This document shows, one piece after another, positions 1 to 49,034 of a DNA stretch of 49,034 nucleotides. The stretch is from positions 1-49,034 of IMG/VR virus record IMGVR_UViG_3300028587_000009; one strand, written 5' to 3'. Below the pieces are notes generated by a model. The model saw nothing but the letters and a program-made list of their open reading frames with translations, searched no databases and was not told where the DNA came from. Origin of the DNA: a virus. Its lineage: Duplodnaviria > Caudoviricetes. The position numbers and the translations under genes were made by a program. How positions within the stretch are numbered: the first letter of the stretch is position 1; each line of letters opens with the position of its first letter.

Positions 1-90
1 GATGTCGCCGCGTTGGGTAGAGAGTCTCCAGAGTCTGACCGTAGGTTGTTCACGGTGAACTACCTAGTCTCGGTTAGGCAAGAGTCGTAA
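1..90 (+). CDS. 3' end of probable tail terminator/completion protein (partial)
   Basis: Frame 1 is open to TAA at 88-90 (...DRRLFTVNYLVSVRQES). It lies directly before the tail tube gene. Confidence 0.5.
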   Translation, partial: DVAALGRESPESDRRLFTVNYLVSVRQES

Positions 91-102
91 CGAGGAGTTG
101 AC

Positions 103-576
103 ATGCCAGCACCTAGCGCAACGGCACGCGGTACGCCAGCCGGTATAAAGATGGACGATGGTTACCAGACACTAATAACCTTCGCCCGTAACCCGGTCAT
201 CGCCTTCTGGGAGAAGTCGGTAACACCTCCTGGTATGGATGGTGGGGATGAGATTGATACTACCACCATGCACAACGTCAGGTTCAGGACGTTTGCTTCC
301 AGAGCACTTATCACCCTGACGGAAGGAAGCGTCACGGCTGCCTGGGACCCAGACCTGTACGACGAGATTCTTCTCTTGCTGAACGAGAACGATGTCATCA
401 CCATCACCTTCCCGGACGGTAGTACCCTGGCGTTCTGGGGCTTCTTGAAGAGCTTCGAGCCTGACGAGTTTGTCGAGGGAGAGCAGCCGACCGCAACCAT
501 TACATACGTCCCGACCAACCAGGACAACACTGGTGTCGAGCGTGCCCCGGTTATGGTGGAAGTGGCTGGTACTTGA
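103..576 (+). CDS. Major tail (tube) protein
   Basis: 157 aa, RBS GAGGAG. The IDTTT...ITITFPDGSTLAFWGFLKSF pattern resembles siphovirus tail tubes. It precedes the chaperone and tape measure genes. Confidence 0.8.
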   Translation: MPAPSATARGTPAGIKMDDGYQTLITFARNPVIAFWEKSVTPPGMDGGDEIDTTTMHNVRFRTFASRALITLTEGSVTAAWDPDLYDEILLLLNENDVITITFPDGSTLAFWGFLKSFEPDEFVEGEQPTATITYVPTNQDNTGVERAPVMVEVAGT

Positions 577-636
577 TGAGTGCGGTTTAACCGCTATACT
601 ACTAACCGTCGCCCAACTGTTTTCAGGAGCTAGACA

Positions 637-1176
637 ATGGCGAAGAAGATGTCCAAGAATGTCATCAAGAATGATGACGGTCGCTACCGCATGGATTTCA
701 GCGACCTGGAACCTATCGAGATTGGTTTCAACTACAAGGGAGTTGAGTACGTTCTGTGCGAGGCAGAAGAGTCTGTAGTGTGTGCCTACCGCAACGAGCT
801 TGCCAGGTGTACCAGGATGGGGCCAAACGGTAAGCCTACCATCATTGGCAACTATGCGGATACCGAATCGTTCCTGGTTAGCCAGTGCGTGTTCCAGGTG
901 GGTGAAGATGGTCACAAAGATCCCAAGAAACCTGTGACCCAGAAGACTATCAAGAGTTGGCCAGGTCGCATGGTAAGAGATCTGTATAATCAGGTCAGAA
1001 CCATCAGCGGTCTTAACCCCGAACAAACTCCAGACGAGGTTACTCAGATCATTCTGGATGAGAGCGAAGACCTACCTGAAGACTCACTTAGGGTATTGAT
1101 CACCAAACTAAGAGAGCAGTTGGTATCGCGATCTAAGAAGGATGAACCGGAAGAGGTAACAGCCGGGGGAAACTGA
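637..1176 (+). CDS. Tail assembly chaperone (lambda gpG-like)
   Basis: Lies between the tail tube and TMP genes and ends in the slippery sequence G GGA AAC TGA. Confidence 0.8.
   Translation: MAKKMSKNVIKNDDGRYRMDFSDLEPIEIGFNYKGVEYVLCEAEESVVCAYRNELARCTRMGPNGKPTIIGNYADTESFLVSQCVFQVGEDGHKDPKKPVTQKTIKSWPGRMVRDLYNQVRTISGLNPEQTPDEVTQIILDESEDLPEDSLRVLITKLREQLVSRSKKDEPEEVTAGGN
1167..1173 (+). other. Programmed -1 ribosomal frameshift site GGGAAAC
   Basis: X XXY YYZ heptamer in the correct phase. The -1 frame (GGG AAA CTG ATA AAG GCG AGT GAG GTG) runs into ORF 1191..1559 without a stop. Confidence 0.85.
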
Positions 1177-1190
1177 TAAAGGCGAGTGAG

Positions 1191-1559
1191 GTGTACGACG
1201 GTCACTTCACACTCGCCAAAGAGAACGGCAAACTGCTACACGAAGTTATGGGCTGGCGAGGTAGCATGACGCACCGCCAGTTCATGGCATGGGCTGAGTG
1301 GAAAGATGAGCAGTGGAATACGATGGAAAAGATGGATTACTACCTGGCCCAGATATCAGCAGTTATCCACCGTGCCAACCAGGGTAAGAAGCGTAAGAAG
1401 ATCAAGATAACTGATTACAAGATAGAGTTCAAGAAGGCAGGGGCCAAGGCTCCTAGAGAGAGTATAGCCACCACGAAGGCTAGGTGGATAGGACGACTGG
1501 GTGGCAAGGAGAACATCGAGCACAGGCTAGTCTCTCCTCCAGAAGAAAGTAGGGAGTGA
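1191..1559 (+). CDS. Tail chaperone frameshift extension (gpT-like part of gpGT)
   Basis: In the -1 frame of the upstream gene, has no convincing RBS, and abuts the TMP gene. Confidence 0.75.
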   Translation: MYDGHFTLAKENGKLLHEVMGWRGSMTHRQFMAWAEWKDEQWNTMEKMDYYLAQISAVIHRANQGKKRKKIKITDYKIEFKKAGAKAPRESIATTKARWIGRLGGKENIEHRLVSPPEESRE

Positions 1560-3958
1560 TGCCAAGCAGTACAAGTATGGGTGGCATAGTCATCCGAATC
1601 CGGGGTGACGCCAGTGGATACTTCGACGTTCTGAAGGACGTTGAGAATCAGACTATGGCGGTGGTAGCTGCCATGAACGCTGCTACCTCTGCCGCTACCG
1701 CTGCGGCTCTGTCGTTCGCCACCAACGAGTTCCGCAAGTTCAACAAGGCTCTGACTGAATCTCTCTCTATCATGGGTCTTACGGCAGACGAGGAGAAGCA
1801 GATTGAGAAGGCTTCTCTTAGTCTTGGTAGGACTGCACTTCATGGTCCTACAGACTTGGCCAAGGCGTTTTACTTCATGGCTTCTGCTGGTATGGACGCA
1901 CAGCAGTCTATTGCCGCCCTGCCTGCAATCGAGAAGTTTGCAACGGCAGGCAACTTCGACCTTGCCGCAGCCACAACGTACGCAGCAGACGCACAGGCTT
2001 CTATGGGTATGAAGTCTAAGAACGCTGCTACCAACATGAAGAGTCTGGTTCGTATCACAGACGTCTTGGTTAAGGCTGACACCCTGGCCAACGCCTCTGT
2101 GTTACAGTTCTCTCGCGCTCTGACTAGACAGGCTGGTGGTGCTCTGAAAGCGTTCGGTAAGGATGTAGAAGAAGGTGTGGCCGTCCTGGCTGCTATGGCC
2201 GATCAGGGTGTGAAAGCACAACTGGCTGGTACTCACCTGTCTATGATCATCAGGCACTTGACCAAGAACGCCATCAAGAACGAGAACGCATTCAAAAGGT
2301 ACGGAATCGCCGTATTCGACAATGCTGGTGAGATGCGTAACTTCGCAGACATCATTGAGGATATGGAGAATGCGTTCGGTCCGATGAACGACGAGCTAAG
2401 ATCTGCCGCATTCCTGCAACTCGGATTCGAGGCTAGGATGCAGCAATCTATCATGCCTCTGCTTGGCACCAGCGACGCTATCCGTCGGTACGAGAAGGAG
2501 TTGAGGAACGCTGGTGGTATGACTGAGAAGGTCGCCAACAAGCAGATGACCAGCTTCCACAACCAGTTACAGATTATCTGGAATAACGTGGTTGCGTTTG
2601 GCATCGACATAGGCAGAGAAGTAGTGCCGATAATGTTGGCTCTGGGTTTTACTCTGAAGTTCGCATTAGGGGTATGGGCCGACCTACCACCAGTTGTTAA
2701 GAAGACTACGGCTGCTGTATTGATGGGTGTGGTAGCATTCACCACCTTCGCAGCAGTTGTGTTCACAGCCGGTATGATCTTCAACAAGATGTTCGGTGGT
2801 ATAGGTATAATCCTGGGAGTTATCGTTACTGGTGTTGCCGCTATGGCAGGTGCCTTTGCAGGTATAGGCTACAGTGCTGCAGACAGCCTGGGTGTCTTTG
2901 ACGACATGCAGAAGCAGTTCACATCCTTCTGGAAGAGTACGGAACCTGTAAGGTTGGCATTAGTATCTCTGATTAGCCTGATTTGGGATATGGGTGGTGC
3001 TATACTGTCATCTCTCGGTAAAGATGCTATGGGGGCTATCAAAGGTATAGCTGGTGTAACTCTAACCGTACAAGATGCTATGTTCATGCTGGCTGCCTCC
3101 ATCAACGCCGTAGAGTTTGCTATACTCCACATACGAGAGATATGGGACGTCCTAGCTACTTTCGTTCTGTTCAAGTTAGAAGAGGCTAAGAATGCGGTAA
3201 TACACGTATTCACGGCAGTCATACCAACCACTTTTAAGAACAGTATCAAGATCATGAAGCAACTCTGGGGTTCCCTATTTGACTGGGCACAGGGGTTCTT
3301 GACGACCTTCGCGGAGAACTTCAAGAACATCTTTAGTAATATCGGTGATATCATCACTGGGAAGAAGAAGATAGGTGATCTACTCCAGCAGGCACCGAAG
3401 TTCCAGTGGAACATCAGAGACCTTGATCCTATACCCGAAAGGGAGATGGGAGAATTAGAGAAGAAACTCCATGATCAGTTCATGGGTATGGCAGAGGACT
3501 TGAACGACGACCTTAACAAGTTCCTCGGGATGAAGATTGATATGCAGTTTGCCAAGAATACTCTACCACACCTTGACGACGCCAACGACAAGACAAAAGA
3601 GTGGCGAGACAACATGGCTGATGTTGTTAAGGAAACTCAGCGATTTGACGCTGCTCTTACTGGTAGTGCAGAGGCTTTCACTCGGATCATGGAGTTCAGT
3701 GACCGGCTTAAGTTTGATGCGATTGCAAAGGAAACCAGAGATCGTACCAAGGTCCAAAGGGCTGGCAACCTTCCAGCACACATACCGGCACTCGGACCCA
3801 TAGGTGGTGCCAAGAAAGTAGCCCTGGAACCCAACGCTGGGATGGGTGGTGGATTAGAGGGTAACAACATAGCCGGACTACTGGCTAGAATTGCCCAGGC
3901 AACAGAGGAGCAGGCACGACGACCCGGTCTTCGTCTCGATGCTGCCGGTCTGACATAA
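1556..3958 (+). CDS. Tail tape measure protein (TP901-like)
   Basis: 800 aa, Ala-rich and helical, with a TP901-type core (DLAKAFYFMASAG, GVKAQLAGT, GEMRNFADII) and a central hydrophobic segment. Confidence 0.92.
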   Translation: MMPSSTSMGGIVIRIRGDASGYFDVLKDVENQTMAVVAAMNAATSAATAAALSFATNEFRKFNKALTESLSIMGLTADEEKQIEKASLSLGRTALHGPTDLAKAFYFMASAGMDAQQSIAALPAIEKFATAGNFDLAAATTYAADAQASMGMKSKNAATNMKSLVRITDVLVKADTLANASVLQFSRALTRQAGGALKAFGKDVEEGVAVLAAMADQGVKAQLAGTHLSMIIRHLTKNAIKNENAFKRYGIAVFDNAGEMRNFADIIEDMENAFGPMNDELRSAAFLQLGFEARMQQSIMPLLGTSDAIRRYEKELRNAGGMTEKVANKQMTSFHNQLQIIWNNVVAFGIDIGREVVPIMLALGFTLKFALGVWADLPPVVKKTTAAVLMGVVAFTTFAAVVFTAGMIFNKMFGGIGIILGVIVTGVAAMAGAFAGIGYSAADSLGVFDDMQKQFTSFWKSTEPVRLALVSLISLIWDMGGAILSSLGKDAMGAIKGIAGVTLTVQDAMFMLAASINAVEFAILHIREIWDVLATFVLFKLEEAKNAVIHVFTAVIPTTFKNSIKIMKQLWGSLFDWAQGFLTTFAENFKNIFSNIGDIITGKKKIGDLLQQAPKFQWNIRDLDPIPEREMGELEKKLHDQFMGMAEDLNDDLNKFLGMKIDMQFAKNTLPHLDDANDKTKEWRDNMADVVKETQRFDAALTGSAEAFTRIMEFSDRLKFDAIAKETRDRTKVQRAGNLPAHIPALGPIGGAKKVALEPNAGMGGGLEGNNIAGLLARIAQATEEQARRPGLRLDAAGLT

Positions 3959-3969
3959 GGAGGATATTC

Positions 3970-5253
3970 ATGGCAACCTTCCTGCTAGACGGACAAAGAA
4001 CTTGGAGTGGTGTAAGAGACGATGAAGGTCATCGAACCTGGAGTATAACCTTCTTGGTGAAAGGCTCCAGGCTTGACGGTCCAGCCAACGCCTTGAATAC
4101 TCCTGGGTTACCACTACCGGGTACGCTGTGGGCTTTCGACAACGATACAGACTTCTATGCCTGGTGCAGACCGAACGCTACGGTTACTCCATTACTAGAC
4201 AATGAACCTAATAACTACTTTGAAGTGGAGATGGAATTCTCCACCAAGCCGCCCGAGCGTAACAAGCAAAGGTGCAACGACGTTCAGATAGAAGACCCTA
4301 TCCTGGAGCCACCGAAGATTAGCGGCTCTTTCACTCGGTACACAGAAGAAGCAACGCACGACGTTAATGGCAGACCAGTAGTTAACTCCGCATTTGAGCA
4401 AATGCGAGGGCCACACGTAGAGTTTGACAAATCCAGACCGGCTGTCAAGATCGAGCAGAACCTTATCAACATGCAGTACACAGTGTGTGCTTCCATGATG
4501 GACTGCGTGAACGATCGGACACTATGGGGTTTGCCACCGAGGACCATCAAGCTGTCGCAGTTTAGTTGGGACCGTAAGTACCACGGTTTCTGCTACAAGT
4601 ACTATACCCGTACCCTTGAGTTCGAGGTTAATTACAACACCTGGGATAGATCTCTACTAGACGAGGGTACCAAGGTTCTGAAGGGCGAATGGAATTTCAA
4701 CACTGGTGCGTGGGAACTAAAGAACATCAACGGTGCGCCACCAGATCCATTCAACCCCACACACTTCATCCGCTACAAGGATCAGAACGGCGAGAACACT
4801 CGAGTAGTCTTGAACGGCAGGGGATTACCTGCCCTTACCAACATTGGCACAGGTAAGAGGTATATCTGTATCTCTAATGGAACCATAGGTATACCACTGT
4901 CAAATTCTAGCAAGTGGATTCCTATCTTCCAGGAAGACCTGTCGTTCATCATCGACTGGGTGTTTTCTACAAGTGTGTACCATAGGGGCTGGCTGGTAGC
5001 CTACGACGGTGCGTACTACGTTGCACATAAAGATGCACCTGGACAGATTGAACCACCAGATGAGTTGGGTACACCCTATTGGACTCCATTGATCAACAAC
5101 ATAGTAGATACGGGTAACTTCAACTTGGGTACAACGTATCAGAGGGGACAGGTGGTAACAGATCTTAGTGGCGAGACTGGTGCAGGTTCTATCATCGTCA
5201 GGAAGTATCCGGGTGTCAACTTCCTCCTCCTAGGGATACCAGCAGTACTGTAA
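3970..5253 (+). CDS. Tail tip/baseplate protein (putative)
   Basis: 427 aa, directly after the TMP gene, RBS AAGGAGG, beta-rich. Confidence 0.55.
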   Translation: MATFLLDGQRTWSGVRDDEGHRTWSITFLVKGSRLDGPANALNTPGLPLPGTLWAFDNDTDFYAWCRPNATVTPLLDNEPNNYFEVEMEFSTKPPERNKQRCNDVQIEDPILEPPKISGSFTRYTEEATHDVNGRPVVNSAFEQMRGPHVEFDKSRPAVKIEQNLINMQYTVCASMMDCVNDRTLWGLPPRTIKLSQFSWDRKYHGFCYKYYTRTLEFEVNYNTWDRSLLDEGTKVLKGEWNFNTGAWELKNINGAPPDPFNPTHFIRYKDQNGENTRVVLNGRGLPALTNIGTGKRYICISNGTIGIPLSNSSKWIPIFQEDLSFIIDWVFSTSVYHRGWLVAYDGAYYVAHKDAPGQIEPPDELGTPYWTPLINNIVDTGNFNLGTTYQRGQVVTDLSGETGAGSIIVRKYPGVNFLLLGIPAVL

Positions 5254-5263
5254 GGAGCTAGTC

Positions 5264-5689
5264 ATGGCTAACGAGATATCCATTCGATCCCAGCTAACCG
5301 TACGCAAGGGCTACATAGACTACCGGTCTAATCCGGTAGCGTTCGAGGCGGATATGGCTGGTGCCAAGGGTCCGACTCCAGGTGCCATAGCTGCCAGCAC
5401 TGATGGAGTTGATGTGGACCTGTCGGAACTAACCACGCCCGGTGTTGCCAGGTTCATGAACATAGACGATACAAACTTCGTCGAGTATGGTATATTTGAT
5501 CCAGAGACTAACGTGTTCTATCCGTTCGGCAAGATACTGCCGGGTGAAACCTACGTGGTTCGACTGTCCAGTAACTTCGGTGAGCAGTACGCTGGTACTG
5601 GTACTGGTACAACGGCAGCCACCAATACGTTGAGATTCAAGGCCAACACTGCCAGTGTGAACGTGGTAGTAGAGGTATTCGAGGAGTAA
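5264..5689 (+). CDS. Putative virion structural protein
   Basis: RBS AAGGAG, beta-rich, within the tail module. Confidence 0.55.
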   Translation: MANEISIRSQLTVRKGYIDYRSNPVAFEADMAGAKGPTPGAIAASTDGVDVDLSELTTPGVARFMNIDDTNFVEYGIFDPETNVFYPFGKILPGETYVVRLSSNFGEQYAGTGTGTTAATNTLRFKANTASVNVVVEVFEE

Positions 5690-5722
5690 GGTGTCGAAGA
5701 CTTCTTTAATAAGGAGTGAGTC

Positions 5723-6376
5723 ATGACAAAGGACAGAGAGATTGAGCGAGACTTCGATTCCGATGCACGGGCCATCGAGGAATTCCACGAGAGGCGTAAG
5801 CAGAAGACTGCTACCAAGGCCAACCCCGTCATGATGCAAGTTGAACCGCCACCTATTCCTCTGGAAGAAGGGGAGAAACTGGCTGATCTGAAGGAAGAGA
5901 CCAATACCAGGGAGTACATAGTTAGGCCAACACTGTCCCTAGTTCAAGACATCTACCATCAGGCTTCTGCACAGGAACCCGAGCAGGTGTCTGCCAGATA
6001 TAGCAGGGTGTTGTCCGACAACGAGCAGATGTATCGTCGCAAGACTACGCTGACGGATGAATGGCGACTCCTGGACGTCGGCTGGGTAAACAAGATCGGT
6101 CTGGTAGTTATCCACAATGACGAGGGTAGCAACTTCCGTAACCAGCCCTCGTCACACGAGTTGATGCAGGTTGCTCAGAGGGTTATCGAAGTCTGTTTCA
6201 TACCAAAGCAACCTCCTAACAGAGACATGCACTCGCCTGCCAAGCCAAAGTTGTTAGCCCACATCATCGTCAGACCCGGTGAGTTGGTACACTTCGAGCC
6301 GGATGAGGGTGCTGAGGTTATGTGGAGGTGTAGATTCGGTAGCACCCGCTGCACCCTGTACGTAGTTCCTGCTTGA
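5723..6376 (+). CDS. Hypothetical protein; C-terminal half resembles 5264..5689
   Basis: RBS AAGGAG. Shares the pattern DxxxxxxxGxxxxxN...PGE...terminal beta strands with the preceding gene. Confidence 0.55.
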   Translation: MTKDREIERDFDSDARAIEEFHERRKQKTATKANPVMMQVEPPPIPLEEGEKLADLKEETNTREYIVRPTLSLVQDIYHQASAQEPEQVSARYSRVLSDNEQMYRRKTTLTDEWRLLDVGWVNKIGLVVIHNDEGSNFRNQPSSHELMQVAQRVIEVCFIPKQPPNRDMHSPAKPKLLAHIIVRPGELVHFEPDEGAEVMWRCRFGSTRCTLYVVPA

Positions 6377-6404
6377 TACTCTCCTCCAGAGAAAGTGGTG
6401 AGTC

Positions 6405-7268
6405 ATGGCCGAGAGATACTTGCTCAGCGCAGACGACCTGGACATACTGCGTCGCATCATCAACTCTGTTGACAAGACTCCTAAGAACAAGGTAGGGCAC
6501 AAGTACCACAACCTGGACGACCCACCTTCCCCTGACGTGTACATAGCCTACACCCCTGGCGGAATACAGGGTAGATCCGGTATCAACGCTGGTTACGGAG
6601 ACTGTGACATCTACCGTATATCCTGGCAGGACAACATCCCTGTGCTGGTACAGGCTACTACTCTTCAGAGAGTGGTTAACGTAGGTACAGACGGTATTAA
6701 CGCAGACTCATTCTTCTCGGTCAAGAGGGATAAGTACGGAACCTGGCTGGCCGACGCCTTCTCTTCTGATAGTGACGTTGGTACTGGTACGGGAACGGCT
6801 GTAGATCCTGGAGCTAGTGCTGCGTTCTCCGGGGCAAAGGTTAGCTGCCAGTCTGGGCAATCCATACCAAACGGTGGGTTCGGTTCGGAGACTGCCATAG
6901 TCTTTGACTTTGAGGCGTATGATCAAGGTGGTTACTGGAGCGCTGGTAACCCTACGAGATTCACAATACCAGAGTCTGGCTATTATCACGTAGGGGGTAG
7001 TGCTCTGTTTGACCCGAGCCAAACGTACACGTTGCAACTACTTACCATATACAGGAACGGTATATTGGCTCATGACAACGAGTGGCAGAACCACCCCCAT
7101 GCCACCGGTCAGGATGCTAATCGTAGCTCCATGTGGCTGGCCATAGACTTCTTCTTCACAGCCGGTCAGTATATAGAGTTACGGGTTGGTCAGACCAATT
7201 CTGGCAGTGCCAACAGGTTAGTCAGTGGTGGTGATGCACAGTTCTGGATTCACAAACTAGGTTCGTAG
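6405..7268 (+). CDS. Tail fibre/receptor-binding protein with C-terminal C1q/TNF-like domain
   Basis: FSGAKV...IVFDFEAYDQGGYW...TRFTIPESGYYHV...AGQYIELRV follows a C1q-like pattern. Confidence 0.65.
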   Translation: MAERYLLSADDLDILRRIINSVDKTPKNKVGHKYHNLDDPPSPDVYIAYTPGGIQGRSGINAGYGDCDIYRISWQDNIPVLVQATTLQRVVNVGTDGINADSFFSVKRDKYGTWLADAFSSDSDVGTGTGTAVDPGASAAFSGAKVSCQSGQSIPNGGFGSETAIVFDFEAYDQGGYWSAGNPTRFTIPESGYYHVGGSALFDPSQTYTLQLLTIYRNGILAHDNEWQNHPHATGQDANRSSMWLAIDFFFTAGQYIELRVGQTNSGSANRLVSGGDAQFWIHKLGS

Positions 7269-7272
7269 AGTG

Positions 7273-7301
7273 TTGACCTTTAGCCAGGGTTCGTATATTG
7301 T
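7273..7301 (+). promoter_or_regulatory. Putative sigma70-type promoter
   Basis: TTGACC-N17-TATTGT in an intergenic gap. Confidence 0.4.
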
Positions 7302-7336
7302 ACTACCCTAGTAGTTCCTCAAACATGGAGACAAAC

Positions 7337-7636
7337 ATGAAACACAGGCTCCGAGTCGTCTTCGATGAAGAGACTGGCGACTTGCAGGTGACACATTCCT
7401 GCACGGTTACGATGGGTGACCAGAAGGTTACCAAGTCTGAAGTCATCACCCTTGAGTCTCAGGACTCATTCCTGGATTCCCTGAAGGAGATCCTCAAGGC
7501 CAACCGAAAGACAATGGAAAGGATGACTAAAGAGTCCGCTGTCGAGCACATGGCAGCGGTTCAAGGTGTGATGCGAAGGAATCGTAAACAGCAAGCCATT
7601 ACTGGCAAGATGAGTCCAGTAGGAAAGGAAGAGTGA
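7337..7636 (+). CDS. Hypothetical protein
   Basis: ATG at 7337 with GGAG RBS; fits the operon. Confidence 0.6.
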   Translation: MKHRLRVVFDEETGDLQVTHSCTVTMGDQKVTKSEVITLESQDSFLDSLKEILKANRKTMERMTKESAVEHMAAVQGVMRRNRKQQAITGKMSPVGKEE

Positions 7637-7639
7637 ATC

Positions 7640-8275
7640 GTGCTCGGATTTACAAGCCTTATCGACAGGGTTGTTGTGCGACAAGACAAGCAACCTATCC
7701 GTGAACCTTCTGCCTGGTGGAAGTTCTGCAACACCCTCAAGCTGATCCGGGATGGCTCCCTATTCATACCCTTACTGGCAAGGGTAGCCAGGAGACTTGG
7801 CCTGGCTGTTATATACTCCGAGTTGTACGGTCACGTCAGACACGCTGACGGCACCATCACCAACTACGGACTGCTGGGTAGGAATGTCATCACCGATGCT
7901 GGGGTAGCATTCCTGGCTGACGACTTCGGTGCAGGTGGTAGTGAAATCTCCAATATGAAGTTCCACGGATATGGAACCGGCACTACCAACGAAGCTGCCA
8001 GTCAGACAGCACTGGTAACCGAGTTGACAACTGAGTATGCCAGTAACATCAGACCAACTGGAACTCAGTCGGATTCTACCAATACGTACACCACGGTTGG
8101 TACACTCACCCCTGACTCTGGTGGTACCCTGGCGATAACAGAACATGGTATCTTCAGTGCCAGTTCTGCTGGCACTCTGTGGGATCGAACCAAGTTCACC
8201 GCCATTAACCTGGACTCGACGGCAGGAGATTCGCTGGTAACAACCTACGTCGCTACCTTCCCGAGTGGTGGATAA
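7640..8275 (+). CDS. Putative virion/tail structural protein
   Basis: The NVITDAG...GTGTT...TALVTE...ITEHGIF...LWDRTKF pattern recalls phage tail-fibre/collar N-terminal domains. Confidence 0.6.
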   Translation: MLGFTSLIDRVVVRQDKQPIREPSAWWKFCNTLKLIRDGSLFIPLLARVARRLGLAVIYSELYGHVRHADGTITNYGLLGRNVITDAGVAFLADDFGAGGSEISNMKFHGYGTGTTNEAASQTALVTELTTEYASNIRPTGTQSDSTNTYTTVGTLTPDSGGTLAITEHGIFSASSAGTLWDRTKFTAINLDSTAGDSLVTTYVATFPSGG

Positions 8276-8276
8276 C

Positions 8277-8783
8277 ATGGCCCTCACATCAACTCAACTG
8301 ACTGCTCTGAAGAATGCTATCAACGCCGATGGAACACTGTCGGCGTTGCCTAACAACAGTGACGGCAACTCTAGCATTGCTGCTGCTTTCAATCTTCAAG
8401 CCGTACCAGACTGGACCATCTGGAAAAAACTAGTGCCAGTAGCAGACATTGGTAAGAAGATAAATGGAACTGAGTTGGCTGGGCTGACCTCGCTCAACCA
8501 CACCCGACTCCAAACCATCATCACCCTTACCACTGCTTCTGGTGGGCTGGATGCTAGCTTGGCAGATCAGAGACAGTTCTTCGACGACATCTTCAGTGGT
8601 GCCGGAGGAACCAATACCAGAGCAGCACTCCTTATCCTGTGGAAGAAACTATCTAGCCGTGCAGAGAAGCTGTTCAGTACTGGTACTGGCAGCAACGCTT
8701 CCCCGGCTACGACGGATAGTAACATTGGTATGAACTTCACTCTAACCGTGGCAGACGTAGAACAGGCCCGTAACCTGCCGTGA
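8277..8783 (+). CDS. Putative virion protein
   Basis: ATG immediately after the previous stop; Ala/Thr-rich. Confidence 0.6.
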   Translation: MALTSTQLTALKNAINADGTLSALPNNSDGNSSIAAAFNLQAVPDWTIWKKLVPVADIGKKINGTELAGLTSLNHTRLQTIITLTTASGGLDASLADQRQFFDDIFSGAGGTNTRAALLILWKKLSSRAEKLFSTGTGSNASPATTDSNIGMNFTLTVADVEQARNLP

Positions 8784-8798
8784 TATAAGGGGCAAAAA

Positions 8799-9314
8799 AT
8801 GGCAGCAGGTGATATCACCACCGTATGGGGTTCTACAACTAGTAGCTCTGGTGGTCTAACTTCTCTCGGGTCGTCCAGCACGTTCATCGCAGGTTACGAG
8901 TGGTTCAAGGTGGATGTAGACGGCATGACGCCTGCTCCTCTAGACGTTCGACACCAGGGAAAGATTCGTGTAGGTACTACTCCCACTATCAACACAGAGA
9001 TAAGGATTTACCTAGTAGCCAGTGATAACGATAGTACCTGGCCAGACGTATTCGACGGTGCTGCCAGTGCCGAGACAGTCACGAGTGCTGGTGTCAGGGA
9101 TGGATTCGCCAAGCTAGTAGCTGTCTTACCTGTAGACAGCACTACGTCTGACAGGGACTATCCGTACAGCTTCAAGGCTTCTGATGCCTTCGGTGCCGCG
9201 CTGCCCAAGGCATATGTCCTGTTCGTGGCTCATAACACTGGTGTGAATCTTAACAGCACGGCTGGTAACCACACCTACGAGTATACTCCTGTCTACGCCA
9301 ACGTGGCCGCGTAA
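8799..9314 (+). CDS. Putative virion protein (beta-sandwich)
   Basis: Operon position and composition. Confidence 0.6.
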   Translation: MAAGDITTVWGSTTSSSGGLTSLGSSSTFIAGYEWFKVDVDGMTPAPLDVRHQGKIRVGTTPTINTEIRIYLVASDNDSTWPDVFDGAASAETVTSAGVRDGFAKLVAVLPVDSTTSDRDYPYSFKASDAFGAALPKAYVLFVAHNTGVNLNSTAGNHTYEYTPVYANVAA

Positions 9315-9326
9315 TGGAGAAGAAAC

Positions 9327-11426
9327 GTGCTGGGCCGCTACATTGATTTGGGAAACCCCGTTGCGAACCATCCTCTCAATTTGGGACTGGTCGCGTGGTA
9401 TCTGCCCTTGCCCAACAACGCGGGGGGCGGCACCCTATTTGACCTCAAGGGTCGCAGCCACGGGACGCTCGTGAACGGCCCGACCTGGAGCGCGGGGGGC
9501 AGGCCGGGGGCACTGAGGCCATGTCTGTCCTTCGACGGCTCCGACGACTACGTTGGCATTACTCCTGCCACGTCCGCAGGCTGGCCCGACATCGGCGGGG
9601 CGAAGACGATCAGCATGTGGACGCAGTTCGATTCGACCCTTGCGAACAGTCGCATCCTGTTCTCACTCGTCCTGGACGACTCGGGTGGGGCGGGCAATTC
9701 GCTCGACCTTTACTTCTCCAACAGCTTCAGCGTCCGGGATATAAACTGTCGCCAGTGGGGCGGGCAACTCCGACTGACCGCCTACCCGGCCGACTACGGC
9801 GTCTCGGCGGAGTCATGGTTCCACCTGACCTACACGAGCGGCTCAGGCTGGACGCCGCAGAAGTTCTACTTCAACGGTATCCCGGCCGCGTCCTTCTCCG
9901 AGGCAACCAGCACGCAAACGGGTGCGCCTGGGGTGTGCCGAATCGCGAGCTTCAATGCCGCCTTCCCGGACCCCTACCACAACCGCCCGGTCGACGACGT
10001 GCGGGTTTACAACCGGGCGCTGTCTGCCGCCGACGCCTACGCCCTCTACTGGCAGTCCTTGCGGGGGCACCCCGACACGATGAGGAAATGGTCCCATAGA
10101 GTATGGACGTTCGGCCAAAGAGGTGGTGGTGGAGGTACAACTACTCCACAAAGTAACAGCGGATCAACCACACCGTCTGGTACGTTACAGAAGACAGTCA
10201 ACCGTTCTCTGGCGGGTAGTGTAACTTCTAGTGGTACCAAGACGAACTCAGCCAGGAAACCATTAGCTGCCAGTCTAACTGCTACGGGAACCAAGGCTAA
10301 CTCTGCCAGTAAGACTATCTCCGGTAGCTCGACTAGTAGTGCCGCCCTGACCAGATCGTTCGCCAGACCGGTTAGCGGTAGCCTCACAGCAACAGGAACC
10401 GAGACTCGCTCTACTTCTAAGTCACTGGCTGGTAGTTCTACAGTAACAGGATCAACTAGCAACATCCGTGCTGCACTACAGACTCTTACTGGTAGCCTTA
10501 CTGCTACTGGAGCAACTACTAGATCAACAGCAAAACCACTTAGTGGTATTCTGACTCCCACCGGTACATCAGCCAAGAGTTCTTCCAAGTCTATGTCTGG
10601 TAGCTGCACGCCCACTGGTACTACCAGTAGTATCCGTGCCGCGTTACAGACCCTAACTAGTAACCTAACTGCCACCGGGTCAGCCATAAGATCAGCTGCC
10701 AAAACACTGACTTCCAGTCTTACAACTACGGGTATTGCTAGTAAGACAACGTCAAGATCATTAGCAGGCAGTACGACACCAACAGGTTCTCTTTCAATCA
10801 ACAGAGCCCTGTTCCAAACACTAATTTCTACCCTGGCGGCTATCGGAACGTCTGCACGCTCGGTATCCAAGACCCTGACTTGCTCTTCATCTATCTCCAG
10901 TGCAGTATCCAAGCTGATCAGTAAGCTGTTCAGCGGAGGCTCAGCCCCTAGTGGTAGCGCTAGTAGTACTATACCCTCTCCTCCAGAAGAGGCTTCTGAT
11001 AGATACTTGACATCTTATGCGAGAGACGACAACTACCTAACCTCATACGTACAGGATGACAACTACGTAACGGGTATTATAGGGGACGGGTCAATGAGCT
11101 ACAAGAAGAACTTTGAGTGCAACGTCGGTGAGAAGGTGACTATGGACTTCTTCGACACCGACAGCGAGAACCGCAGCGGTCAAACTCTGGTGTACCGACT
11201 ACGATCTGTTGACTACGACGGTACTATCCTGACTACCAAGACCGTGGGAGATGGTATTACCTTCCCATCCGCTACCCCTGCTGGTTCAACCGTCAGGGTA
11301 CTTTTAGATAGTGAGGATACAGAACTACCCAAGGGTAAGTACTACTACACACTGTCTAGACAGGATGACGAAGTTGTCCTCGCACATGGTGTGTTAACCG
11401 TGGGAAGACCAAGGGTGTTTGCATGA
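9327..11426 (+). CDS. Fibre/adhesin: LamG (concanavalin A-like) domain + Ser/Thr repeat shaft + C-terminal BppU-like domain
   Basis: GLVAWY...HGTLVNGPTW...LSFDGSDDYV...WFHLTYT...DDVRVYNRALS is a LamG signature. It is followed by 18/20-aa repeats and a C-terminal DTELPKGKYYYTL...GVLTV motif. Confidence 0.8.
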   Translation: MLGRYIDLGNPVANHPLNLGLVAWYLPLPNNAGGGTLFDLKGRSHGTLVNGPTWSAGGRPGALRPCLSFDGSDDYVGITPATSAGWPDIGGAKTISMWTQFDSTLANSRILFSLVLDDSGGAGNSLDLYFSNSFSVRDINCRQWGGQLRLTAYPADYGVSAESWFHLTYTSGSGWTPQKFYFNGIPAASFSEATSTQTGAPGVCRIASFNAAFPDPYHNRPVDDVRVYNRALSAADAYALYWQSLRGHPDTMRKWSHRVWTFGQRGGGGGTTTPQSNSGSTTPSGTLQKTVNRSLAGSVTSSGTKTNSARKPLAASLTATGTKANSASKTISGSSTSSAALTRSFARPVSGSLTATGTETRSTSKSLAGSSTVTGSTSNIRAALQTLTGSLTATGATTRSTAKPLSGILTPTGTSAKSSSKSMSGSCTPTGTTSSIRAALQTLTSNLTATGSAIRSAAKTLTSSLTTTGIASKTTSRSLAGSTTPTGSLSINRALFQTLISTLAAIGTSARSVSKTLTCSSSISSAVSKLISKLFSGGSAPSGSASSTIPSPPEEASDRYLTSYARDDNYLTSYVQDDNYVTGIIGDGSMSYKKNFECNVGEKVTMDFFDTDSENRSGQTLVYRLRSVDYDGTILTTKTVGDGITFPSATPAGSTVRVLLDSEDTELPKGKYYYTLSRQDDEVVLAHGVLTVGRPRVFA
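10160..10960 (+). repeat. About 14 degenerate 18/20-aa Ser/Thr-rich coding repeats
   Basis: Units such as LAASLTATGTKANSASKT, VSGSLTATGTETRSTSKS and LTGSLTATGATTRSTAKP. IRAALQT-like 20-aa units recur every 56 aa. Confidence 0.85.
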
Positions 11427-11695
11427 TGGAACACAAGTGTTCCCACCTGGGTAAGTTCTCTGGAGAGTATGTAGACTGTACCACATGCAGGAGAGGGGTT
11501 AAATTAAAACTATATGACTGTGAGGTTTATGGCCAGTGTACGCTTACCAAAGGGGTTGACGGGTTCCCCTGTTGTGAGGGTAAGCTAACTATAAATGGGC
11601 ACGCCGCATGCCCCAAGAGGGACACCAATGGGCAAGATAAAGTGGGCTTACGGGTTGACAACGGTGCCGAGGCGGAGGAACACCCTGCTCCCTAA
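11423..11695 (+). CDS. Small Cys-rich protein
   Basis: 8 Cys in 90 aa; start overlaps the previous stop (ATGA). Confidence 0.65.
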   Translation: MMEHKCSHLGKFSGEYVDCTTCRRGVKLKLYDCEVYGQCTLTKGVDGFPCCEGKLTINGHAACPKRDTNGQDKVGLRVDNGAEAEEHPAP

Positions 11696-12335
11696 GACTC
11701 TGTTTTCACTAAGGCAGGCGGGGTTTGAATCACCCATACTGTTCGTTGACGGTGACTATGACCCCCTGTCGTGGCGTGGCCAGTTCAACCTGGAGGTGTC
11801 GGTAAGAACCACTAACATCCGAACATTCGGCAACTGGATGTTGGGTATGTTAGAACTATACATCCGAGAACCAAACGCCGACAGGTACGCCATGTTCCAG
11901 GATGACTTCGTGACCTACAAGAACCTCCGTCAATACCTGGAGTACTGTAAGTATCCTGATAATGGTTACTGGAACCTGTACACCTTCCCGCAGAACCAGG
12001 AACTAGCCCCGGCAAGGGAAGGGTGGTACGAGTCCAACCAGCGTGGCAGGGGCGCGGTAGCCCTGGTGTTCGACCGGAAGACCCTGCTACTGGTCCTGGG
12101 TTCTGACCACATGCTGAACAGACCACAGAATGCTAGTCGAGGTTGGAAGGCGGTGGACGGCGGCATAGTAACTGCCATGACCAAGATTGGTTACAAGGAG
12201 TATGTTCATAATCCGAGTCTGGTTCAGCACACTGGTGAGATCAGTACCATGCTCAACCGGAAGCACCCACTGGCAGTATCGTTCCTCGGTGAAGACTTTG
12301 ACGCCATGAACTTGAGGCAAGTACCAGCGGAGTAG
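11628..12335 (+). CDS. Glycosyltransferase (GT-A fold, GT2/GT25-like)
   Basis: TTVPRR...TLFSL, acidic motif MFQDD, C-terminal PSLVQHTG. Confidence 0.7.
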   Translation: MGKIKWAYGLTTVPRRRNTLLPKTLFSLRQAGFESPILFVDGDYDPLSWRGQFNLEVSVRTTNIRTFGNWMLGMLELYIREPNADRYAMFQDDFVTYKNLRQYLEYCKYPDNGYWNLYTFPQNQELAPAREGWYESNQRGRGAVALVFDRKTLLLVLGSDHMLNRPQNASRGWKAVDGGIVTAMTKIGYKEYVHNPSLVQHTGEISTMLNRKHPLAVSFLGEDFDAMNLRQVPAE

Positions 12336-12338
12336 ACT

Positions 12339-13391
12339 ATGAGGAGTATATCTCAAGTTCTTGTCAACCTGGATAGTCCTAGCCTTAGTCCACTACCGAC
12401 ACCATCCTGCTCCCCCTTACCTTACTCTAACCCTACCTGTGCCGCCCTGGCAGTGGAGAGCATGAGTAGCCACATGACGGATGAGGGTTGGCAGATCATG
12501 GTTGGTCTGGAACACCACGGCTTCAAGCTGTGCGGCTACAACCTGACTGTTGGCTTCACAGACGTAGATCAGATACTAGCCACTCTTTCTCCAGATGTCG
12601 TACTGGTGCAAGACAAGCGTGAGTGGGACTTGGCTGCCAAGGACTTCAGGGAACCTAGAGCCAGGTTCACCAACGTAGAATCTCTGAAGGACAGGCACGA
12701 TATCTTCAAGCTGACCATACTAAAGGATGCACACCAGCGACCCGAGTATCACATGCAATCTGCTGAAGAGATGGGTGTGCACGCCTGGGTCACCTACTAT
12801 CATTCAGACATTGTACACCACCTGGCCCCGTACACTCGCAAGGAGCACCTGATACGCACGTACCACTCCGTTAATGCTGACCGTGTACCACCCTACTCTC
12901 CAGAAGGTAGGTCGGGAACGTTGCTGTCCGGTGCAGTTAGCTCTGTGTACCCCATGCGACAGAACATGATCAGAGAGATACACAGACTACCGGCCACCAT
13001 CGTGCTTAGGCATCCTGGTTATCACAGGAAAGGGTGCATGACCTATGAATTCTTGCATGCTCTCAGTAAGTTCAAGGTCGCTATCTGTACATCTAGCATG
13101 TACGGCTACGCCCTACGTAAGATTATCGAGGCTACGGCGTGCGGCTGCATAGTGGTAACCGACTTGCCTACCGACGAGGTGTTACCCGAGATAGATGATA
13201 ACCTTATACGAGTGGCACCAACTATCTCTGGAAGAGATATGGGCAAGCTACTGTCTCGCCTCTACGAGACTTACGACGCCGACAGGCAGTACTACTTTGC
13301 CCAGCAGTGTAAGTCTTTCTACGACTACCGGAACACCTGCCGTATCCTTAAAGACCAGATACTTAACCTACGGAGAAACTACCCATGCTGA
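12339..13391 (+). CDS. Glycosyltransferase (GT-B, CgeB/Glyco_trans_1_2-like)
   Basis: C-terminal LSKFKVAIC...RKIIEATACGCIVVTD motif. Confidence 0.7.
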   Translation: MRSISQVLVNLDSPSLSPLPTPSCSPLPYSNPTCAALAVESMSSHMTDEGWQIMVGLEHHGFKLCGYNLTVGFTDVDQILATLSPDVVLVQDKREWDLAAKDFREPRARFTNVESLKDRHDIFKLTILKDAHQRPEYHMQSAEEMGVHAWVTYYHSDIVHHLAPYTRKEHLIRTYHSVNADRVPPYSPEGRSGTLLSGAVSSVYPMRQNMIREIHRLPATIVLRHPGYHRKGCMTYEFLHALSKFKVAICTSSMYGYALRKIIEATACGCIVVTDLPTDEVLPEIDDNLIRVAPTISGRDMGKLLSRLYETYDADRQYYFAQQCKSFYDYRNTCRILKDQILNLRRNYPC

Positions 13392-13984
13392 GGAAGTCCA
13401 ACCTTACCACCAGGAATCAACTCCCACTATTGCTCAACGAGAAGGGTCTGCTAGGCACGGCAGTAGAGGTAGGCACCCACCAGGGGGATTACGCTTCCAT
13501 CTTCCTGGAACGATGGGAGGGTAACATGCTAGTATGCGTTGACCCCTGGCACATACCACCGGGCTACGAGCACCAGATGAAGTTCCTGTGGGGTGACAAG
13601 AACAGAGATAATGACTTCCAGACTTGCATGGACAGATTGTCTAGGTACGAGGGCCGGTACTGCATGATGCGTATGATATCTGTCAAAGCATCCGAGCACT
13701 TTGAGGACCACTCACTAGACTTCGTTTATCTGGATGGTGACCACCGATACAAGGAAGTACTCAAAGACCTGCGTGCGTGGTGGCCAAAGTTGAAAATGGG
13801 TGGTATACTTGCAGGCCATGACGTGATAATGCCTAACCAGAGTGCTGAGGATGACTGGCCAACAGGAGTACAAGGTGCTCTGGACGCATTCTTCGGGCTG
13901 ACCACCCATCACTACGACATCAACCTGATAGTAGAGGAAGATGGTCTGCCCTGGTCCTTCTACCTGGAGAAGACTCATGAATGA
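13385..13984 (+). CDS. Class I SAM-dependent methyltransferase (Methyltransf_24-like)
   Basis: VEVGTHQG, VDPW, LDFVYLDGDHRY, GGILAGHD. Confidence 0.88.
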   Translation: MLRKSNLTTRNQLPLLLNEKGLLGTAVEVGTHQGDYASIFLERWEGNMLVCVDPWHIPPGYEHQMKFLWGDKNRDNDFQTCMDRLSRYEGRYCMMRMISVKASEHFEDHSLDFVYLDGDHRYKEVLKDLRAWWPKLKMGGILAGHDVIMPNQSAEDDWPTGVQGALDAFFGLTTHHYDINLIVEEDGLPWSFYLEKTHE

Positions 13985-14969
13985 GACTGAGGCAATTGGT
14001 TTTATGGTAGCCCCAGGCACGAGACGCCCCGGCAAGTACCGAGATGGTGTTATACAAATACACGTCACTAGAGCGTGTGACAAGTCCTGCTTCGGCTGCA
14101 CGCAGGGTAGTCAGCTACGGGGTAAGCTGGAGTTCATTAGTCTGCATCACTTCGAGCAGGCTGTGATCTCCCTAAAAGGGTACTTCGGAGTGGTCGGTGT
14201 CTTCGGAGGTAACCCAGCCCTTCACCCCCAGTTCATAGACCTGTGCAAGATACTCTGCGAGCACATACCATACGAACAGCGAGGACTGTGGTGTAACAAT
14301 CCGGTCACCGTTGAGAAGGCTCGGTGCATGGCAAACACATTCAACCCTAACGTCAGCAACCTGAACGTGCACCTGGATCTGCAAGCCTACAAGATGTTCA
14401 AGAAGGGTTGGCCACAGTCTATCGTAGTCGGTCTGTACAAGGATTCCAGACATAGCCCGCCGTTCGTGGCTATCAAGGATGTCATCCAAGACGAAGAGAA
14501 GCGTTGGGAACTCATCTCAGACTGTGACATAAACAAGCACTGGTCCGCTATGATAGGCGTGTTTCGTGGTCAGCTGCGAGCATGGTTCTGTGAGGTTGCT
14601 GGTTCACAGAGCATACTACACCAAGACGAACCAGACTATCCTGACACTGGGATGCCAGTAGACCCCAGCCAAACTGGTGTCATAGTCTATGATGGCCAAC
14701 TCTACGATTACTGGTGGCAGTTGCCAATGACTGCCTTTGCACACGAAGTCCGCAAGCACTGCCACGAATGCGGCGTACCCCTGCGAGGCTACGGTGAATT
14801 GGCACAGACGTCTGATGAGCATGCCACCGAGCAGACCAGTGCCACACATCAATCTGTGTTCCTACCCAAGCGAACTGGTAGGGCTGTCGAGTTGGTTACC
14901 GTCGAGTCTCAGTTAAGCAGGGGTCAGATACTGAAGATGACAGACTACTTAGGTAACGCAAGGCTATAG
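13977..14969 (+). CDS. Radical SAM protein
   Basis: CxxxCxxC (CDKSCFGC) and FGGNPALHP, plus additional C-terminal Cys (CEVA, CHEC). Confidence 0.85.
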   Translation: MNETEAIGFMVAPGTRRPGKYRDGVIQIHVTRACDKSCFGCTQGSQLRGKLEFISLHHFEQAVISLKGYFGVVGVFGGNPALHPQFIDLCKILCEHIPYEQRGLWCNNPVTVEKARCMANTFNPNVSNLNVHLDLQAYKMFKKGWPQSIVVGLYKDSRHSPPFVAIKDVIQDEEKRWELISDCDINKHWSAMIGVFRGQLRAWFCEVAGSQSILHQDEPDYPDTGMPVDPSQTGVIVYDGQLYDYWWQLPMTAFAHEVRKHCHECGVPLRGYGELAQTSDEHATEQTSATHQSVFLPKRTGRAVELVTVESQLSRGQILKMTDYLGNARL

Positions 14970-14978
14970 GAGGCACAA

Positions 14979-15695
14979 ATGGATGATTCGTTCCCTAGTG
15001 GTATGGTGGACTGCATAAGGGAGTTCTTCAAGAAGGACCATAAACGCCCGGCAGGTCTAGACATCTACCATGACGTGTTCGACGCCCCCCTGTTCTTCCC
15101 GTTGCAAAGGAAGGCAGAGTTGATCAAGATGATCCAAGTTGCCCGCTCGATAAAGCCGAAAGTCATCTACGACATCGGCAGCGACAAGGGGGGTGGTCTG
15201 TACCACTGGTGCAAGTGTCTACCCAGCATAACCAGAGTTATCTCATGTGAGGTTAGAGGCACCCCTTATGCTGAGGAGTTTGAGAAGAACTTCCCCTTCA
15301 TCAACTTCAACTGGCTGCCAATGTCTAGTCTTGATGACACTGCTTTGAGTGTGGTCTTCCAGGTTACCAAGCAGCAGAAGATAGACATATGTTTCATCGA
15401 CGGGGACAAGACTGCATTCACGGAAGACTTCTATAATATACTTCCGTACATGAGTAGCAAAGGCATTATCTTCATGCACGATATAACAGACAACCCGATG
15501 CCAGGCGACTCATTCCAGGAGATACGTAGGCATGGTTACGTAACATCGGAGATAATAGACAGGTCAGACAGTCTGCTGGCTATCAATAGGGAAAAGGAAG
15601 GTATCCCTAGCAGTGGACCATACGAGAGTTGGTTGCGTCATTGGAAGGGTAAGAGTTGTGGGGTTGGGGTCATATACCTTTCTGGAGGAAACTAA
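14979..15695 (+). CDS. Class I SAM-dependent methyltransferase
   Basis: DIGSDKGG, IDICFIDGD, GIIFMHD. Confidence 0.8.
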   Translation: MDDSFPSGMVDCIREFFKKDHKRPAGLDIYHDVFDAPLFFPLQRKAELIKMIQVARSIKPKVIYDIGSDKGGGLYHWCKCLPSITRVISCEVRGTPYAEEFEKNFPFINFNWLPMSSLDDTALSVVFQVTKQQKIDICFIDGDKTAFTEDFYNILPYMSSKGIIFMHDITDNPMPGDSFQEIRRHGYVTSEIIDRSDSLLAINREKEGIPSSGPYESWLRHWKGKSCGVGVIYLSGGN

Positions 15696-15697
15696 TC

Positions 15698-16456
15698 ATG
15701 AGAGCCATACTGGTAAGCGTGGACTATACCGATCTGTTGTCATTGACCCTGCCGTACAATCGACACCACTTCGAGGAGGTATTGGTTGTAACCTCTATCA
15801 TGGATAGGCGTAACGTCAGGCCAGTAGCTGATCAGAACAAGGCCGACATATACGTTACTGACTCCTTCTACCACGGCGGGGCCAGGTTCAATAAGTGGAA
15901 GGCACTGGAGGAAGGGTTGGATTACTTCGGCAGGCAGGGTTTACTGTGCATCATGGATGCGGACGTACTCTGGCCCAAGACCATACCAGTAGACGACTCG
16001 TACTTCCTGAAGGGTAAGCTGTATTCCCCGCTAAGACGCATGGCCCCCATGCCATCAGCTAGCGTCCCGGAGTCTACCCCCTTTCCTCCAGAGAGTGACT
16101 GGTGGATATATCCGATCCATCGTAACACCAGCGAGTGGGCTGGGTACTCTCAGATTTTCCACGCAGATGATCCGGTACTCGGCAAGACACCCTGGCATGA
16201 GATTAACTGGACCCATGCGGGTGGTGCCGACTCCTTCTTCCAGCAGAAGTGGAAGTTGATAAACCGTATCAGACCACCGTTCGAGATATTGCACCTTGGT
16301 GACGCGGGTGCTAACTGGTTTGGTAGAGCTACAAGGTACATCGACGGTACGCAACCTGAGAACGCTGAACTTAGGAGAAAGGAGATGAAGGAGTCTATCA
16401 GACGCAGGGGTCAATCCAACCCCGACCATAGGTATGATCACGAGAAGTTAGGGTAG
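15698..16456 (+). CDS. Glycosyltransferase (GT-A fold)
   Basis: FNKWKALEEG, DxD motif MDADV, GYSQIF, GGADSFF, HLG. Confidence 0.75.
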   Translation: MRAILVSVDYTDLLSLTLPYNRHHFEEVLVVTSIMDRRNVRPVADQNKADIYVTDSFYHGGARFNKWKALEEGLDYFGRQGLLCIMDADVLWPKTIPVDDSYFLKGKLYSPLRRMAPMPSASVPESTPFPPESDWWIYPIHRNTSEWAGYSQIFHADDPVLGKTPWHEINWTHAGGADSFFQQKWKLINRIRPPFEILHLGDAGANWFGRATRYIDGTQPENAELRRKEMKESIRRRGQSNPDHRYDHEKLG

Positions 16457-16476
16457 TCACTGTGGGGGGAATTATC

Positions 16477-16773
16477 ATGAGAGACTTCCCGAAGCTGGAT
16501 GATGAGGGCGAGCCGGTTGGTAAGATGCCGTGCTGTCCTAGGTGTCTAAAGGACACCTTGATAGTAGCTAATAAGGATCTTGTCTTGTGTCTGAAGTGTG
16601 CGTTCAAAGTCGAGAGGTACCAGAACTTCAGTTGTCTCTGTAAATGTGGCATTAACGTGCCTATTAAACAGGACATGGACAACCCGTACCTGTTCCACCT
16701 GAATTGCTGCTGTGGACATAAGACAGGTATAAAGGTGGACAGTGAAACCGCCAGGATGAGGGGGTTAATATAA
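16477..16773 (+). CDS. Cys-rich zinc-ribbon protein
   Basis: CPRC, CLKC, CLCKCG, CCCGH. Confidence 0.6.
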   Translation: MRDFPKLDDEGEPVGKMPCCPRCLKDTLIVANKDLVLCLKCAFKVERYQNFSCLCKCGINVPIKQDMDNPYLFHLNCCCGHKTGIKVDSETARMRGLI

Positions 16774-16781
16774 AATGTGAT

Positions 16782-16839
16782 CGTGATTCCCCGCCCCCCA
16801 GGTGTTGTAGCTCCGTACCTGGAGTGTGCGGGGGTCACG
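16782..16839. terminator. Long hairpin at the convergence of the late (+) and early (-) transcription units
   Basis: Arms CGTGATTCCCCGC/GCGGGGGTCACG and CCAGGT/ACCTGG; no U-tract. Confidence 0.5.
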
Positions 16840-16841
16840 TC

Positions 16842-17390
16842 TTACTCCTCGCTGGGGTGTGACAGAATGTGGCTGTACTGCGGGTTGCGCCCGTAAATCT
16901 TCGCCTCCTCTTCAACGTAGGCTATCATGGCTTCCTTCCACCCTGCCACATGGCCTGCCTTGTACGCACCCGTTAGCCCATCAGCGGCGCAGTCCTGAAG
17001 GATGCGGGTGAGGTGGTCGATGTGCTGCTGCTGGTCACTCAGGAAGCCGTCCACATGAGAGCCACGAAGTATGCTCGGTTCCCTGTCGGTATACAGCTTG
17101 TGCTTCGCCCGTATCTCCGCCAACCGCTCCTCACTCACTGGCCCCGGCACGGGCACGCTGTGCAGGGCTTCCTCGATGGCGGCGGTGATGATTGGGAGCA
17201 GGTAGTCAACCGTTTCCGCGCGACGACAAGCCAGCCAATCCTCTGCCTTCTCCTTTCCGTCCTCAACGCCATAACTGGCCCCATGCACCATTCGGAGATA
17301 GGTGCTGTCGCGCCATTTCTCTACGCCAAACGCCTTGGCGGCATGCCGCTCCGACGCCTCCCTGGCGATCTCTTCCACTGTCCTTGCCAT
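16842..17390 (-). CDS. Hypothetical protein
   Basis: ATG at 17390 with GGAAGG RBS; the ORF is open from 17495. Confidence 0.6.
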   Translation of the reverse strand: MARTVEEIAREASERHAAKAFGVEKWRDSTYLRMVHGASYGVEDGKEKAEDWLACRRAETVDYLLPIITAAIEEALHSVPVPGPVSEERLAEIRAKHKLYTDREPSILRGSHVDGFLSDQQQHIDHLTRILQDCAADGLTGAYKAGHVAGWKEAMIAYVEEEAKIYGRNPQYSHILSHPSEE

Positions 17391-17525
17391 ATCCTTCCCC
17401 CCCAGTTGATTTCCTTGCAACTCGTCTGTACTATTATCGCGTCCTGCGTGTTGCAGGGCGTCAAAGAAGGCGAGACGTTCGAGGCCAGTATTCACTCCTG
17501 AACCGGGGATGCTGGCTCTCGGCGT

Positions 17526-18101
17526 TTAGGTGGGTGAGTCTGCCAATGCGGCGCGAGCAATCCGCTGCGTCTTTGCAGTCCAGTCGATGACATGATCAGG
17601 CTCAATGGAAGCAATCTCCTCCAGCGCCTTCATGTACCGATCCCGCTCCATCGCCACCCTGGACGGCTTCAGCACCTCGCCGCTGGCGGTCTGGCTGGGG
17701 GGCTGGGGAATCGCCATCTGAAGGATGATTTCAGAGAGGTTGGAACACTGTTCCTGATAGGCCGACCAATGTGTCCAGATCACCATTACTTCCTTCCCAA
17801 CCACCTCTCGCATCGCCTCCGCCCCCAACCGCCACATCTCCTGAGCCGCCTCGCTCTCACAGAGCAGGTCGGTCATGATACGGTCGCGGCCCTCGACGGC
17901 GTCAGCCACGGCGGCGCGGATGGCGGTGGCAATCACTTTAATCGCCCCTTCGGCGTCACTATCAGCATTCCACTGGGGACCAAACATCACCTCGCCAACT
18001 GACACCCTGCCATAAACAGAGGTGCGCCGCTCAATGACTTTCAACTGCACCACTTCTTCCGCCCGCCTCTCTGCATCATCCTTCGTCTTGCTGCTGCTCA
18101 T
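17526..18101 (-). CDS. Hypothetical protein
   Basis: RBS AAGGAG; 191 aa. Confidence 0.6.
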   Translation of the reverse strand: MSSSKTKDDAERRAEEVVQLKVIERRTSVYGRVSVGEVMFGPQWNADSDAEGAIKVIATAIRAAVADAVEGRDRIMTDLLCESEAAQEMWRLGAEAMREVVGKEVMVIWTHWSAYQEQCSNLSEIILQMAIPQPPSQTASGEVLKPSRVAMERDRYMKALEEIASIEPDHVIDWTAKTQRIARAALADSPT

Positions 18102-18104
18102 TCG

Positions 18105-18281
18105 TCACTCCTTCCCCAAGATGAGATCAACCGCCCAGCAGCCCAGCATCAGGAGAACAGCGAATGGCAAGACAATAGTTTCCCACACCGGCAAACGAAC
18201 GTAATGACCGCCTCCCTCTGTATGCGGTTCATAACAGACCCCACGTCCAATACTTCTTTCATAGATTACATGGCATCGCAT
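18105..18281 (-). CDS. 58-aa protein with a hydrophobic segment, ending GCWAVDLILGKE
   Basis: Not in the ORF track. ATG follows the upstream TGA after 3 nt, with an AAGGAG RBS. Translation: MRCHVIYERSIGRGVCYEPHTEGGGHYVRLPVWETIVLPFAVLLMLGCWAVDLILGKE. Confidence 0.55.
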   Translation of the reverse strand: MRCHVIYERSIGRGVCYEPHTEGGGHYVRLPVWETIVLPFAVLLMLGCWAVDLILGKE

Positions 18282-18284
18282 AAA

Positions 18285-19397
18285 TCACTCCTTACCGAGG
18301 ATAAGGTCGAGAGACCAGCAGCCTCGCACATGTGAACCTGGCGAACGCAGGTGAGCGAGGATGGGATGAGGTTTACTGGGCAAATACCCGTCAGCAACCA
18401 GAGAGGCAAACATCTGACGCGGCATGATATCGACACTTGCCGGGGCGAACCTGTGCCATCCGCCATTGACTGCACAGTTATCCTCTGCCCACCTGATCGC
18501 ATCTTTGAGCCTCGGCGCGGTGTGTATTACCTCATCCTCATCAAGTTGGGATGGCCGCGCAACGACCTCAAACGAATGTCCGCCATGCGACCTGTAGACG
18601 ACGATACGCTTGGCTTCTCTTGGGAGTGTACAGCCAGCCTCCTCCAGCGCGTCCGCCAGCCATCCCAGCGTGATCGGATCGAGGCTGCCATCGTCGATGG
18701 TGCCGGTGCCGCGACAGGACGGGCAGAACCATGACCCTTTCTTGCCCATGCACGCCTCGCACTTCCGCCCCGACCGGTGCTGGTACGCGTCGGAGGCGAG
18801 CGAGAGGACTTGCGTGGTCCGATAGGGTGCGTTCCAACCCACCCCGCCACAGACGAGGCAATCGCCCGGATAGCCGACTTCGGGCGTCCATTCAAAGGGT
18901 CGATCCGACCCATGCCGCTTACCGTCTCCGCCGCAACGACCGCACACCGGCAGCGTCACGGGCCGGAACGGGTTGCCGACGATGTCGCGCAGGAGACTGG
19001 CCTGCTCTGCTGGCGGTATGGGCCAACCTTCATTAGAGAATACGTGGTATGAGTGTCGACCACCATCCCAGCAGGTCCAGGCTGCGGCACGCCAGGCATA
19101 GTCTTCAGGTGTTTTCTTTTCTCTCCATTGGTAAGATGCTTTATACCAGGCATCTTTTAATTCGGCAGGAGACACAAGACCGTCGGCATATCTCTCTGCC
19201 ACCTCAACAGCCCTGCGGCTATTCTCTTCTGTCATGTGTTTCCACACTCGACGGGCGCAGGCACATGCGAATAGTTGTAGCTTCCGCTGACTTACTGGGG
19301 CGTCACCTAATCCTTCTGCCTCATTAGCGTTGTGACCAGTAATTAGCCGCATCATAGCAGCAGGGTCTTCGCTGCTCAGCCACTCTTTCTCGTTCAT
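18285..19397 (-). CDS. Gemmata-type paralogous family protein with inserted DnaJ-like zinc fingers
   Basis: M-E-EWL...DP, RKLQLFACAC, AVEVAERYADG, LLRDIVGNPFRPV, LADALEEAGC, HVRGCW-LDLILGKE, plus four CxxCxGxG-like motifs. Confidence 0.75.
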   Translation of the reverse strand: MNEKEWLSSEDPAAMMRLITGHNANEAEGLGDAPVSQRKLQLFACACARRVWKHMTEENSRRAVEVAERYADGLVSPAELKDAWYKASYQWREKKTPEDYAWRAAAWTCWDGGRHSYHVFSNEGWPIPPAEQASLLRDIVGNPFRPVTLPVCGRCGGDGKRHGSDRPFEWTPEVGYPGDCLVCGGVGWNAPYRTTQVLSLASDAYQHRSGRKCEACMGKKGSWFCPSCRGTGTIDDGSLDPITLGWLADALEEAGCTLPREAKRIVVYRSHGGHSFEVVARPSQLDEDEVIHTAPRLKDAIRWAEDNCAVNGGWHRFAPASVDIMPRQMFASLVADGYLPSKPHPILAHLRSPGSHVRGCWSLDLILGKE

Positions 19398-19410
19398 ACG
19401 TCCCCTTTGG

Positions 19411-19605
19411 TTAGAGCCATTCTTTGTCCTTCTTTATTTCCTTCAGAGTCTTATCCTGACTTTCCTTGATCTCGTCCTCCCTTTTCTTGATGTCCTTTAG
19501 TATCTTGCTTTGTCGGTAGTCCAGGCGGAACGCTACGATTGTCGTTATTACAGAAACCAGGAATGACACTATGTCCAACCAACTTATGTTGTCCCACATA
19601 ATCAA
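19411..19605 (-). CDS. Small membrane protein
   Basis: N-terminal TM helix followed by a charged coiled coil. Confidence 0.55.
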   Translation of the reverse strand: MIMWDNISWLDIVSFLVSVITTIVAFRLDYRQSKILKDIKKREDEIKESQDKTLKEIKKDKEWL

Positions 19606-19910
19606 CCCCTGGCGTCTTCAGGGTGCCACAACTCGTAGCCTGCCGCCACTCGCTGTTGCATTACTAGTATCTTTTCGGCACTGCCGGGCATGGCCAGTGT
19701 CGGTTCCGGGGCTAAACCCCTCGGAGCCTTATTGGTGTTGGTTGTATTCCTAACCCTGTCAGTCTTGGGCTTAGCTTCCAGGGTAGGGTATGCTTCTCTG
19801 AACACAGAGAAGTAACAGGCGGTACATAGTCTTCTAGGTCTAGTGGGTCGTCGGAACCCACAATGTCTGCAAAGTTCCATTGTCCTCACCGTGGTTAAAA
19901 GGCGAGCCAC
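19602..19910 (-). CDS. Zinc-finger protein with planctomycete-type PGSxEK...LWHPxD C-terminus
   Basis: CRHC/CTAC and PTLAMPGSAEKILVMQQRVAAGYELWHPED. Confidence 0.65.
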   Translation of the reverse strand: MARLLTTVRTMELCRHCGFRRPTRPRRLCTACYFSVFREAYPTLEAKPKTDRVRNTTNTNKAPRGLAPEPTLAMPGSAEKILVMQQRVAAGYELWHPEDARG

Positions 19911-19942
19911 GCTCCACTATAACCTTTAGATTCAGGTTCTTG

Positions 19943-22204
19943 CTAGTCGGCTGCCTCCGATACAGTACTGGCCTCATCAAATATCTTCACCATCCTTTCA
20001 GTCAACCTCCAGTTAACCATGTTTGATTTTCCACCTGGCAGCAGCCTCCTGAATGGTTCCACAACCTTCAGTTGCCGGAGGAACTTTAGCAGTAGCCTCA
20101 TCTTCTCTTCAGTCTGGAAGGTGGCTGCCGCTATAGCCTTTACTTCCATACCCTGGTTGTCATCCTCGTACAGTGCCTTCACGATGTTAAGGGTAGTGCC
20201 CCTGGCAGTGTCCATTGCCACCTTGGTTACCCTGCTCATAACCTCTTCATCAACCTCGGTCCTGTTCAAGACGATTGACAGGCACATTGCCAGTCTGGTT
20301 AACTGGCTGCTCAATCTGGTGGCAACCTCACGCTCTACAACCTCTTCCTGGATCTTACTGGGCCTGGCCCGCATGTGAGCCACGAACTTACCAAGGTACG
20401 CACACCGCCGCTTGCTAGCTTCCGAGATGCTAACCCCTGCCAGTAGCTTACTGGCGTTGGCCCGTAGCCAGTCAACGTAGCCGCCAGTCATCTGCATGGC
20501 CACCACCAGATCGGGATCATGCTGGCTTTCAATCTTACCATTACTCTCAAGAGCAGTATTCCTAGCAGCCTGGTTCACTTTCCTCCAGAGAATCTCGTCT
20601 TCCAGATCGTCGTCAATCTCGTCCATCATGACGCAGTCTAGGAATCTCTCACCCAACTCCGACGAGTCGAGTCTTCTGAGAGAAGAGGTGCCACACAGAA
20701 TCCAGGTCATGCGGACCCCGATGTACTCTCGACTGATACGATTGCGGTAATGGGTCCGGCTGTTAGAGTCATAAAGGTCTCTGGCTTCAGATAGAATCTG
20801 TGCCAGGTTGGGTGACTCCAGGAGTGTGTCGCCATCCTTAGTAACCAAGGTCTTGTCATACAACTGACCGATCAGACCGTTGTCGTCGTCACCCTTGGCA
20901 TCACTCTTGTAGCCTGAATGGAAGCCACGCATGGTTGAGTTAGCCAAGATATTCTTCCTGCTGACGGCCAGTGCCTCGCATAGTGTAGTCTTGCCGCATG
21001 CGGCAGGTCCAATGACCTTAATCCACAGTTGGTCACCAACGCTCTTGACACTAGCGATACTGGCAAGCATGACGCTCAGAGTTACATCCATGCCTCTAGT
21101 CATCTTCATAGGCTTACGCCACTGGTTGATAAGGTCGTCCCACTTCTCGCACGGCAAGGTTTCCAGTTCAACCTTACCCTTGGTTTCAGACTTAGCACGA
21201 CCTTGAATCCATGTGCCGGGCACCGGAGCCATCATCTTTACAAGCGAATCCAACTGTTTGATACGCTCACGCTGGTTATCAGACTCGGTTAGGTGATCCC
21301 TCACGTCATAGCCGTCTGGTAGGTCAAGGTTGGGTCCGTCAACACCGCCCCACGTCATGTAGTTTACCTGGACCGGTGCCTTCTCCGCAGTGGCCAACGA
21401 CTGTGCCACCTTCTGCATAGCCCCGTATCCTGCTGGTGGTATGACTCTACCGGTTACTGGGTGCTTGCGAGGGTGGTCGTTGTCATAGCAGATCATGACC
21501 ATCTTACCGCCTAGCATCTCCTTCCATGTATCCTGGAATACATTACAGCCCGGCACCGCTATGATGTTGACAGTAGATAGTAGGCTGACATCAACGTTAC
21601 CAGTATAGGTCAGACCAAACCCTTCTTCACTCTTGGTGTAGAAGCAAGTTTCCCAGAGGCACATGGCATCCCATGGTCCTTCACATAGGATGACAGTGCC
21701 CTTCTTGCTGTCCCACAGGTTCACACCGTGCAGGCAGTGGTTGCACTCTGGTGTGGCGTATAACCTGTACCTACCATTGGCTTCCTTAACGTACCGGTAT
21801 AACTGGTTCATCTTACCTTCTGGAGAGTAACCTGGTACCAGCCATGTCCCATCTGTTACTGACCTGCACACGCCCCAGCTACTAAGGGTGTGATCGTAGA
21901 GTAGTCCTCTACTCTCCAGGAACGAGCCGCATCCGTTGTACGACTCCTCTTCCATCGAGTGCTGGTGTAACAGTCTCAGGAAGGTGAACACGTTGCCACC
22001 CTGCTCAGTCTTGGTGGACTCGGCACCTGTGTTGCAGGAGAAGCACCGCCACTGGCCAGTCTTGGCATTGATAGAGAACTTCTTGGCCTTGGCACAGAAC
22101 GGGCAGGTGCCAACCACTTCCTCCCTGTCAGAGTCGTGGTCGAAGTCAACGCCGTGGAATGCGTACGGCTTCAGGTGTTTGGGTAGGTTAACGACCTTTG
22201 GCAT
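19943..22204 (-). CDS. Primase-helicase (Zn finger + TOPRIM + AAA+/MCM-like ATPase)
   Basis: CPFC...WRCFSC; EGPWD and YDND TOPRIM motifs; Walker A GPAACGKTT. Confidence 0.85.
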   Translation of the reverse strand: MPKVVNLPKHLKPYAFHGVDFDHDSDREEVVGTCPFCAKAKKFSINAKTGQWRCFSCNTGAESTKTEQGGNVFTFLRLLHQHSMEEESYNGCGSFLESRGLLYDHTLSSWGVCRSVTDGTWLVPGYSPEGKMNQLYRYVKEANGRYRLYATPECNHCLHGVNLWDSKKGTVILCEGPWDAMCLWETCFYTKSEEGFGLTYTGNVDVSLLSTVNIIAVPGCNVFQDTWKEMLGGKMVMICYDNDHPRKHPVTGRVIPPAGYGAMQKVAQSLATAEKAPVQVNYMTWGGVDGPNLDLPDGYDVRDHLTESDNQRERIKQLDSLVKMMAPVPGTWIQGRAKSETKGKVELETLPCEKWDDLINQWRKPMKMTRGMDVTLSVMLASIASVKSVGDQLWIKVIGPAACGKTTLCEALAVSRKNILANSTMRGFHSGYKSDAKGDDDNGLIGQLYDKTLVTKDGDTLLESPNLAQILSEARDLYDSNSRTHYRNRISREYIGVRMTWILCGTSSLRRLDSSELGERFLDCVMMDEIDDDLEDEILWRKVNQAARNTALESNGKIESQHDPDLVVAMQMTGGYVDWLRANASKLLAGVSISEASKRRCAYLGKFVAHMRARPSKIQEEVVEREVATRLSSQLTRLAMCLSIVLNRTEVDEEVMSRVTKVAMDTARGTTLNIVKALYEDDNQGMEVKAIAAATFQTEEKMRLLLKFLRQLKVVEPFRRLLPGGKSNMVNWRLTERMVKIFDEASTVSEAAD

Positions 22205-22494
22205 TACTCGTCTCCGTATGGTGGCTCGGCCCAGCCGTGACCATTCTGTACCCAGTTGCCCAGGTCTTGACGGTCGAGGTGGGTTACAATTGGTTTGGAT
22301 TCCTTCACACTTTTAAACAACTCAGGCTGGGTTGTCCTTATCAACTCAGCCAGGGCGAGGATAACTGGTGGAAGCGATGGTGCAGATGAAATCATCTGCA
22401 AATGGAGAGACTGGTAATGGTCCAAGGCATCAGCCATGTCCAGTAACAGTCTCGCCATTCGCTCCACCAACACTTTGTCGGTGGTGTTGCTCAT
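22204..22494 (-). CDS. Hypothetical protein
   Basis: TAATG overlaps with both neighbours. Confidence 0.65.
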   Translation of the reverse strand: MSNTTDKVLVERMARLLLDMADALDHYQSLHLQMISSAPSLPPVILALAELIRTTQPELFKSVKESKPIVTHLDRQDLGNWVQNGHGWAEPPYGDE

Positions 22495-23399
22495 TACTTC
22501 TTCAGTTCTCCTGGTACAGACTCTTTAGCCTTGTCTGCCTCCCACGTAGCCTGGTTACGCTTGCAGACCTTGGCCCAGACTTTGTTGAGCACCAGTTGCA
22601 GGTCAATCTTCTCCCTGGTAGCGAAGTCGCACAGGAACACCAGTAGGTCTGCCACTGCGTCTTCCTTGGCTTCCTGTGCTTCTGTAGGTGGTAAGCCTCT
22701 GCCCTGGTGGAGTCGCAGTACTACCCTACTCAACTCACCCAACTCTTCCATCACGCCTAGCAGGGCTGGCACCGGACCCAGTGGGTGTCCATAGCTAACG
22801 CTGTTAACGTCCTTGCTACAGTTCTCACCGAACTGCTCCTTGGCCCACTTACCAATCTCTTGCTGAATCTGACGGAAGCTCTTCTCAGCTTCAGTATCTC
22901 TGGAAGAGAGTGACTGTATGAACTCCTCTCTAGTCATCGACTTGTCTTCATGTTGGACCGGTATGATCGGCTCTTTAACTGTACCGGGCCAACCCTTTGG
23001 TTTCTTCTCCACTACTTCCTCCTTCGGTAAGAGTAAGTCGAATATCTGCTCAGCGTAGTTGCCGATTGGTCCGCTGTGTCTACCGGCAGTCAGATCAGCT
23101 TCCAGAGTCAGCAGGGCGAACAACAGTCTCCGTGCTACAAGGAACTGTGCGCGCCTGGTAGACGAGACTGTGGAGAAGTTGTCCGAGTCGCAGCACTCGA
23201 TCAGCTTATCCATGTAATGCAGTGCCTTGTCCAGAGACGTCAGCCCCTCCTTTAGTTTGTATCTGGTAAGGTATTTGGTGACCGCGCCGACGAACCAAGC
23301 CTCACCGTACAATTCCCACATTATATCCCAGTGTTGCTTACCATTCAGCAGGTTCGTCTGGTAGTGGGTGCCGCCAATCTGTCTGTCATTTGCGCTCAA
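22494..23399 (-). CDS. DUF3310 (T7 gp1.7-like) domain fused to MazG-like NTP pyrophosphohydrolase
   Basis: N-terminal ANDRQIGGTHY...KYLTRYKLKEG...LDKALHY; C-terminal EELGEL...EDAVAD MazG motif. Confidence 0.8.
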   Translation of the reverse strand: MSANDRQIGGTHYQTNLLNGKQHWDIMWELYGEAWFVGAVTKYLTRYKLKEGLTSLDKALHYMDKLIECCDSDNFSTVSSTRRAQFLVARRLLFALLTLEADLTAGRHSGPIGNYAEQIFDLLLPKEEVVEKKPKGWPGTVKEPIIPVQHEDKSMTREEFIQSLSSRDTEAEKSFRQIQQEIGKWAKEQFGENCSKDVNSVSYGHPLGPVPALLGVMEELGELSRVVLRLHQGRGLPPTEAQEAKEDAVADLLVFLCDFATREKIDLQLVLNKVWAKVCKRNQATWEADKAKESVPGELKK

Positions 23400-23581
23400 G
23401 TGTTACTCCTTCTTGTAATATCGTTGTACCGTGGATTCCCATTCAAGTAGAACCTCCGTATCACACCGTAAACTCTAGATATAGAGATGTTGAACCTCTT
23501 CGCCAGGGCCGCATAAGACTCGCCTGCCAACCAATACCGGATCAACTCACGGTTGCGTCTGGTCTTCTCTGGTAGAGGCAT
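23396..23581 (-). CDS. Small HTH (Mor-like) DNA-binding protein
   Basis: RNRELI...GESYAALAKRFNISISRVYGVI. Confidence 0.7.
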   Translation of the reverse strand: MPLPEKTRRNRELIRYWLAGESYAALAKRFNISISRVYGVIRRFYLNGNPRYNDITRRSNT

Positions 23582-24791
23582 TAACCACCCTCTTGTACCT
23601 CGTCTCTGTCCACATTGTAGCCGCAATCTTCCAGGCGAAATCTTTGATCTGAAGGATACGCTTCCTTACCTGTGTTGCCGGTGACCCTAGCTTGTAGTGG
23701 TGGAACGCCGAGAACATGGGCTGTGCTACTGTCCTGAAGAACGGCTCGTCCCAGTTCAATGAGTCTATCATCTCCACAGAACGCTCAGTTGGATTCTGAT
23801 TGATGTCAACAAAATCCTTTAGTTCTCGATCAAACACTGTCCAGTTATGAACCAATGGGACATGGTTCTTGCTGGTGTCACTAGCCAGATTCTGAATAGC
23901 CTGCACATCCCTACCAGACTCAAGCCACTCCTCCGGGTTCCAATTGTTGGTGTAGGCGTGCAGATTATTGGTAACGTGGTGATACTTCCCGACCTGCACA
24001 CCAAGGTGTGCGGCTAGATATTCCTGGAGGAAAGTAAAATGCACATAGTTGGCTCCGAACAGTCCCCAGATCATGTCATTACTCCTGTTAACGACAGTCA
24101 TGTCTAGCCACCGGTTGGGCAAGAAGATGTTATCTGGGTCGCCAACACAGTTCGGACAGGTGAATGGGGACTCGTCAAGCTCTGCCGCACGCTCTGGTGT
24201 CCAGTTACCCTTGCATGTTGGGCAGACCGGGTCCGTACGCAGGGCGAACATAACCACCAAGTTACAACACACATCCTTGGAGTTATCTATCCTCAGTAGA
24301 TCGCCCCCCACATTCCACATTGACAACACCGCACGCCTACTGTGGGGGTTGGCTCTCAGGTGGTTGATGATTACCTGGAGTTGGTCAACGTAGGTTGGTG
24401 GCTCCAGCATTCCGCCGTGTTTACTGACGTAGTCAGCGTTGCCATCCTCAATCATATAACGACGCCACCTATACCCGTAAGCACCATTGAACGTCATTCC
24501 ATCGTCGCTAAACTCGGCCATCCTCTTGACGTAGTACTGCAACGGAGCCACATCATTCCTGCCAGCTAGCATCCACAATGCTTCGTACAGGTGGAAGAAC
24601 GGGTTACAATCCCGTGCAGGGTTGAGCAGTACCCTGGCTTTAGGATTGTGATAGGTGATGGTGATTGGCTCCGGATGGTAGATGCAGTCACCGTACCGAC
24701 TGGGTGTCTTCTCGACCAGTGCCCTACCTGTGTGGAACAACTCGACTACTTGGTGAAACGCATCCGCTAAGTCTCTGTACTTCAGGTGCAT
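23547..24791 (-). CDS. Thymidylate synthase-fold enzyme, probable dUMP hydroxymethyltransferase
   Basis: NPFFHLYEALWMLAGRND, GAYGYRWR, SRRAVL, KDVCCN, RSNDMIWG..GAN (Asn indicates a dUMP substrate), NLHAY. It neighbours an aGPT-Pplase gene. Confidence 0.85.
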   Translation of the reverse strand: MHLKYRDLADAFHQVVELFHTGRALVEKTPSRYGDCIYHPEPITITYHNPKARVLLNPARDCNPFFHLYEALWMLAGRNDVAPLQYYVKRMAEFSDDGMTFNGAYGYRWRRYMIEDGNADYVSKHGGMLEPPTYVDQLQVIINHLRANPHSRRAVLSMWNVGGDLLRIDNSKDVCCNLVVMFALRTDPVCPTCKGNWTPERAAELDESPFTCPNCVGDPDNIFLPNRWLDMTVVNRSNDMIWGLFGANYVHFTFLQEYLAAHLGVQVGKYHHVTNNLHAYTNNWNPEEWLESGRDVQAIQNLASDTSKNHVPLVHNWTVFDRELKDFVDINQNPTERSVEMIDSLNWDEPFFRTVAQPMFSAFHHYKLGSPATQVRKRILQIKDFAWKIAATMWTETRYKRVVNASTREDQTQP

Positions 24792-24828
24792 GGTATCCTC
24801 CTGTCTTAGTCGGGCGACTATCTTCCTA

Positions 24829-24857
24829 ATGTTAACAGAACTAAACCTCAAAATCAA
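24829..24857 (-). promoter_or_regulatory. sigma70-type promoter for the dUMP hydroxymethylase operon
   Basis: TTGATT-N17-TAACAT with an extended -10 TG. Confidence 0.55.
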
Positions 24858-24900
24858 CAGCCCCTCCGTGTATCCCGTCCAAATTTTTATCGAATATCTA

Positions 24901-24929
24901 TTGACTAATCCATAGCTCTCTCCTATACT
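24901..24929 (+). promoter_or_regulatory. sigma70-type promoter for the lone + strand wHTH gene
   Basis: TTGACT-N17-TATACT. Confidence 0.7.
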
Positions 24930-24973
24930 ACTCTTGTGTGGACCATAACCATCGCCCTGTAAGGAGCTAAGTC

Positions 24974-25366
24974 ATGTCGGAAGTCAAGAAGCCAGTCGCC
25001 TCCACCGCAACCGCAACCAAACCGGCTGGCAAGAAACCGGCGGCTCAGAAGCCAGCCACTCCAAAGCCACCGGCTCAGAAGCTGACCAAGCTGACACCGG
25101 AAGAGGAGCGTGAGAACGCTACGTCCGTTGGACTGGGTTTGGTACAGTACCGTATCCTGCGTGCGATGTCCGACGGTACGGAGCACAGCTATCGAGACAT
25201 CGAGGCGAAGACCGGCTACTACAAGAACCTCACCCCGGTCATGCGTCAAGCCTACGATGGTAGCCTTTCTGCAAAAGGTCTGATCAAAGAGGTTGTCAAG
25301 AACGTTGATGGCAAAGAGAAAATCACCTTCGTCATCACCGCCAACGGCAAGAAGCTCGTCAAGTGA
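24974..25366 (+). CDS. Winged-helix protein with histone H1-like K/P/A-rich N-terminal tail
   Basis: RBS AAGGAG and its own promoter. KPAGKKPAAQKPATPKPP tail; RILRAM...SYRDIE...KGLI...FVITANGK wHTH pattern. Confidence 0.75.
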   Translation: MSEVKKPVASTATATKPAGKKPAAQKPATPKPPAQKLTKLTPEEERENATSVGLGLVQYRILRAMSDGTEHSYRDIEAKTGYYKNLTPVMRQAYDGSLSAKGLIKEVVKNVDGKEKITFVITANGKKLVK

Positions 25367-26075
25367 CCCTCCGCCCTATGCAAAACATCATCCTGTCAAG
25401 CATAGGGCATCCCACCCCATCCTGCATCATTCTATCCAGTTCTGCACGGTAACATACCGTGTGGAACTGGTCTCTTAATCGACTCAACCTCCTGGCGAAG
25501 TTGGCTAGAGACTTGTCTCTGCTATGGTGGTACTCCAGTACCAGCTTGTTGCACGGAGGTATAAGATCGGCGTCTATTATACCAAGCTCAGACCCCTCAA
25601 TATCCATTTTCACCCCATCCCAACCACCTTGTAGCAACCCAGCCCACACGTTAGGTACTAGTCTGCTATGCTTGTACCCTCGAACTCTCATCACGGTATG
25701 CCTAGCCGTATTGCTAGGGTCTCCGTTGTGATACAGGTCAACCTCATGACAGTTGTGTTCCGTAACGGCAGCCATGTGGCAGTCTGCCCACGGGCAGTTT
25801 CTCTGGAGGAGAGTATAGTTATCCTCATCTGGTTCGTAGCAGGTGACTCTCGCTCCGGCCAGGTGGCAGTAGAGTGCGAACACTCCGATGTTAGCTCCTA
25901 GATCTAACCATCGTTCCCCAGGCAGCACGTCGAATCCCACCTTCACCTTTCGATACGACTTGTCCTTAAATACCTCTCGTATGGTGTGACTATCAGTAGT
26001 GTCTGGTCTATACCGAAAGTTAACACCCTGTATCTTGGTAACCACCAGTTTCTTGCTGGAAACTCTTATCACCAC
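25359..26075 (-). CDS. FkbM-family SAM methyltransferase
   Basis: LDLGANIGVF, YEPD, VKMDIEGSE, LVLEYH. Confidence 0.88.
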   Translation of the reverse strand: MVIRVSSKKLVVTKIQGVNFRYRPDTTDSHTIREVFKDKSYRKVKVGFDVLPGERWLDLGANIGVFALYCHLAGARVTCYEPDEDNYTLLQRNCPWADCHMAAVTEHNCHEVDLYHNGDPSNTARHTVMRVRGYKHSRLVPNVWAGLLQGGWDGVKMDIEGSELGIIDADLIPPCNKLVLEYHHSRDKSLANFARRLSRLRDQFHTVCYRAELDRMMQDGVGCPMLDRMMFCIGRRVT

Positions 26076-26944
26076 TCGTCTCCTTTCCCATCATAAAGAC
26101 CCCGTGTCCTACCCTCGTGGAGCCTGGTTCGCTCCCACTTGTCATACTCACACATGCAGTTTTGGAAGTCTATGGCTTCCATCCTAGCCACCAGGTGTTT
26201 GTTCAGCCTCCTACTCAACCTTTCCTTAACCTCTTTCATCTCAACCTGGAACTGTCGTCCGCTCACCTTGTACCGCATGTCTCGCTCATACAGCCGGTTC
26301 AGACCCTTAACCGAACCCGGTCCTACGGGGAACCAAGTCCACCGATCGGCCCACTCACCCGTCACCGCCCAACGCAAGTCTGCTACTATCTGGCTAGCTA
26401 TGAACTTGCTCACACCTGGAAACCCCTGCAAATCCATCCAGGTTGACCGCATGCTAAACGGGGTTATATCTGGTGCCATACGATACATGGTGTCACAGAC
26501 TATGTTGATAACCTGATACACCTTAGTCTGCTTCTCACGGTCTCGACAGCCGTGATTGCCGGTTATCAGGTACGCTGCGGAGAAGTTTTTCAACCCATGT
26601 CTACTCCTTTCCTCCAGAAGATCTGTTAGTCGGGTAGGCTCCCATACGTGAGGAAATCCTACAGCCTCTAGTGAATCAACCCTGTTAAGGTGTCTAGCCA
26701 GGGTTGCAGCCAACAGTATGTTGGGGTGGTCCTTGTAGGGCGTATACCAGTTCTTGATCAACCAAGAAGACACCTTGTCGTCTGCCCTGACTACGTTGCA
26801 GAACTTCCTACTCTGCAGAATCCTGTCATCTGTCCAGGGCTTGGGCAAACCCATCTTCTTCTTCATACGAATCTGCTCCCGCTCGGTTACCCAGTATACC
26901 AGTCGCTCGAACGGGGGTAGCTTACCGGCATCACTTACTAACAT
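26069..26944 (-). CDS. aGPT-Pplase1 / 5-hmdU DNA kinase helical-domain family base-hypermodification protein
   Basis: ERE-IR...PWTDDRILQ..KFCNV.R.DD.VS, HhH-like FPGVSKFIASQIVADL, GPGS..GL, QNCMCEYDK. Confidence 0.8.
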   Translation of the reverse strand: MLVSDAGKLPPFERLVYWVTEREQIRMKKKMGLPKPWTDDRILQSRKFCNVVRADDKVSSWLIKNWYTPYKDHPNILLAATLARHLNRVDSLEAVGFPHVWEPTRLTDLLEERSRHGLKNFSAAYLITGNHGCRDREKQTKVYQVINIVCDTMYRMAPDITPFSMRSTWMDLQGFPGVSKFIASQIVADLRWAVTGEWADRWTWFPVGPGSVKGLNRLYERDMRYKVSGRQFQVEMKEVKERLSRRLNKHLVARMEAIDFQNCMCEYDKWERTRLHEGRTRGLYDGKGDEW

Positions 26945-26966
26945 TCATATCCCCCTGTAGATAACA

Positions 26967-27020
26967 ACGGGTGGGGTTTCGACTGGACAGGAGGAAAACC
27001 AGTCTACTCCCCCAACCCGT
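26967..27020. other. Intergenic stem-loop
   Basis: Arms ACGGGT/ACCCGT, GGGG/CCCC and GACTGG/CCAGTC; 12-nt loop. Confidence 0.55.
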
Positions 27021-27030
27021 CATACAGACT

Positions 27031-28692
27031 CTAGGACCAGCAAGCACCGCTCTTGCAAGTGTCCATAGAGTTGTCCTCGAATATAACACCCGTCCGGTTG
27101 ACGGCTGTCCGGTACGGTACCGGTACGATTGGCTGACCGTCCCTGCTGCCGTGAGGGTAGACCGTGAAGCCACGCAGTTCTGGCAGGAACTTCATGAGAG
27201 TCTGACCAAACTCTTTGACCTTACCCTCGTTGTTGATCTCGGAACCCCATGGAGGCATGTTGACTGTCGAGGATATTGCGTGATCAACCTTCTTTTGAAC
27301 CCAAGCCTGGAACTTGATACGCCTCTCAACGTCGTGTGCCAGGCGGTGGGCGTCTTCAACAAGGTCGGGATCAACGTTGTACTTCTCGACCAACCTGCGA
27401 ATCGTAGAGTCGATAACGAACTGAGACTTCCACACCTTGCCGTCCAGGTATCGTCTGAGATACGCACAGGCAGGGATAGGCTCGATACCGGAGGTAGTCT
27501 CGGCTACTATAGAGATGGTGCCGGTTGGTGCCACTGCTCTGGTTGCAACCGGCCTGCTCACACCCAACCTGTCCGCATAAAAGTATGCTTCTGACTGGGA
27601 GGTGCAGTAGGCGTCCAGCCACTTAGCCATCTCGTCGTTAACCCCATACTGGATACCACGCTGTAGCATCCATTCGTGCATGCCCATCAGACCAAGGCCG
27701 AGTCTCCTGTTCTTCTCCCTAACCTTGTGCATGCCCGGAATCGGTAGCTTGGAGTACAGTGTGCCGCAGAGTAAGAACGCCGTACTAAGGGACACAGCGT
27801 CGGCGAACTCCTCCTTGCTTGAGAACCTCGGCATGCTCAGACTAGCAAGGTTACAGCAGTCCTCATCGTCCCTGCTTGTAACCTCTGTGCATGCGTTGCG
27901 AAGGTTCTCCCCTGAGTTGGGACCAATGTCAACGGAGAAGCCAGGCTCACCCGTCTCCATCATACCCCTGACTGCCATGTCGTACACCTGTACCGCCCAT
28001 CTGTGGCTGACCGTGAACGTGTCCCTACCCAACTGGTAGCACCTGTTCCACCTGGGGTCACTGATGGCTGCGAAGAAGTCATCATCCAGGATGACCGAGA
28101 TGTTTGTCATATCCATTCTGGCTGGGAAGTTGAAGTCCTCTTTCTTCCCCTTCCTTACAAGCTCGGGCCAGTCCTTCATCTTAATGAAGCTAAAGACATC
28201 CGGGTGCCACCAGTGGAGTCCAGCCCAGATGGCACTGCGTCTGGACCCACCCTGCATGATGTACCGACCTGCTTCGTTCACCATGCTCATCAGAGAACAG
28301 GGTCCAGTAGACTTACCACCCATGCCCTTGACGACACACTCTTCCGCACGTAGGTTAGAGTACACCACGCCTATGCCGCCTCCCGTCATGAGAGACACGG
28401 TAATCTTCTGCATCAACTGCCCCCAACTCTCCCTGCTGTCATTCACACTGAACAAGAAGCAGTTGTTGGTTTGGGGGAACGGTCTGCCAGCCGCGTACAG
28501 GTATCTTCCTCCTGGTATAAACTTCTTCTCGGCTATCAGCTTCTCTACCCTACCAGCCAATTCCGGCATATAAGGATCCATCACACAGTGGGCAACCCTG
28601 TTGGCCGTCTCTGGCCAGGACTCCTTTCTACCGTTCAGCTCCATTGCATACTTCTTCTCGTAGATGGTCCTGGCAAATTCAGTCTCGAACAT
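27031..28692 (-). CDS. nrdJ: Ribonucleotide reductase, class II (B12-dependent)-like
   Basis: PGGRYL, NCF, GGGIG, RRSA, GEPG, NACTE, CNLASL, RRLGLG, APTGTIS, AISST.N; no beta-subunit gene nearby. Confidence 0.85.
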   Translation of the reverse strand: MFETEFARTIYEKKYAMELNGRKESWPETANRVAHCVMDPYMPELAGRVEKLIAEKKFIPGGRYLYAAGRPFPQTNNCFLFSVNDSRESWGQLMQKITVSLMTGGGIGVVYSNLRAEECVVKGMGGKSTGPCSLMSMVNEAGRYIMQGGSRRSAIWAGLHWWHPDVFSFIKMKDWPELVRKGKKEDFNFPARMDMTNISVILDDDFFAAISDPRWNRCYQLGRDTFTVSHRWAVQVYDMAVRGMMETGEPGFSVDIGPNSGENLRNACTEVTSRDDEDCCNLASLSMPRFSSKEEFADAVSLSTAFLLCGTLYSKLPIPGMHKVREKNRRLGLGLMGMHEWMLQRGIQYGVNDEMAKWLDAYCTSQSEAYFYADRLGVSRPVATRAVAPTGTISIVAETTSGIEPIPACAYLRRYLDGKVWKSQFVIDSTIRRLVEKYNVDPDLVEDAHRLAHDVERRIKFQAWVQKKVDHAISSTVNMPPWGSEINNEGKVKEFGQTLMKFLPELRGFTVYPHGSRDGQPIVPVPYRTAVNRTGVIFEDNSMDTCKSGACWS

Positions 28693-28836
28693 CCAACACT
28701 CCTTACTCACTCATCAGTTTACAACATTGGTACTGGTGTCCTCTGCATGTGGCATACACTACCCATGCGAGTCTAGGCTTTACCCCAACCCGGTACTGGG
28801 CAACCGGGTGGGTGAGTGGGGTCGGCGAAAAGGTCC

Positions 28837-28865
28837 ATTATAAAAGCAGGAGTTGCTCCTGGCAA
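28837..28865 (-). promoter_or_regulatory. sigma70-type promoter for RNR
   Basis: TTGCCA-N17-TATAAT with the internal palindrome CAGGAG-N3-CTCCTG. Confidence 0.7.
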
Positions 28866-28869
28866 CGGG

Positions 28870-31251
28870 TCACGCCGCCAGTTCTAGTTTTACCCGAGTA
28901 CCCTCGCTCCAGTTATTTGCGTGGTACTCGCAGCTAACAGGCGTGGGGATACCGATATCGTTACCACCTTGCTCCATCAGCTTGCGAATCATCTGAATCT
29001 TGTCGTAGTTGTCTTTCCAAGGTTCTGCACCAGTGCCAGCGGGGAAGTCGAACACTAGCTCGTCATGAACCTGTAGTGCAATGTACGCCTGGTCAATCCT
29101 CTTATCAGTGTTGATGCTGTCGAGGAAAGCCTGGCAACGGATCATGGCCTTCATCATCCACCACATGGCAGTTCCCTGTATGTGATAGTTCAGGGGTACG
29201 GTCGGCAACACGGTATCCCACCTTGTTCTGGTACACAGTAACGGATAGCCACGCTCGGGATCAACCGTCTTGTCTGGTATTGTCTCGACGTAGCCGTGCT
29301 TGTTGGCGAAGGCAATCATGGAGTCGTTCAGCTTCTTGATGTTCTTGAACCGGGCCTGGATCATACGCTGACCACCCTTGACGTGATACGCTCTGTCAGC
29401 TGTGCCACTAGCCTCAACTGCCCCGTACTGCACGGCGAAGTTACCGTTCTTCACCCACTGGTACAGGTCGCTGCCGTATCGTTTCTTGAACACCCTGCCG
29501 TCGATCATGGGCTTGGAGTGCTTACACTTACAGCACTCGTCTTGCTTGGCCTTCGAGTTCTTGTTGTGCACCTCCTTCTTACACTCGGTACAGCTAAGAC
29601 ACAACTCAAACTTCTCCTTGTGTAAGATATGACTAACTAGTAGGTGGTTACTGCCGAAGTAAGGAGGATCATTAGGACGCTCGAACAGGTCTATCATCTC
29701 CTTCTCTTTAGCCTCGTAAGCAGGCAGTCGTAGCTCAATGTTCTCGGCGTCTAAGCTCCACCACTCCCTACCCGGTGCGGGACCGAAGCAGTACCGTAGA
29801 TTGAAACCCTCCTTCTTGCTGATGTTCTGCTCGTTGGGGTTCTGGCTGGACCACCTCAGTGTGTCCGTGCCGGTAGGGTTCAGGCTCGGGTGGAGTACAT
29901 ACCAGTCCTCAACCATCTTCTGTAACACCCTGTCCATCACTAGCTCTTGACTGAACAGTGGCACGGCGAACCTGCGGTAAGAGGATATGTAAGCCAGTGC
30001 TGTATCCCTCTTACGCTTGGCTGACAGGTTCTCGATGAACCGCTTCTGTAGTGACCTGTCTGGTAGCGTAGCCAGGTAGTACTCAAGGGCACCCTTGTCC
30101 AAAGTGGGGTTACTGGTCTTGGACTTCTTACCCCTGATTGGCTCTAGCTTTAGTACGTCAAAGCAGAAGGTTCTGATGGAATTGTTGACCGCACCCTTGG
30201 GTAGCACCAGATCGTAAGGCTCGACTACCGTCTCACCAGTAGTCTCATCCACTAATCTCTCAACCTTAAACCCCTTGGCTATGTTCACGCATATCCGGCC
30301 AGCCCTCTCGGATTCCTCCAGGTACTCGCACTCCTGCTGATCTAACCTTGTGCCGCTGAAGGTGACACCCTTGCTCTCCATGCGATATGCCAGGCGTTGC
30401 CTCTGGAGAGAAACCATGTAGATCTTATCCAGCTTCTTCTCCTGGATCAGCTTCCACATAACCTGCCACATCAGCACGGTTACCTGACTGTCCATGTTGG
30501 CGTACTCTATGGCCACCGTCCACCAAGGGTGTACGTCTTCGGAGTCAACTTCTGGAGGGTGATACTTCCAGCCGGGCCACTTGGTACGCCAGGCAGGTAA
30601 CTTGTGATCCTGGCCATACTTGTCCCAGAGTTTCTTGCAGTTCTGGTATGCCGGGCTTTCAAGCCACTGGTAGTTAACCAGCGCTCTTGGCAGCCACGTA
30701 TCGAGTTTCCAGGACTTATCGGTGGCTGATGGCATCTCCTCCAGAGAATCACTGGCGATACGCCAGGTCTTGAGCCTACGCCTGGTATAGTCTCGTGCCT
30801 TCTTGCATGCCTCTTCAAGCCTGTCTTCCAATGGCTTGATGTTCTTCCGTACGTACCGGCTGGCCATGCTGGTAAGGTCATGGTCTAAGTTAGAACCCAG
30901 CAGGTGCCCAGCTATCAGGGTGTCACGGATGTTGTACCAGGGAAGCTTTGCTCCTGGAGAGAATGACTGTACAGGGTTGAACAACTCCAGTCCTGGCAGT
31001 ATGGTGGCCAGTGCCCTTGCATCGAACTTAGTGTTCTGAAGTATGGCCAACTCGCCACTGGCATAAACAGAGTCGAGTAACTCTTTCACCTCATCCAGTT
31101 CACCCGGTGGTATGATCGGCTGCCTGGTCTCAGGATCAACGAACCACTCCCAGTACTTGACCCTGCCGTCATCCCTACATGTGGTGACTATATAAGGCTT
31201 GGCCCCGTGGTTGAAGTCGATGCCCGTGGTCTCGGTGTCAATTGCTAACAT
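28870..31251 (-). CDS. polA: DNA polymerase family A with 3'-5' exonuclease
   Basis: ExoI DTETTG, NTKFD, TLRWSSQNPNEQNI, motif A DAENIELR, motif B KNGNFAVQYG, motif C VHDE. Confidence 0.93.
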   Translation of the reverse strand: MLAIDTETTGIDFNHGAKPYIVTTCRDDGRVKYWEWFVDPETRQPIIPPGELDEVKELLDSVYASGELAILQNTKFDARALATILPGLELFNPVQSFSPGAKLPWYNIRDTLIAGHLLGSNLDHDLTSMASRYVRKNIKPLEDRLEEACKKARDYTRRRLKTWRIASDSLEEMPSATDKSWKLDTWLPRALVNYQWLESPAYQNCKKLWDKYGQDHKLPAWRTKWPGWKYHPPEVDSEDVHPWWTVAIEYANMDSQVTVLMWQVMWKLIQEKKLDKIYMVSLQRQRLAYRMESKGVTFSGTRLDQQECEYLEESERAGRICVNIAKGFKVERLVDETTGETVVEPYDLVLPKGAVNNSIRTFCFDVLKLEPIRGKKSKTSNPTLDKGALEYYLATLPDRSLQKRFIENLSAKRKRDTALAYISSYRRFAVPLFSQELVMDRVLQKMVEDWYVLHPSLNPTGTDTLRWSSQNPNEQNISKKEGFNLRYCFGPAPGREWWSLDAENIELRLPAYEAKEKEMIDLFERPNDPPYFGSNHLLVSHILHKEKFELCLSCTECKKEVHNKNSKAKQDECCKCKHSKPMIDGRVFKKRYGSDLYQWVKNGNFAVQYGAVEASGTADRAYHVKGGQRMIQARFKNIKKLNDSMIAFANKHGYVETIPDKTVDPERGYPLLCTRTRWDTVLPTVPLNYHIQGTAMWWMMKAMIRCQAFLDSINTDKRIDQAYIALQVHDELVFDFPAGTGAEPWKDNYDKIQMIRKLMEQGGNDIGIPTPVSCEYHANNWSEGTRVKLELAA

Positions 31252-31372
31252 GTTCACTCTCCCATCCACTAAGTAGTTGCTGGGCTTCTTCTACTGTGAT
31301 ATTCACGAACGCTAACAGTATAGTGTTGACAGGCGACGAGTCGCCACCTCCCTCACTATGTTCAGGTTCCAT
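31238..31372 (-). CDS. 44-aa hypothetical protein
   Basis: ATG with GGAGG RBS; overlaps the polA start. Confidence 0.35.
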   Translation of the reverse strand: MEPEHSEGGGDSSPVNTILLAFVNITVEEAQQLLSGWESEHVSN

Positions 31373-31433
31373 TCTCTTTCCTCCAGAGAACCAGACCGAC
31401 CGGTGTTACCCGATCGGTCCAGTGGTGTTGGTA

Positions 31434-32285
31434 TCAAGAGGCTTCTTTTGGCTCCGCTTGTTCGTTGAAGACGCGTAACTGTTCGAGCGTGCGCAGACAG
31501 TTCTTACTGTCCTTCTTCAGTCCTTTGTTGTAGTACTTGCACATAGTCTCGATCATACCCCTCTGCTTGGCACTGATATAGTTACCAACGTCGAGTAAGA
31601 TTCTCCTAGGTGACACGTTCAGTTGCTCTACGAACCTGTCATCCTTGAGAATCTCACCTTGCCATGCAACCAGGGACACTACTCCATAGAAGAACAGTTC
31701 GGCCATAGCCTCATCCTGTCCTGGCCAGGTCTTCATCATAAGTGTCAGTGCTCGTTGCACCACGTCCTCACCGAATCTGGCAGTCAGTCTGTAGAGACTA
31801 CCAAGACAGGCAATCTCCCCATACTTCAGAACACGTGACCCGGTCATGGTAGGTGACGTCGGTATAGCCAGTTTCATTCCAGCACCTTCGACGGCAGACT
31901 TGGCTGCCAGTGCAATAGGGTCTTGTGCAGTCAACGAAGTAACGAACATCTGTGCAGCGGAGACGGCAACCCTACCTCCGTTCAGAATCTTGAAGATCTG
32001 AGCCTCATACTGTGGCCCACTGCTTTCCAACATCAGACACTTCCAGTGTTCCATCCCCAACTTCATCATGGCCGTCATTCGTTGCAAACCGTCAATGATG
32101 TATAGCTTACCATCACTCCTTCTACCAACCGTCAGTACTCCTGCTGCTGCTGGCATGAAGTTCTTCTCGATCTTCCTGGCGTGTGGTTTGATACCACGCT
32201 GATAGGAGTTGTCTACCGTGAGTGTAGACAATAGAACCTTCTCGATCTTACCTTCCAGACTCCCACCGATTCGACGACTCGACAT
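31434..32285 (-). CDS. ParB/Srx-like N-terminal domain protein (DUF6551-like)
   Basis: LTVDNSYQR...GVLTVGRR.DG..YIIDGLQR. Confidence 0.75.
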   Translation of the reverse strand: MSSRRIGGSLEGKIEKVLLSTLTVDNSYQRGIKPHARKIEKNFMPAAAGVLTVGRRSDGKLYIIDGLQRMTAMMKLGMEHWKCLMLESSGPQYEAQIFKILNGGRVAVSAAQMFVTSLTAQDPIALAAKSAVEGAGMKLAIPTSPTMTGSRVLKYGEIACLGSLYRLTARFGEDVVQRALTLMMKTWPGQDEAMAELFFYGVVSLVAWQGEILKDDRFVEQLNVSPRRILLDVGNYISAKQRGMIETMCKYYNKGLKKDSKNCLRTLEQLRVFNEQAEPKEAS

Positions 32286-32315
32286 AGTGTTCTCCTGTTA
32301 CTAAGACCAACGGTT

Positions 32316-32355
32316 AAAGAAACTGCCTGTCTTTCCTCACCACGCCGGACAGGCA
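32316..32355 (-). terminator. Intrinsic terminator of the ncRNA operon
   Basis: TGCCTGTC-N16-GACAGGCA followed by GTTTCTTT on the - strand. Confidence 0.6.
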
Positions 32356-32412
32356 CGACGTTCCTCGGGACACTGGTCTGTGGGAAGTGACTTTCACAGC
32401 CAGGTTGGTGAT

Positions 32413-32481
32413 TACTACCGGTAGGAATCGAACCCACCCTCCCGCAAGGTTGCGACCCTTACGTGGACCACCAGGAGTAGC
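32413..32481 (-). ncRNA. D-armless tRNA-like RNA A (69 nt)
   Basis: Acceptor GCTACT/GGTAGT, T arm GGTGGG-TTCGATT-CCTACC, central stem CGTAAGG/CCTTGCG with a 7-nt loop GTCGCAA. Confidence 0.65.
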
Positions 32482-32483
32482 AT

Positions 32484-32577
32484 TGCTGCTGGCAGGAATC
32501 GAACCTGCCCTAAAACTTCATAGCTCCCGTCTACTGGCATGTCACTATGAAGCTCCCCTCTAGCCACCAGGAGCAGC
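32484..32577 (-). ncRNA. D-armless tRNA-like RNA B (94 nt)
   Basis: Acceptor GCTGCT/AGCAGC, T arm GGCAGG-TTCGATT-CCTGCC, central stem GCTTCATAG/CTATGAAGT. Confidence 0.65.
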
Positions 32578-32580
32578 GTA

Positions 32581-32830
32581 GCAGACTTTACACCCACGGT
32601 CTGCCAGCGTGGCGGAATCTACCAACCTCGAACAGGGAGGTAAGTAGGTCGGTAGCGTGTTTGGTGGTGGGCTGCCAGCGTTATCTCCTCCGCCCACCGG
32701 GGAGTTTAACCCTGTCGCCGATGCGTCCAAGCAACAGGGGTTCGACGTACGGCCTGCTAAGGATACCCACAAGGTGTCTCCTACCTCCTTAGCAGCCTGG
32801 GACACTGGCCTTGCCCAGCAACGAGCACGG
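32581..32830 (-). ncRNA. Putative structured RNA of about 250 nt, family unknown
   Basis: Serial hairpins (CTGCTAAGGA/TCCTTAGCAG, CCCTGT/ACAGGG, GGTGGGC/GCCCACC, GCAGAC/GTCTGC) and no credible ORF. Confidence 0.5.
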
Positions 32831-32840
32831 CAGGAGAAAT

Positions 32841-32912
32841 AGGCTCCGGCAGGACTCGAACCTGCACTACTAGATTTAGAGTCTAGTCGTCTTCCAGTTG
32901 ACTCACGGAGCC
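32841..32912 (-). tRNA. tRNA with CUA anticodon (amber suppressor type)
   Basis: GGCTCCG TG AGTC AACTGGAA GACG A CTAGA CTCTAAA TCTAG TAGT GCAGG TTCGAGT CCTGC CGGAGCC T forms a 72-nt cloverleaf. Anticodon at 32877-32879; CCA is not encoded. Confidence 0.88.
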
Positions 32913-32927
32913 GGGGCGGTAGAGGAG

Positions 32928-32957
32928 ATTATAAATCTCCCCCACCTATCTTGTCAA
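32928..32957 (-). promoter_or_regulatory. Strong sigma70-type promoter for the tRNA/ncRNA operon
   Basis: TTGACA-N18-TATAAT, 15 nt before the tRNA; the palindrome GGAGATT-N3-AATCTCC spans the -10. Confidence 0.75.
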
Positions 32958-32960
32958 GCA

Positions 32961-33251
32961 CTACTCCGGCTGAGAGTAGTTAACACCGCTGTTGAATCCT
33001 TCTGCGAAACACGCGGCTTGATCCAGGTTCTTCAGCCGTAGTTGGTATCGGCACCTATCGTCGTCTGGGTCAACGATGCCGAGGTTTACTCCAACACCGA
33101 TAGAGTCATACTGCCAGGTAGTGTCTCCAACTGTAAACCGAAACACACCTGGCTTGACTTCTGTTGCCTTGTTGGCAAACGGTATCTCTTTGGTTCTTGG
33201 TTTACCCACTGGCCACCCCCTTTCACTCGGAGTCGTCACCGAGCAGGTCAT
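32961..33251 (-). CDS. Hypothetical protein (true start probably near 33210)
   Basis: The ORF fills the gap in the operon. Confidence 0.55.
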   Translation of the reverse strand: MTCSVTTPSERGWPVGKPRTKEIPFANKATEVKPGVFRFTVGDTTWQYDSIGVGVNLGIVDPDDDRCRYQLRLKNLDQAACFAEGFNSGVNYSQPE

Positions 33252-34701
33252 CCCAAGGAACGTTACGATACTCCTGTTCGGTAGCTAAGTCTTGAACTGT
33301 CACAGTCCGGGTGCTAGGCTGCACACCGATCACCTTTACCTCAGTTCTCTTGCCAGGCTTCTTAGACCGTGCGTTGATGGGTTTATAGTACCACACCTGA
33401 TCCTCTTCAGGCATGAACTCATCCTCGCCACCCTCCTCTGCTGGTGCCTCATCGGTCTGATCCTCCACTTCTTCAGCAGGAGGCTCGCCACCCATGATCC
33501 ATCCTTTCACCTGCTCCCAGCTTTCGGAGTTGAGAACGTCCGCCTCCGTGTACCCGGCATTGATGGCCAGGTTGGTGAGTTCCGCCTGAGCCTCGCCGTC
33601 CATACGGTTGCAACGCTCAACCAAACCATCCAGATCACCAAACTCATCGAACGGTTCCGGCTCTGGTGCCGGTCGTGCCATAGGCTTCTTGCCTGCCGGA
33701 GTAGGTGCTGGTCTGACGGCAGGCTTGGCCGGAGTAGGTGCCTTGGTTGGCGGAGCCTTTGCTGTCATCTTGGCAGGAGCGGCAGTTGGCTTAGCTGTCG
33801 GAGCAGTCGGTCTTGCCATCGGCTTACTAGCCGGAGCAGCAGGCTTCTCTGTGGCAGCCATAGGCTTACCCGCCGTGGGCTTCTGGGTAGAGGTAGCAGT
33901 AGCCTTCTGTGGTGCACCAACCGTAGGCTTGGCAGAGGATTTGGCCACCGGGTGCATACCCTGATACTGCCGTCCTTGCGTTGCGGGTGGTGCCACTCTC
34001 CCGTTCCCAGTGTTGTCAACCGTGTCGTTCACCTCCTGAGGTGTATAATCCTTTACCCATCCGTGCCACGAGTGTAGGGTCTTTGGTTCCCTACCGGCGA
34101 AGGGGTTAGCTTCCATGGCTGCCTCTTCGGTTGGCCATGCACCGGGGTTGCGAGATGGCTTGAGGTTGCCGGTCTTAGCATCTTCTGACCAGATACGCCA
34201 CTTGCCGTCGTCGCTCTGTGCAACCACCTCCTTATCCATCTTGTAGGTCCGGAACCTGAAGTAGATGGGGGGATCAGCGTTTTTGAGATCCTCACACACC
34301 TGCTCGAGATCCTCAAACTCCAGGGTACTGGTCTCCTGACCAAGCTGACGGAGAACGTTGTACACGAACCCCATGTGATCCTCAACAGTCTCCCTCGTAC
34401 GACCTGGGGTATCATACAGAGGTTCCGTGATCGAGGTTAGCTGGCCCTCGGTACGGATGCCATTGAACTCCTTTGGTGTGTCAACACGACCACCGGCGTA
34501 GAAGTACCACTCACCCTCGTTCGGACCAGACTTGTACTTGTCAAACTTCATCTCCGTCAGCATGGCGACACCGCCATCAATTCCTGGAGGAAGCTCACCC
34601 ATGAACCCGTACTTCGTCTCGGCATCCTTGTGCTGCTCGTGTGCGGCAGCCAGACGGTCACGCATGCTGGACACGAAATCGGACTGGTGTTGCTTCGCCA
34701 T
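33223..34701 (-). CDS. Putative ssDNA-binding protein with long P/A/K/T-rich linker and acidic/SH3-like C-terminus
   Basis: Follows the exonuclease and Sak4-like ATPase genes (typical exo-annealase-SSB order); beta-rich N-terminus; strong RBS. Confidence 0.5.
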   Translation of the reverse strand: MAKQHQSDFVSSMRDRLAAAHEQHKDAETKYGFMGELPPGIDGGVAMLTEMKFDKYKSGPNEGEWYFYAGGRVDTPKEFNGIRTEGQLTSITEPLYDTPGRTRETVEDHMGFVYNVLRQLGQETSTLEFEDLEQVCEDLKNADPPIYFRFRTYKMDKEVVAQSDDGKWRIWSEDAKTGNLKPSRNPGAWPTEEAAMEANPFAGREPKTLHSWHGWVKDYTPQEVNDTVDNTGNGRVAPPATQGRQYQGMHPVAKSSAKPTVGAPQKATATSTQKPTAGKPMAATEKPAAPASKPMARPTAPTAKPTAAPAKMTAKAPPTKAPTPAKPAVRPAPTPAGKKPMARPAPEPEPFDEFGDLDGLVERCNRMDGEAQAELTNLAINAGYTEADVLNSESWEQVKGWIMGGEPPAEEVEDQTDEAPAEEGGEDEFMPEEDQVWYYKPINARSKKPGKRTEVKVIGVQPSTRTVTVQDLATEQEYRNVPWDDLLGDDSE

Positions 34702-34822
34702 TGTGTTAGCTCCTTTATGCTAGATACTGTAGTGAACAATGTCCTCTGGCTCGCATTTGTTACTCCCCTAGAGGACGTAGGTGAGTTGTGTTTAGTCTCC
34801 GATGCAAGCCTGTCGGAGTTGT

Positions 34823-34922
34823 TGGTGGCACTGCCTAGACTGCAACGAGCAGTTTACCCTTCTAGAGCTTGTAGTCCTCGTAAGACCAAGCCGTACCAGA
34901 GGCAGGAGTGGTACACAGTGCC
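34823..34922 (-). ncRNA. Putative four-way-junction RNA ending in ACCA
   Basis: GGCACTG/CAGTGCC closes three hairpins and is followed by ACCA. Confidence 0.45.
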
Positions 34923-34925
34923 GTG

Positions 34926-35774
34926 TTACCCGTTGATCAACGCCATGATCTTCTCATAGCTGGGGTCAACAATTTCTGGAGGAAGTTCTTTGAACCTCGG
35001 TGCTCTGAACTTTGTAATATACACCTCTGGGCACTGAATCCGCAAGCAGTGTTCCTTTTTTCCTGTGCGAATTCTGCTTTTACCAGCCGGTCCCTTGCTC
35101 GGGCGCTCAACCACTTCCTCTCTGACGAACATCTCGCAGATGTAATCTGCTGCCTGGTTCAGCCATCCCGCAACCGACGGAGTGAGTGCTGGTCCAATAT
35201 ATGGCACGCCAACCGGGGTGTCATCTTCTTTGAAACTACGCTCCTGTGCAACAACAACCACGTTACAGGTGTGGTCGAACAGTGGCCGCATCAGCTCTTT
35301 GCACTTTACACCTAGTTGACCGTACTGTTCTCGTGTCATCAAGCCCCAACTCTTCTGAACCGGCACCCGATCCAACCCCAGTATCTCCTTGATCAGCAGG
35401 TCTTGTAAGCCCGTTGCGTGGTCGACCACGACAGTCCTGTAGTTATGAATACCCTCCAGAAGCATTGGTATCTGGGCACTGTCAACTATAACCTTCGGTT
35501 CGATCACCTCCCTCAACTCCGGTGTGTCGATGCTCCTCAACTCGCCCGGTCTGGCACCACCGGAGATAACCAGTGCCAGTATGGGCTTCTCGAATGTCGC
35601 CCAGAGGGTAGTTTTGCCACTCCCTGGAGAGCCGTACAGCACCATCTTGACGCCCTCATCCTCTGACGGCCAACCGGACAAAGCCTCCTGCACTACCCTC
35701 GGTGGCTGGGCCACCCTACCAGTACCCGTCCTGGCTACTGGCCTTGGTGTCTGCTTGGATATGCTAGGTGGCAT
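34926..35774 (-). CDS. AAA_24 / Sak4-like P-loop ATPase
   Basis: LYGSPGSGKTT, TVVVD, NVVVVAQE, IGPALT, ITKFR. Confidence 0.8.
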   Translation of the reverse strand: MPPSISKQTPRPVARTGTGRVAQPPRVVQEALSGWPSEDEGVKMVLYGSPGSGKTTLWATFEKPILALVISGGARPGELRSIDTPELREVIEPKVIVDSAQIPMLLEGIHNYRTVVVDHATGLQDLLIKEILGLDRVPVQKSWGLMTREQYGQLGVKCKELMRPLFDHTCNVVVVAQERSFKEDDTPVGVPYIGPALTPSVAGWLNQAADYICEMFVREEVVERPSKGPAGKSRIRTGKKEHCLRIQCPEVYITKFRAPRFKELPPEIVDPSYEKIMALING

Positions 35775-35788
35775 ACGCCCTCCTATTG

Positions 35789-37015
35789 TTAGGTACTAAG
35801 TTCCGGGAACAGATTGTCGGTTCGCTCCAGCCCAGCCTCACTGCCGCTGTGCAGGTACTCATCCAACTCGGAAGAGCCACCCTCATCCAGTACGTTGTAC
35901 ACTCCGAACGGGTGCCGCCAGTGGGCACCCCTACCACCGGCATTCATCCAGCAGTCCTCGGTTTCCTGGAGCCACCCCCACCAGTCGCACAGGCTCTCCA
36001 GTATGGGGTCTAGGCACTCCTTGGTGAACCGTCTTACATCGGCAGGGCTAATCTCAACCCGCCACCGCATGAAGAAGTTGTCCGGCTCTTCCATTATAAC
36101 AGAGGCGAGTCGAGAGTAAAACTCGTCCTGAGTTTCTGGCGGCTTCCCGCCGATCCGCCCATCCCCACCACACTTTACGCACCTGGCACCGCTGGGCATC
36201 TTACCTTCACCCTTGCACTTCCCGCACTTAGCCCCGGCAGTACCCTTGCCCCTGACTATACTACCTTTCCCTCCAGAGAGTGGCCTCCGGACCACGTTGT
36301 AACGTACACCACCGATTAGATACTCTCTACCGTCGGCGTGTCTGTAGTGACCCAGTCGTGCCAGGTCAGGACTCGGATTGTTGTATAGGGCGGTCATGTA
36401 CATCATGGTCTGCAAGTCGAAGTGCAGTTGCTTCTTAAGTGCCTCCGGTTGCACGTCACCCTTCGTCTTGTTCTCCTGGATGTACACGGCTGCGTTCCTG
36501 CCCTTACCAATCAGGTCAACGCTGTCCCACTTACCCCGGAGAGTAACGATCTTACCTGATGGCAACTGGTATGGAACCCCGAAGGACTCTTCCTGGAGGA
36601 GAGGGGTACGCTGTAGTACATCTGGGTGTTCTGACCAGTAGTACAGATATAGTGGGAACTGTGTAGAACACACGTTCATCCAGTGTTCAATGTTATCCTG
36701 GTCGGTGGGGTACTTCCTCATCAACTGGCCACAGTAGTCTGCTAGATAGCCCTGCCACTCATAGCCCTGTGCCCACATCTCCTCACATATGTGCCACATC
36801 TGACCATACTCGATACGATGGTTGAACCCTGACGCTGGCTTCAGACCCTCTACAACCAGTAACCTGAACCTCTCACGACACACGATGAATCTGCTGAGCA
36901 GGGAGAAGGTGATGCCGTCAACCTCCGGTCCCTTCCACACCGGGCCTGACCGAGCCTTTGGCCTGACCCTGTCAGCAGAGCCTATGCTACTCTTCAGCTT
37001 CTTAACAAAGTCCAT
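35789..37015 (-). CDS. PD-(D/E)XK (Cas4/RecB-like) exonuclease with inserted DnaJ-like Zn finger
   Basis: TFSLLSRFIVC, G..WH, LRGKWD, ENKT, Q..MY; insert CGKCKGEG...CVKCGGDG. Confidence 0.8.
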   Translation of the reverse strand: MDFVKKLKSSIGSADRVRPKARSGPVWKGPEVDGITFSLLSRFIVCRERFRLLVVEGLKPASGFNHRIEYGQMWHICEEMWAQGYEWQGYLADYCGQLMRKYPTDQDNIEHWMNVCSTQFPLYLYYWSEHPDVLQRTPLLQEESFGVPYQLPSGKIVTLRGKWDSVDLIGKGRNAAVYIQENKTKGDVQPEALKKQLHFDLQTMMYMTALYNNPSPDLARLGHYRHADGREYLIGGVRYNVVRRPLSGGKGSIVRGKGTAGAKCGKCKGEGKMPSGARCVKCGGDGRIGGKPPETQDEFYSRLASVIMEEPDNFFMRWRVEISPADVRRFTKECLDPILESLCDWWGWLQETEDCWMNAGGRGAHWRHPFGVYNVLDEGGSSELDEYLHSGSEAGLERTDNLFPELST

Positions 37016-37284
37016 TACGCCTCCATTATATCATTGAGACAATCTTTGCAGATAGGACACAGCTTAACCACCACCCCGTGGTTCTCCTTGGTAATCAACT
37101 CGCTACAGATAGTACAGCCGGTCTGACCTTTGGCTCTCTCACCCTTCCTGATGGTAGCCTGTTCCGGTGCGTCGATAGAGATGCTAACACCGTTGCGGTA
37201 CAGGTCTTCAACCCTGATCACCACCTTCTCTTTACCCTCACCGATCACGATTGCCTGGCCAATCTCTCTCGTCAGTATCAGCAT
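37015..37284 (-). CDS. csrA: CsrA-like RNA-binding protein with C-terminal zinc ribbon
   Basis: MLILTREIGQAIVIG...VSISIDAP....IRKGE, then CTIC...CPIC. Confidence 0.8.
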   Translation of the reverse strand: MLILTREIGQAIVIGEGKEKVVIRVEDLYRNGVSISIDAPEQATIRKGERAKGQTGCTICSELITKENHGVVVKLCPICKDCLNDIMEA

Positions 37285-37287
37285 ACG

Positions 37288-37935
37288 TTACCCTCCTAAG
37301 ATATGGTCCTCGATTGCGTTGCAGATGACCACCACGCAATTCTGTATGACGTACCCACGCTGGGCTATGTTAACTCCAGACTTCAACAAGGAGCCTGGGT
37401 GGATGATGTCAACAACGTGGATGTGCTTCGGTAGTTTGACGCTGTGCTTATAGCCCTGGTGCATATAGTCTCTGGCTACCGCTCCTACTGCTACTATCAG
37501 CTTGGGCTGACAGATGTCTATGAACTCTGACAGTCGCTCCTTGCAGCAACCGATCTGGTCGGGGCACGGCTCGGATACCTTACCCCTCCTACCTGTATCG
37601 GGGTCAACCTCCTTTGGTATGCAGCAGACTAGGTTGGTCATGGCGTAGGGTATCTCTGGAACCATTTGGTCGATACCCGTGTCATGATCTTTTACTCGGC
37701 AATGGGGTATCGCCTGGTAGATCATATAATCCAGTAGTTTACCAGCCGGACCCACGAACGGCCTGCCCGCACCATCCTCGCTTTCGCCCGGTGCCTCACC
37801 TATGAACAGCAGGTCCGCCGGTATCGTACCCCTTGCGAACACTAGCTTCCGTGCCCTGTCACAGTAATCAGAGCCGCATCCACCGGCCCACTTCTTCTTG
37901 TGCAACTCATACGGTGTCAGGTTTATGGGTGGCAC
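37288..37935 (-). CDS. Uracil-DNA glycosylase, family 4-like
   Basis: FIGEAPGESED..GRPFVGPAGKLL, TNLVCC.P, PKLIVAVG, IIHP. Confidence 0.88.
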   Translation of the reverse strand: MPPINLTPYELHKKKWAGGCGSDYCDRARKLVFARGTIPADLLFIGEAPGESEDGAGRPFVGPAGKLLDYMIYQAIPHCRVKDHDTGIDQMVPEIPYAMTNLVCCIPKEVDPDTGRRGKVSEPCPDQIGCCKERLSEFIDICQPKLIVAVGAVARDYMHQGYKHSVKLPKHIHVVDIIHPGSLLKSGVNIAQRGYVIQNCVVVICNAIEDHILGG

Positions 37936-38418
37936 TCACTCCTCCTTTCCGTTGTTGACTCTAAGACAATACTCAAGGAGCAACAAAGCGTCTGATGTAG
38001 CCAGGGTCACCCTCTCGTCAGGCCACAACTCCTGTGCCTTGGCTTTCAGCCTGCCCTTGAACACAGACTTAGACTCGGTCTTCTTCTTGGTCGGTAGACC
38101 CAGTGCCTTCTGCCACTTCATCGGTGACACGGTCTCAAACCTAGCACGACTGGCCACTAACGCCATCCTGATAGAGCCATAGTTCATGCCTAGCTTGAAC
38201 GCCGAGATGCTACCGTTTAGCGGCATGGCGTGGACCAACTCGACAACCGCCACTATCTGACTACCAGGGTATGCGTTGATTACCTCTAGTAAGTCACGCT
38301 CGGTCTGGGGCATGGGTACCGAAGTCAGGATACCTTCGTGTAGCATGGCTATGCCGCCACTTAATCCCGGATCAATACCCATCCATACCTTGGATCTGCC
38401 TACTATCTTAGGCATCAT
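37936..38418 (-). CDS. RuvC-like Holliday junction resolvase
   Basis: GIDPGLSGGIA, VVE.V, SAFKLG.NYG, P.KWQK, SDALL. Confidence 0.85.
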   Translation of the reverse strand: MMPKIVGRSKVWMGIDPGLSGGIAMLHEGILTSVPMPQTERDLLEVINAYPGSQIVAVVELVHAMPLNGSISAFKLGMNYGSIRMALVASRARFETVSPMKWQKALGLPTKKKTESKSVFKGRLKAKAQELWPDERVTLATSDALLLLEYCLRVNNGKEE

Positions 38419-38464
38419 TTCCTCCTCTTATTGAGAGTGCTATCGCTTCCTCCTTCAGAGAGCG

Positions 38465-38770
38465 CTATCGCTTCCTTTTCCCTAGTACGGTTACGGTTAC
38501 CGACTCGTCCTCGTTGACGACCACTCTAACCTCCATGGCGTACCTTCTTGCAGAGGCGTTGTTACGTATCTGCTGTGCCATCGTATAGCCACGACCGTTG
38601 AAGTCGCGACCTGGATAGATGGTGAAGGGTTCTGTGGTTGCAAACCATTCCTTCCAGGGATACCTCCTGGTATGAAGGTTGTTCTTCTTCGGCCTGCCAC
38701 TGTGCACGGCCACGTCAACCTCCTTTCTATCACAACAACAAGCCCCACCCGCCGTGTCCTTGTTGAGCAC
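38465..38770 (-). CDS. Hypothetical protein (start uncertain)
   Basis: RYPWKEWF motif; basic. Confidence 0.55.
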   Translation of the reverse strand: MLNKDTAGGACCCDRKEVDVAVHSGRPKKNNLHTRRYPWKEWFATTEPFTIYPGRDFNGRGYTMAQQIRNNASARRYAMEVRVVVNEDESVTVTVLGKRKR

Positions 38771-38793
38771 GGTAGGTGGGGCGGGATCAACTC

Positions 38794-40263
38794 TTACGTG
38801 GCGACTCGAACGGGCTTCTTCTTACCTGGCTTAGACTCTGGTTCAGGTGTGGGTTCCGGTTCGGGTACCAGATCAAATCCTTGATCCGGTTCAAGGTTGG
38901 GTTCAGCCTTCCTGGCCTTACGCTTGTCACGGTTCTCCTCTCTACGCTTGATCTCCTGTTCCTTGGCAGCCTCGATCTCCTTCTTGGTTGGCTGACCCTT
39001 AGCAGGAGGCGGCTCGTCCCCGTCACCCTGGTCCTTTGGATCGCCAAGGTCGATGCCACCCAGGTCCGGGCACTCAGCGATGGTACTGATCTGGGTCTCT
39101 GGGTCAGTGTCGTACTTGGGCTTAACAGAGCCGTCGGTCATCTTCTGGTTACTGGCGAACAGTCTCCACGCCTTCACCAGGATAGCCAGCTTCTCACTGT
39201 TAGTGGACACCAACTTGAGCAGCTTCCTCGCTACGTTCAACACGCCATCACCCTTGCCGAACGCGGCCCAAAATTCAACGGCTTTGTCCCACATAGAGAA
39301 GTCAATCAACTCCTCCTTCGCCTCACCACCTCTGACGGCTGCCAGGTAGACACCCTCACCGGTCTGACTTGCTGCCATCATATACATCATACCGGCGGCG
39401 AATCCCAGGTTGATATACTCTTTGATGGAGTTGTCACTGTTCTCATCATAGACGTGACTGACGCAACGCATGAGCCTGGGGTGCTTCTCCAGGAAGTTCA
39501 ACACCTCGTCGTGTGTACGTCTCGGGGAGAACGAATGCTCTCCGTTGCCGGTCCGGTGCCACAACAATCGGATAGCCATGTCGGTGATCTTCGCGGCAGC
39601 CTTGCGATCCTCTGGCTTCTTGTTGCGGAAGTACTCTGAGCGGAAGATCACGTCGCTGATGGAACGCGCCTTGCAGGTGTCCATCGTGTTGACCACCCTA
39701 TCGGTCTCGCTCAACCCGTAGACGATCAGCTTGTCTATCACACAGGGCTGACCATCCCACAACTCCATCCACCGTGCGTGCTTCTGCCGCAACTGGTCTG
39801 CCACGATCAGGGCAGGTAGGGTGTGCTGCCCGTTGAGAACCAGTGCCGTCTTGCCGATCAGGATAGGCTCGCCGTTCACGGTCTCTCTGTCACCGTTGGG
39901 TGAACCATCTTCGTGCATGCCGTTAGGTCCAGCCCACCGTCTGTTCAAGATGGTCTGCGTAAGGTTACTAAAGTTGCTCTGGTAGAACGGCCTGTTGTTG
40001 ATGTTGTTCAGACACCACACCGGCTTGTTGTCGGCGTCCTTGAACAACGGGTCTAACCACTTGATACCGTACTGGTCCTTGAATTTCTTAACCTCATCTT
40101 CATCCCAGGTTGCCCCGAGTAGGAAGATAGCATGTTCGACGGTGACTGGGGTAGCACCCCACGCCTCTTCGATAGCAACCTCCGGGTACTTAACCGGACG
40201 CTCTACTGCCTGGTCAACCAGTTTGCCGGACGCCTTAGTCTTCTTGGGGGTTTTCGTAGCCAT
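38794..40263 (-). CDS. ParB-like N-terminal domain protein with low-complexity charged tail
   Basis: NNRP...NGEPILIG...LNGQHTL.A resembles the ParB/Srx DGQHRL family; strong RBS. Confidence 0.65.
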   Translation of the reverse strand: MATKTPKKTKASGKLVDQAVERPVKYPEVAIEEAWGATPVTVEHAIFLLGATWDEDEVKKFKDQYGIKWLDPLFKDADNKPVWCLNNINNRPFYQSNFSNLTQTILNRRWAGPNGMHEDGSPNGDRETVNGEPILIGKTALVLNGQHTLPALIVADQLRQKHARWMELWDGQPCVIDKLIVYGLSETDRVVNTMDTCKARSISDVIFRSEYFRNKKPEDRKAAAKITDMAIRLLWHRTGNGEHSFSPRRTHDEVLNFLEKHPRLMRCVSHVYDENSDNSIKEYINLGFAAGMMYMMAASQTGEGVYLAAVRGGEAKEELIDFSMWDKAVEFWAAFGKGDGVLNVARKLLKLVSTNSEKLAILVKAWRLFASNQKMTDGSVKPKYDTDPETQISTIAECPDLGGIDLGDPKDQGDGDEPPPAKGQPTKKEIEAAKEQEIKRREENRDKRKARKAEPNLEPDQGFDLVPEPEPTPEPESKPGKKKPVRVAT

Positions 40264-40291
40264 TGTTATAGCTCCTTGTCGTTGGAGGGAT

Positions 40292-40600
40292 TCACTTAGC
40301 CGTCGGGCGTCCGACGGTCGTTGTCTTACGAATCAGCCGTTGCTCGTTGCCGTCCGTCGCTTCAATAGGAACAGCCTCTTGCTGAACCTGCTTTAACTGC
40401 ATCCTCCTGAATCGGCACAATTCCACTAAGGTAACTGATTGCAGGTCTTCATCACACAACCTACATACAGGTATCTCCCTAGATATCTCCTGTCTGGTTT
40501 CGTTGTGCTTCAGCCCCGGCACACTGCGGTATACCCTATGTACCCTCATCGTGTTATTATGTGGAACCCATACGCCGCACACCCTACATCTGTAACTCAC
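40292..40600 (-). CDS. Zinc-finger hypothetical protein
   Basis: CRVC...CRLC. Confidence 0.55.
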   Translation of the reverse strand: MSYRCRVCGVWVPHNNTMRVHRVYRSVPGLKHNETRQEISREIPVCRLCDEDLQSVTLVELCRFRRMQLKQVQQEAVPIEATDGNEQRLIRKTTTVGRPTAK

Positions 40601-40649
40601 CGCTCATCATCTCCTTGTCGTTCGGGTTATAGGCGAAACTCTGCCGCCT

Positions 40650-40678
40650 ATTATAAACACTGGTTTAACCAGATTCAA
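40650..40678 (-). promoter_or_regulatory. sigma70-type promoter
   Basis: TTGAAT-N17-TATAAT; spacer palindrome CTGGTT-N-AACCAG. Confidence 0.7.
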
Positions 40679-40687
40679 CTGCAAAAT

Positions 40688-40730
40688 TTTTAGCCGCACA
40701 AATTTTGTTCAGAAATTCATGCGGCTAAAA
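40688..40730. terminator. Inverted repeat (terminator or operator)
   Basis: TTTTAGCCGCA-N21-TGCGGCTAAAA with inner AATTT/AAATT. Confidence 0.55.
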
Positions 40731-40738
40731 GGTTTACG

Positions 40739-41026
40739 TCAACTTTGGTTTTCAGACGGTAGTAATACCGTTTCAATTCTCAGGTTCACTATACGCTCGC
40801 TAGGGTGGCAGCCATACCCCATTATGAAACTCTCTGGAGAGGTAGTGTAGTACAGGCTAATGAACTCCTCTGCTTGGTATCGGCTATCGAATACGTGGCT
40901 TGGCCGAGGATACAGCCAATGGAACGTAAACCTCCACCATGATTCCCTTTCTCTCCAGAAGAACACCTCATACAGTATGCGGTTTGGGTCTCTCATGTCT
41001 ATAAGGTCAGCCACTACCAGGAACAT
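40739..41026 (-). CDS. Hypothetical protein
   Basis: RBS GGAGG. Confidence 0.55.
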   Translation of the reverse strand: MFLVVADLIDMRDPNRILYEVFFWRERESWWRFTFHWLYPRPSHVFDSRYQAEEFISLYYTTSPESFIMGYGCHPSERIVNLRIETVLLPSENQS

Positions 41027-41035
41027 AGTAGCCTC

Positions 41036-41332
41036 CTAGTAACCAGGGAACACCAGTACCGACACGAACTGTGGTATCTCTTCTGGAGGGAAGGTGTGGA
41101 TGCTATACTCCATGATCTGCCCGTTGCGTACTATGTATTGCGGTATCTCAACCCAGGGGCCACGCCCCCTTCTTATCTCACTGGCTTGCTCGTCGTACTT
41201 CGCCTTGTCGAAGAACTCCAGCATGTGTTCTTCTAGTGGGCATATGTCTGAACACTGTAGGAATACGCAGCCGATGATCGTTCCCTTCGGCAGCTTCTGC
41301 AGATACACAATCAAGTCTTCTGCTGTCATCAT
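41036..41332 (-). CDS. Hypothetical protein, paralog of 44458..44742
   Basis: Shared LI..LQK.P..T.IG and Y..RNG.IMEY...PQF...L.FPG. Confidence 0.7.
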   Translation of the reverse strand: MMTAEDLIVYLQKLPKGTIIGCVFLQCSDICPLEEHMLEFFDKAKYDEQASEIRRGRGPWVEIPQYIVRNGQIMEYSIHTFPPEEIPQFVSVLVFPGY

Positions 41333-41334
41333 GG

Positions 41335-43599
41335 TTAGCTCACATAGGTTAGTTCATGGATTGCCCTGGTGACGCCAACATAGAGGAGGTTATACTCCTG
41401 TTCCAACTGCCATGCCATCTTGGCCGAGGGGTGTGGGCAGGGTGACTCCTCTGGTTGTAGGAAGTACACCCGTTCAGACTCAAGACCCTTGGCCTTGTGA
41501 ATACTACTGAACTTGACGCCAGGACTGACGGTGTCGTCTGTGAACAAGGACTTGATCTTGTGGATCACCCCCTCCACCGTTAACTGACCATCGGTGAAGC
41601 ACATCACACAGTCAGCCCTGTCATTGATGCCCATGATACGGGTCTCTGAAGGCATCTTCTTCGCTTGCTCCTTGGTTATCTCACCGAACCTCCACTCGTC
41701 CAGCTTACCAATCAAATCAGGCACACTCTCAGCACCCATCCTGTTGACGAGATTGACAAGGTCATCACCGATCCTCCTCCCTTGTATCATGGCTCGCCTA
41801 CCCTTCTTGAGAAGGCGGAAGCACTGGTTAACCAGTGGTGCGTTGGTTCTGCACAACACCATGTCACCGTCCTTGGTTGTTGGTAAGTAAGTATCCTCGT
41901 ATGGAATCTCTCGCACACCCTGATCCCAGTAGTTACTCGACCGCTGAGTGGTGTACTTACCGTGACTGATCTTCCCTTCGTGCGTGTCGGGGAAGTAGGA
42001 GAAGTCTGGTACGATACGCCTAGCCTCCTCTACGATGGCCTTGCCACACCGTCTGGTAACGGTGAGGGGTAACTCCACACAACCGGCAGGGGTGTCATCC
42101 AACTCCTTCAGCATGCGAGCCATGCTCTGAGTATCGGCTCCAGTGAAACCATATATAGCCTGCCTGTCGTCACCGCACATGACCAACCGCTTACCCATCT
42201 TCCTAGCAAGGGCGTGTTGGCACCTGCCCAAGTCCTGGAACTCGTCGATCAGGAGCAGGTCGTATCGGAACACTGGTAGGTCCAGGATGACAGGCAACCA
42301 GACCATGTCAGAGTAGTCGATCATACCCCTACTCTTCGGATCCTTGCACTTCTTGAGTATGTCAGGCACCAACTCCAGCAGGTTGTCACGATGAGTACCA
42401 ACCTCCACGTCGTACCTGTCGATCAGGTAGTCCAGATTATCCTCAGTTGGGTCACTGAGTGTGACCTTACAGAGCCGTACCAACTCTGCCGCAGCCGATG
42501 GTAGGATTGGGTCTTTCTCCCTGAGTACCCTAATGTCCAGACCAGTTAGTTCCTCCATGATCAGGTATGTTACTAGTCTGTCATCGTCGGGCACCTCCAG
42601 TTTACCCATCGACTTGAGTACCGACCGGTAACCCAGACCGTGCATAGTCTTGGCCTCTACTCCTTGAGGCACCCTGTCTTTCAACACCCTTGCGATAGAC
42701 GTATTGTATGCACACATGCAGATGAACCTGGCACCCTTACTCTCCTCCAGAGAATCCCATACCAGAGCCTGTTGCTCTGATGGTGTGATCTTGGGGATGC
42801 CGCCAGTCACCATGTCCAAGCCACCGATCAGAGTTGTAGTCTTACCAGTACCAGCCCTCGCCTTCACCATCAGGTGTGGTGGTAGTCCACTACGACGATG
42901 TTCTCTGGAGGAAAGGGGATCATGTTCATGGGCTACCACTGTAGGCTCAGTCCCACTATTCGGTATAACTCGGAGGGGCTTTTTGATCTTGCTTCTGAGC
43001 ATTGCGGATAGTCCAGACTTGCCACCACCGGTTGATCTCGTACTCCCTGGTTCGGCAGAGTTCTCGCTGGTGTCGTTCGTACCAGTTGACGGTGAACTCT
43101 GAGAACTCGCCTGCGATCTCACCACAGGGGTTGAGGATGGCTGGTACTGTGAGGGTTGGGTAGGGTCCGGGCTATGCTCACCCTCAGATTCATCGGTGAT
43201 ATCGACATCCGTATCTTCTACAGACTGCACACCACCTTCGGAGGGGGTTGTAGATGTTTCGGTAGGGTTTGCTTCCTCGCTGATCTTCCCATCGAGAGTA
43301 GCCTCGCTCGCCTCCGCGAACGGGTCATCCACCACGGTGATAAGGTCTGGAGCTTCAACCTTCTTCACCTCTACTCCAACCCTACCAGTGTTGTTACTCC
43401 CGCCGTAGGGCTGTACCTCTACACGGAACTTCTGTGCCGAGCGGAACACAACCTGTCTCTTGGTGGTAAGGTTGGTACAGTAGTAACGCCAACCCCTACC
43501 ACGGAACCCTTGCTCAATACGGTCCACTCTTACCGTGGTGAGTTTATCACTCACCTTGGCCCTGTAGGTCTTGCCAATCTGAATCTCGTCGTGTCGCAT
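41335..43599 (-). CDS. UvrD/Rep-like SF1 helicase with extra N-terminal domain and disordered linker
   Basis: ARAGTGKTT, IDEFQD, GDDRQAIYGF, VLCRTNA, SIHKAKGLE, LLYVGVTRA. Confidence 0.9.
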   Translation of the reverse strand: MRHDEIQIGKTYRAKVSDKLTTVRVDRIEQGFRGRGWRYYCTNLTTKRQVVFRSAQKFRVEVQPYGGSNNTGRVGVEVKKVEAPDLITVVDDPFAEASEATLDGKISEEANPTETSTTPSEGGVQSVEDTDVDITDESEGEHSPDPTQPSQYQPSSTPVVRSQASSQSSPSTGTNDTSENSAEPGSTRSTGGGKSGLSAMLRSKIKKPLRVIPNSGTEPTVVAHEHDPLSSREHRRSGLPPHLMVKARAGTGKTTTLIGGLDMVTGGIPKITPSEQQALVWDSLEESKGARFICMCAYNTSIARVLKDRVPQGVEAKTMHGLGYRSVLKSMGKLEVPDDDRLVTYLIMEELTGLDIRVLREKDPILPSAAAELVRLCKVTLSDPTEDNLDYLIDRYDVEVGTHRDNLLELVPDILKKCKDPKSRGMIDYSDMVWLPVILDLPVFRYDLLLIDEFQDLGRCQHALARKMGKRLVMCGDDRQAIYGFTGADTQSMARMLKELDDTPAGCVELPLTVTRRCGKAIVEEARRIVPDFSYFPDTHEGKISHGKYTTQRSSNYWDQGVREIPYEDTYLPTTKDGDMVLCRTNAPLVNQCFRLLKKGRRAMIQGRRIGDDLVNLVNRMGAESVPDLIGKLDEWRFGEITKEQAKKMPSETRIMGINDRADCVMCFTDGQLTVEGVIHKIKSLFTDDTVSPGVKFSSIHKAKGLESERVYFLQPEESPCPHPSAKMAWQLEQEYNLLYVGVTRAIHELTYVS

Positions 43600-43650
43600 G
43601 TCTATTCTCCCTGGTTAGGTTTAATACTCCCCAATTATAACAGAGCGGGG

Positions 43651-43932
43651 TTACTCTTCATACCGATCAGGGTCAAGCATCTCGTATACCAGACACGCCT
43701 CGGTTATGTCTTCCTCACTACGCCCCTCCTTCTCAGCCACCGCCCTGACCGCAGCCCTTGCAGCCTCCGCGTACTCGTGGCTGATCTGCCAGTCGTCGCA
43801 CTGTCCATCCCTGTAGTGCTGCCAGATCAGACCCTGTATCCTCCGAGGAACCATAGCCCAGTGCTTCCTGCACATGAGCATCTCCGGCTTGACTGGTGTG
43901 TTACAGCATGCGGCGTGACAGGTGTGTGCCAT
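43651..43932 (-). CDS. Cys/His-rich hypothetical phage protein
   Basis: HTCHA..C...LMCRKHW..VP. Confidence 0.65.
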   Translation of the reverse strand: MAHTCHAACCNTPVKPEMLMCRKHWAMVPRRIQGLIWQHYRDGQCDDWQISHEYAEAARAAVRAVAEKEGRSEEDITEACLVYEMLDPDRYEE

Positions 43933-44352
43933 TTAGGTTCTCCTATACTTGCGTCTAGTTGGGTTGTACTTCTTACGCTTGTGCTTCGGTTTGTACATGG
44001 GACTCTTTGGGTCGGTGTACATCTTGATGCGTAGCATACTGGTAAGCCTTCCCTGTGCTGCCCAGAAGCTACGCTTTCTATCTCTACTGTCAAACTCAAC
44101 CTTGTAGTGACAGCTTTTACACAGAGGTATCAGTGGCTCCAGGTCCATGCCGACCAACACTTCTCTGGAGTAAGAGGTATGGTGTATCTCACTGGCCCTG
44201 TTAAGACAGCACCTACACTCTGTACCCTTCAATACTAGTACCCTGGTTCTGATGGTTGACCACAAGTCACTCATCAGGTAGGACCAGTATGATGGGAAGC
44301 CTAGTCTCTTGAGTACAACATCTCTCTTCTGATACTCTGTTAGCTCTTTCAT
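43933..44352 (-). CDS. HNH endonuclease-like protein
   Basis: CRCC...HHTSY...LIPLCKSCH. Confidence 0.7.
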   Translation of the reverse strand: MKELTEYQKRDVVLKRLGFPSYWSYLMSDLWSTIRTRVLVLKGTECRCCLNRASEIHHTSYSREVLVGMDLEPLIPLCKSCHYKVEFDSRDRKRSFWAAQGRLTSMLRIKMYTDPKSPMYKPKHKRKKYNPTRRKYRRT

Positions 44353-44384
44353 CTTAAAACTCCACTCTTTCCTCCATCCCAACA

Positions 44385-44440
44385 GCCGCCGTCCACCACT
44401 AAAATACTCCTTTCTAGAGTAGAAATCAAGGGGCGGCGGC
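44385..44440 (-). promoter_or_regulatory. Possible promoter enclosed in a GC-rich inverted repeat
   Basis: GCCGCCGTCC/GGGCGGCGGC arms flank TTGATT-N17-TATTTT (44429-44401). Confidence 0.4.
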
Positions 44441-44457
44441 GATTCCGGTAGTCAAAA

Positions 44458-44742
44458 TCAATTGCCGGGGAAGATTAGTAGTGGTATGAACTGTGGCTCC
44501 TCATCCTTGGGCCAGGTGAGGGGATCATACTCCATGATGCGACCATTGCGGAGTACGTACCGTTCTGGTCGGGAGTATCTAGGGTAGTTAGAATCACTAT
44601 CCCTCTCAGCCTTACCGTAGAACTCTATCTCTTGTAACTCCATAGGCTCGTAGTCAGAGTGTAGCCTGTACATAACCCCGATGACCGTGTCCTGTGGGTA
44701 CTTCTGCAGATGCTCGATCAGTTCCTTTACAGTGATCATCAC
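44458..44742 (-). CDS. Hypothetical protein, paralog of 41036..41332
   Basis: End-to-end similarity to 41036..41332. Confidence 0.7.
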   Translation of the reverse strand: MMITVKELIEHLQKYPQDTVIGVMYRLHSDYEPMELQEIEFYGKAERDSDSNYPRYSRPERYVLRNGRIMEYDPLTWPKDEEPQFIPLLIFPGN

Positions 44743-45008
44743 ACAATTCTCCAGTGCTCGGGAAAGAAGGTAGGCTTGCGCTCAGGTGCCACCTCGATGC
44801 CACTCAGTCTCATCCGGTTGTGGTAGGCACAGAACCATGAGGCTATGTCCTGTTGGTTCTCATTCCACGACCGGACGGTGGTGAGTATCTCTTCGTACGC
44901 TTCGTGGTTCATCTCCAACTCATTGGCCCACTGACCCGGCTTCACTTCCACTATGAAGTACAGGTTGTTGGTTATGGTCCTGGTGGGGTCGTAGTCTCTG
45001 GTTGACAT
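44739..45008 (-). CDS. Hypothetical protein
   Basis: RBS GGAG; tight packing. Confidence 0.6.
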   Translation of the reverse strand: MSTRDYDPTRTITNNLYFIVEVKPGQWANELEMNHEAYEEILTTVRSWNENQQDIASWFCAYHNRMRLSGIEVAPERKPTFFPEHWRIV

Positions 45009-45017
45009 TGAACTCTC

Positions 45018-45437
45018 CTAGAAGTCGATGTCGGGTGGTGTGATAACGTCTTCGTCTTCGTTTGGGCCTTGCTCCTCACTATCATGAGAGCTGTGCTCAT
45101 CAACAACGCCGTTGGTTCCCGGATGTTTCCAGGGTGAGGCAGTCTGCTGACTATTCTTGCGTGGTGGCCTGGCGTTTTCCCTAGATTGGTTCTCCTTGGC
45201 CTGTGCCTCACGCTCTTTAGTAAGGCAAGGGTTGGACCAGCTGATCCTGGCACTGTCGTAGTACATGCAGATCCACAGCCCACCCCTACCCTTCTCCAGT
45301 GCTGAGTAGACCAGGGTGCCGTTGTCGAAGCACCGGACCGTACCCGCCTCCTGATCATGGTTGGCCTTGCACCCCACGTTCTTCAACCGGGTGATCATCT
45401 CCTTCACCTCGGCCTTTGTCATCACTGATACTGGCAT
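45018..45437 (-). CDS. Hypothetical protein
   Basis: RBS GGGAG; tight packing. Confidence 0.6.
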   Translation of the reverse strand: MPVSVMTKAEVKEMITRLKNVGCKANHDQEAGTVRCFDNGTLVYSALEKGRGGLWICMYYDSARISWSNPCLTKEREAQAKENQSRENARPPRKNSQQTASPWKHPGTNGVVDEHSSHDSEEQGPNEDEDVITPPDIDF

Positions 45438-45449
45438 GTCATATCTCCC

Positions 45450-45815
45450 TTAGTACTCATCCAGGTCGAACTCGTAATCACCGTCCACGAAGGAGTCGGT
45501 GCCGTCGTGGTCATACTCCTCTTCAAGGAACTCTTCTTGTTCCTCCCAGCATCTCAGGTCATCGTCGTACTCGGCTCTCGTCTCGTAGATGGTAGCGAAG
45601 GTGCTACCCGTATAGCCTACGCAGTGGTCGTTACCGAACGTACCCCAGTAGATAGTCAATGATTCCTCATCACCGACGAACCACTCTCCACTAAGGGAAC
45701 CGTACTCGTACTGTTGGTTACGGAACTCAAAGTCATCTGCTAGTTCACAGATGCTCTTCAGACCGGCATTGTTCCAGTCTTCAACGTGGTATGCTCTGAT
45801 CGTAGTCGTGCCCAT
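45450..45815 (-). CDS. Highly acidic hypothetical protein
   Basis: RBS AAGGAG; D/E-rich throughout. Confidence 0.65.
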   Translation of the reverse strand: MGTTTIRAYHVEDWNNAGLKSICELADDFEFRNQQYEYGSLSGEWFVGDEESLTIYWGTFGNDHCVGYTGSTFATIYETRAEYDDDLRCWEEQEEFLEEEYDHDGTDSFVDGDYEFDLDEY

Positions 45816-45829
45816 TCTCTGTTGCTCCT

Positions 45830-46021
45830 TTACTGTAGGTTCTTGTTGAAGTCTTGAGGGTGCGGATACATGAACATACCCGACTCTATTGCCTCGTCCT
45901 GGTTATCGAAGGGACCGATGAGCATACGCCCATCGTCCACGTACCACTGATTGTCAGACTCACTCATGACCACCGTCCATATCTGGAACATGATTGCACT
46001 CCTGTTTACTCTCCTAATCAA
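45830..46021 (-). CDS. Hypothetical protein (start probably ATG near 45991)
   Basis: CAGGAG precedes an internal ATG. Confidence 0.5.
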   Translation of the reverse strand: MIRRVNRSAIMFQIWTVVMSESDNQWYVDDGRMLIGPFDNQDEAIESGMFMYPHPQDFNKNLQ

Positions 46022-46252
46022 TCAACTCACCTTCTCTACTCTACGGTCACACACGTCACAGCCACTTAAGTACCCTATCCAGTGTGTGTATTCTAGTGCC
46101 AGCTCTGCCTCACGTATGGTACGGAACCTTGCCAAGCGTTCGTTGTTACTGTAGACACTCCACCAATAGTGTCCTGCCCTGCACAGGTATAGCCTCTCGG
46201 CCTTGCGATTGGGTTCCCTATTTCGGGTCAACCATCCTGTTATGATGTGCAC
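46022..46252 (-). CDS. Hypothetical protein
   Basis: GGAGG RBS before GTG. Confidence 0.5.
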   Translation of the reverse strand: MHIITGWLTRNREPNRKAERLYLCRAGHYWWSVYSNNERLARFRTIREAELALEYTHWIGYLSGCDVCDRRVEKVS

Positions 46253-46384
46253 TACTAATCGCCTCCATCGTTGTCACACATGGTACTATCCTCCAGAGAA
46301 CCGGGGTGGGCGATACCCCGGAGTTAGGTTACTTACTGATCTACTCTACGTAGCAGTCCTTGCCCATCTCTAGTCTCCTCGGGT

Positions 46385-46600
46385 TCAACTGTCGTCCACG
46401 TTCTCATCTAACACGTCTTCAATAGCAAGCACCTCGTCGTTGTGTGGACAAGCGTGCCGCTCCGCTAGTTCTCTGGAGGAAAATACCCTAACACAGTCCA
46501 TGAACATGGTGTAGGCTCCCTCCTCTACAGTCTCATACTCACTGAGGCAGCGGTAACGCTTGCTTAACCTGTGTTGTATTAGGAACATTGCTACCTCCAT
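46385..46600 (-). CDS. Hypothetical protein
   Basis: GGAGG before an internal ATG. Confidence 0.55.
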   Translation of the reverse strand: MEVAMFLIQHRLSKRYRCLSEYETVEEGAYTMFMDCVRVFSSRELAERHACPHNDEVLAIEDVLDENVDDS

Positions 46601-46644
46601 CGTGATTGCTTGTTGTTCATACTGTTGCTATCATTCATAGAACC

Positions 46645-46848
46645 TCAGTTTACCTGCTGGAACTGGTCGAACTCTTGACCGCTGATCGGCAGCCGCTTCA
46701 TCAAGCGAACGAACCGGTGAACGTCGGCCATCTTGTCGTTCACTATCTGTTGGTTGGTACCGTGTGTAGACCAGCCATAGGTCTCTCGGTAGTACGGCAC
46801 AAGTACTCTGCTAATCCACTTGGCTATGCCAGGTGTGTAGTGGTCCAT
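46645..46848 (-). CDS. Hypothetical protein
   Basis: Tight packing in the small-gene array. Confidence 0.55.
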   Translation of the reverse strand: MDHYTPGIAKWISRVLVPYYRETYGWSTHGTNQQIVNDKMADVHRFVRLMKRLPISGQEFDQFQQVN

Positions 46849-46856
46849 TACTACCC

Positions 46857-47087
46857 CTAGAAGGTGTCTTCGTCTATGTCCTTGGGCTGAACCTTGGGTA
46901 GTGGTGCCTCAGCCTTTGGTTCCTCTTCAGGAACTACCCTTGCCGGAGGCATCAACTCTGACGCCCTGACCTTACGCTCCAGGTCACTGATCTTCCACCA
47001 CAGCATGGTTACGATGATCATTATGGAGATCATGGCCATCGTGTTGACGATCATGTACAGACTCACAAGGAACTCTTGGTCTTTCAT
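46857..47087 (-). CDS. Small membrane protein
   Basis: Single TM helix; ATGA overlap. Confidence 0.6.
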   Translation of the reverse strand: MKDQEFLVSLYMIVNTMAMISIMIIVTMLWWKISDLERKVRASELMPPARVVPEEEPKAEAPLPKVQPKDIDEDTF

Positions 47088-47296
47088 AGCACGTCTCCAG
47101 TATAGAAGTCTAGCCAGCTAAGGTATTCGTAGCCGTCGGTTGGTAGTCTACCGTGCACCATCTTGAAATGACGCACGCCGTTGTAGTACCCCTCTACAAG
47201 ATCGTATGCGTCACCGTCGAACAAGTCACCTATGTCGGTGAGGAACTGAGGCATTACAGTAATGATCCATTCTTGTATGGAGGTGTCGTACATCAC
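47084..47296 (-). CDS. Hypothetical protein
   Basis: Tight packing. Confidence 0.55.
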   Translation of the reverse strand: MMYDTSIQEWIITVMPQFLTDIGDLFDGDAYDLVEGYYNGVRHFKMVHGRLPTDGYEYLSWLDFYTGDVL

Positions 47297-47303
47297 TAGC
47301 TAC

Positions 47304-47567
47304 TTACTCGGGGTCGGTGTTGATGAACTGGTCAAGCTCTGCCTTGTCGTTAGGCAGCCGTTGCTTGCAGAACCTGAACGAGTTGGTATAGTAGAACAGG
47401 TCGTCGTAGCCACTACGATCCAGACTAATGGCGTACTCACTCCAGTCCTCGACGTGCTCCAACATCCACTCATGAACCGGTGTGTAGTACTGTTCTCGTA
47501 CCCTGTTCTCTACATCACTACGGTTCCGGTTCTCGTAGTGCATCAGGTCACGGTTGGTCTTGCTCAT
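47304..47567 (-). CDS. Hypothetical protein
   Basis: GGAGG RBS; ATGA overlap. Confidence 0.6.
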   Translation of the reverse strand: MSKTNRDLMHYENRNRSDVENRVREQYYTPVHEWMLEHVEDWSEYAISLDRSGYDDLFYYTNSFRFCKQRLPNDKAELDQFINTDPE

Positions 47568-47770
47568 CGCTCATCCTCCGGTTTGTGTACTATGGGATCA
47601 AGGCGACACTCTTCTTCTGCCATCCTTGCAGCTAGTTTGCACGTCAGTCTAGCGTCCTGCTCACCACTACCCTTGCCTATTAGGTCCACCCACTTGCTAC
47701 CGTCGTGCCACTGGGGGTAGTATCCCTTGCTGAACGTCCAGGCGATACGGTAGTTGTACTGCTCACCCAT
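47564..47770 (-). CDS. Hypothetical protein
   Basis: GGAGG RBS; TAATG overlap. Confidence 0.6.
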   Translation of the reverse strand: MGEQYNYRIAWTFSKGYYPQWHDGSKWVDLIGKGSGEQDARLTCKLAARMAEEECRLDPIVHKPEDER

Positions 47771-47877
47771 TACTCTCCTCCCTCATAGATGTCGTTGTCC
47801 ATCTCTACCACTATTACGGTCAGTGCTGCTAGTCCAAGCAGTGTGACCAGCACAGCCAGTACGATTGTCAAGAGCAT
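47770..47877 (-). CDS. 35-aa single-TM peptide
   Basis: MLLTIVLAVLVTLLGLAALTVIVVEMDNDIYEGGE; GGAG RBS; not in the ORF track. Confidence 0.5.
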   Translation of the reverse strand: MLLTIVLAVLVTLLGLAALTVIVVEMDNDIYEGGE

Positions 47878-47929
47878 GGTATTACTCTCCAGAGAGGGGG
47901 GCCGGGCGATAGCCCCAGGTTAGGACTGG

Positions 47930-48109
47930 TTACGACGGGTAGGTCAACTGCTCGATACGCTGGGCGATCTTGAATCGCCGTGCCTTGCGTCGGTCACTCA
48001 TCAGCTTGACTCGCTGTCGGCTGTCGTTGCGTGAGCTACCAGTCCTGGTGTGGGTACGGTGAATGCTCATCGGCTCGCGGGTGGACTCGATGCTGTTGTC
48101 GTACTGCAT
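47930..48109 (-). CDS. 59-aa basic protein
   Basis: CAGGAG RBS; MQYDNSIESTR...RRKARRFKIAQRIEQLTYPS; not in the ORF track. Confidence 0.5.
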   Translation of the reverse strand: MQYDNSIESTREPMSIHRTHTRTGSSRNDSRQRVKLMSDRRKARRFKIAQRIEQLTYPS

Positions 48110-48156
48110 GTCTAGCTCCTGTGAAGGGCGATGGGTATAGGGCGACTAGGGTTGGG

Positions 48157-48369
48157 TTACTTGCTCTTCGGGAACACCTGCTTGACCTTACCCGCCAAGG
48201 GTAAGACCTGTCGGACCTTGCCCTCATCCATGTTGTAGCCGACCAGTTCGGCAGCATCCAGTTGGTTGTTGTGGTACGCTGCCTTCAAGTCACGGAGGTT
48301 ACGGTAGGTCTGGCCCACGAACTTGCCGTGTCGGTAGCCAGAGAGATAGTATCGTGTCTTACGTGCCAT
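48157..48369 (-). CDS. Hypothetical protein
   Basis: CAGGAG RBS. Confidence 0.6.
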   Translation of the reverse strand: MARKTRYYLSGYRHGKFVGQTYRNLRDLKAAYHNNQLDAAELVGYNMDEGKVRQVLPLAGKVKQVFPKSK

Positions 48370-48422
48370 GTTATAACTCCTGTACTGGTAATGGGTTGCG
48401 TCGTTACGTCGTTGGTTAGGGG

Positions 48423-49034
48423 TTACTTACGGGACCACACCACACTGATGTACTTGCTCCCCTTCTTGATGAAACGCTCGCCGTCGTCACCCTCTGTAAC
48501 CTTGAACGTAGGCTGCTTACCAACTGGGATGTACCTGAACCTCTTGCCCTGCTTCACCCGGTAGTAGAGATCTCCCTCATAGTTGGGCTGCTCTGCCTGC
48601 TCGATTGGGGTAGTAGCAACCTGCCCGACGACGGGTTGTTCTTCAACAACTGGCTGCTCTTCGACCGGCTCGGTAACCCCGTTCACCGACTGGATGACAA
48701 GCACCACTTCACGCAGTACCTCTGGGGTAGTGACTGGTGGCTCTGTGCCAGGGTCATACGACTCGATGCTGCACAGACCCGATGGCATGGATCGACTGAG
48801 CATCTCGTTGCGTCGGGCATCGACCGCCTCCCGCTGTTGCCGGTAGTAGGACATGGCTGGTAGGGCGAGCAGTGCAGAGATCGTGCTCATCAAGAACTGC
48901 CAGGCATCGGCTATCACCTGGCGGTCAGCTCTCTGGAGGAAACCACTGAACATGGCACCCAGGTACATGTCGAGGGTGGCGTCGATGCGGGAGAGGTTGG
49001 ACTCGTTGCTGCTGTAGATGCGGTTGGTAGACAT
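48423..49034 (-). CDS. Hypothetical protein (may extend beyond the window)
   Basis: 203-aa ORF reaching the window edge; short VEEQPV repeat. Confidence 0.55.
   Translation of the reverse strand: MSTNRIYSSNESNLSRIDATLDMYLGAMFSGFLQRADRQVIADAWQFLMSTISALLALPAMSYYRQQREAVDARRNEMLSRSMPSGLCSIESYDPGTEPPVTTPEVLREVVLVIQSVNGVTEPVEEQPVVEEQPVVGQVATTPIEQAEQPNYEGDLYYRVKQGKRFRYIPVGKQPTFKVTEGDDGERFIKKGSKYISVVWSRK

Follow-up and report, generated by a model that had tools for sequence, protein, structure and literature searches.

The window, the whole 49,034-nucleotide stretch of uncultured phage DNA analysed here, raises the question of what reads a short word that recurs along it on both strands, within genes and between them. 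All nine exact copies of a 12-mer, reported in an earlier note with their coordinates and strands, were recovered as such, together with the one- or two-mismatch copies at 16084, 44161, 48929, 36269 and 11456 and the AGAAGA variants at 1535, 10979 and 26610 (Table 1). Allowing at most one mismatch gave 12 matches, against a mean of 0.27 and a maximum of 2 in 100 dinucleotide shuffles. The enrichment held under Markov models of orders 0-6, which predict 0.006-0.47 exact copies (P ≤ 2e-9), and under synonymous-codon shuffling, with a mean of 0.06 and a maximum of 2 (n = 1000) against six real copies in ORFs. These six are spread over four strand and frame combinations, and three of the nine copies are intergenic. 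The 12-mer is the core of a larger motif, so that the feature is larger than first described: about 13-14 bp in this genome, T-N-Y-C-C-T-C-C-A-G-A-R-R, with a general consensus of T-N-Y5-CAG-R-R (about 13 letters, non-palindromic) and an information content of 16-19 bits. The pooled logo, T-y-Y5-C-A-G-R-R, carries no signal outside those positions. With a 19.4-kb extension taken from a near-identical record, the window forms a 68-kb phage sequence holding 42-49 copies, which occupy both strands and fall in several frames; a matrix scan of it found 42 sites (0 in the reversed sequence), and a looser matrix found 49, of which 39 lie within the window, with chance accounting for about 7 in ORFs. 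Codons at the sites are rarer than average (-0.14 ± 0.016 log units). The word is a directional DNA site under selection, with copies maintained on both strands. The earlier view of a selected, genome-wide, protein-read site that is kept in relatives and is not a by-product of coding or Shine-Dalgarno use stands, but the readers then named are not supported. A full-text search, with most subscription journals outside its scope, found no description of the motif or of the phage group.

Table 1. Motif sites in the window and genes considered in relation to them
Feature	Position	Strand	Remarks
Exact 12-mer	6380..6393	+	intergenic
Exact 12-mer	20579..20592	+	antisense within primase gene
Exact 12-mer	25799..25812	-	sense within FkbM gene
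Exact 12-mer	30735..30748	+	antisense within polymerase gene
Exact 12-mer	31377..31390	+	intergenic
Exact 12-mer	42741..42754	+	antisense within UvrD gene
Exact 12-mer	42901..42914	-	sense within UvrD gene
Exact 12-mer	46287..46300	+	intergenic, then GC hairpin
Exact 12-mer	46469..46482	-	inside small ORF
AGAAGA variant site	1533..1546	+	
AGAAGA variant site	10977..10990	+	
AGAAGA variant site	26608..26621	+	
1-mismatch site	16082..16095	+	
1-mismatch site	48929..48942	-	
1-mismatch copy	44161..44172	-	site in first (42-site) matrix, not in later matrix
Variant site	36267..36280	+	
Variant site	15678..15691	-	matrix
Variant site (CAGG)	24020..24033	-	matrix
Variant site	22896..22909	-	matrix
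Variant site	34972..34985	-	matrix
Variant site (CAGG)	36589..36602	-	matrix
Variant site	41079..41092	-	matrix
Variant site	5857..5870	-	matrix
Variant site	13224..13237	-	matrix
Weaker site	4923..4936	+	matrix
Weaker site	11456..11469	-	matrix
Weaker site	12894..12907	+	matrix
Weaker site	21816..21829	-	matrix
Weaker site	21910..21923	+	matrix
Weaker site	30399..30412	-	matrix
Weaker site	30548..30561	-	matrix
Weaker site	30950..30963	-	matrix
Weaker site	34580..34593	-	matrix
Weaker site	35450..35463	+	matrix
Weaker site	38648..38661	+	matrix
Weaker site	40949..40962	+	matrix
Weaker site	47883..47896	+	then same GC hairpin as after 46287
Marginal matrix match	8416..8429	-	possibly chance
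Marginal matrix match	12585..12598	+	possibly chance
Marginal matrix match	13960..13973	-	possibly chance
Proposed reader: DnaG/gp4-type primase (zinc-binding domain + TOPRIM) fused to MCM-like AAA+ helicase	19943..22204	-	753 aa
Zinc-binding domain of proposed reader	21935..22162	-	aa 15-90; columns of F73 and H80 vary with motif class (CAG-A vs CAG-G)
Family A DNA polymerase	28870..31269	-	would extend primers; Pfam/PHROG
Thymine-hypermodification module: thymidylate-synthase-like	23547..24857		
Thymine-hypermodification module: HMUDK helical domain	26069..26944		
Thymine-hypermodification module: FkbM	25359..26075		

Of 91 related phage records, 11, spread across the polymerase tree, were enriched for motif variants, and the motif is shared between this phage and no fewer than ten distant relatives. 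On a quick polymerase tree the motif needs seven changes for eight records, and 349 of 500 shuffles were as low. Spacing was analysed in 16 pooled CCAG-motif genomes (380 sites, overlapping matches removed). Same-strand pairs closer than 1 kb numbered 58, against 84 expected from label permutation or 89 under uniform placement (P < 0.001), opposite-strand pairs numbered 101 against 76, and the CV of per-strand gaps was 0.66 against 0.88. The same-strand avoidance persists without this genome (45 vs 67), and control 7-mers gave a ratio of 1.11 ± 0.11 over 60 rounds (minimum 0.92). The median same-strand gap was 2.8 kb (20 genomes); intervals on the Okazaki scale per template strand are seen in the pooled data, and the per-strand trend in this genome alone is not significant (P 0.07-0.25). 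One relative, G477, has 43 sites on its minus strand alone (CV 0.64, P = 0.0014). Even spacing is not peculiar to the motif, since a separate palindrome in the relative G485 has a CV of 0.56. The inverted pairs 158 and 180 bp apart to which the earlier note drew attention are present, but this genome has no significant surplus of such pairs: four fall within 220 bp, where 2.1 would be expected (P = 0.15).

The C-rich strand is the coding strand at 233 sites vs 127 (14 genomes pooled), and in the ORFs of 21 records the counts were 261 vs 163 (codon null 43 vs 47); being mostly coding, it would be the lagging template where forks run with transcription. This genome has no such bias (11:13 in one arm and 13:12 in the other), with 22 sites co-oriented with transcription and 20 opposed, against about 2:1 in relatives. 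Polarity of the KOPS or Chi kind is absent here (19+/23-), and sites are no denser close to the terminase region (P 0.35).

The gene that appears, from sequence comparison, to track the motif better than other genes is that of the primase-helicase, which the first reading had passed over. The protein has PHROG primase matches, its zinc-binding domain matches 1d0q (E 1.4e-4), its acidic motifs are intact and conserved, and its predicted structure (pLDDT 85) matches Twinkle, Aquifex primase, T7 gp4 and MCM. Zinc-domain distance follows motif distance (rho 0.32, P 0.0025; all 20 genomes, rho 0.28, P 0.005), and TOPRIM distance does not track it. For the family A polymerase, among 16 families tested, a whole-protein Mantel test against the motif gave P = 0.011. 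The F73 column is aromatic in 7/7 CAG-A records and non-aromatic in 10/10 CAG-G records, that is, in all 17 strongly enriched records (P 5e-5; 0 of 300 permutations as extreme), eight of which lay outside the set in which the rule was first noticed. Held-out records (27 vs 41) gave a Mann-Whitney P of 0.005, two distant new loci (L698 and L700) agree with the rule, and the CAG-A/CAG-G label does not cluster by polymerase (P 0.47), nor by the remainder of the primase (P 0.35). Predictions written beforehand from the rule held in 8 of 11 cases, the failures being G476, G468 and G477; the last is the strongest CAG-A record (61 vs 1), yet its residue at the F73 column is Ile, contrary to the rule. 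G471 is of mixed class across the whole record (19:20), and whole-record counts in 20 mostly weak records showed no split (45:44 vs 59:71, P 0.49). In a scan of 65-column windows, 5 of 151 others matched the motif correlation of the zinc domain, which ranked 6th of 152, and nine of 151 equalled its purine-tract correlation. In most relatives whose primase is intact the motif is not enriched, and no primase column convincingly splits motif-rich from motif-poor records (family P 0.095). Zinc domains determine the template specificity of primases, according to PMC2978363 and PMC10557236; the co-varying residues here sit in the helix after the zinc ribbon rather than in the beta-4 strand, for which a role in specificity has been shown, and in T4 that helix is described as binding the helicase (PMC10359460).

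These observations suggest that the word is probably an extended recognition or priming site of the phage's own primase-helicase, likely specifying a purine-rich primer. During replication the enzyme would start RNA primers at the word. A primase that needs about 13 specific bases (16-19 bits) would meet too few chance sites, so the genome would have to maintain its own. Each strand used as a lagging template would carry one every few kilobases; a further copy close to it on that strand would bring little benefit and decay, and one on the other strand would stay useful. T7 Okazaki fragments are given as about 1-6 kb, with a mean of about 3 kb (PMC12839067). The invariant core is a Y-Y-R triplet, read as CCA or, on the opposite strand, as CTG, and is consistent with the pyrimidine-pyrimidine-purine rule reported for DnaG templates (PMC2978363), although such triplets are common and the test is weak. 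In the geometry that we favour, by about two to one over the alternative, the C-rich strand would be the template with triplet 5'-(C/T)CA-3', the primer would consist of purines (pppGGAGGAAA, for example), and the uncopied 3' flank A-G-(A/G) would be read by the zinc domain. Alternatively, the G-rich strand would be the template with triplet 5'-CTG-3', and the primer would begin pppAG.

The same protein could instead bind the double-stranded site through the winged helix predicted at its C-terminus and load its MCM-like helicase one way, the sites being dispersed start or restart points. That C-terminus is the top 65-column window for whole-motif correlation (rho 0.33), pooled opposite-strand pairs are mildly in excess (P 0.003), and self-loading MCM-like helicases of SCCmec are described as binding specific iterons (PMC7581432). 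We consider this unlikely, as those iterons are clustered at a single origin in that account and the motif here is unclustered, the winged-helix segment 665-745 gives a rho of 0.05, the clean residue split falls in the zinc domain, and close inverted pairs have no clear convergent or divergent preference (51 vs 68 within 600 bp).

An operator, stoperator or parS-like site, as the earlier note proposed, would be read by the winged-helix protein 24974-25366, its paralog in the extension or a ParB-like protein. The three records with a TGYY-type winged helix (this phage, G485 and G029) rank 1-3 for YYYCCAGAGA, four sites lie about 21-23 bp ahead of late-gene starts, and windows of ParB-like 38794-40263 ranked 2nd and 5th in the window scan. 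However, motif-rich G031 and motif-poor G459 have near-identical winged helices, motif-rich G467 has no detected homolog, and avoidance limited to same-strand copies is not expected of a symmetric binder. Both the winged-helix protein and ParB-like 38794-40263 (33 of 47 records) occur in motif-poor as well as motif-rich relatives, and no column of either separates the motif classes (P 0.84 and 0.54, respectively); ParB-like 31434-32285 is present only here and in G029 among the 47 records. A palindromic site clustered at a single locus defines parS/ParB systems. The word is non-palindromic and dispersed, and the ParB-like proteins do not track it. As for a stoperator, orientation is 22:20 here, against the strong orientation described in PMC9283540, and no repressor co-varies with the word. 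A parS-like site or an operator of any such kind is improbable.

That the word serves to target or load the thymine-hypermodification module is very unlikely. Both genes occur in 7/7 enriched records of at least 35 kb (first set) vs 12/27 and 11/27 of the others (Fisher P 0.009 and 0.006), and phage T-dioxygenases activated by ParB-like proteins are reported in PMC13229309. One thymidylate-synthase column also splits the motif classes (6/6 vs 0/8, family P 0.01), a result that weighs against the primase as reader too; the gene lies directly upstream of that of the primase, so linkage is possible. Against this reading, the complete record G485 has 17 YYYCCAGAGA copies and neither gene, G477, also complete, has 61 copies and no PF18723 match, and many module-bearing records lack the motif. 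Chi and KOPS sites are characterised by being polar in orientation and over-represented in the chromosome of the host. A site read by the host, for instance a Chi-like signal for recombination, presumably resembled by the G-rich strand YCTGGRGG, could explain the scatter over the polymerase tree through a shared host group, but is highly improbable given the lack of polarity and of concentration near the terminase region and given, as an indirect test, that 251 genomes of Planctomycetota, a host only inferred, show no comparable enrichment, with at most 35 copies of TNYCCYCCAGAG in 6.8 Mb against 219 per Mb in the phage. In the Planctomycetota genome with the top count, 30/30 examined sites lie inside ORFs, in DNA of 39% GC.

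Beyond the primase-helicase as reader, it is possible, though tentative, that a DnaG-type primase fused to an MCM-like helicase reads a 13-base site whose length obliges these phages to place their lagging-strand start points at regular distances within essential genes, on either strand, that a small residue code in the zinc domain predicts the site, and that only self-marked DNA is copied. If so, priming would be a step that separates self from non-self and leaves host DNA unprimed. PMC12839067 presents as an open question the way in which primases settle on a few active sites when triplets are so many; in the natural variants here, a selected site that can be seen in the sequence goes with a particular zinc-domain sequence, which makes a recognition code testable. 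Confirmation would make Okazaki start sites readable from phage sequence alone, show that replication burdens coding sequence, and offer programmable primases with long specificity.

Among known systems, cluster O mycobacteriophages likewise carry more than 30 dispersed copies of a 17-bp repeat of unknown function, some in genes (PMC4351075), but that repeat is a perfect, strandless dyad, whereas the word here is non-palindromic with strand-specific spacing. The stoperators of cluster A mycobacteriophages, as described in PMC9283540, are likewise more than 20 asymmetric 13-mers across a phage genome, but they follow transcription and lie mainly at promoters and in intergenic gaps, whereas the sites here lie mostly in genes with no repressor tracking them. 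The NrS-1 primase-polymerase likewise comes from a phage and recognises a word longer than a triplet, although it combines an AEP fold with a helix-bundle reader (PMC8718748) and the enzyme here is of DnaG type. Bacterial DnaG triplets (CTG, CTA, TTA) share the Y-Y-R core and, on the proposed reading, the purine-initiated primer and zinc-domain specificity; their signals are 3 nt long, and the mapped residues lie in strand beta-4 (PMC2978363) rather than in the following helix. In T7, 177 pentamers arise from composition and the active ones were identified by assay (PMC12839067), whereas the longer word here is strongly over-represented within genes on both strands, and the helicase is MCM-like rather than DnaB-like. 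In common with T7 gp4, a zinc domain and TOPRIM primase are fused to a helicase, sites lie 1-6 kb apart, and a core triplet has flanks, as in the T7 priming site 5'-(G/T)2GTC-3' with its 10-nt 3' flank, which is probably read by the zinc domain (PMC12839067).

All nine exact copies of the 12-mer TCCTCCAGAGAA listed in the earlier note, together with its near-copies, were present at their claimed positions. Allowing up to one mismatch raised the count to 12, whereas 100 dinucleotide shuffles averaged 0.27; no more than 0.47 exact copies are expected under Markov models of orders 0 to 6. Synonymous-codon shuffles gave a mean of 0.06 and a maximum of 2 copies (n = 1000), compared with six real copies within ORFs, spread over four strand/frame settings, which rules out a coding or codon-usage artefact. 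The excess therefore persists under both the Markov and the codon-aware null models against which the earlier note had proposed to judge it. The motif is also larger than had been reported: a matrix with the consensus T-N-Y-C-C-T-C-C-A-G-A-R-R (approximately 19 bits) recovers 42 sites, whereas the reversed sequence yields none; 19 of the sites are on the plus strand and 23 on the minus strand, 22 co-directional with transcription and 20 opposed to it; a looser matrix recovers 49. In this genome, overall site spacing showed no departure from random expectation, nor was there an excess of close inverted pairs, which had been considered as a possible special unit. An exact 15-mer scan of viral contigs returned 118 stretches, the multi-site loci being the phage's own records and two others with three matrix matches. 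Contigs of the same phage are near-identical, with few variants near sites.

Searches with the polymerase and the primase provided 90 other records, whole or as loci of 11–22 kb, most of them with 35–60% identity in these proteins; for six further motif-poor records the analysis used primase loci of 12–22 kb together with pattern counts over the whole record. The pattern TNYYYYCCAGR was enriched at log10 P ≤ −3.2 against a codon-preserving null in 11 of the 91 records, including this phage, and four of these (G457, G467, G484, and G485) came to light only once the pattern had been fixed. Each enriched record has its own variant, such as TCCCCCCCAGAGAA, TNYYCTCCAGGA, or TTTYYTCCAGAGAA; in G475, G477, G484, and G486, YTCAG forms are present. 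When the 64 possible central triplets were compared in a Y5-NNN-RR frame across 44 records, CAG was the most enriched (1104 vs 816) and CTG reached 1.08; therefore, the word has a direction. In a quick tree of the polymerase, motif carriers fall at scattered positions.

The best explanation for the motif, which we hold to be somewhat probable, is that it marks the priming sites of the phage primase-helicase. This protein has a DnaG-like zinc domain and conserved TOPRIM acidic motifs, and its structure model matches Twinkle, Aquifex primase, T7 gp4, and MCM helicases. DnaG templates are described as pyrimidine-pyrimidine-purine, giving primers that start with a purine, with the uncopied third base set by zinc-domain residues (PMC2978363). 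In plant Twinkle, specificity is reported to move with zinc-domain swaps (PMC10557236) and two uncopied bases are used (PMC5737085), and T7 primase is reported to read a 10-nt 3' flank, with fragments of 1–6 kb (PMC12839067). In the phage studied here, the C-rich strand would be the template, the first primer base would pair with the invariant C of (C/T)CA, and the predicted primers would include GGAGGAAA (11 of 49 sites) and GGAGGAGA (8 of 49). The alternative is the reverse geometry, with CTG as template and pppAG as primer; the C-rich strand is favoured on the grounds that it is the purine side of the motif with which the zinc domain co-varies.

Whole-protein distances of the primase-helicase did not track motif distances (P = 0.29); zinc-domain distances did (rho = 0.32, P = 0.0025). 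Among the 17 records at log10 P ≤ −2.7, eight of them new, the zinc-domain column F73 was aromatic in all seven whose motif continues CAG with A (CAG-A) and in none of the ten with G (CAG-G), and column H80 showed the mirror split. The F73 shift held in held-out records (P = 0.005), and eight of 11 advance predictions from the rule pairing an aromatic residue with CAG-A were borne out, n in these tests being slightly inflated by near-duplicate records such as G465 and G017. Three predictions failed. In two of these records, G476 and G468, enrichment is weak; the third, G477, has Ile at this column although no record is more strongly CAG-A (61 to 1). No F73 split was seen among weakly enriched records, CAG-A and CAG-G are mixed over the whole length of G471, and one thymidylate-synthase column also splits the motif classes. 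Of 152 windows compared, moreover, that of the zinc domain came only 6th in tracking the whole motif and 10th in tracking the purine tract. Judged from these sequence comparisons, the statistical link between zinc domain and motif is real but not a clean code. The position matching F73 is Phe in Geobacillus DnaG and Ile in Aquifex DnaG, two points that offer a lead only. G477 (L491, L649), which offers the best test of the residue rule, carries 61 copies of the near-palindromic CTTTCTC-A-GAGAAAG, 42 of them on one strand, and its primase zinc domain is divergent.

Spacing was compared in 16 CCAG-type genomes (380 sites, with overlapping matches removed and G043, with two sites, excluded). Same-strand pairs closer than 1 kb numbered 58, compared with 84 under label permutation and 89 under uniform placement, while opposite-strand pairs numbered 101 vs 76, and the coefficient of variation of gaps per strand was 0.66 vs 0.88. 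Control words showed no same-strand deficit in this test. The deficit stays after removing this genome, in which spacing alone is a non-significant trend, and persists when the four YTCAG-type records outside the 16-genome set are added (101 vs 128). The median gap between same-strand sites is 2.8 kb. A word useful on each strand every few kb is what would be expected of a priming site. In 14 pooled genomes, the coding strand coincides with the C-rich strand at 233 sites vs 127, a bias in which transcription and fork direction are inseparable because nearly all genes of most relatives lie on one strand; in this phage, with its inverted replication arm, neither arm shows a strand bias.

Of the earlier interpretation, the genome-wide site proved real and is kept in relatives; the readers proposed for it are not supported. 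No gene is confined to motif-rich relatives, and a comparison of 16 core families yielded no column that convincingly tells motif-rich records from motif-poor ones (lowest family P = 0.04 for terminase, and 0.095 for primase). An obligate link to thymine hypermodification appeared strong in the first 34 records but was broken by the complete records G485 and G477. The wHTH protein at 24974 gave an attractive match in three records that was not general, and it is common in both groups, as is the ParB-like protein at 38794; the ParB-like protein at 31434 is, among 47 records, common only to this phage and G029. A Shine-Dalgarno or CsrA RNA site was rejected as the GGAGG strand is mRNA at only about half of the sites, and CsrA presence did not track the motif across relatives. 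A longer repeat or mobile element was dismissed, nothing being repeated beyond the word except a two-copy site-plus-hairpin. This unit, found nowhere else among the 91 records apart from G029, could be an origin-like or transcript-leader element.

Other repeated words were observed in relatives. G485 (L605–L608) also carries a palindromic word distinct from the motif, TTTGATCAAA, in 78 evenly spaced copies, 47 of them outside called ORFs, and G013 has a similar word, GAATCCAAA (32 copies); each of these two records encodes a TGY[YW]-type wHTH, and TTTGATCAAA-type words are absent from this phage. Private, mostly intergenic words in G009, G031, G042, G035, G003, and G049 (TCGGTTTCA, TCGGTTACA, ACGGTCTCA, GGACGTKACA, GGAGCAAGCA, and AATTAACCTA) are probably promoter or start-associated signals. 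Apparent stoperator-like sites in G028 are actually a CRISPR-like array, whose spacers gave a single 16-nt match against the 91 records.

The window holds most of a tailed phage, with tape measure and tail genes on the plus strand and replication genes on the minus strand. A near-identical record adds 19.4 kb (including locus L016) with terminase-, portal-, and capsid-like genes, labels that reflect our reading of the translations; L517, a contig of 68,868 bp, comes from this same phage, of which the 68,449 bases analysed make up nearly the whole. No cultured relatives were found, the best polymerase matches having 20–27% identity over long alignments, and the sequencing runs listed as containing the phage are soil metagenomes, with no RNA data set among them. 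The host may belong to Planctomycetota, judging from protein styles. Host searches yielded weak matches in 7 of 401 and 6 of 301 genomes and nothing stronger, no Planctomycete source emerged from searches for homologs, and a host signature in G168 was a compositional effect. The word is rare in 251 Planctomycetota genomes, compared with 219 per Mb in the phage. The hypermodification-like module, with the same gene order in G029, may make an undescribed modified base; several relatives instead carry an M6-type set (kinase, radical SAM, amino acid:DNA transferase, and PLP enzyme). TAG ends 14 of 65 listed ORFs, some of them doubtful, despite the amber-anticodon tRNA.

Features of the phage and its relatives
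Feature	Coordinates	Remarks
Primase-helicase	19943-22204 (-)	753 aa; zinc domain, TOPRIM, MCM-like helicase
Thymine-hypermodification-like module	23547-26944	Thymidylate-synthase-like, FkbM methyltransferase, HMUDK helical domain; no separate P-loop kinase ORF adjacent
wHTH protein	24974-25366	Lys/Ala-tailed; fast-changing recognition helix; usually inverted beside modification genes across the clade
Second wHTH copy	L016:2884-4683	End of 599-aa protein
Family A DNA polymerase	28870-31269 (-)	
ParB-like protein	31434-32285	
ParB-like protein	38794-40263	
tRNA, CTA (amber) anticodon	32841-32912, 32420-32512 (entry coordinates)	Two further T-arm-like repeats nearby not called as tRNAs
SSB candidate	33223	
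CsrA homolog	37015-37284	Phage-encoded; in 29/47 records
UvrD helicase	41335-43599	Small N-terminal domain is a separate 67-aa ORF in G011; clusters across 23 records, no Pfam match
Motif plus hairpin	46279-46328, 47875-47924; G029:8347	GC stem, GGCGAT loop, directly 3' of motif
Low-complexity stretch	L016:5240-6080	GTGCTTG/TTGCAAG-rich; between divergent arms, immediately before small-terminase-like gene; candidate packaging or origin region
CRISPR-like array	G028 (L181:100-2240)	29 repeats; unique spacers mostly 34-44 nt; directly before phage exonuclease gene

A full-text literature search found no description of the motif or of this phage group. Stoperators (PMC9283540) and Cluster O repeats (PMC4351075) are also dispersed phage words but are unlike the motif in orientation or symmetry. 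Priming sites are an already known class of site; new in the present case are the DnaG-type, MCM-fused enzyme and a connection between site and enzyme at the level of single residues.

Follow-up and report, generated by a model that had tools for sequence, protein, structure and literature searches.

The locus described here raises the question of why a phage should carry, between the gene of a putative single-stranded-DNA-binding protein (SSB) and that of its polymerase, a cassette of one tRNA and two tRNA-shaped RNAs that are unlikely to decode. The window, which is the entire stretch of DNA analysed, is the whole 49,034-base record of an uncultured tailed phage. Tape measure and tail genes occupy the plus strand. 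The minus strand carries a series that starts with genes for UvrD helicase, resolvase, uracil glycosylase, CsrA, an exonuclease, a Sak4-like protein and the DUF669-like putative SSB, and ends with a 96-aa gene (p96), the cassette, a ParB-like gene, polymerase A, ribonucleotide reductase, a 5-hmdU kinase-like protein, thymidylate synthase and primase. A sibling record includes about 19 kb extra, with terminase, portal and capsid genes. The 492-aa SSB-like gene, which comes after the exonuclease and Sak4-like genes, obtained an Atlas feature score of 0.92 to a 'DUF669 domain-containing' cluster, and a Pfam match of its own was not found. A close isolate phage was not found with the polymerase, for which matches with at least 80% query coverage were only 20-23% identical; the search with the ParB-like gene returned this phage alone, and the CsrA homologue search used for host assignment found only itself. 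A host call from two genome bins that contain relatives was rejected, as the bins belong to different phyla and are not host evidence.

An earlier note on this DNA had described the region as a self-contained non-coding RNA operon, and the order that it gave on the minus strand (promoter, tRNA-CUA, elements B and A) was recovered with the same positions (Table 1). The promoter is a 12/12 match to the sigma-70 consensus and the sole perfect match in the window in a looser scan, with one further match in the early region of the sibling record. The non-coding claim also held, since the four short cassette ORFs tested gave no Pfam or PHROG match and alignments from 1972 ORFs of 126 related loci covered 0 cassette bases. 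The whole region has the highest stability among 76 equal minus-strand windows; its fold reaches z -3.3 (60 shuffles) when pairing is limited to a span of 110 nt and only z -1.0 without such a limit. Judged from its sequence, the cassette is real, non-coding and of tRNA type. A 13-bp hairpin that begins 15 nt past the p96 stop codon would arise only in transcripts that read through from the SSB-like and p96 genes, and the position of the -10 box inside this hairpin suggests read-through transcription from the SSB-like gene as a further source of RNA for the region.

Table 1. Features of the cassette and its neighbouring genes, in minus-strand order (positions are those of the window)
Feature	Position	Strand	Details
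DUF669-like putative single-stranded-DNA-binding protein gene, 492 aa	33223..34701	-	upstream landmark of the locus in the clade
sigma-70 consensus promoter match	32928..32957	-	TTGACA (32957-32952), 18-nt spacer, TATAAT (32933-32928); predicted
13-bp hairpin with G-U pairs	32918..32946	-	overlaps the -10 box; about -20 kcal/mol for a 60-nt stretch
tRNA, anticodon CUA (amber)	32841..32912	-	ARAGORN; Rfam RF00005 62.2 bits against a cut-off of 29
multibranch domain, about 170 nt	32656..32829	-	predicted closing helix and three hairpins; holds the first CCAGTGTCCC (32808-32799)
10-bp hairpin, C-rich anti-Shine-Dalgarno-like loop	32619..32655	-	z -3.4 for a 44-nt stretch
hairpin directly 5' of element B	32579..32606	-	predicted fold
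tRNA mimic B, 94 nt	32484..32577	-	6-bp acceptor, CCUGGUGG linker, 6-bp T stem; fold z -2.8
tRNA mimic A, 69 nt	32413..32481	-	6-bp acceptor, CCUGGUGG linker, 6-bp T stem; fold z -1.9
hairpin CTGG-CTGTG/CACAG-A-CCAG	32373..32403	-	overlaps the second CCAGTGTCCC (32376-32367)
terminal hairpin, doubtful intrinsic terminator	32316..32355	-	8-bp stem, 16-nt loop, T-rich tail
DUF6551/ParB-like gene	31434..32285	-	directly downstream of the cassette
DNA polymerase A	31269-28870	-	comes after the DUF6551/ParB-like gene

The first body is a canonical tRNA by the RF00005 model, as the earlier note had supposed, with an intact 7/5 cloverleaf, conserved D and T loops, a 7-nt anticodon loop and, in the predicted fold, a single D-stem mismatch. 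ARAGORN labels it 'Pyl', which reflects the anticodon alone. tRNA-Pyl has a reduced D loop that lacks GG and a T loop that lacks the standard motif. A tRNA-Pyl identity was rejected here, as position 73 is U, the D loop contains the canonical GG, the T loop reads UUCGAGU and PylRS is absent among the scanned ORFs. The acceptor branch carries U73, G2-C71 and C3-G70, which is the acceptor-branch identity set of bacterial tRNA-Cys (identity table in PMC9976931); the GCA anticodon, a major Cys determinant, is absent. The 'Pyl' label is therefore not upheld because of the Cys identity set together with the ordinary D and T loops, and the discriminator alone does not rule out tRNA-Pyl, which usually has G73, since some bacterial tRNA-Pyl are listed with U73 (PMC9976931). 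For the CUA tRNA, charging with cysteine and a weak reading of UAG are predicted. As it decodes no sense codon, it may also serve as a decoy.

The two tRNA-like elements of the earlier note exist as well, with best-supported ends as given in Table 1 and Rfam scores under the cut-off. Element B obtained 20.5 bits with the tRNA model RF00005, which is below the cut-off, and A gave no row for this model; with the mascRNA-menRNA model (RF01684, cut-off 42.5 bits) A obtained 20.9 bits and B 15.2 bits. In the predicted fold of each, a 6-bp acceptor stacks on a 6-bp T stem, where a usual tRNA has 7/5, and both have a 4-nt variable stretch. In the predicted fold of B, a 10-13-bp arm with a loop of about 20 nt replaces the anticodon arm, the T loop is UUCGAUU and the discriminator is A. 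Element A can be drawn as a compact cloverleaf: its acceptor is extendable by one U-A pair, its linker may hold a 3-bp mini D hairpin, and a 6-7-bp arm bears the 7-nt loop GUCGCAA with G at position 32, U33 and A37. B cannot decode and A probably does not. With its 7-nt loop, U33 and A37, A could in principle enter the ribosome.

The 6/6 pairing of B has a probability of 0.45-0.82 in local contexts, against 0.00 for the 7/5 register; that of A is about 0.7 when folded alone, against at most 0.01 for 7/5, and falls to 0.00 when A is folded jointly with B. Both 6/6 acceptors are lost when the whole precursor is folded (probability 0.00), and they therefore require folding during transcription, or processing, in order to form. 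Two other drawings were rejected: A and B as canonical 7/5 tRNAs with a 4:69 mismatch (register probability at most 0.01), and long-range scaffolds of 339 nt for B and 244 nt for A (acceptor pairing probability at most 0.05 and 0.00), the long-range acceptor partner of A being occupied by a strong local hairpin. Of the 24 stem bases, 7 differ between A and B with all 12 pairs intact, an outcome reached in 0.04-0.06% of random-substitution trials and in 5-7% of trials under a transitions-only null, which is not significant. The two are duplicated paralogues. CCA is encoded by neither A, B nor the CUA tRNA; together with the 12-bp acceptor/T stacks, this makes processing of all three by host tRNA enzymes likely.

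The surroundings of the three bodies are less well supported. The earlier note had regarded the middle segment as hairpin-dense; four local helices of at least 8 bp do occur there, a number also reached in 6 of 300 shuffles and in 5 of 184 windows of the genome, and the segment alone is only modestly structured (z -1.1). For its multibranch domain the MFE and centroid folds concur (z -1.85, with 10 of 200 shuffles equally stable), alternative local folds exist, and a BLAST relative was not found among the fetched loci. A convincing target of the hairpin with the C-rich loop was not found in the phage genome. Closer relatives for covariation of the middle segment were not found, as polymerase identity drops from 100% to 59% or less, and a homologue of the middle and 3' parts of the cassette was not found in any fetched locus. 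The 10-mer CCAGTGTCCC is present twice, as had been noticed; its repetition is at chance level (360 of 2000 shuffles, 51 of 151 genome windows) and a role is unsupported. It was also rejected as a conserved tRNA-trailer motif: of 11 stretches that have it behind phage T-arms, two are from this phage and the nine non-self matches share no common context, and a 9-mer of it gave 16 scattered matches in 1.7 Mb of fetched loci. Each tRNA trailer could form a pseudoknot with the next hairpin loop (9 bp and 6 bp), a post hoc observation without comparative support. tRNA-associated HDV-like (theta) ribozymes form a double pseudoknot beginning at the tRNA 3' end. Such a ribozyme behind the three bodies was rejected, as our own descriptor, run without a positive control, found 0 folds and an Rfam ribozyme match was absent. 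At the 3' end, the hairpin reported next to A is present, and the predicted fold of the entire 3' region is not more stable than that of shuffles (z -1.0). The terminator claimed there has its hairpin and T-rich tail; it is atypical in its large loop, the T-run is able to pair upstream, and the scanner makes no call.

Searches with the polymerase, SSB-like and exonuclease proteins gave relatives from 111 distinct phages at 90% SSB identity, 84 of them with a complete SSB-to-polymerase interval, and intervals were taken up to 3 kb. Over 107.6 kb of such interval sequence, a T-arm detector found 60 T-arms in sense and 0 in antisense orientation; outside the intervals, 1.05 Mb of the relatives gave 9 and 4, respectively. 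ARAGORN called 24 of the elements, from which 7 were reassigned by eye to an odd set because their anticodon loops are not 7 nt. The intervals thus contain 17 ordinary tRNAs in 16 phages (8 CAU, 4 Pro UGG, 2 Arg CCU, Ile UAU, Val UAC and the CUA tRNA described here) and 43 odd elements in 30 phages, this phage included. Among complete intervals, 33 of 84 carry an element and 51 do not. Genome-wide, 20 of the 27 Rfam tRNA matches in 50 relative records fall inside the interval, and at gathering level the 37 related loci gave only tRNA, plus one int-alpA.

For 7 T-arms of the odd set, an acceptor partner is missing over a distance of 200 nt. Of the 43, 24 have a 7-bp acceptor with every pair formed over at most 230 nt, against 6.7 expected, a count that takes in the probably fortuitous long-range partner of A. 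Lengths range from 58 to 244 nt, and 17 of the 24 keep the D-loop GG; none of the 60 interval elements encodes CCA. In several, a GAAA or UUCG tetraloop caps the former anticodon arm or inserts of 50-180 nt occur, the inserts being modestly structured (median z -1.5, 8 of 24 below -2). Sequence comparison indicates that most odd elements keep the acceptor and T arm and vary the anticodon arm; they are mostly unrelated to one another in sequence. With respect to the synteny that the earlier note had proposed as a check, the relatives carry different tRNAs and tRNA-likes at the cassette position, and what is conserved is evidently the position and the kind of element and not the cassette itself.

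The 6/6 frame was also sought in other phages. A first pattern scan with the linker and T loop, which covered 47 of the 64 parts of the collection, returned 98 distinct non-self matches; permutation predicts 0.04 of these in the exact 6/6 register, which two of them (L286 and L323) show. A second scan (84 loci) re-found both and added L004 from the phage's own clade and a six-member Lactobacillus-phage family; collapsed, this corresponds to 4 of 56 against 0.58 expected, one of the four being the Lactobacillus-phage family, which is better read as 7/6 with a Sec-like D arm. The acceptor of L323, like that of A, is extendable by terminal pairs, and strict 6/6 is limited to B, L004 and L286. All three further 6/6 RNAs are located near a Sak4 and SSB pair, within 2.5 kb of the Sak4 gene; L286 and L323, both on fragments, adjoin Pfam AAA_24 and DUF669 genes, and the clade SSB alignment finds no match in these two phages. 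A clade-only Sak4 profile was positive at all three 6/6 loci and at 5 of the other 79 (Fisher p 0.0006, without correction for relatedness), and four of those five are one family with a 42-nt minimal 6/6 stem and an AAUGG bulge. The UGGYGG linker with the 6/6 frame recurs in unrelated phages. The wider scan of all fetched loci gave 26 6/6-like arms against 1.1 expected, several of them met in flanks, and is taken as a lead only, the count being inflated because many loci were picked by the CTGG motif, several are one family and the null is too lenient. L341, L291 and L339 were not accepted as 6/6, as they also fit 7/5, nor were L312 and L355, which resemble the inner part of a larger tRNA-like fold. 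The best Rfam match of L004 is the mascRNA-menRNA model (27.7 bits), and a MAFFT alignment of the five 6/6 sequences puts their ends out of register. Neither the 6/6 form nor this locus was found in Rfam 15 or in the full-text literature searched, which comprised few subscription papers and no supplements. A and B may represent a new structural variant among phage tRNA mimics, for the form of which comparative support is good.

We propose that the amber tRNA and the two duplicated 6/6 mimics would be made as one transcription unit, from which established tRNA biology leads us to expect RNase P cleavage at each 5' end, 3' cleavage after the discriminator and CCA addition. The parts that are kept are those that RNase P, RNase Z and the CCA enzyme read, namely the 12-bp stack and the elbow (PMC10424219, PMC4919922), and bacterial RNase P is reported to tolerate extensive truncation (PMC4919922); excision of the tRNA, B and A from the precursor is thus likely. 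Freed A and B would be stable RNAs with little prospect of decoding and could, as decoys, divert host proteins that bind tRNAs by the acceptor end and T arm, with tRNA-targeting anti-phage effectors (toxSAS such as FaRel2 and CapRel, and Cas12a3) as the candidate targets. Known defences are described as gripping the kept parts, such as FaRel2 (PMC11559606) and Cas12a3 (PMC12851939). We give this account, in which host RNase P and RNase Z excise non-decoding mimics that bait tRNA-binding defences, slightly less than an even chance. Observed in its favour are the anatomy, the divergence of A and B without loss of a pair, the 6/6 frame of three other phages and the clade hot spot. A decoy purpose is favoured by the presence of two mimics and a tRNA that reads no sense codon, by the dedicated promoter match and by the quick diversification of the elements. 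A perfect promoter match in front of two mimics in tandem agrees with an RNA that is itself the intended product. Against it stand the patchy presence of the elements, which are mostly unrelated and have only modestly structured inserts, and the lack of a sigma-70 consensus in front of the elements in 41 of the 42 phages that have them, which fits a role in cis equally well. A paper showing a phage tRNA mimic as a decoy was not found in the literature searched.

In such a role in cis, the tRNA and the tRNA-like bodies would mark sites within the replication operon for RNase P and RNase Z to cut, by analogy with mascRNA in MALAT1 and t-elements in plant mitochondria; the cuts would detach the polymerase message from that of SSB, whose 3' hairpin would protect it, and free the hairpin RNAs in between, leaving tRNA-shaped by-products. 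The position is fixed, with the first T-arm at most 212 nt from the SSB stop in 21 of the 33 complete intervals with elements, ordinary and odd elements are interchangeable, the kept parts are limited to those that RNase P and RNase Z read, and the three other 6/6 RNAs lie close to Sak4, two of them beside AAA_24 and DUF669 genes. Punctuation of this kind accounts for the position and the general promoter lack better than decoys do. One site would be enough for it, yet three bodies are present here and two or three in several relatives; this phage is the only one of the 42 with a promoter match of its own, cutting needs no long structured inserts, and a deficit of terminators after the SSB gene in intervals with elements is not significant (6 of 33, compared with 15 of 51 in intervals that have none, p 0.31). 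On balance we regard it as rather unlikely. A permissive, highly transcribed tRNA landing site, with A and B as decaying duplicated tRNAs that are processed and idle, would suit the patchy presence, the low likeness between elements, the sub-cut-off Rfam scores of A and B and the inserts of L046 and L085, which retain pieces of ordinary anticodon loops. Decay should strike the acceptor and T stems as often as the anticodon arm, whereas perfect acceptors are in excess and A and B keep all 12 pairs over 7 changes; the 6/6 frame with its UGGYGG linker is present in unrelated phages, and odd elements outnumber ordinary ones 43 to 17. The bodies are consequently improbable as mere relics.

The earlier note had inferred a translation-manipulation module, possibly acting with the phage CsrA, and this part found no support; the non-coding polycistron with its tRNA and two tRNA-like bodies did. 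Such a module could comprise amber read-through, A as a missense tRNA (CGC) and hairpin RNAs acting on ribosome-binding sites or with CsrA. The well-formed CUA tRNA with its Cys identity set and the U33 and A37 of A speak for it, as do the Shine-Dalgarno-like and anti-Shine-Dalgarno-like stretches of the middle, which can pair over 9 bp, and the presence of a phage CsrA gene; irregular tRNA polycistrons with possible suppressors are also on record (PMC5389517). The genes, however, read normally in code 11, as do the structural genes of the sibling record, so that an amber-recoded phage was rejected. The stop codons of 67 hand-picked genes are 12 TAG, 29 TGA and 26 TAA, and none of the alignments from the 1972 ORFs, covering 19 kb of the window, crosses a gene-ending TAG. 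Stops within homologue alignments fall in shadow frames or at alignment ends, with all three stop codons mixed, and the four TAG genes with an in-frame next gene equal the 1-in-3 expectation, which does not support read-through fusions. The CUA anticodon occurs in only 1 of the 17 ordinary tRNAs at the locus, and B cannot decode. CsrA sites are not in excess, the cassette containing 12 GGA against 11.6 expected and 1 ANGGA against 3.2 expected, so that a CsrB/RsmY-type sponge, for which several loop ANGGA motifs are needed, was rejected; CANGGANG is absent from the coding strand of the cassette, and a CsrA match is present in 4 of the 111 clusters of related phages. Genome complements of the loops are at most 12 nt and lie mostly inside or antisense to genes. 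Manipulation of translation is accordingly considered improbable too, and it and the decay reading fit worse than decoys or punctuation.

The function of phage tRNA-like RNAs has been an open question since T4 RNAC and RNAD, and the present locus makes it testable: at a single genomic position, ordinary tRNAs grade naturally into bodies whose anticodon arm is replaced, which exposes the kept acceptor, T arm and elbow. The 6/6 split would add to the 7/5, 8/4 and 9/3 ways of building the 12-bp top half of a tRNA. As decoys, the mimics would amount to a counter-defence made of RNA and directed at toxins of the tRNA tail and acceptor stem; as punctuation, they would be a case of phages that tune a replication operon through host RNase P. 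Standard tRNA finders miss or mislabel such genes. A bolder view, which we think unlikely, is an undescribed phage-wide class of 6/6 top-half mimics with a UGG elbow strand, from 41-nt minimal forms to scaffolds with long RNA cargo where the anticodon arm would be, that would ride on Sak4-SSB modules in unrelated phages and serve as abundant, nuclease-resistant decoys against defences attacking the acceptor end. Attack on the acceptor end would then be a defence that replacement tRNAs cannot escape.

Several known systems can be compared with the cassette. Phage tRNAs described as countering tRNA-targeting defences replace the cut host tRNAs by decoding (PMC10264068, PMC11464382, PMC11555353); the 17 ordinary tRNAs of the relatives are of this general kind, whereas B cannot decode and A probably does not. 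T4 RNAC (species 1 RNA, rnaC) and RNAD are, as here, small stable RNAs of a tRNA cluster, with function unknown in the accounts of PMC9697503 and PMC3014915. Towards its 3' end RNAC carries a canonical T arm, and long helices stand in place of the D and anticodon arms; it differs in its 5-bp T stem and in its setting, which is not an SSB-to-polymerase junction, and membership of its family was rejected for A and B, as BLAST matches are at most 12 nt and there is no likeness beyond the T loop. YrlA-type Y RNAs are described with a tRNA-mimicking domain that has D- and T-like loops and with occurrence in phages, and they differ in lying at most 4 kb from a Ro60 gene and in a closed acceptor loop on a long end stem (PMC4201824); an Rfam Y RNA match was absent to E 10, and TROVE was absent in the 72 ORFs of the window and 22 of the sibling record. 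A tmRNA identity was rejected in the same way, as an ARAGORN or Rfam call was absent and A and B have no G3-U70. Allo-tRNAs have an 8/4 or 9/3 12-bp branch and come in polycistrons of odd tRNAs (Mukai et al. 2017, PMC5389517), and among irregular tRNA polycistrons the same source describes some that are charged yet unused in translation and some near toxin-antitoxin systems (PMC5389517). Their long variable arms and longer acceptor with shorter T stem contrast with the 6/6 split and the 4-nt variable stretch of A and B, which were not assigned to that class. mascRNA and menRNA are described as compact tRNA-like RNAs that RNase P cuts from a longer transcript and that receive CCA (PMC10424219, PMC4919922, PMC9976931). 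They resemble A and B in having no conserved anticodon loop and in the shared CUGGUGG string, and their model is the best Rfam match of A; they differ in their vertebrate lncRNA context and in a 7/5 Rfam model in which A and B mismatch at pair 4, and membership was rejected with scores far under the cut-off. In their modelled shape, A and B are nevertheless most like mascRNA.

A second 10-mer, ACGCTGGCAG, occurs twice in the window, within the minus-strand non-coding cassette, and has a stretch of 7-8 bases that complements the CCAGTGT repeat contained in the cassette's other repeated 10-mer. In the predicted fold, one pairing between ACGCTGGCAG and the CCAGTGT repeat would close the multibranch middle domain. 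The CsrA-type motif CANGGANG was not found in the window's own cassette. Among 110 relatives, when a zone extending at most 160 nt past the stop codon of the SSB-like gene was counted, it was present downstream of this gene in 17, versus 6 on the opposite strand, and a hairpin loop was a frequent place for it in this stretch.

Other structured elements were identified in related and unrelated phages and are listed below together with the remaining features. In the trailer common to L006 and L074, two helices cross in a pseudoknot-like manner. The two-hairpin module common to L125 and L186 is free-standing in one phage; in the other it sits in a tRNA-like RNA, inside the variable arm. The two copies show apparently compensatory changes. 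The tRNA-like element of L256 is flanked by a gene with an SSB-like tail end and by a helicase-like gene, both labeled by eye.

Features of the window and of the phage loci used for comparison (L numbers)
Feature	Location	Strand	Remark
ACGCTGGCAG	window 32610-32601, 32681-32672
CANGGANG	L006, L053, L160, among others		≤160 nt past SSB-like stop
Two T-arm hairpins, conserved	L046:5151-5225, L184:7002-7070		~46 nt apart, without acceptor stems
Trailer common to two loci	L006:5611-5665, L074:12788-12845		between tandem tRNA-likes
Two-hairpin module	L125:10258-10300, L186:6700-6742
tRNA-like element plus extra hairpin	L256:345-458		unrelated phage
Terminase large subunit, two ORFs	L241:7232-7921, 7924-9006		different frames
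Second perfect sigma-70 match	L241:5167	-	early arm start
Putative modification-type genes	window 23547-26944, 13385-15695
7/6 tRNA-like RNA, Sec-like D arm	L390:2491-2566	+	also L372, L383, L415, L417, L440
Minimal 6/6 stem	L366, ~2494-2535		same type in L423, L428, L443, L401, L426, L129

In the sibling record L241, the first terminase large subunit ORF ends in TAG, and the spacer of the sigma-70 match is palindromic. The window itself encodes thymidylate synthase-like, FkbM methyltransferase and 5-hmdU kinase-like genes, and its tail genes are interspersed with radical SAM and methyltransferase genes; this gene content suggests DNA base hypermodification and virion decoration in the phage.

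Lactobacillus phages carry a tRNA-like RNA family with 7 bp in the acceptor stem and 6 bp in the T stem (7/6) and a Sec-like D arm, adjoined by anticodon-armless tRNAs; on the stretch matching this family, the GenBank phages Lb and 3-SAC12 have no annotated feature. Minimal 6/6 stems of 41-50 nt, carrying a T loop and a bulge containing UGG, were also observed; in the L366 family they lie near a Sak4-like gene, and this family matches the crAss-like phage cr131_1.
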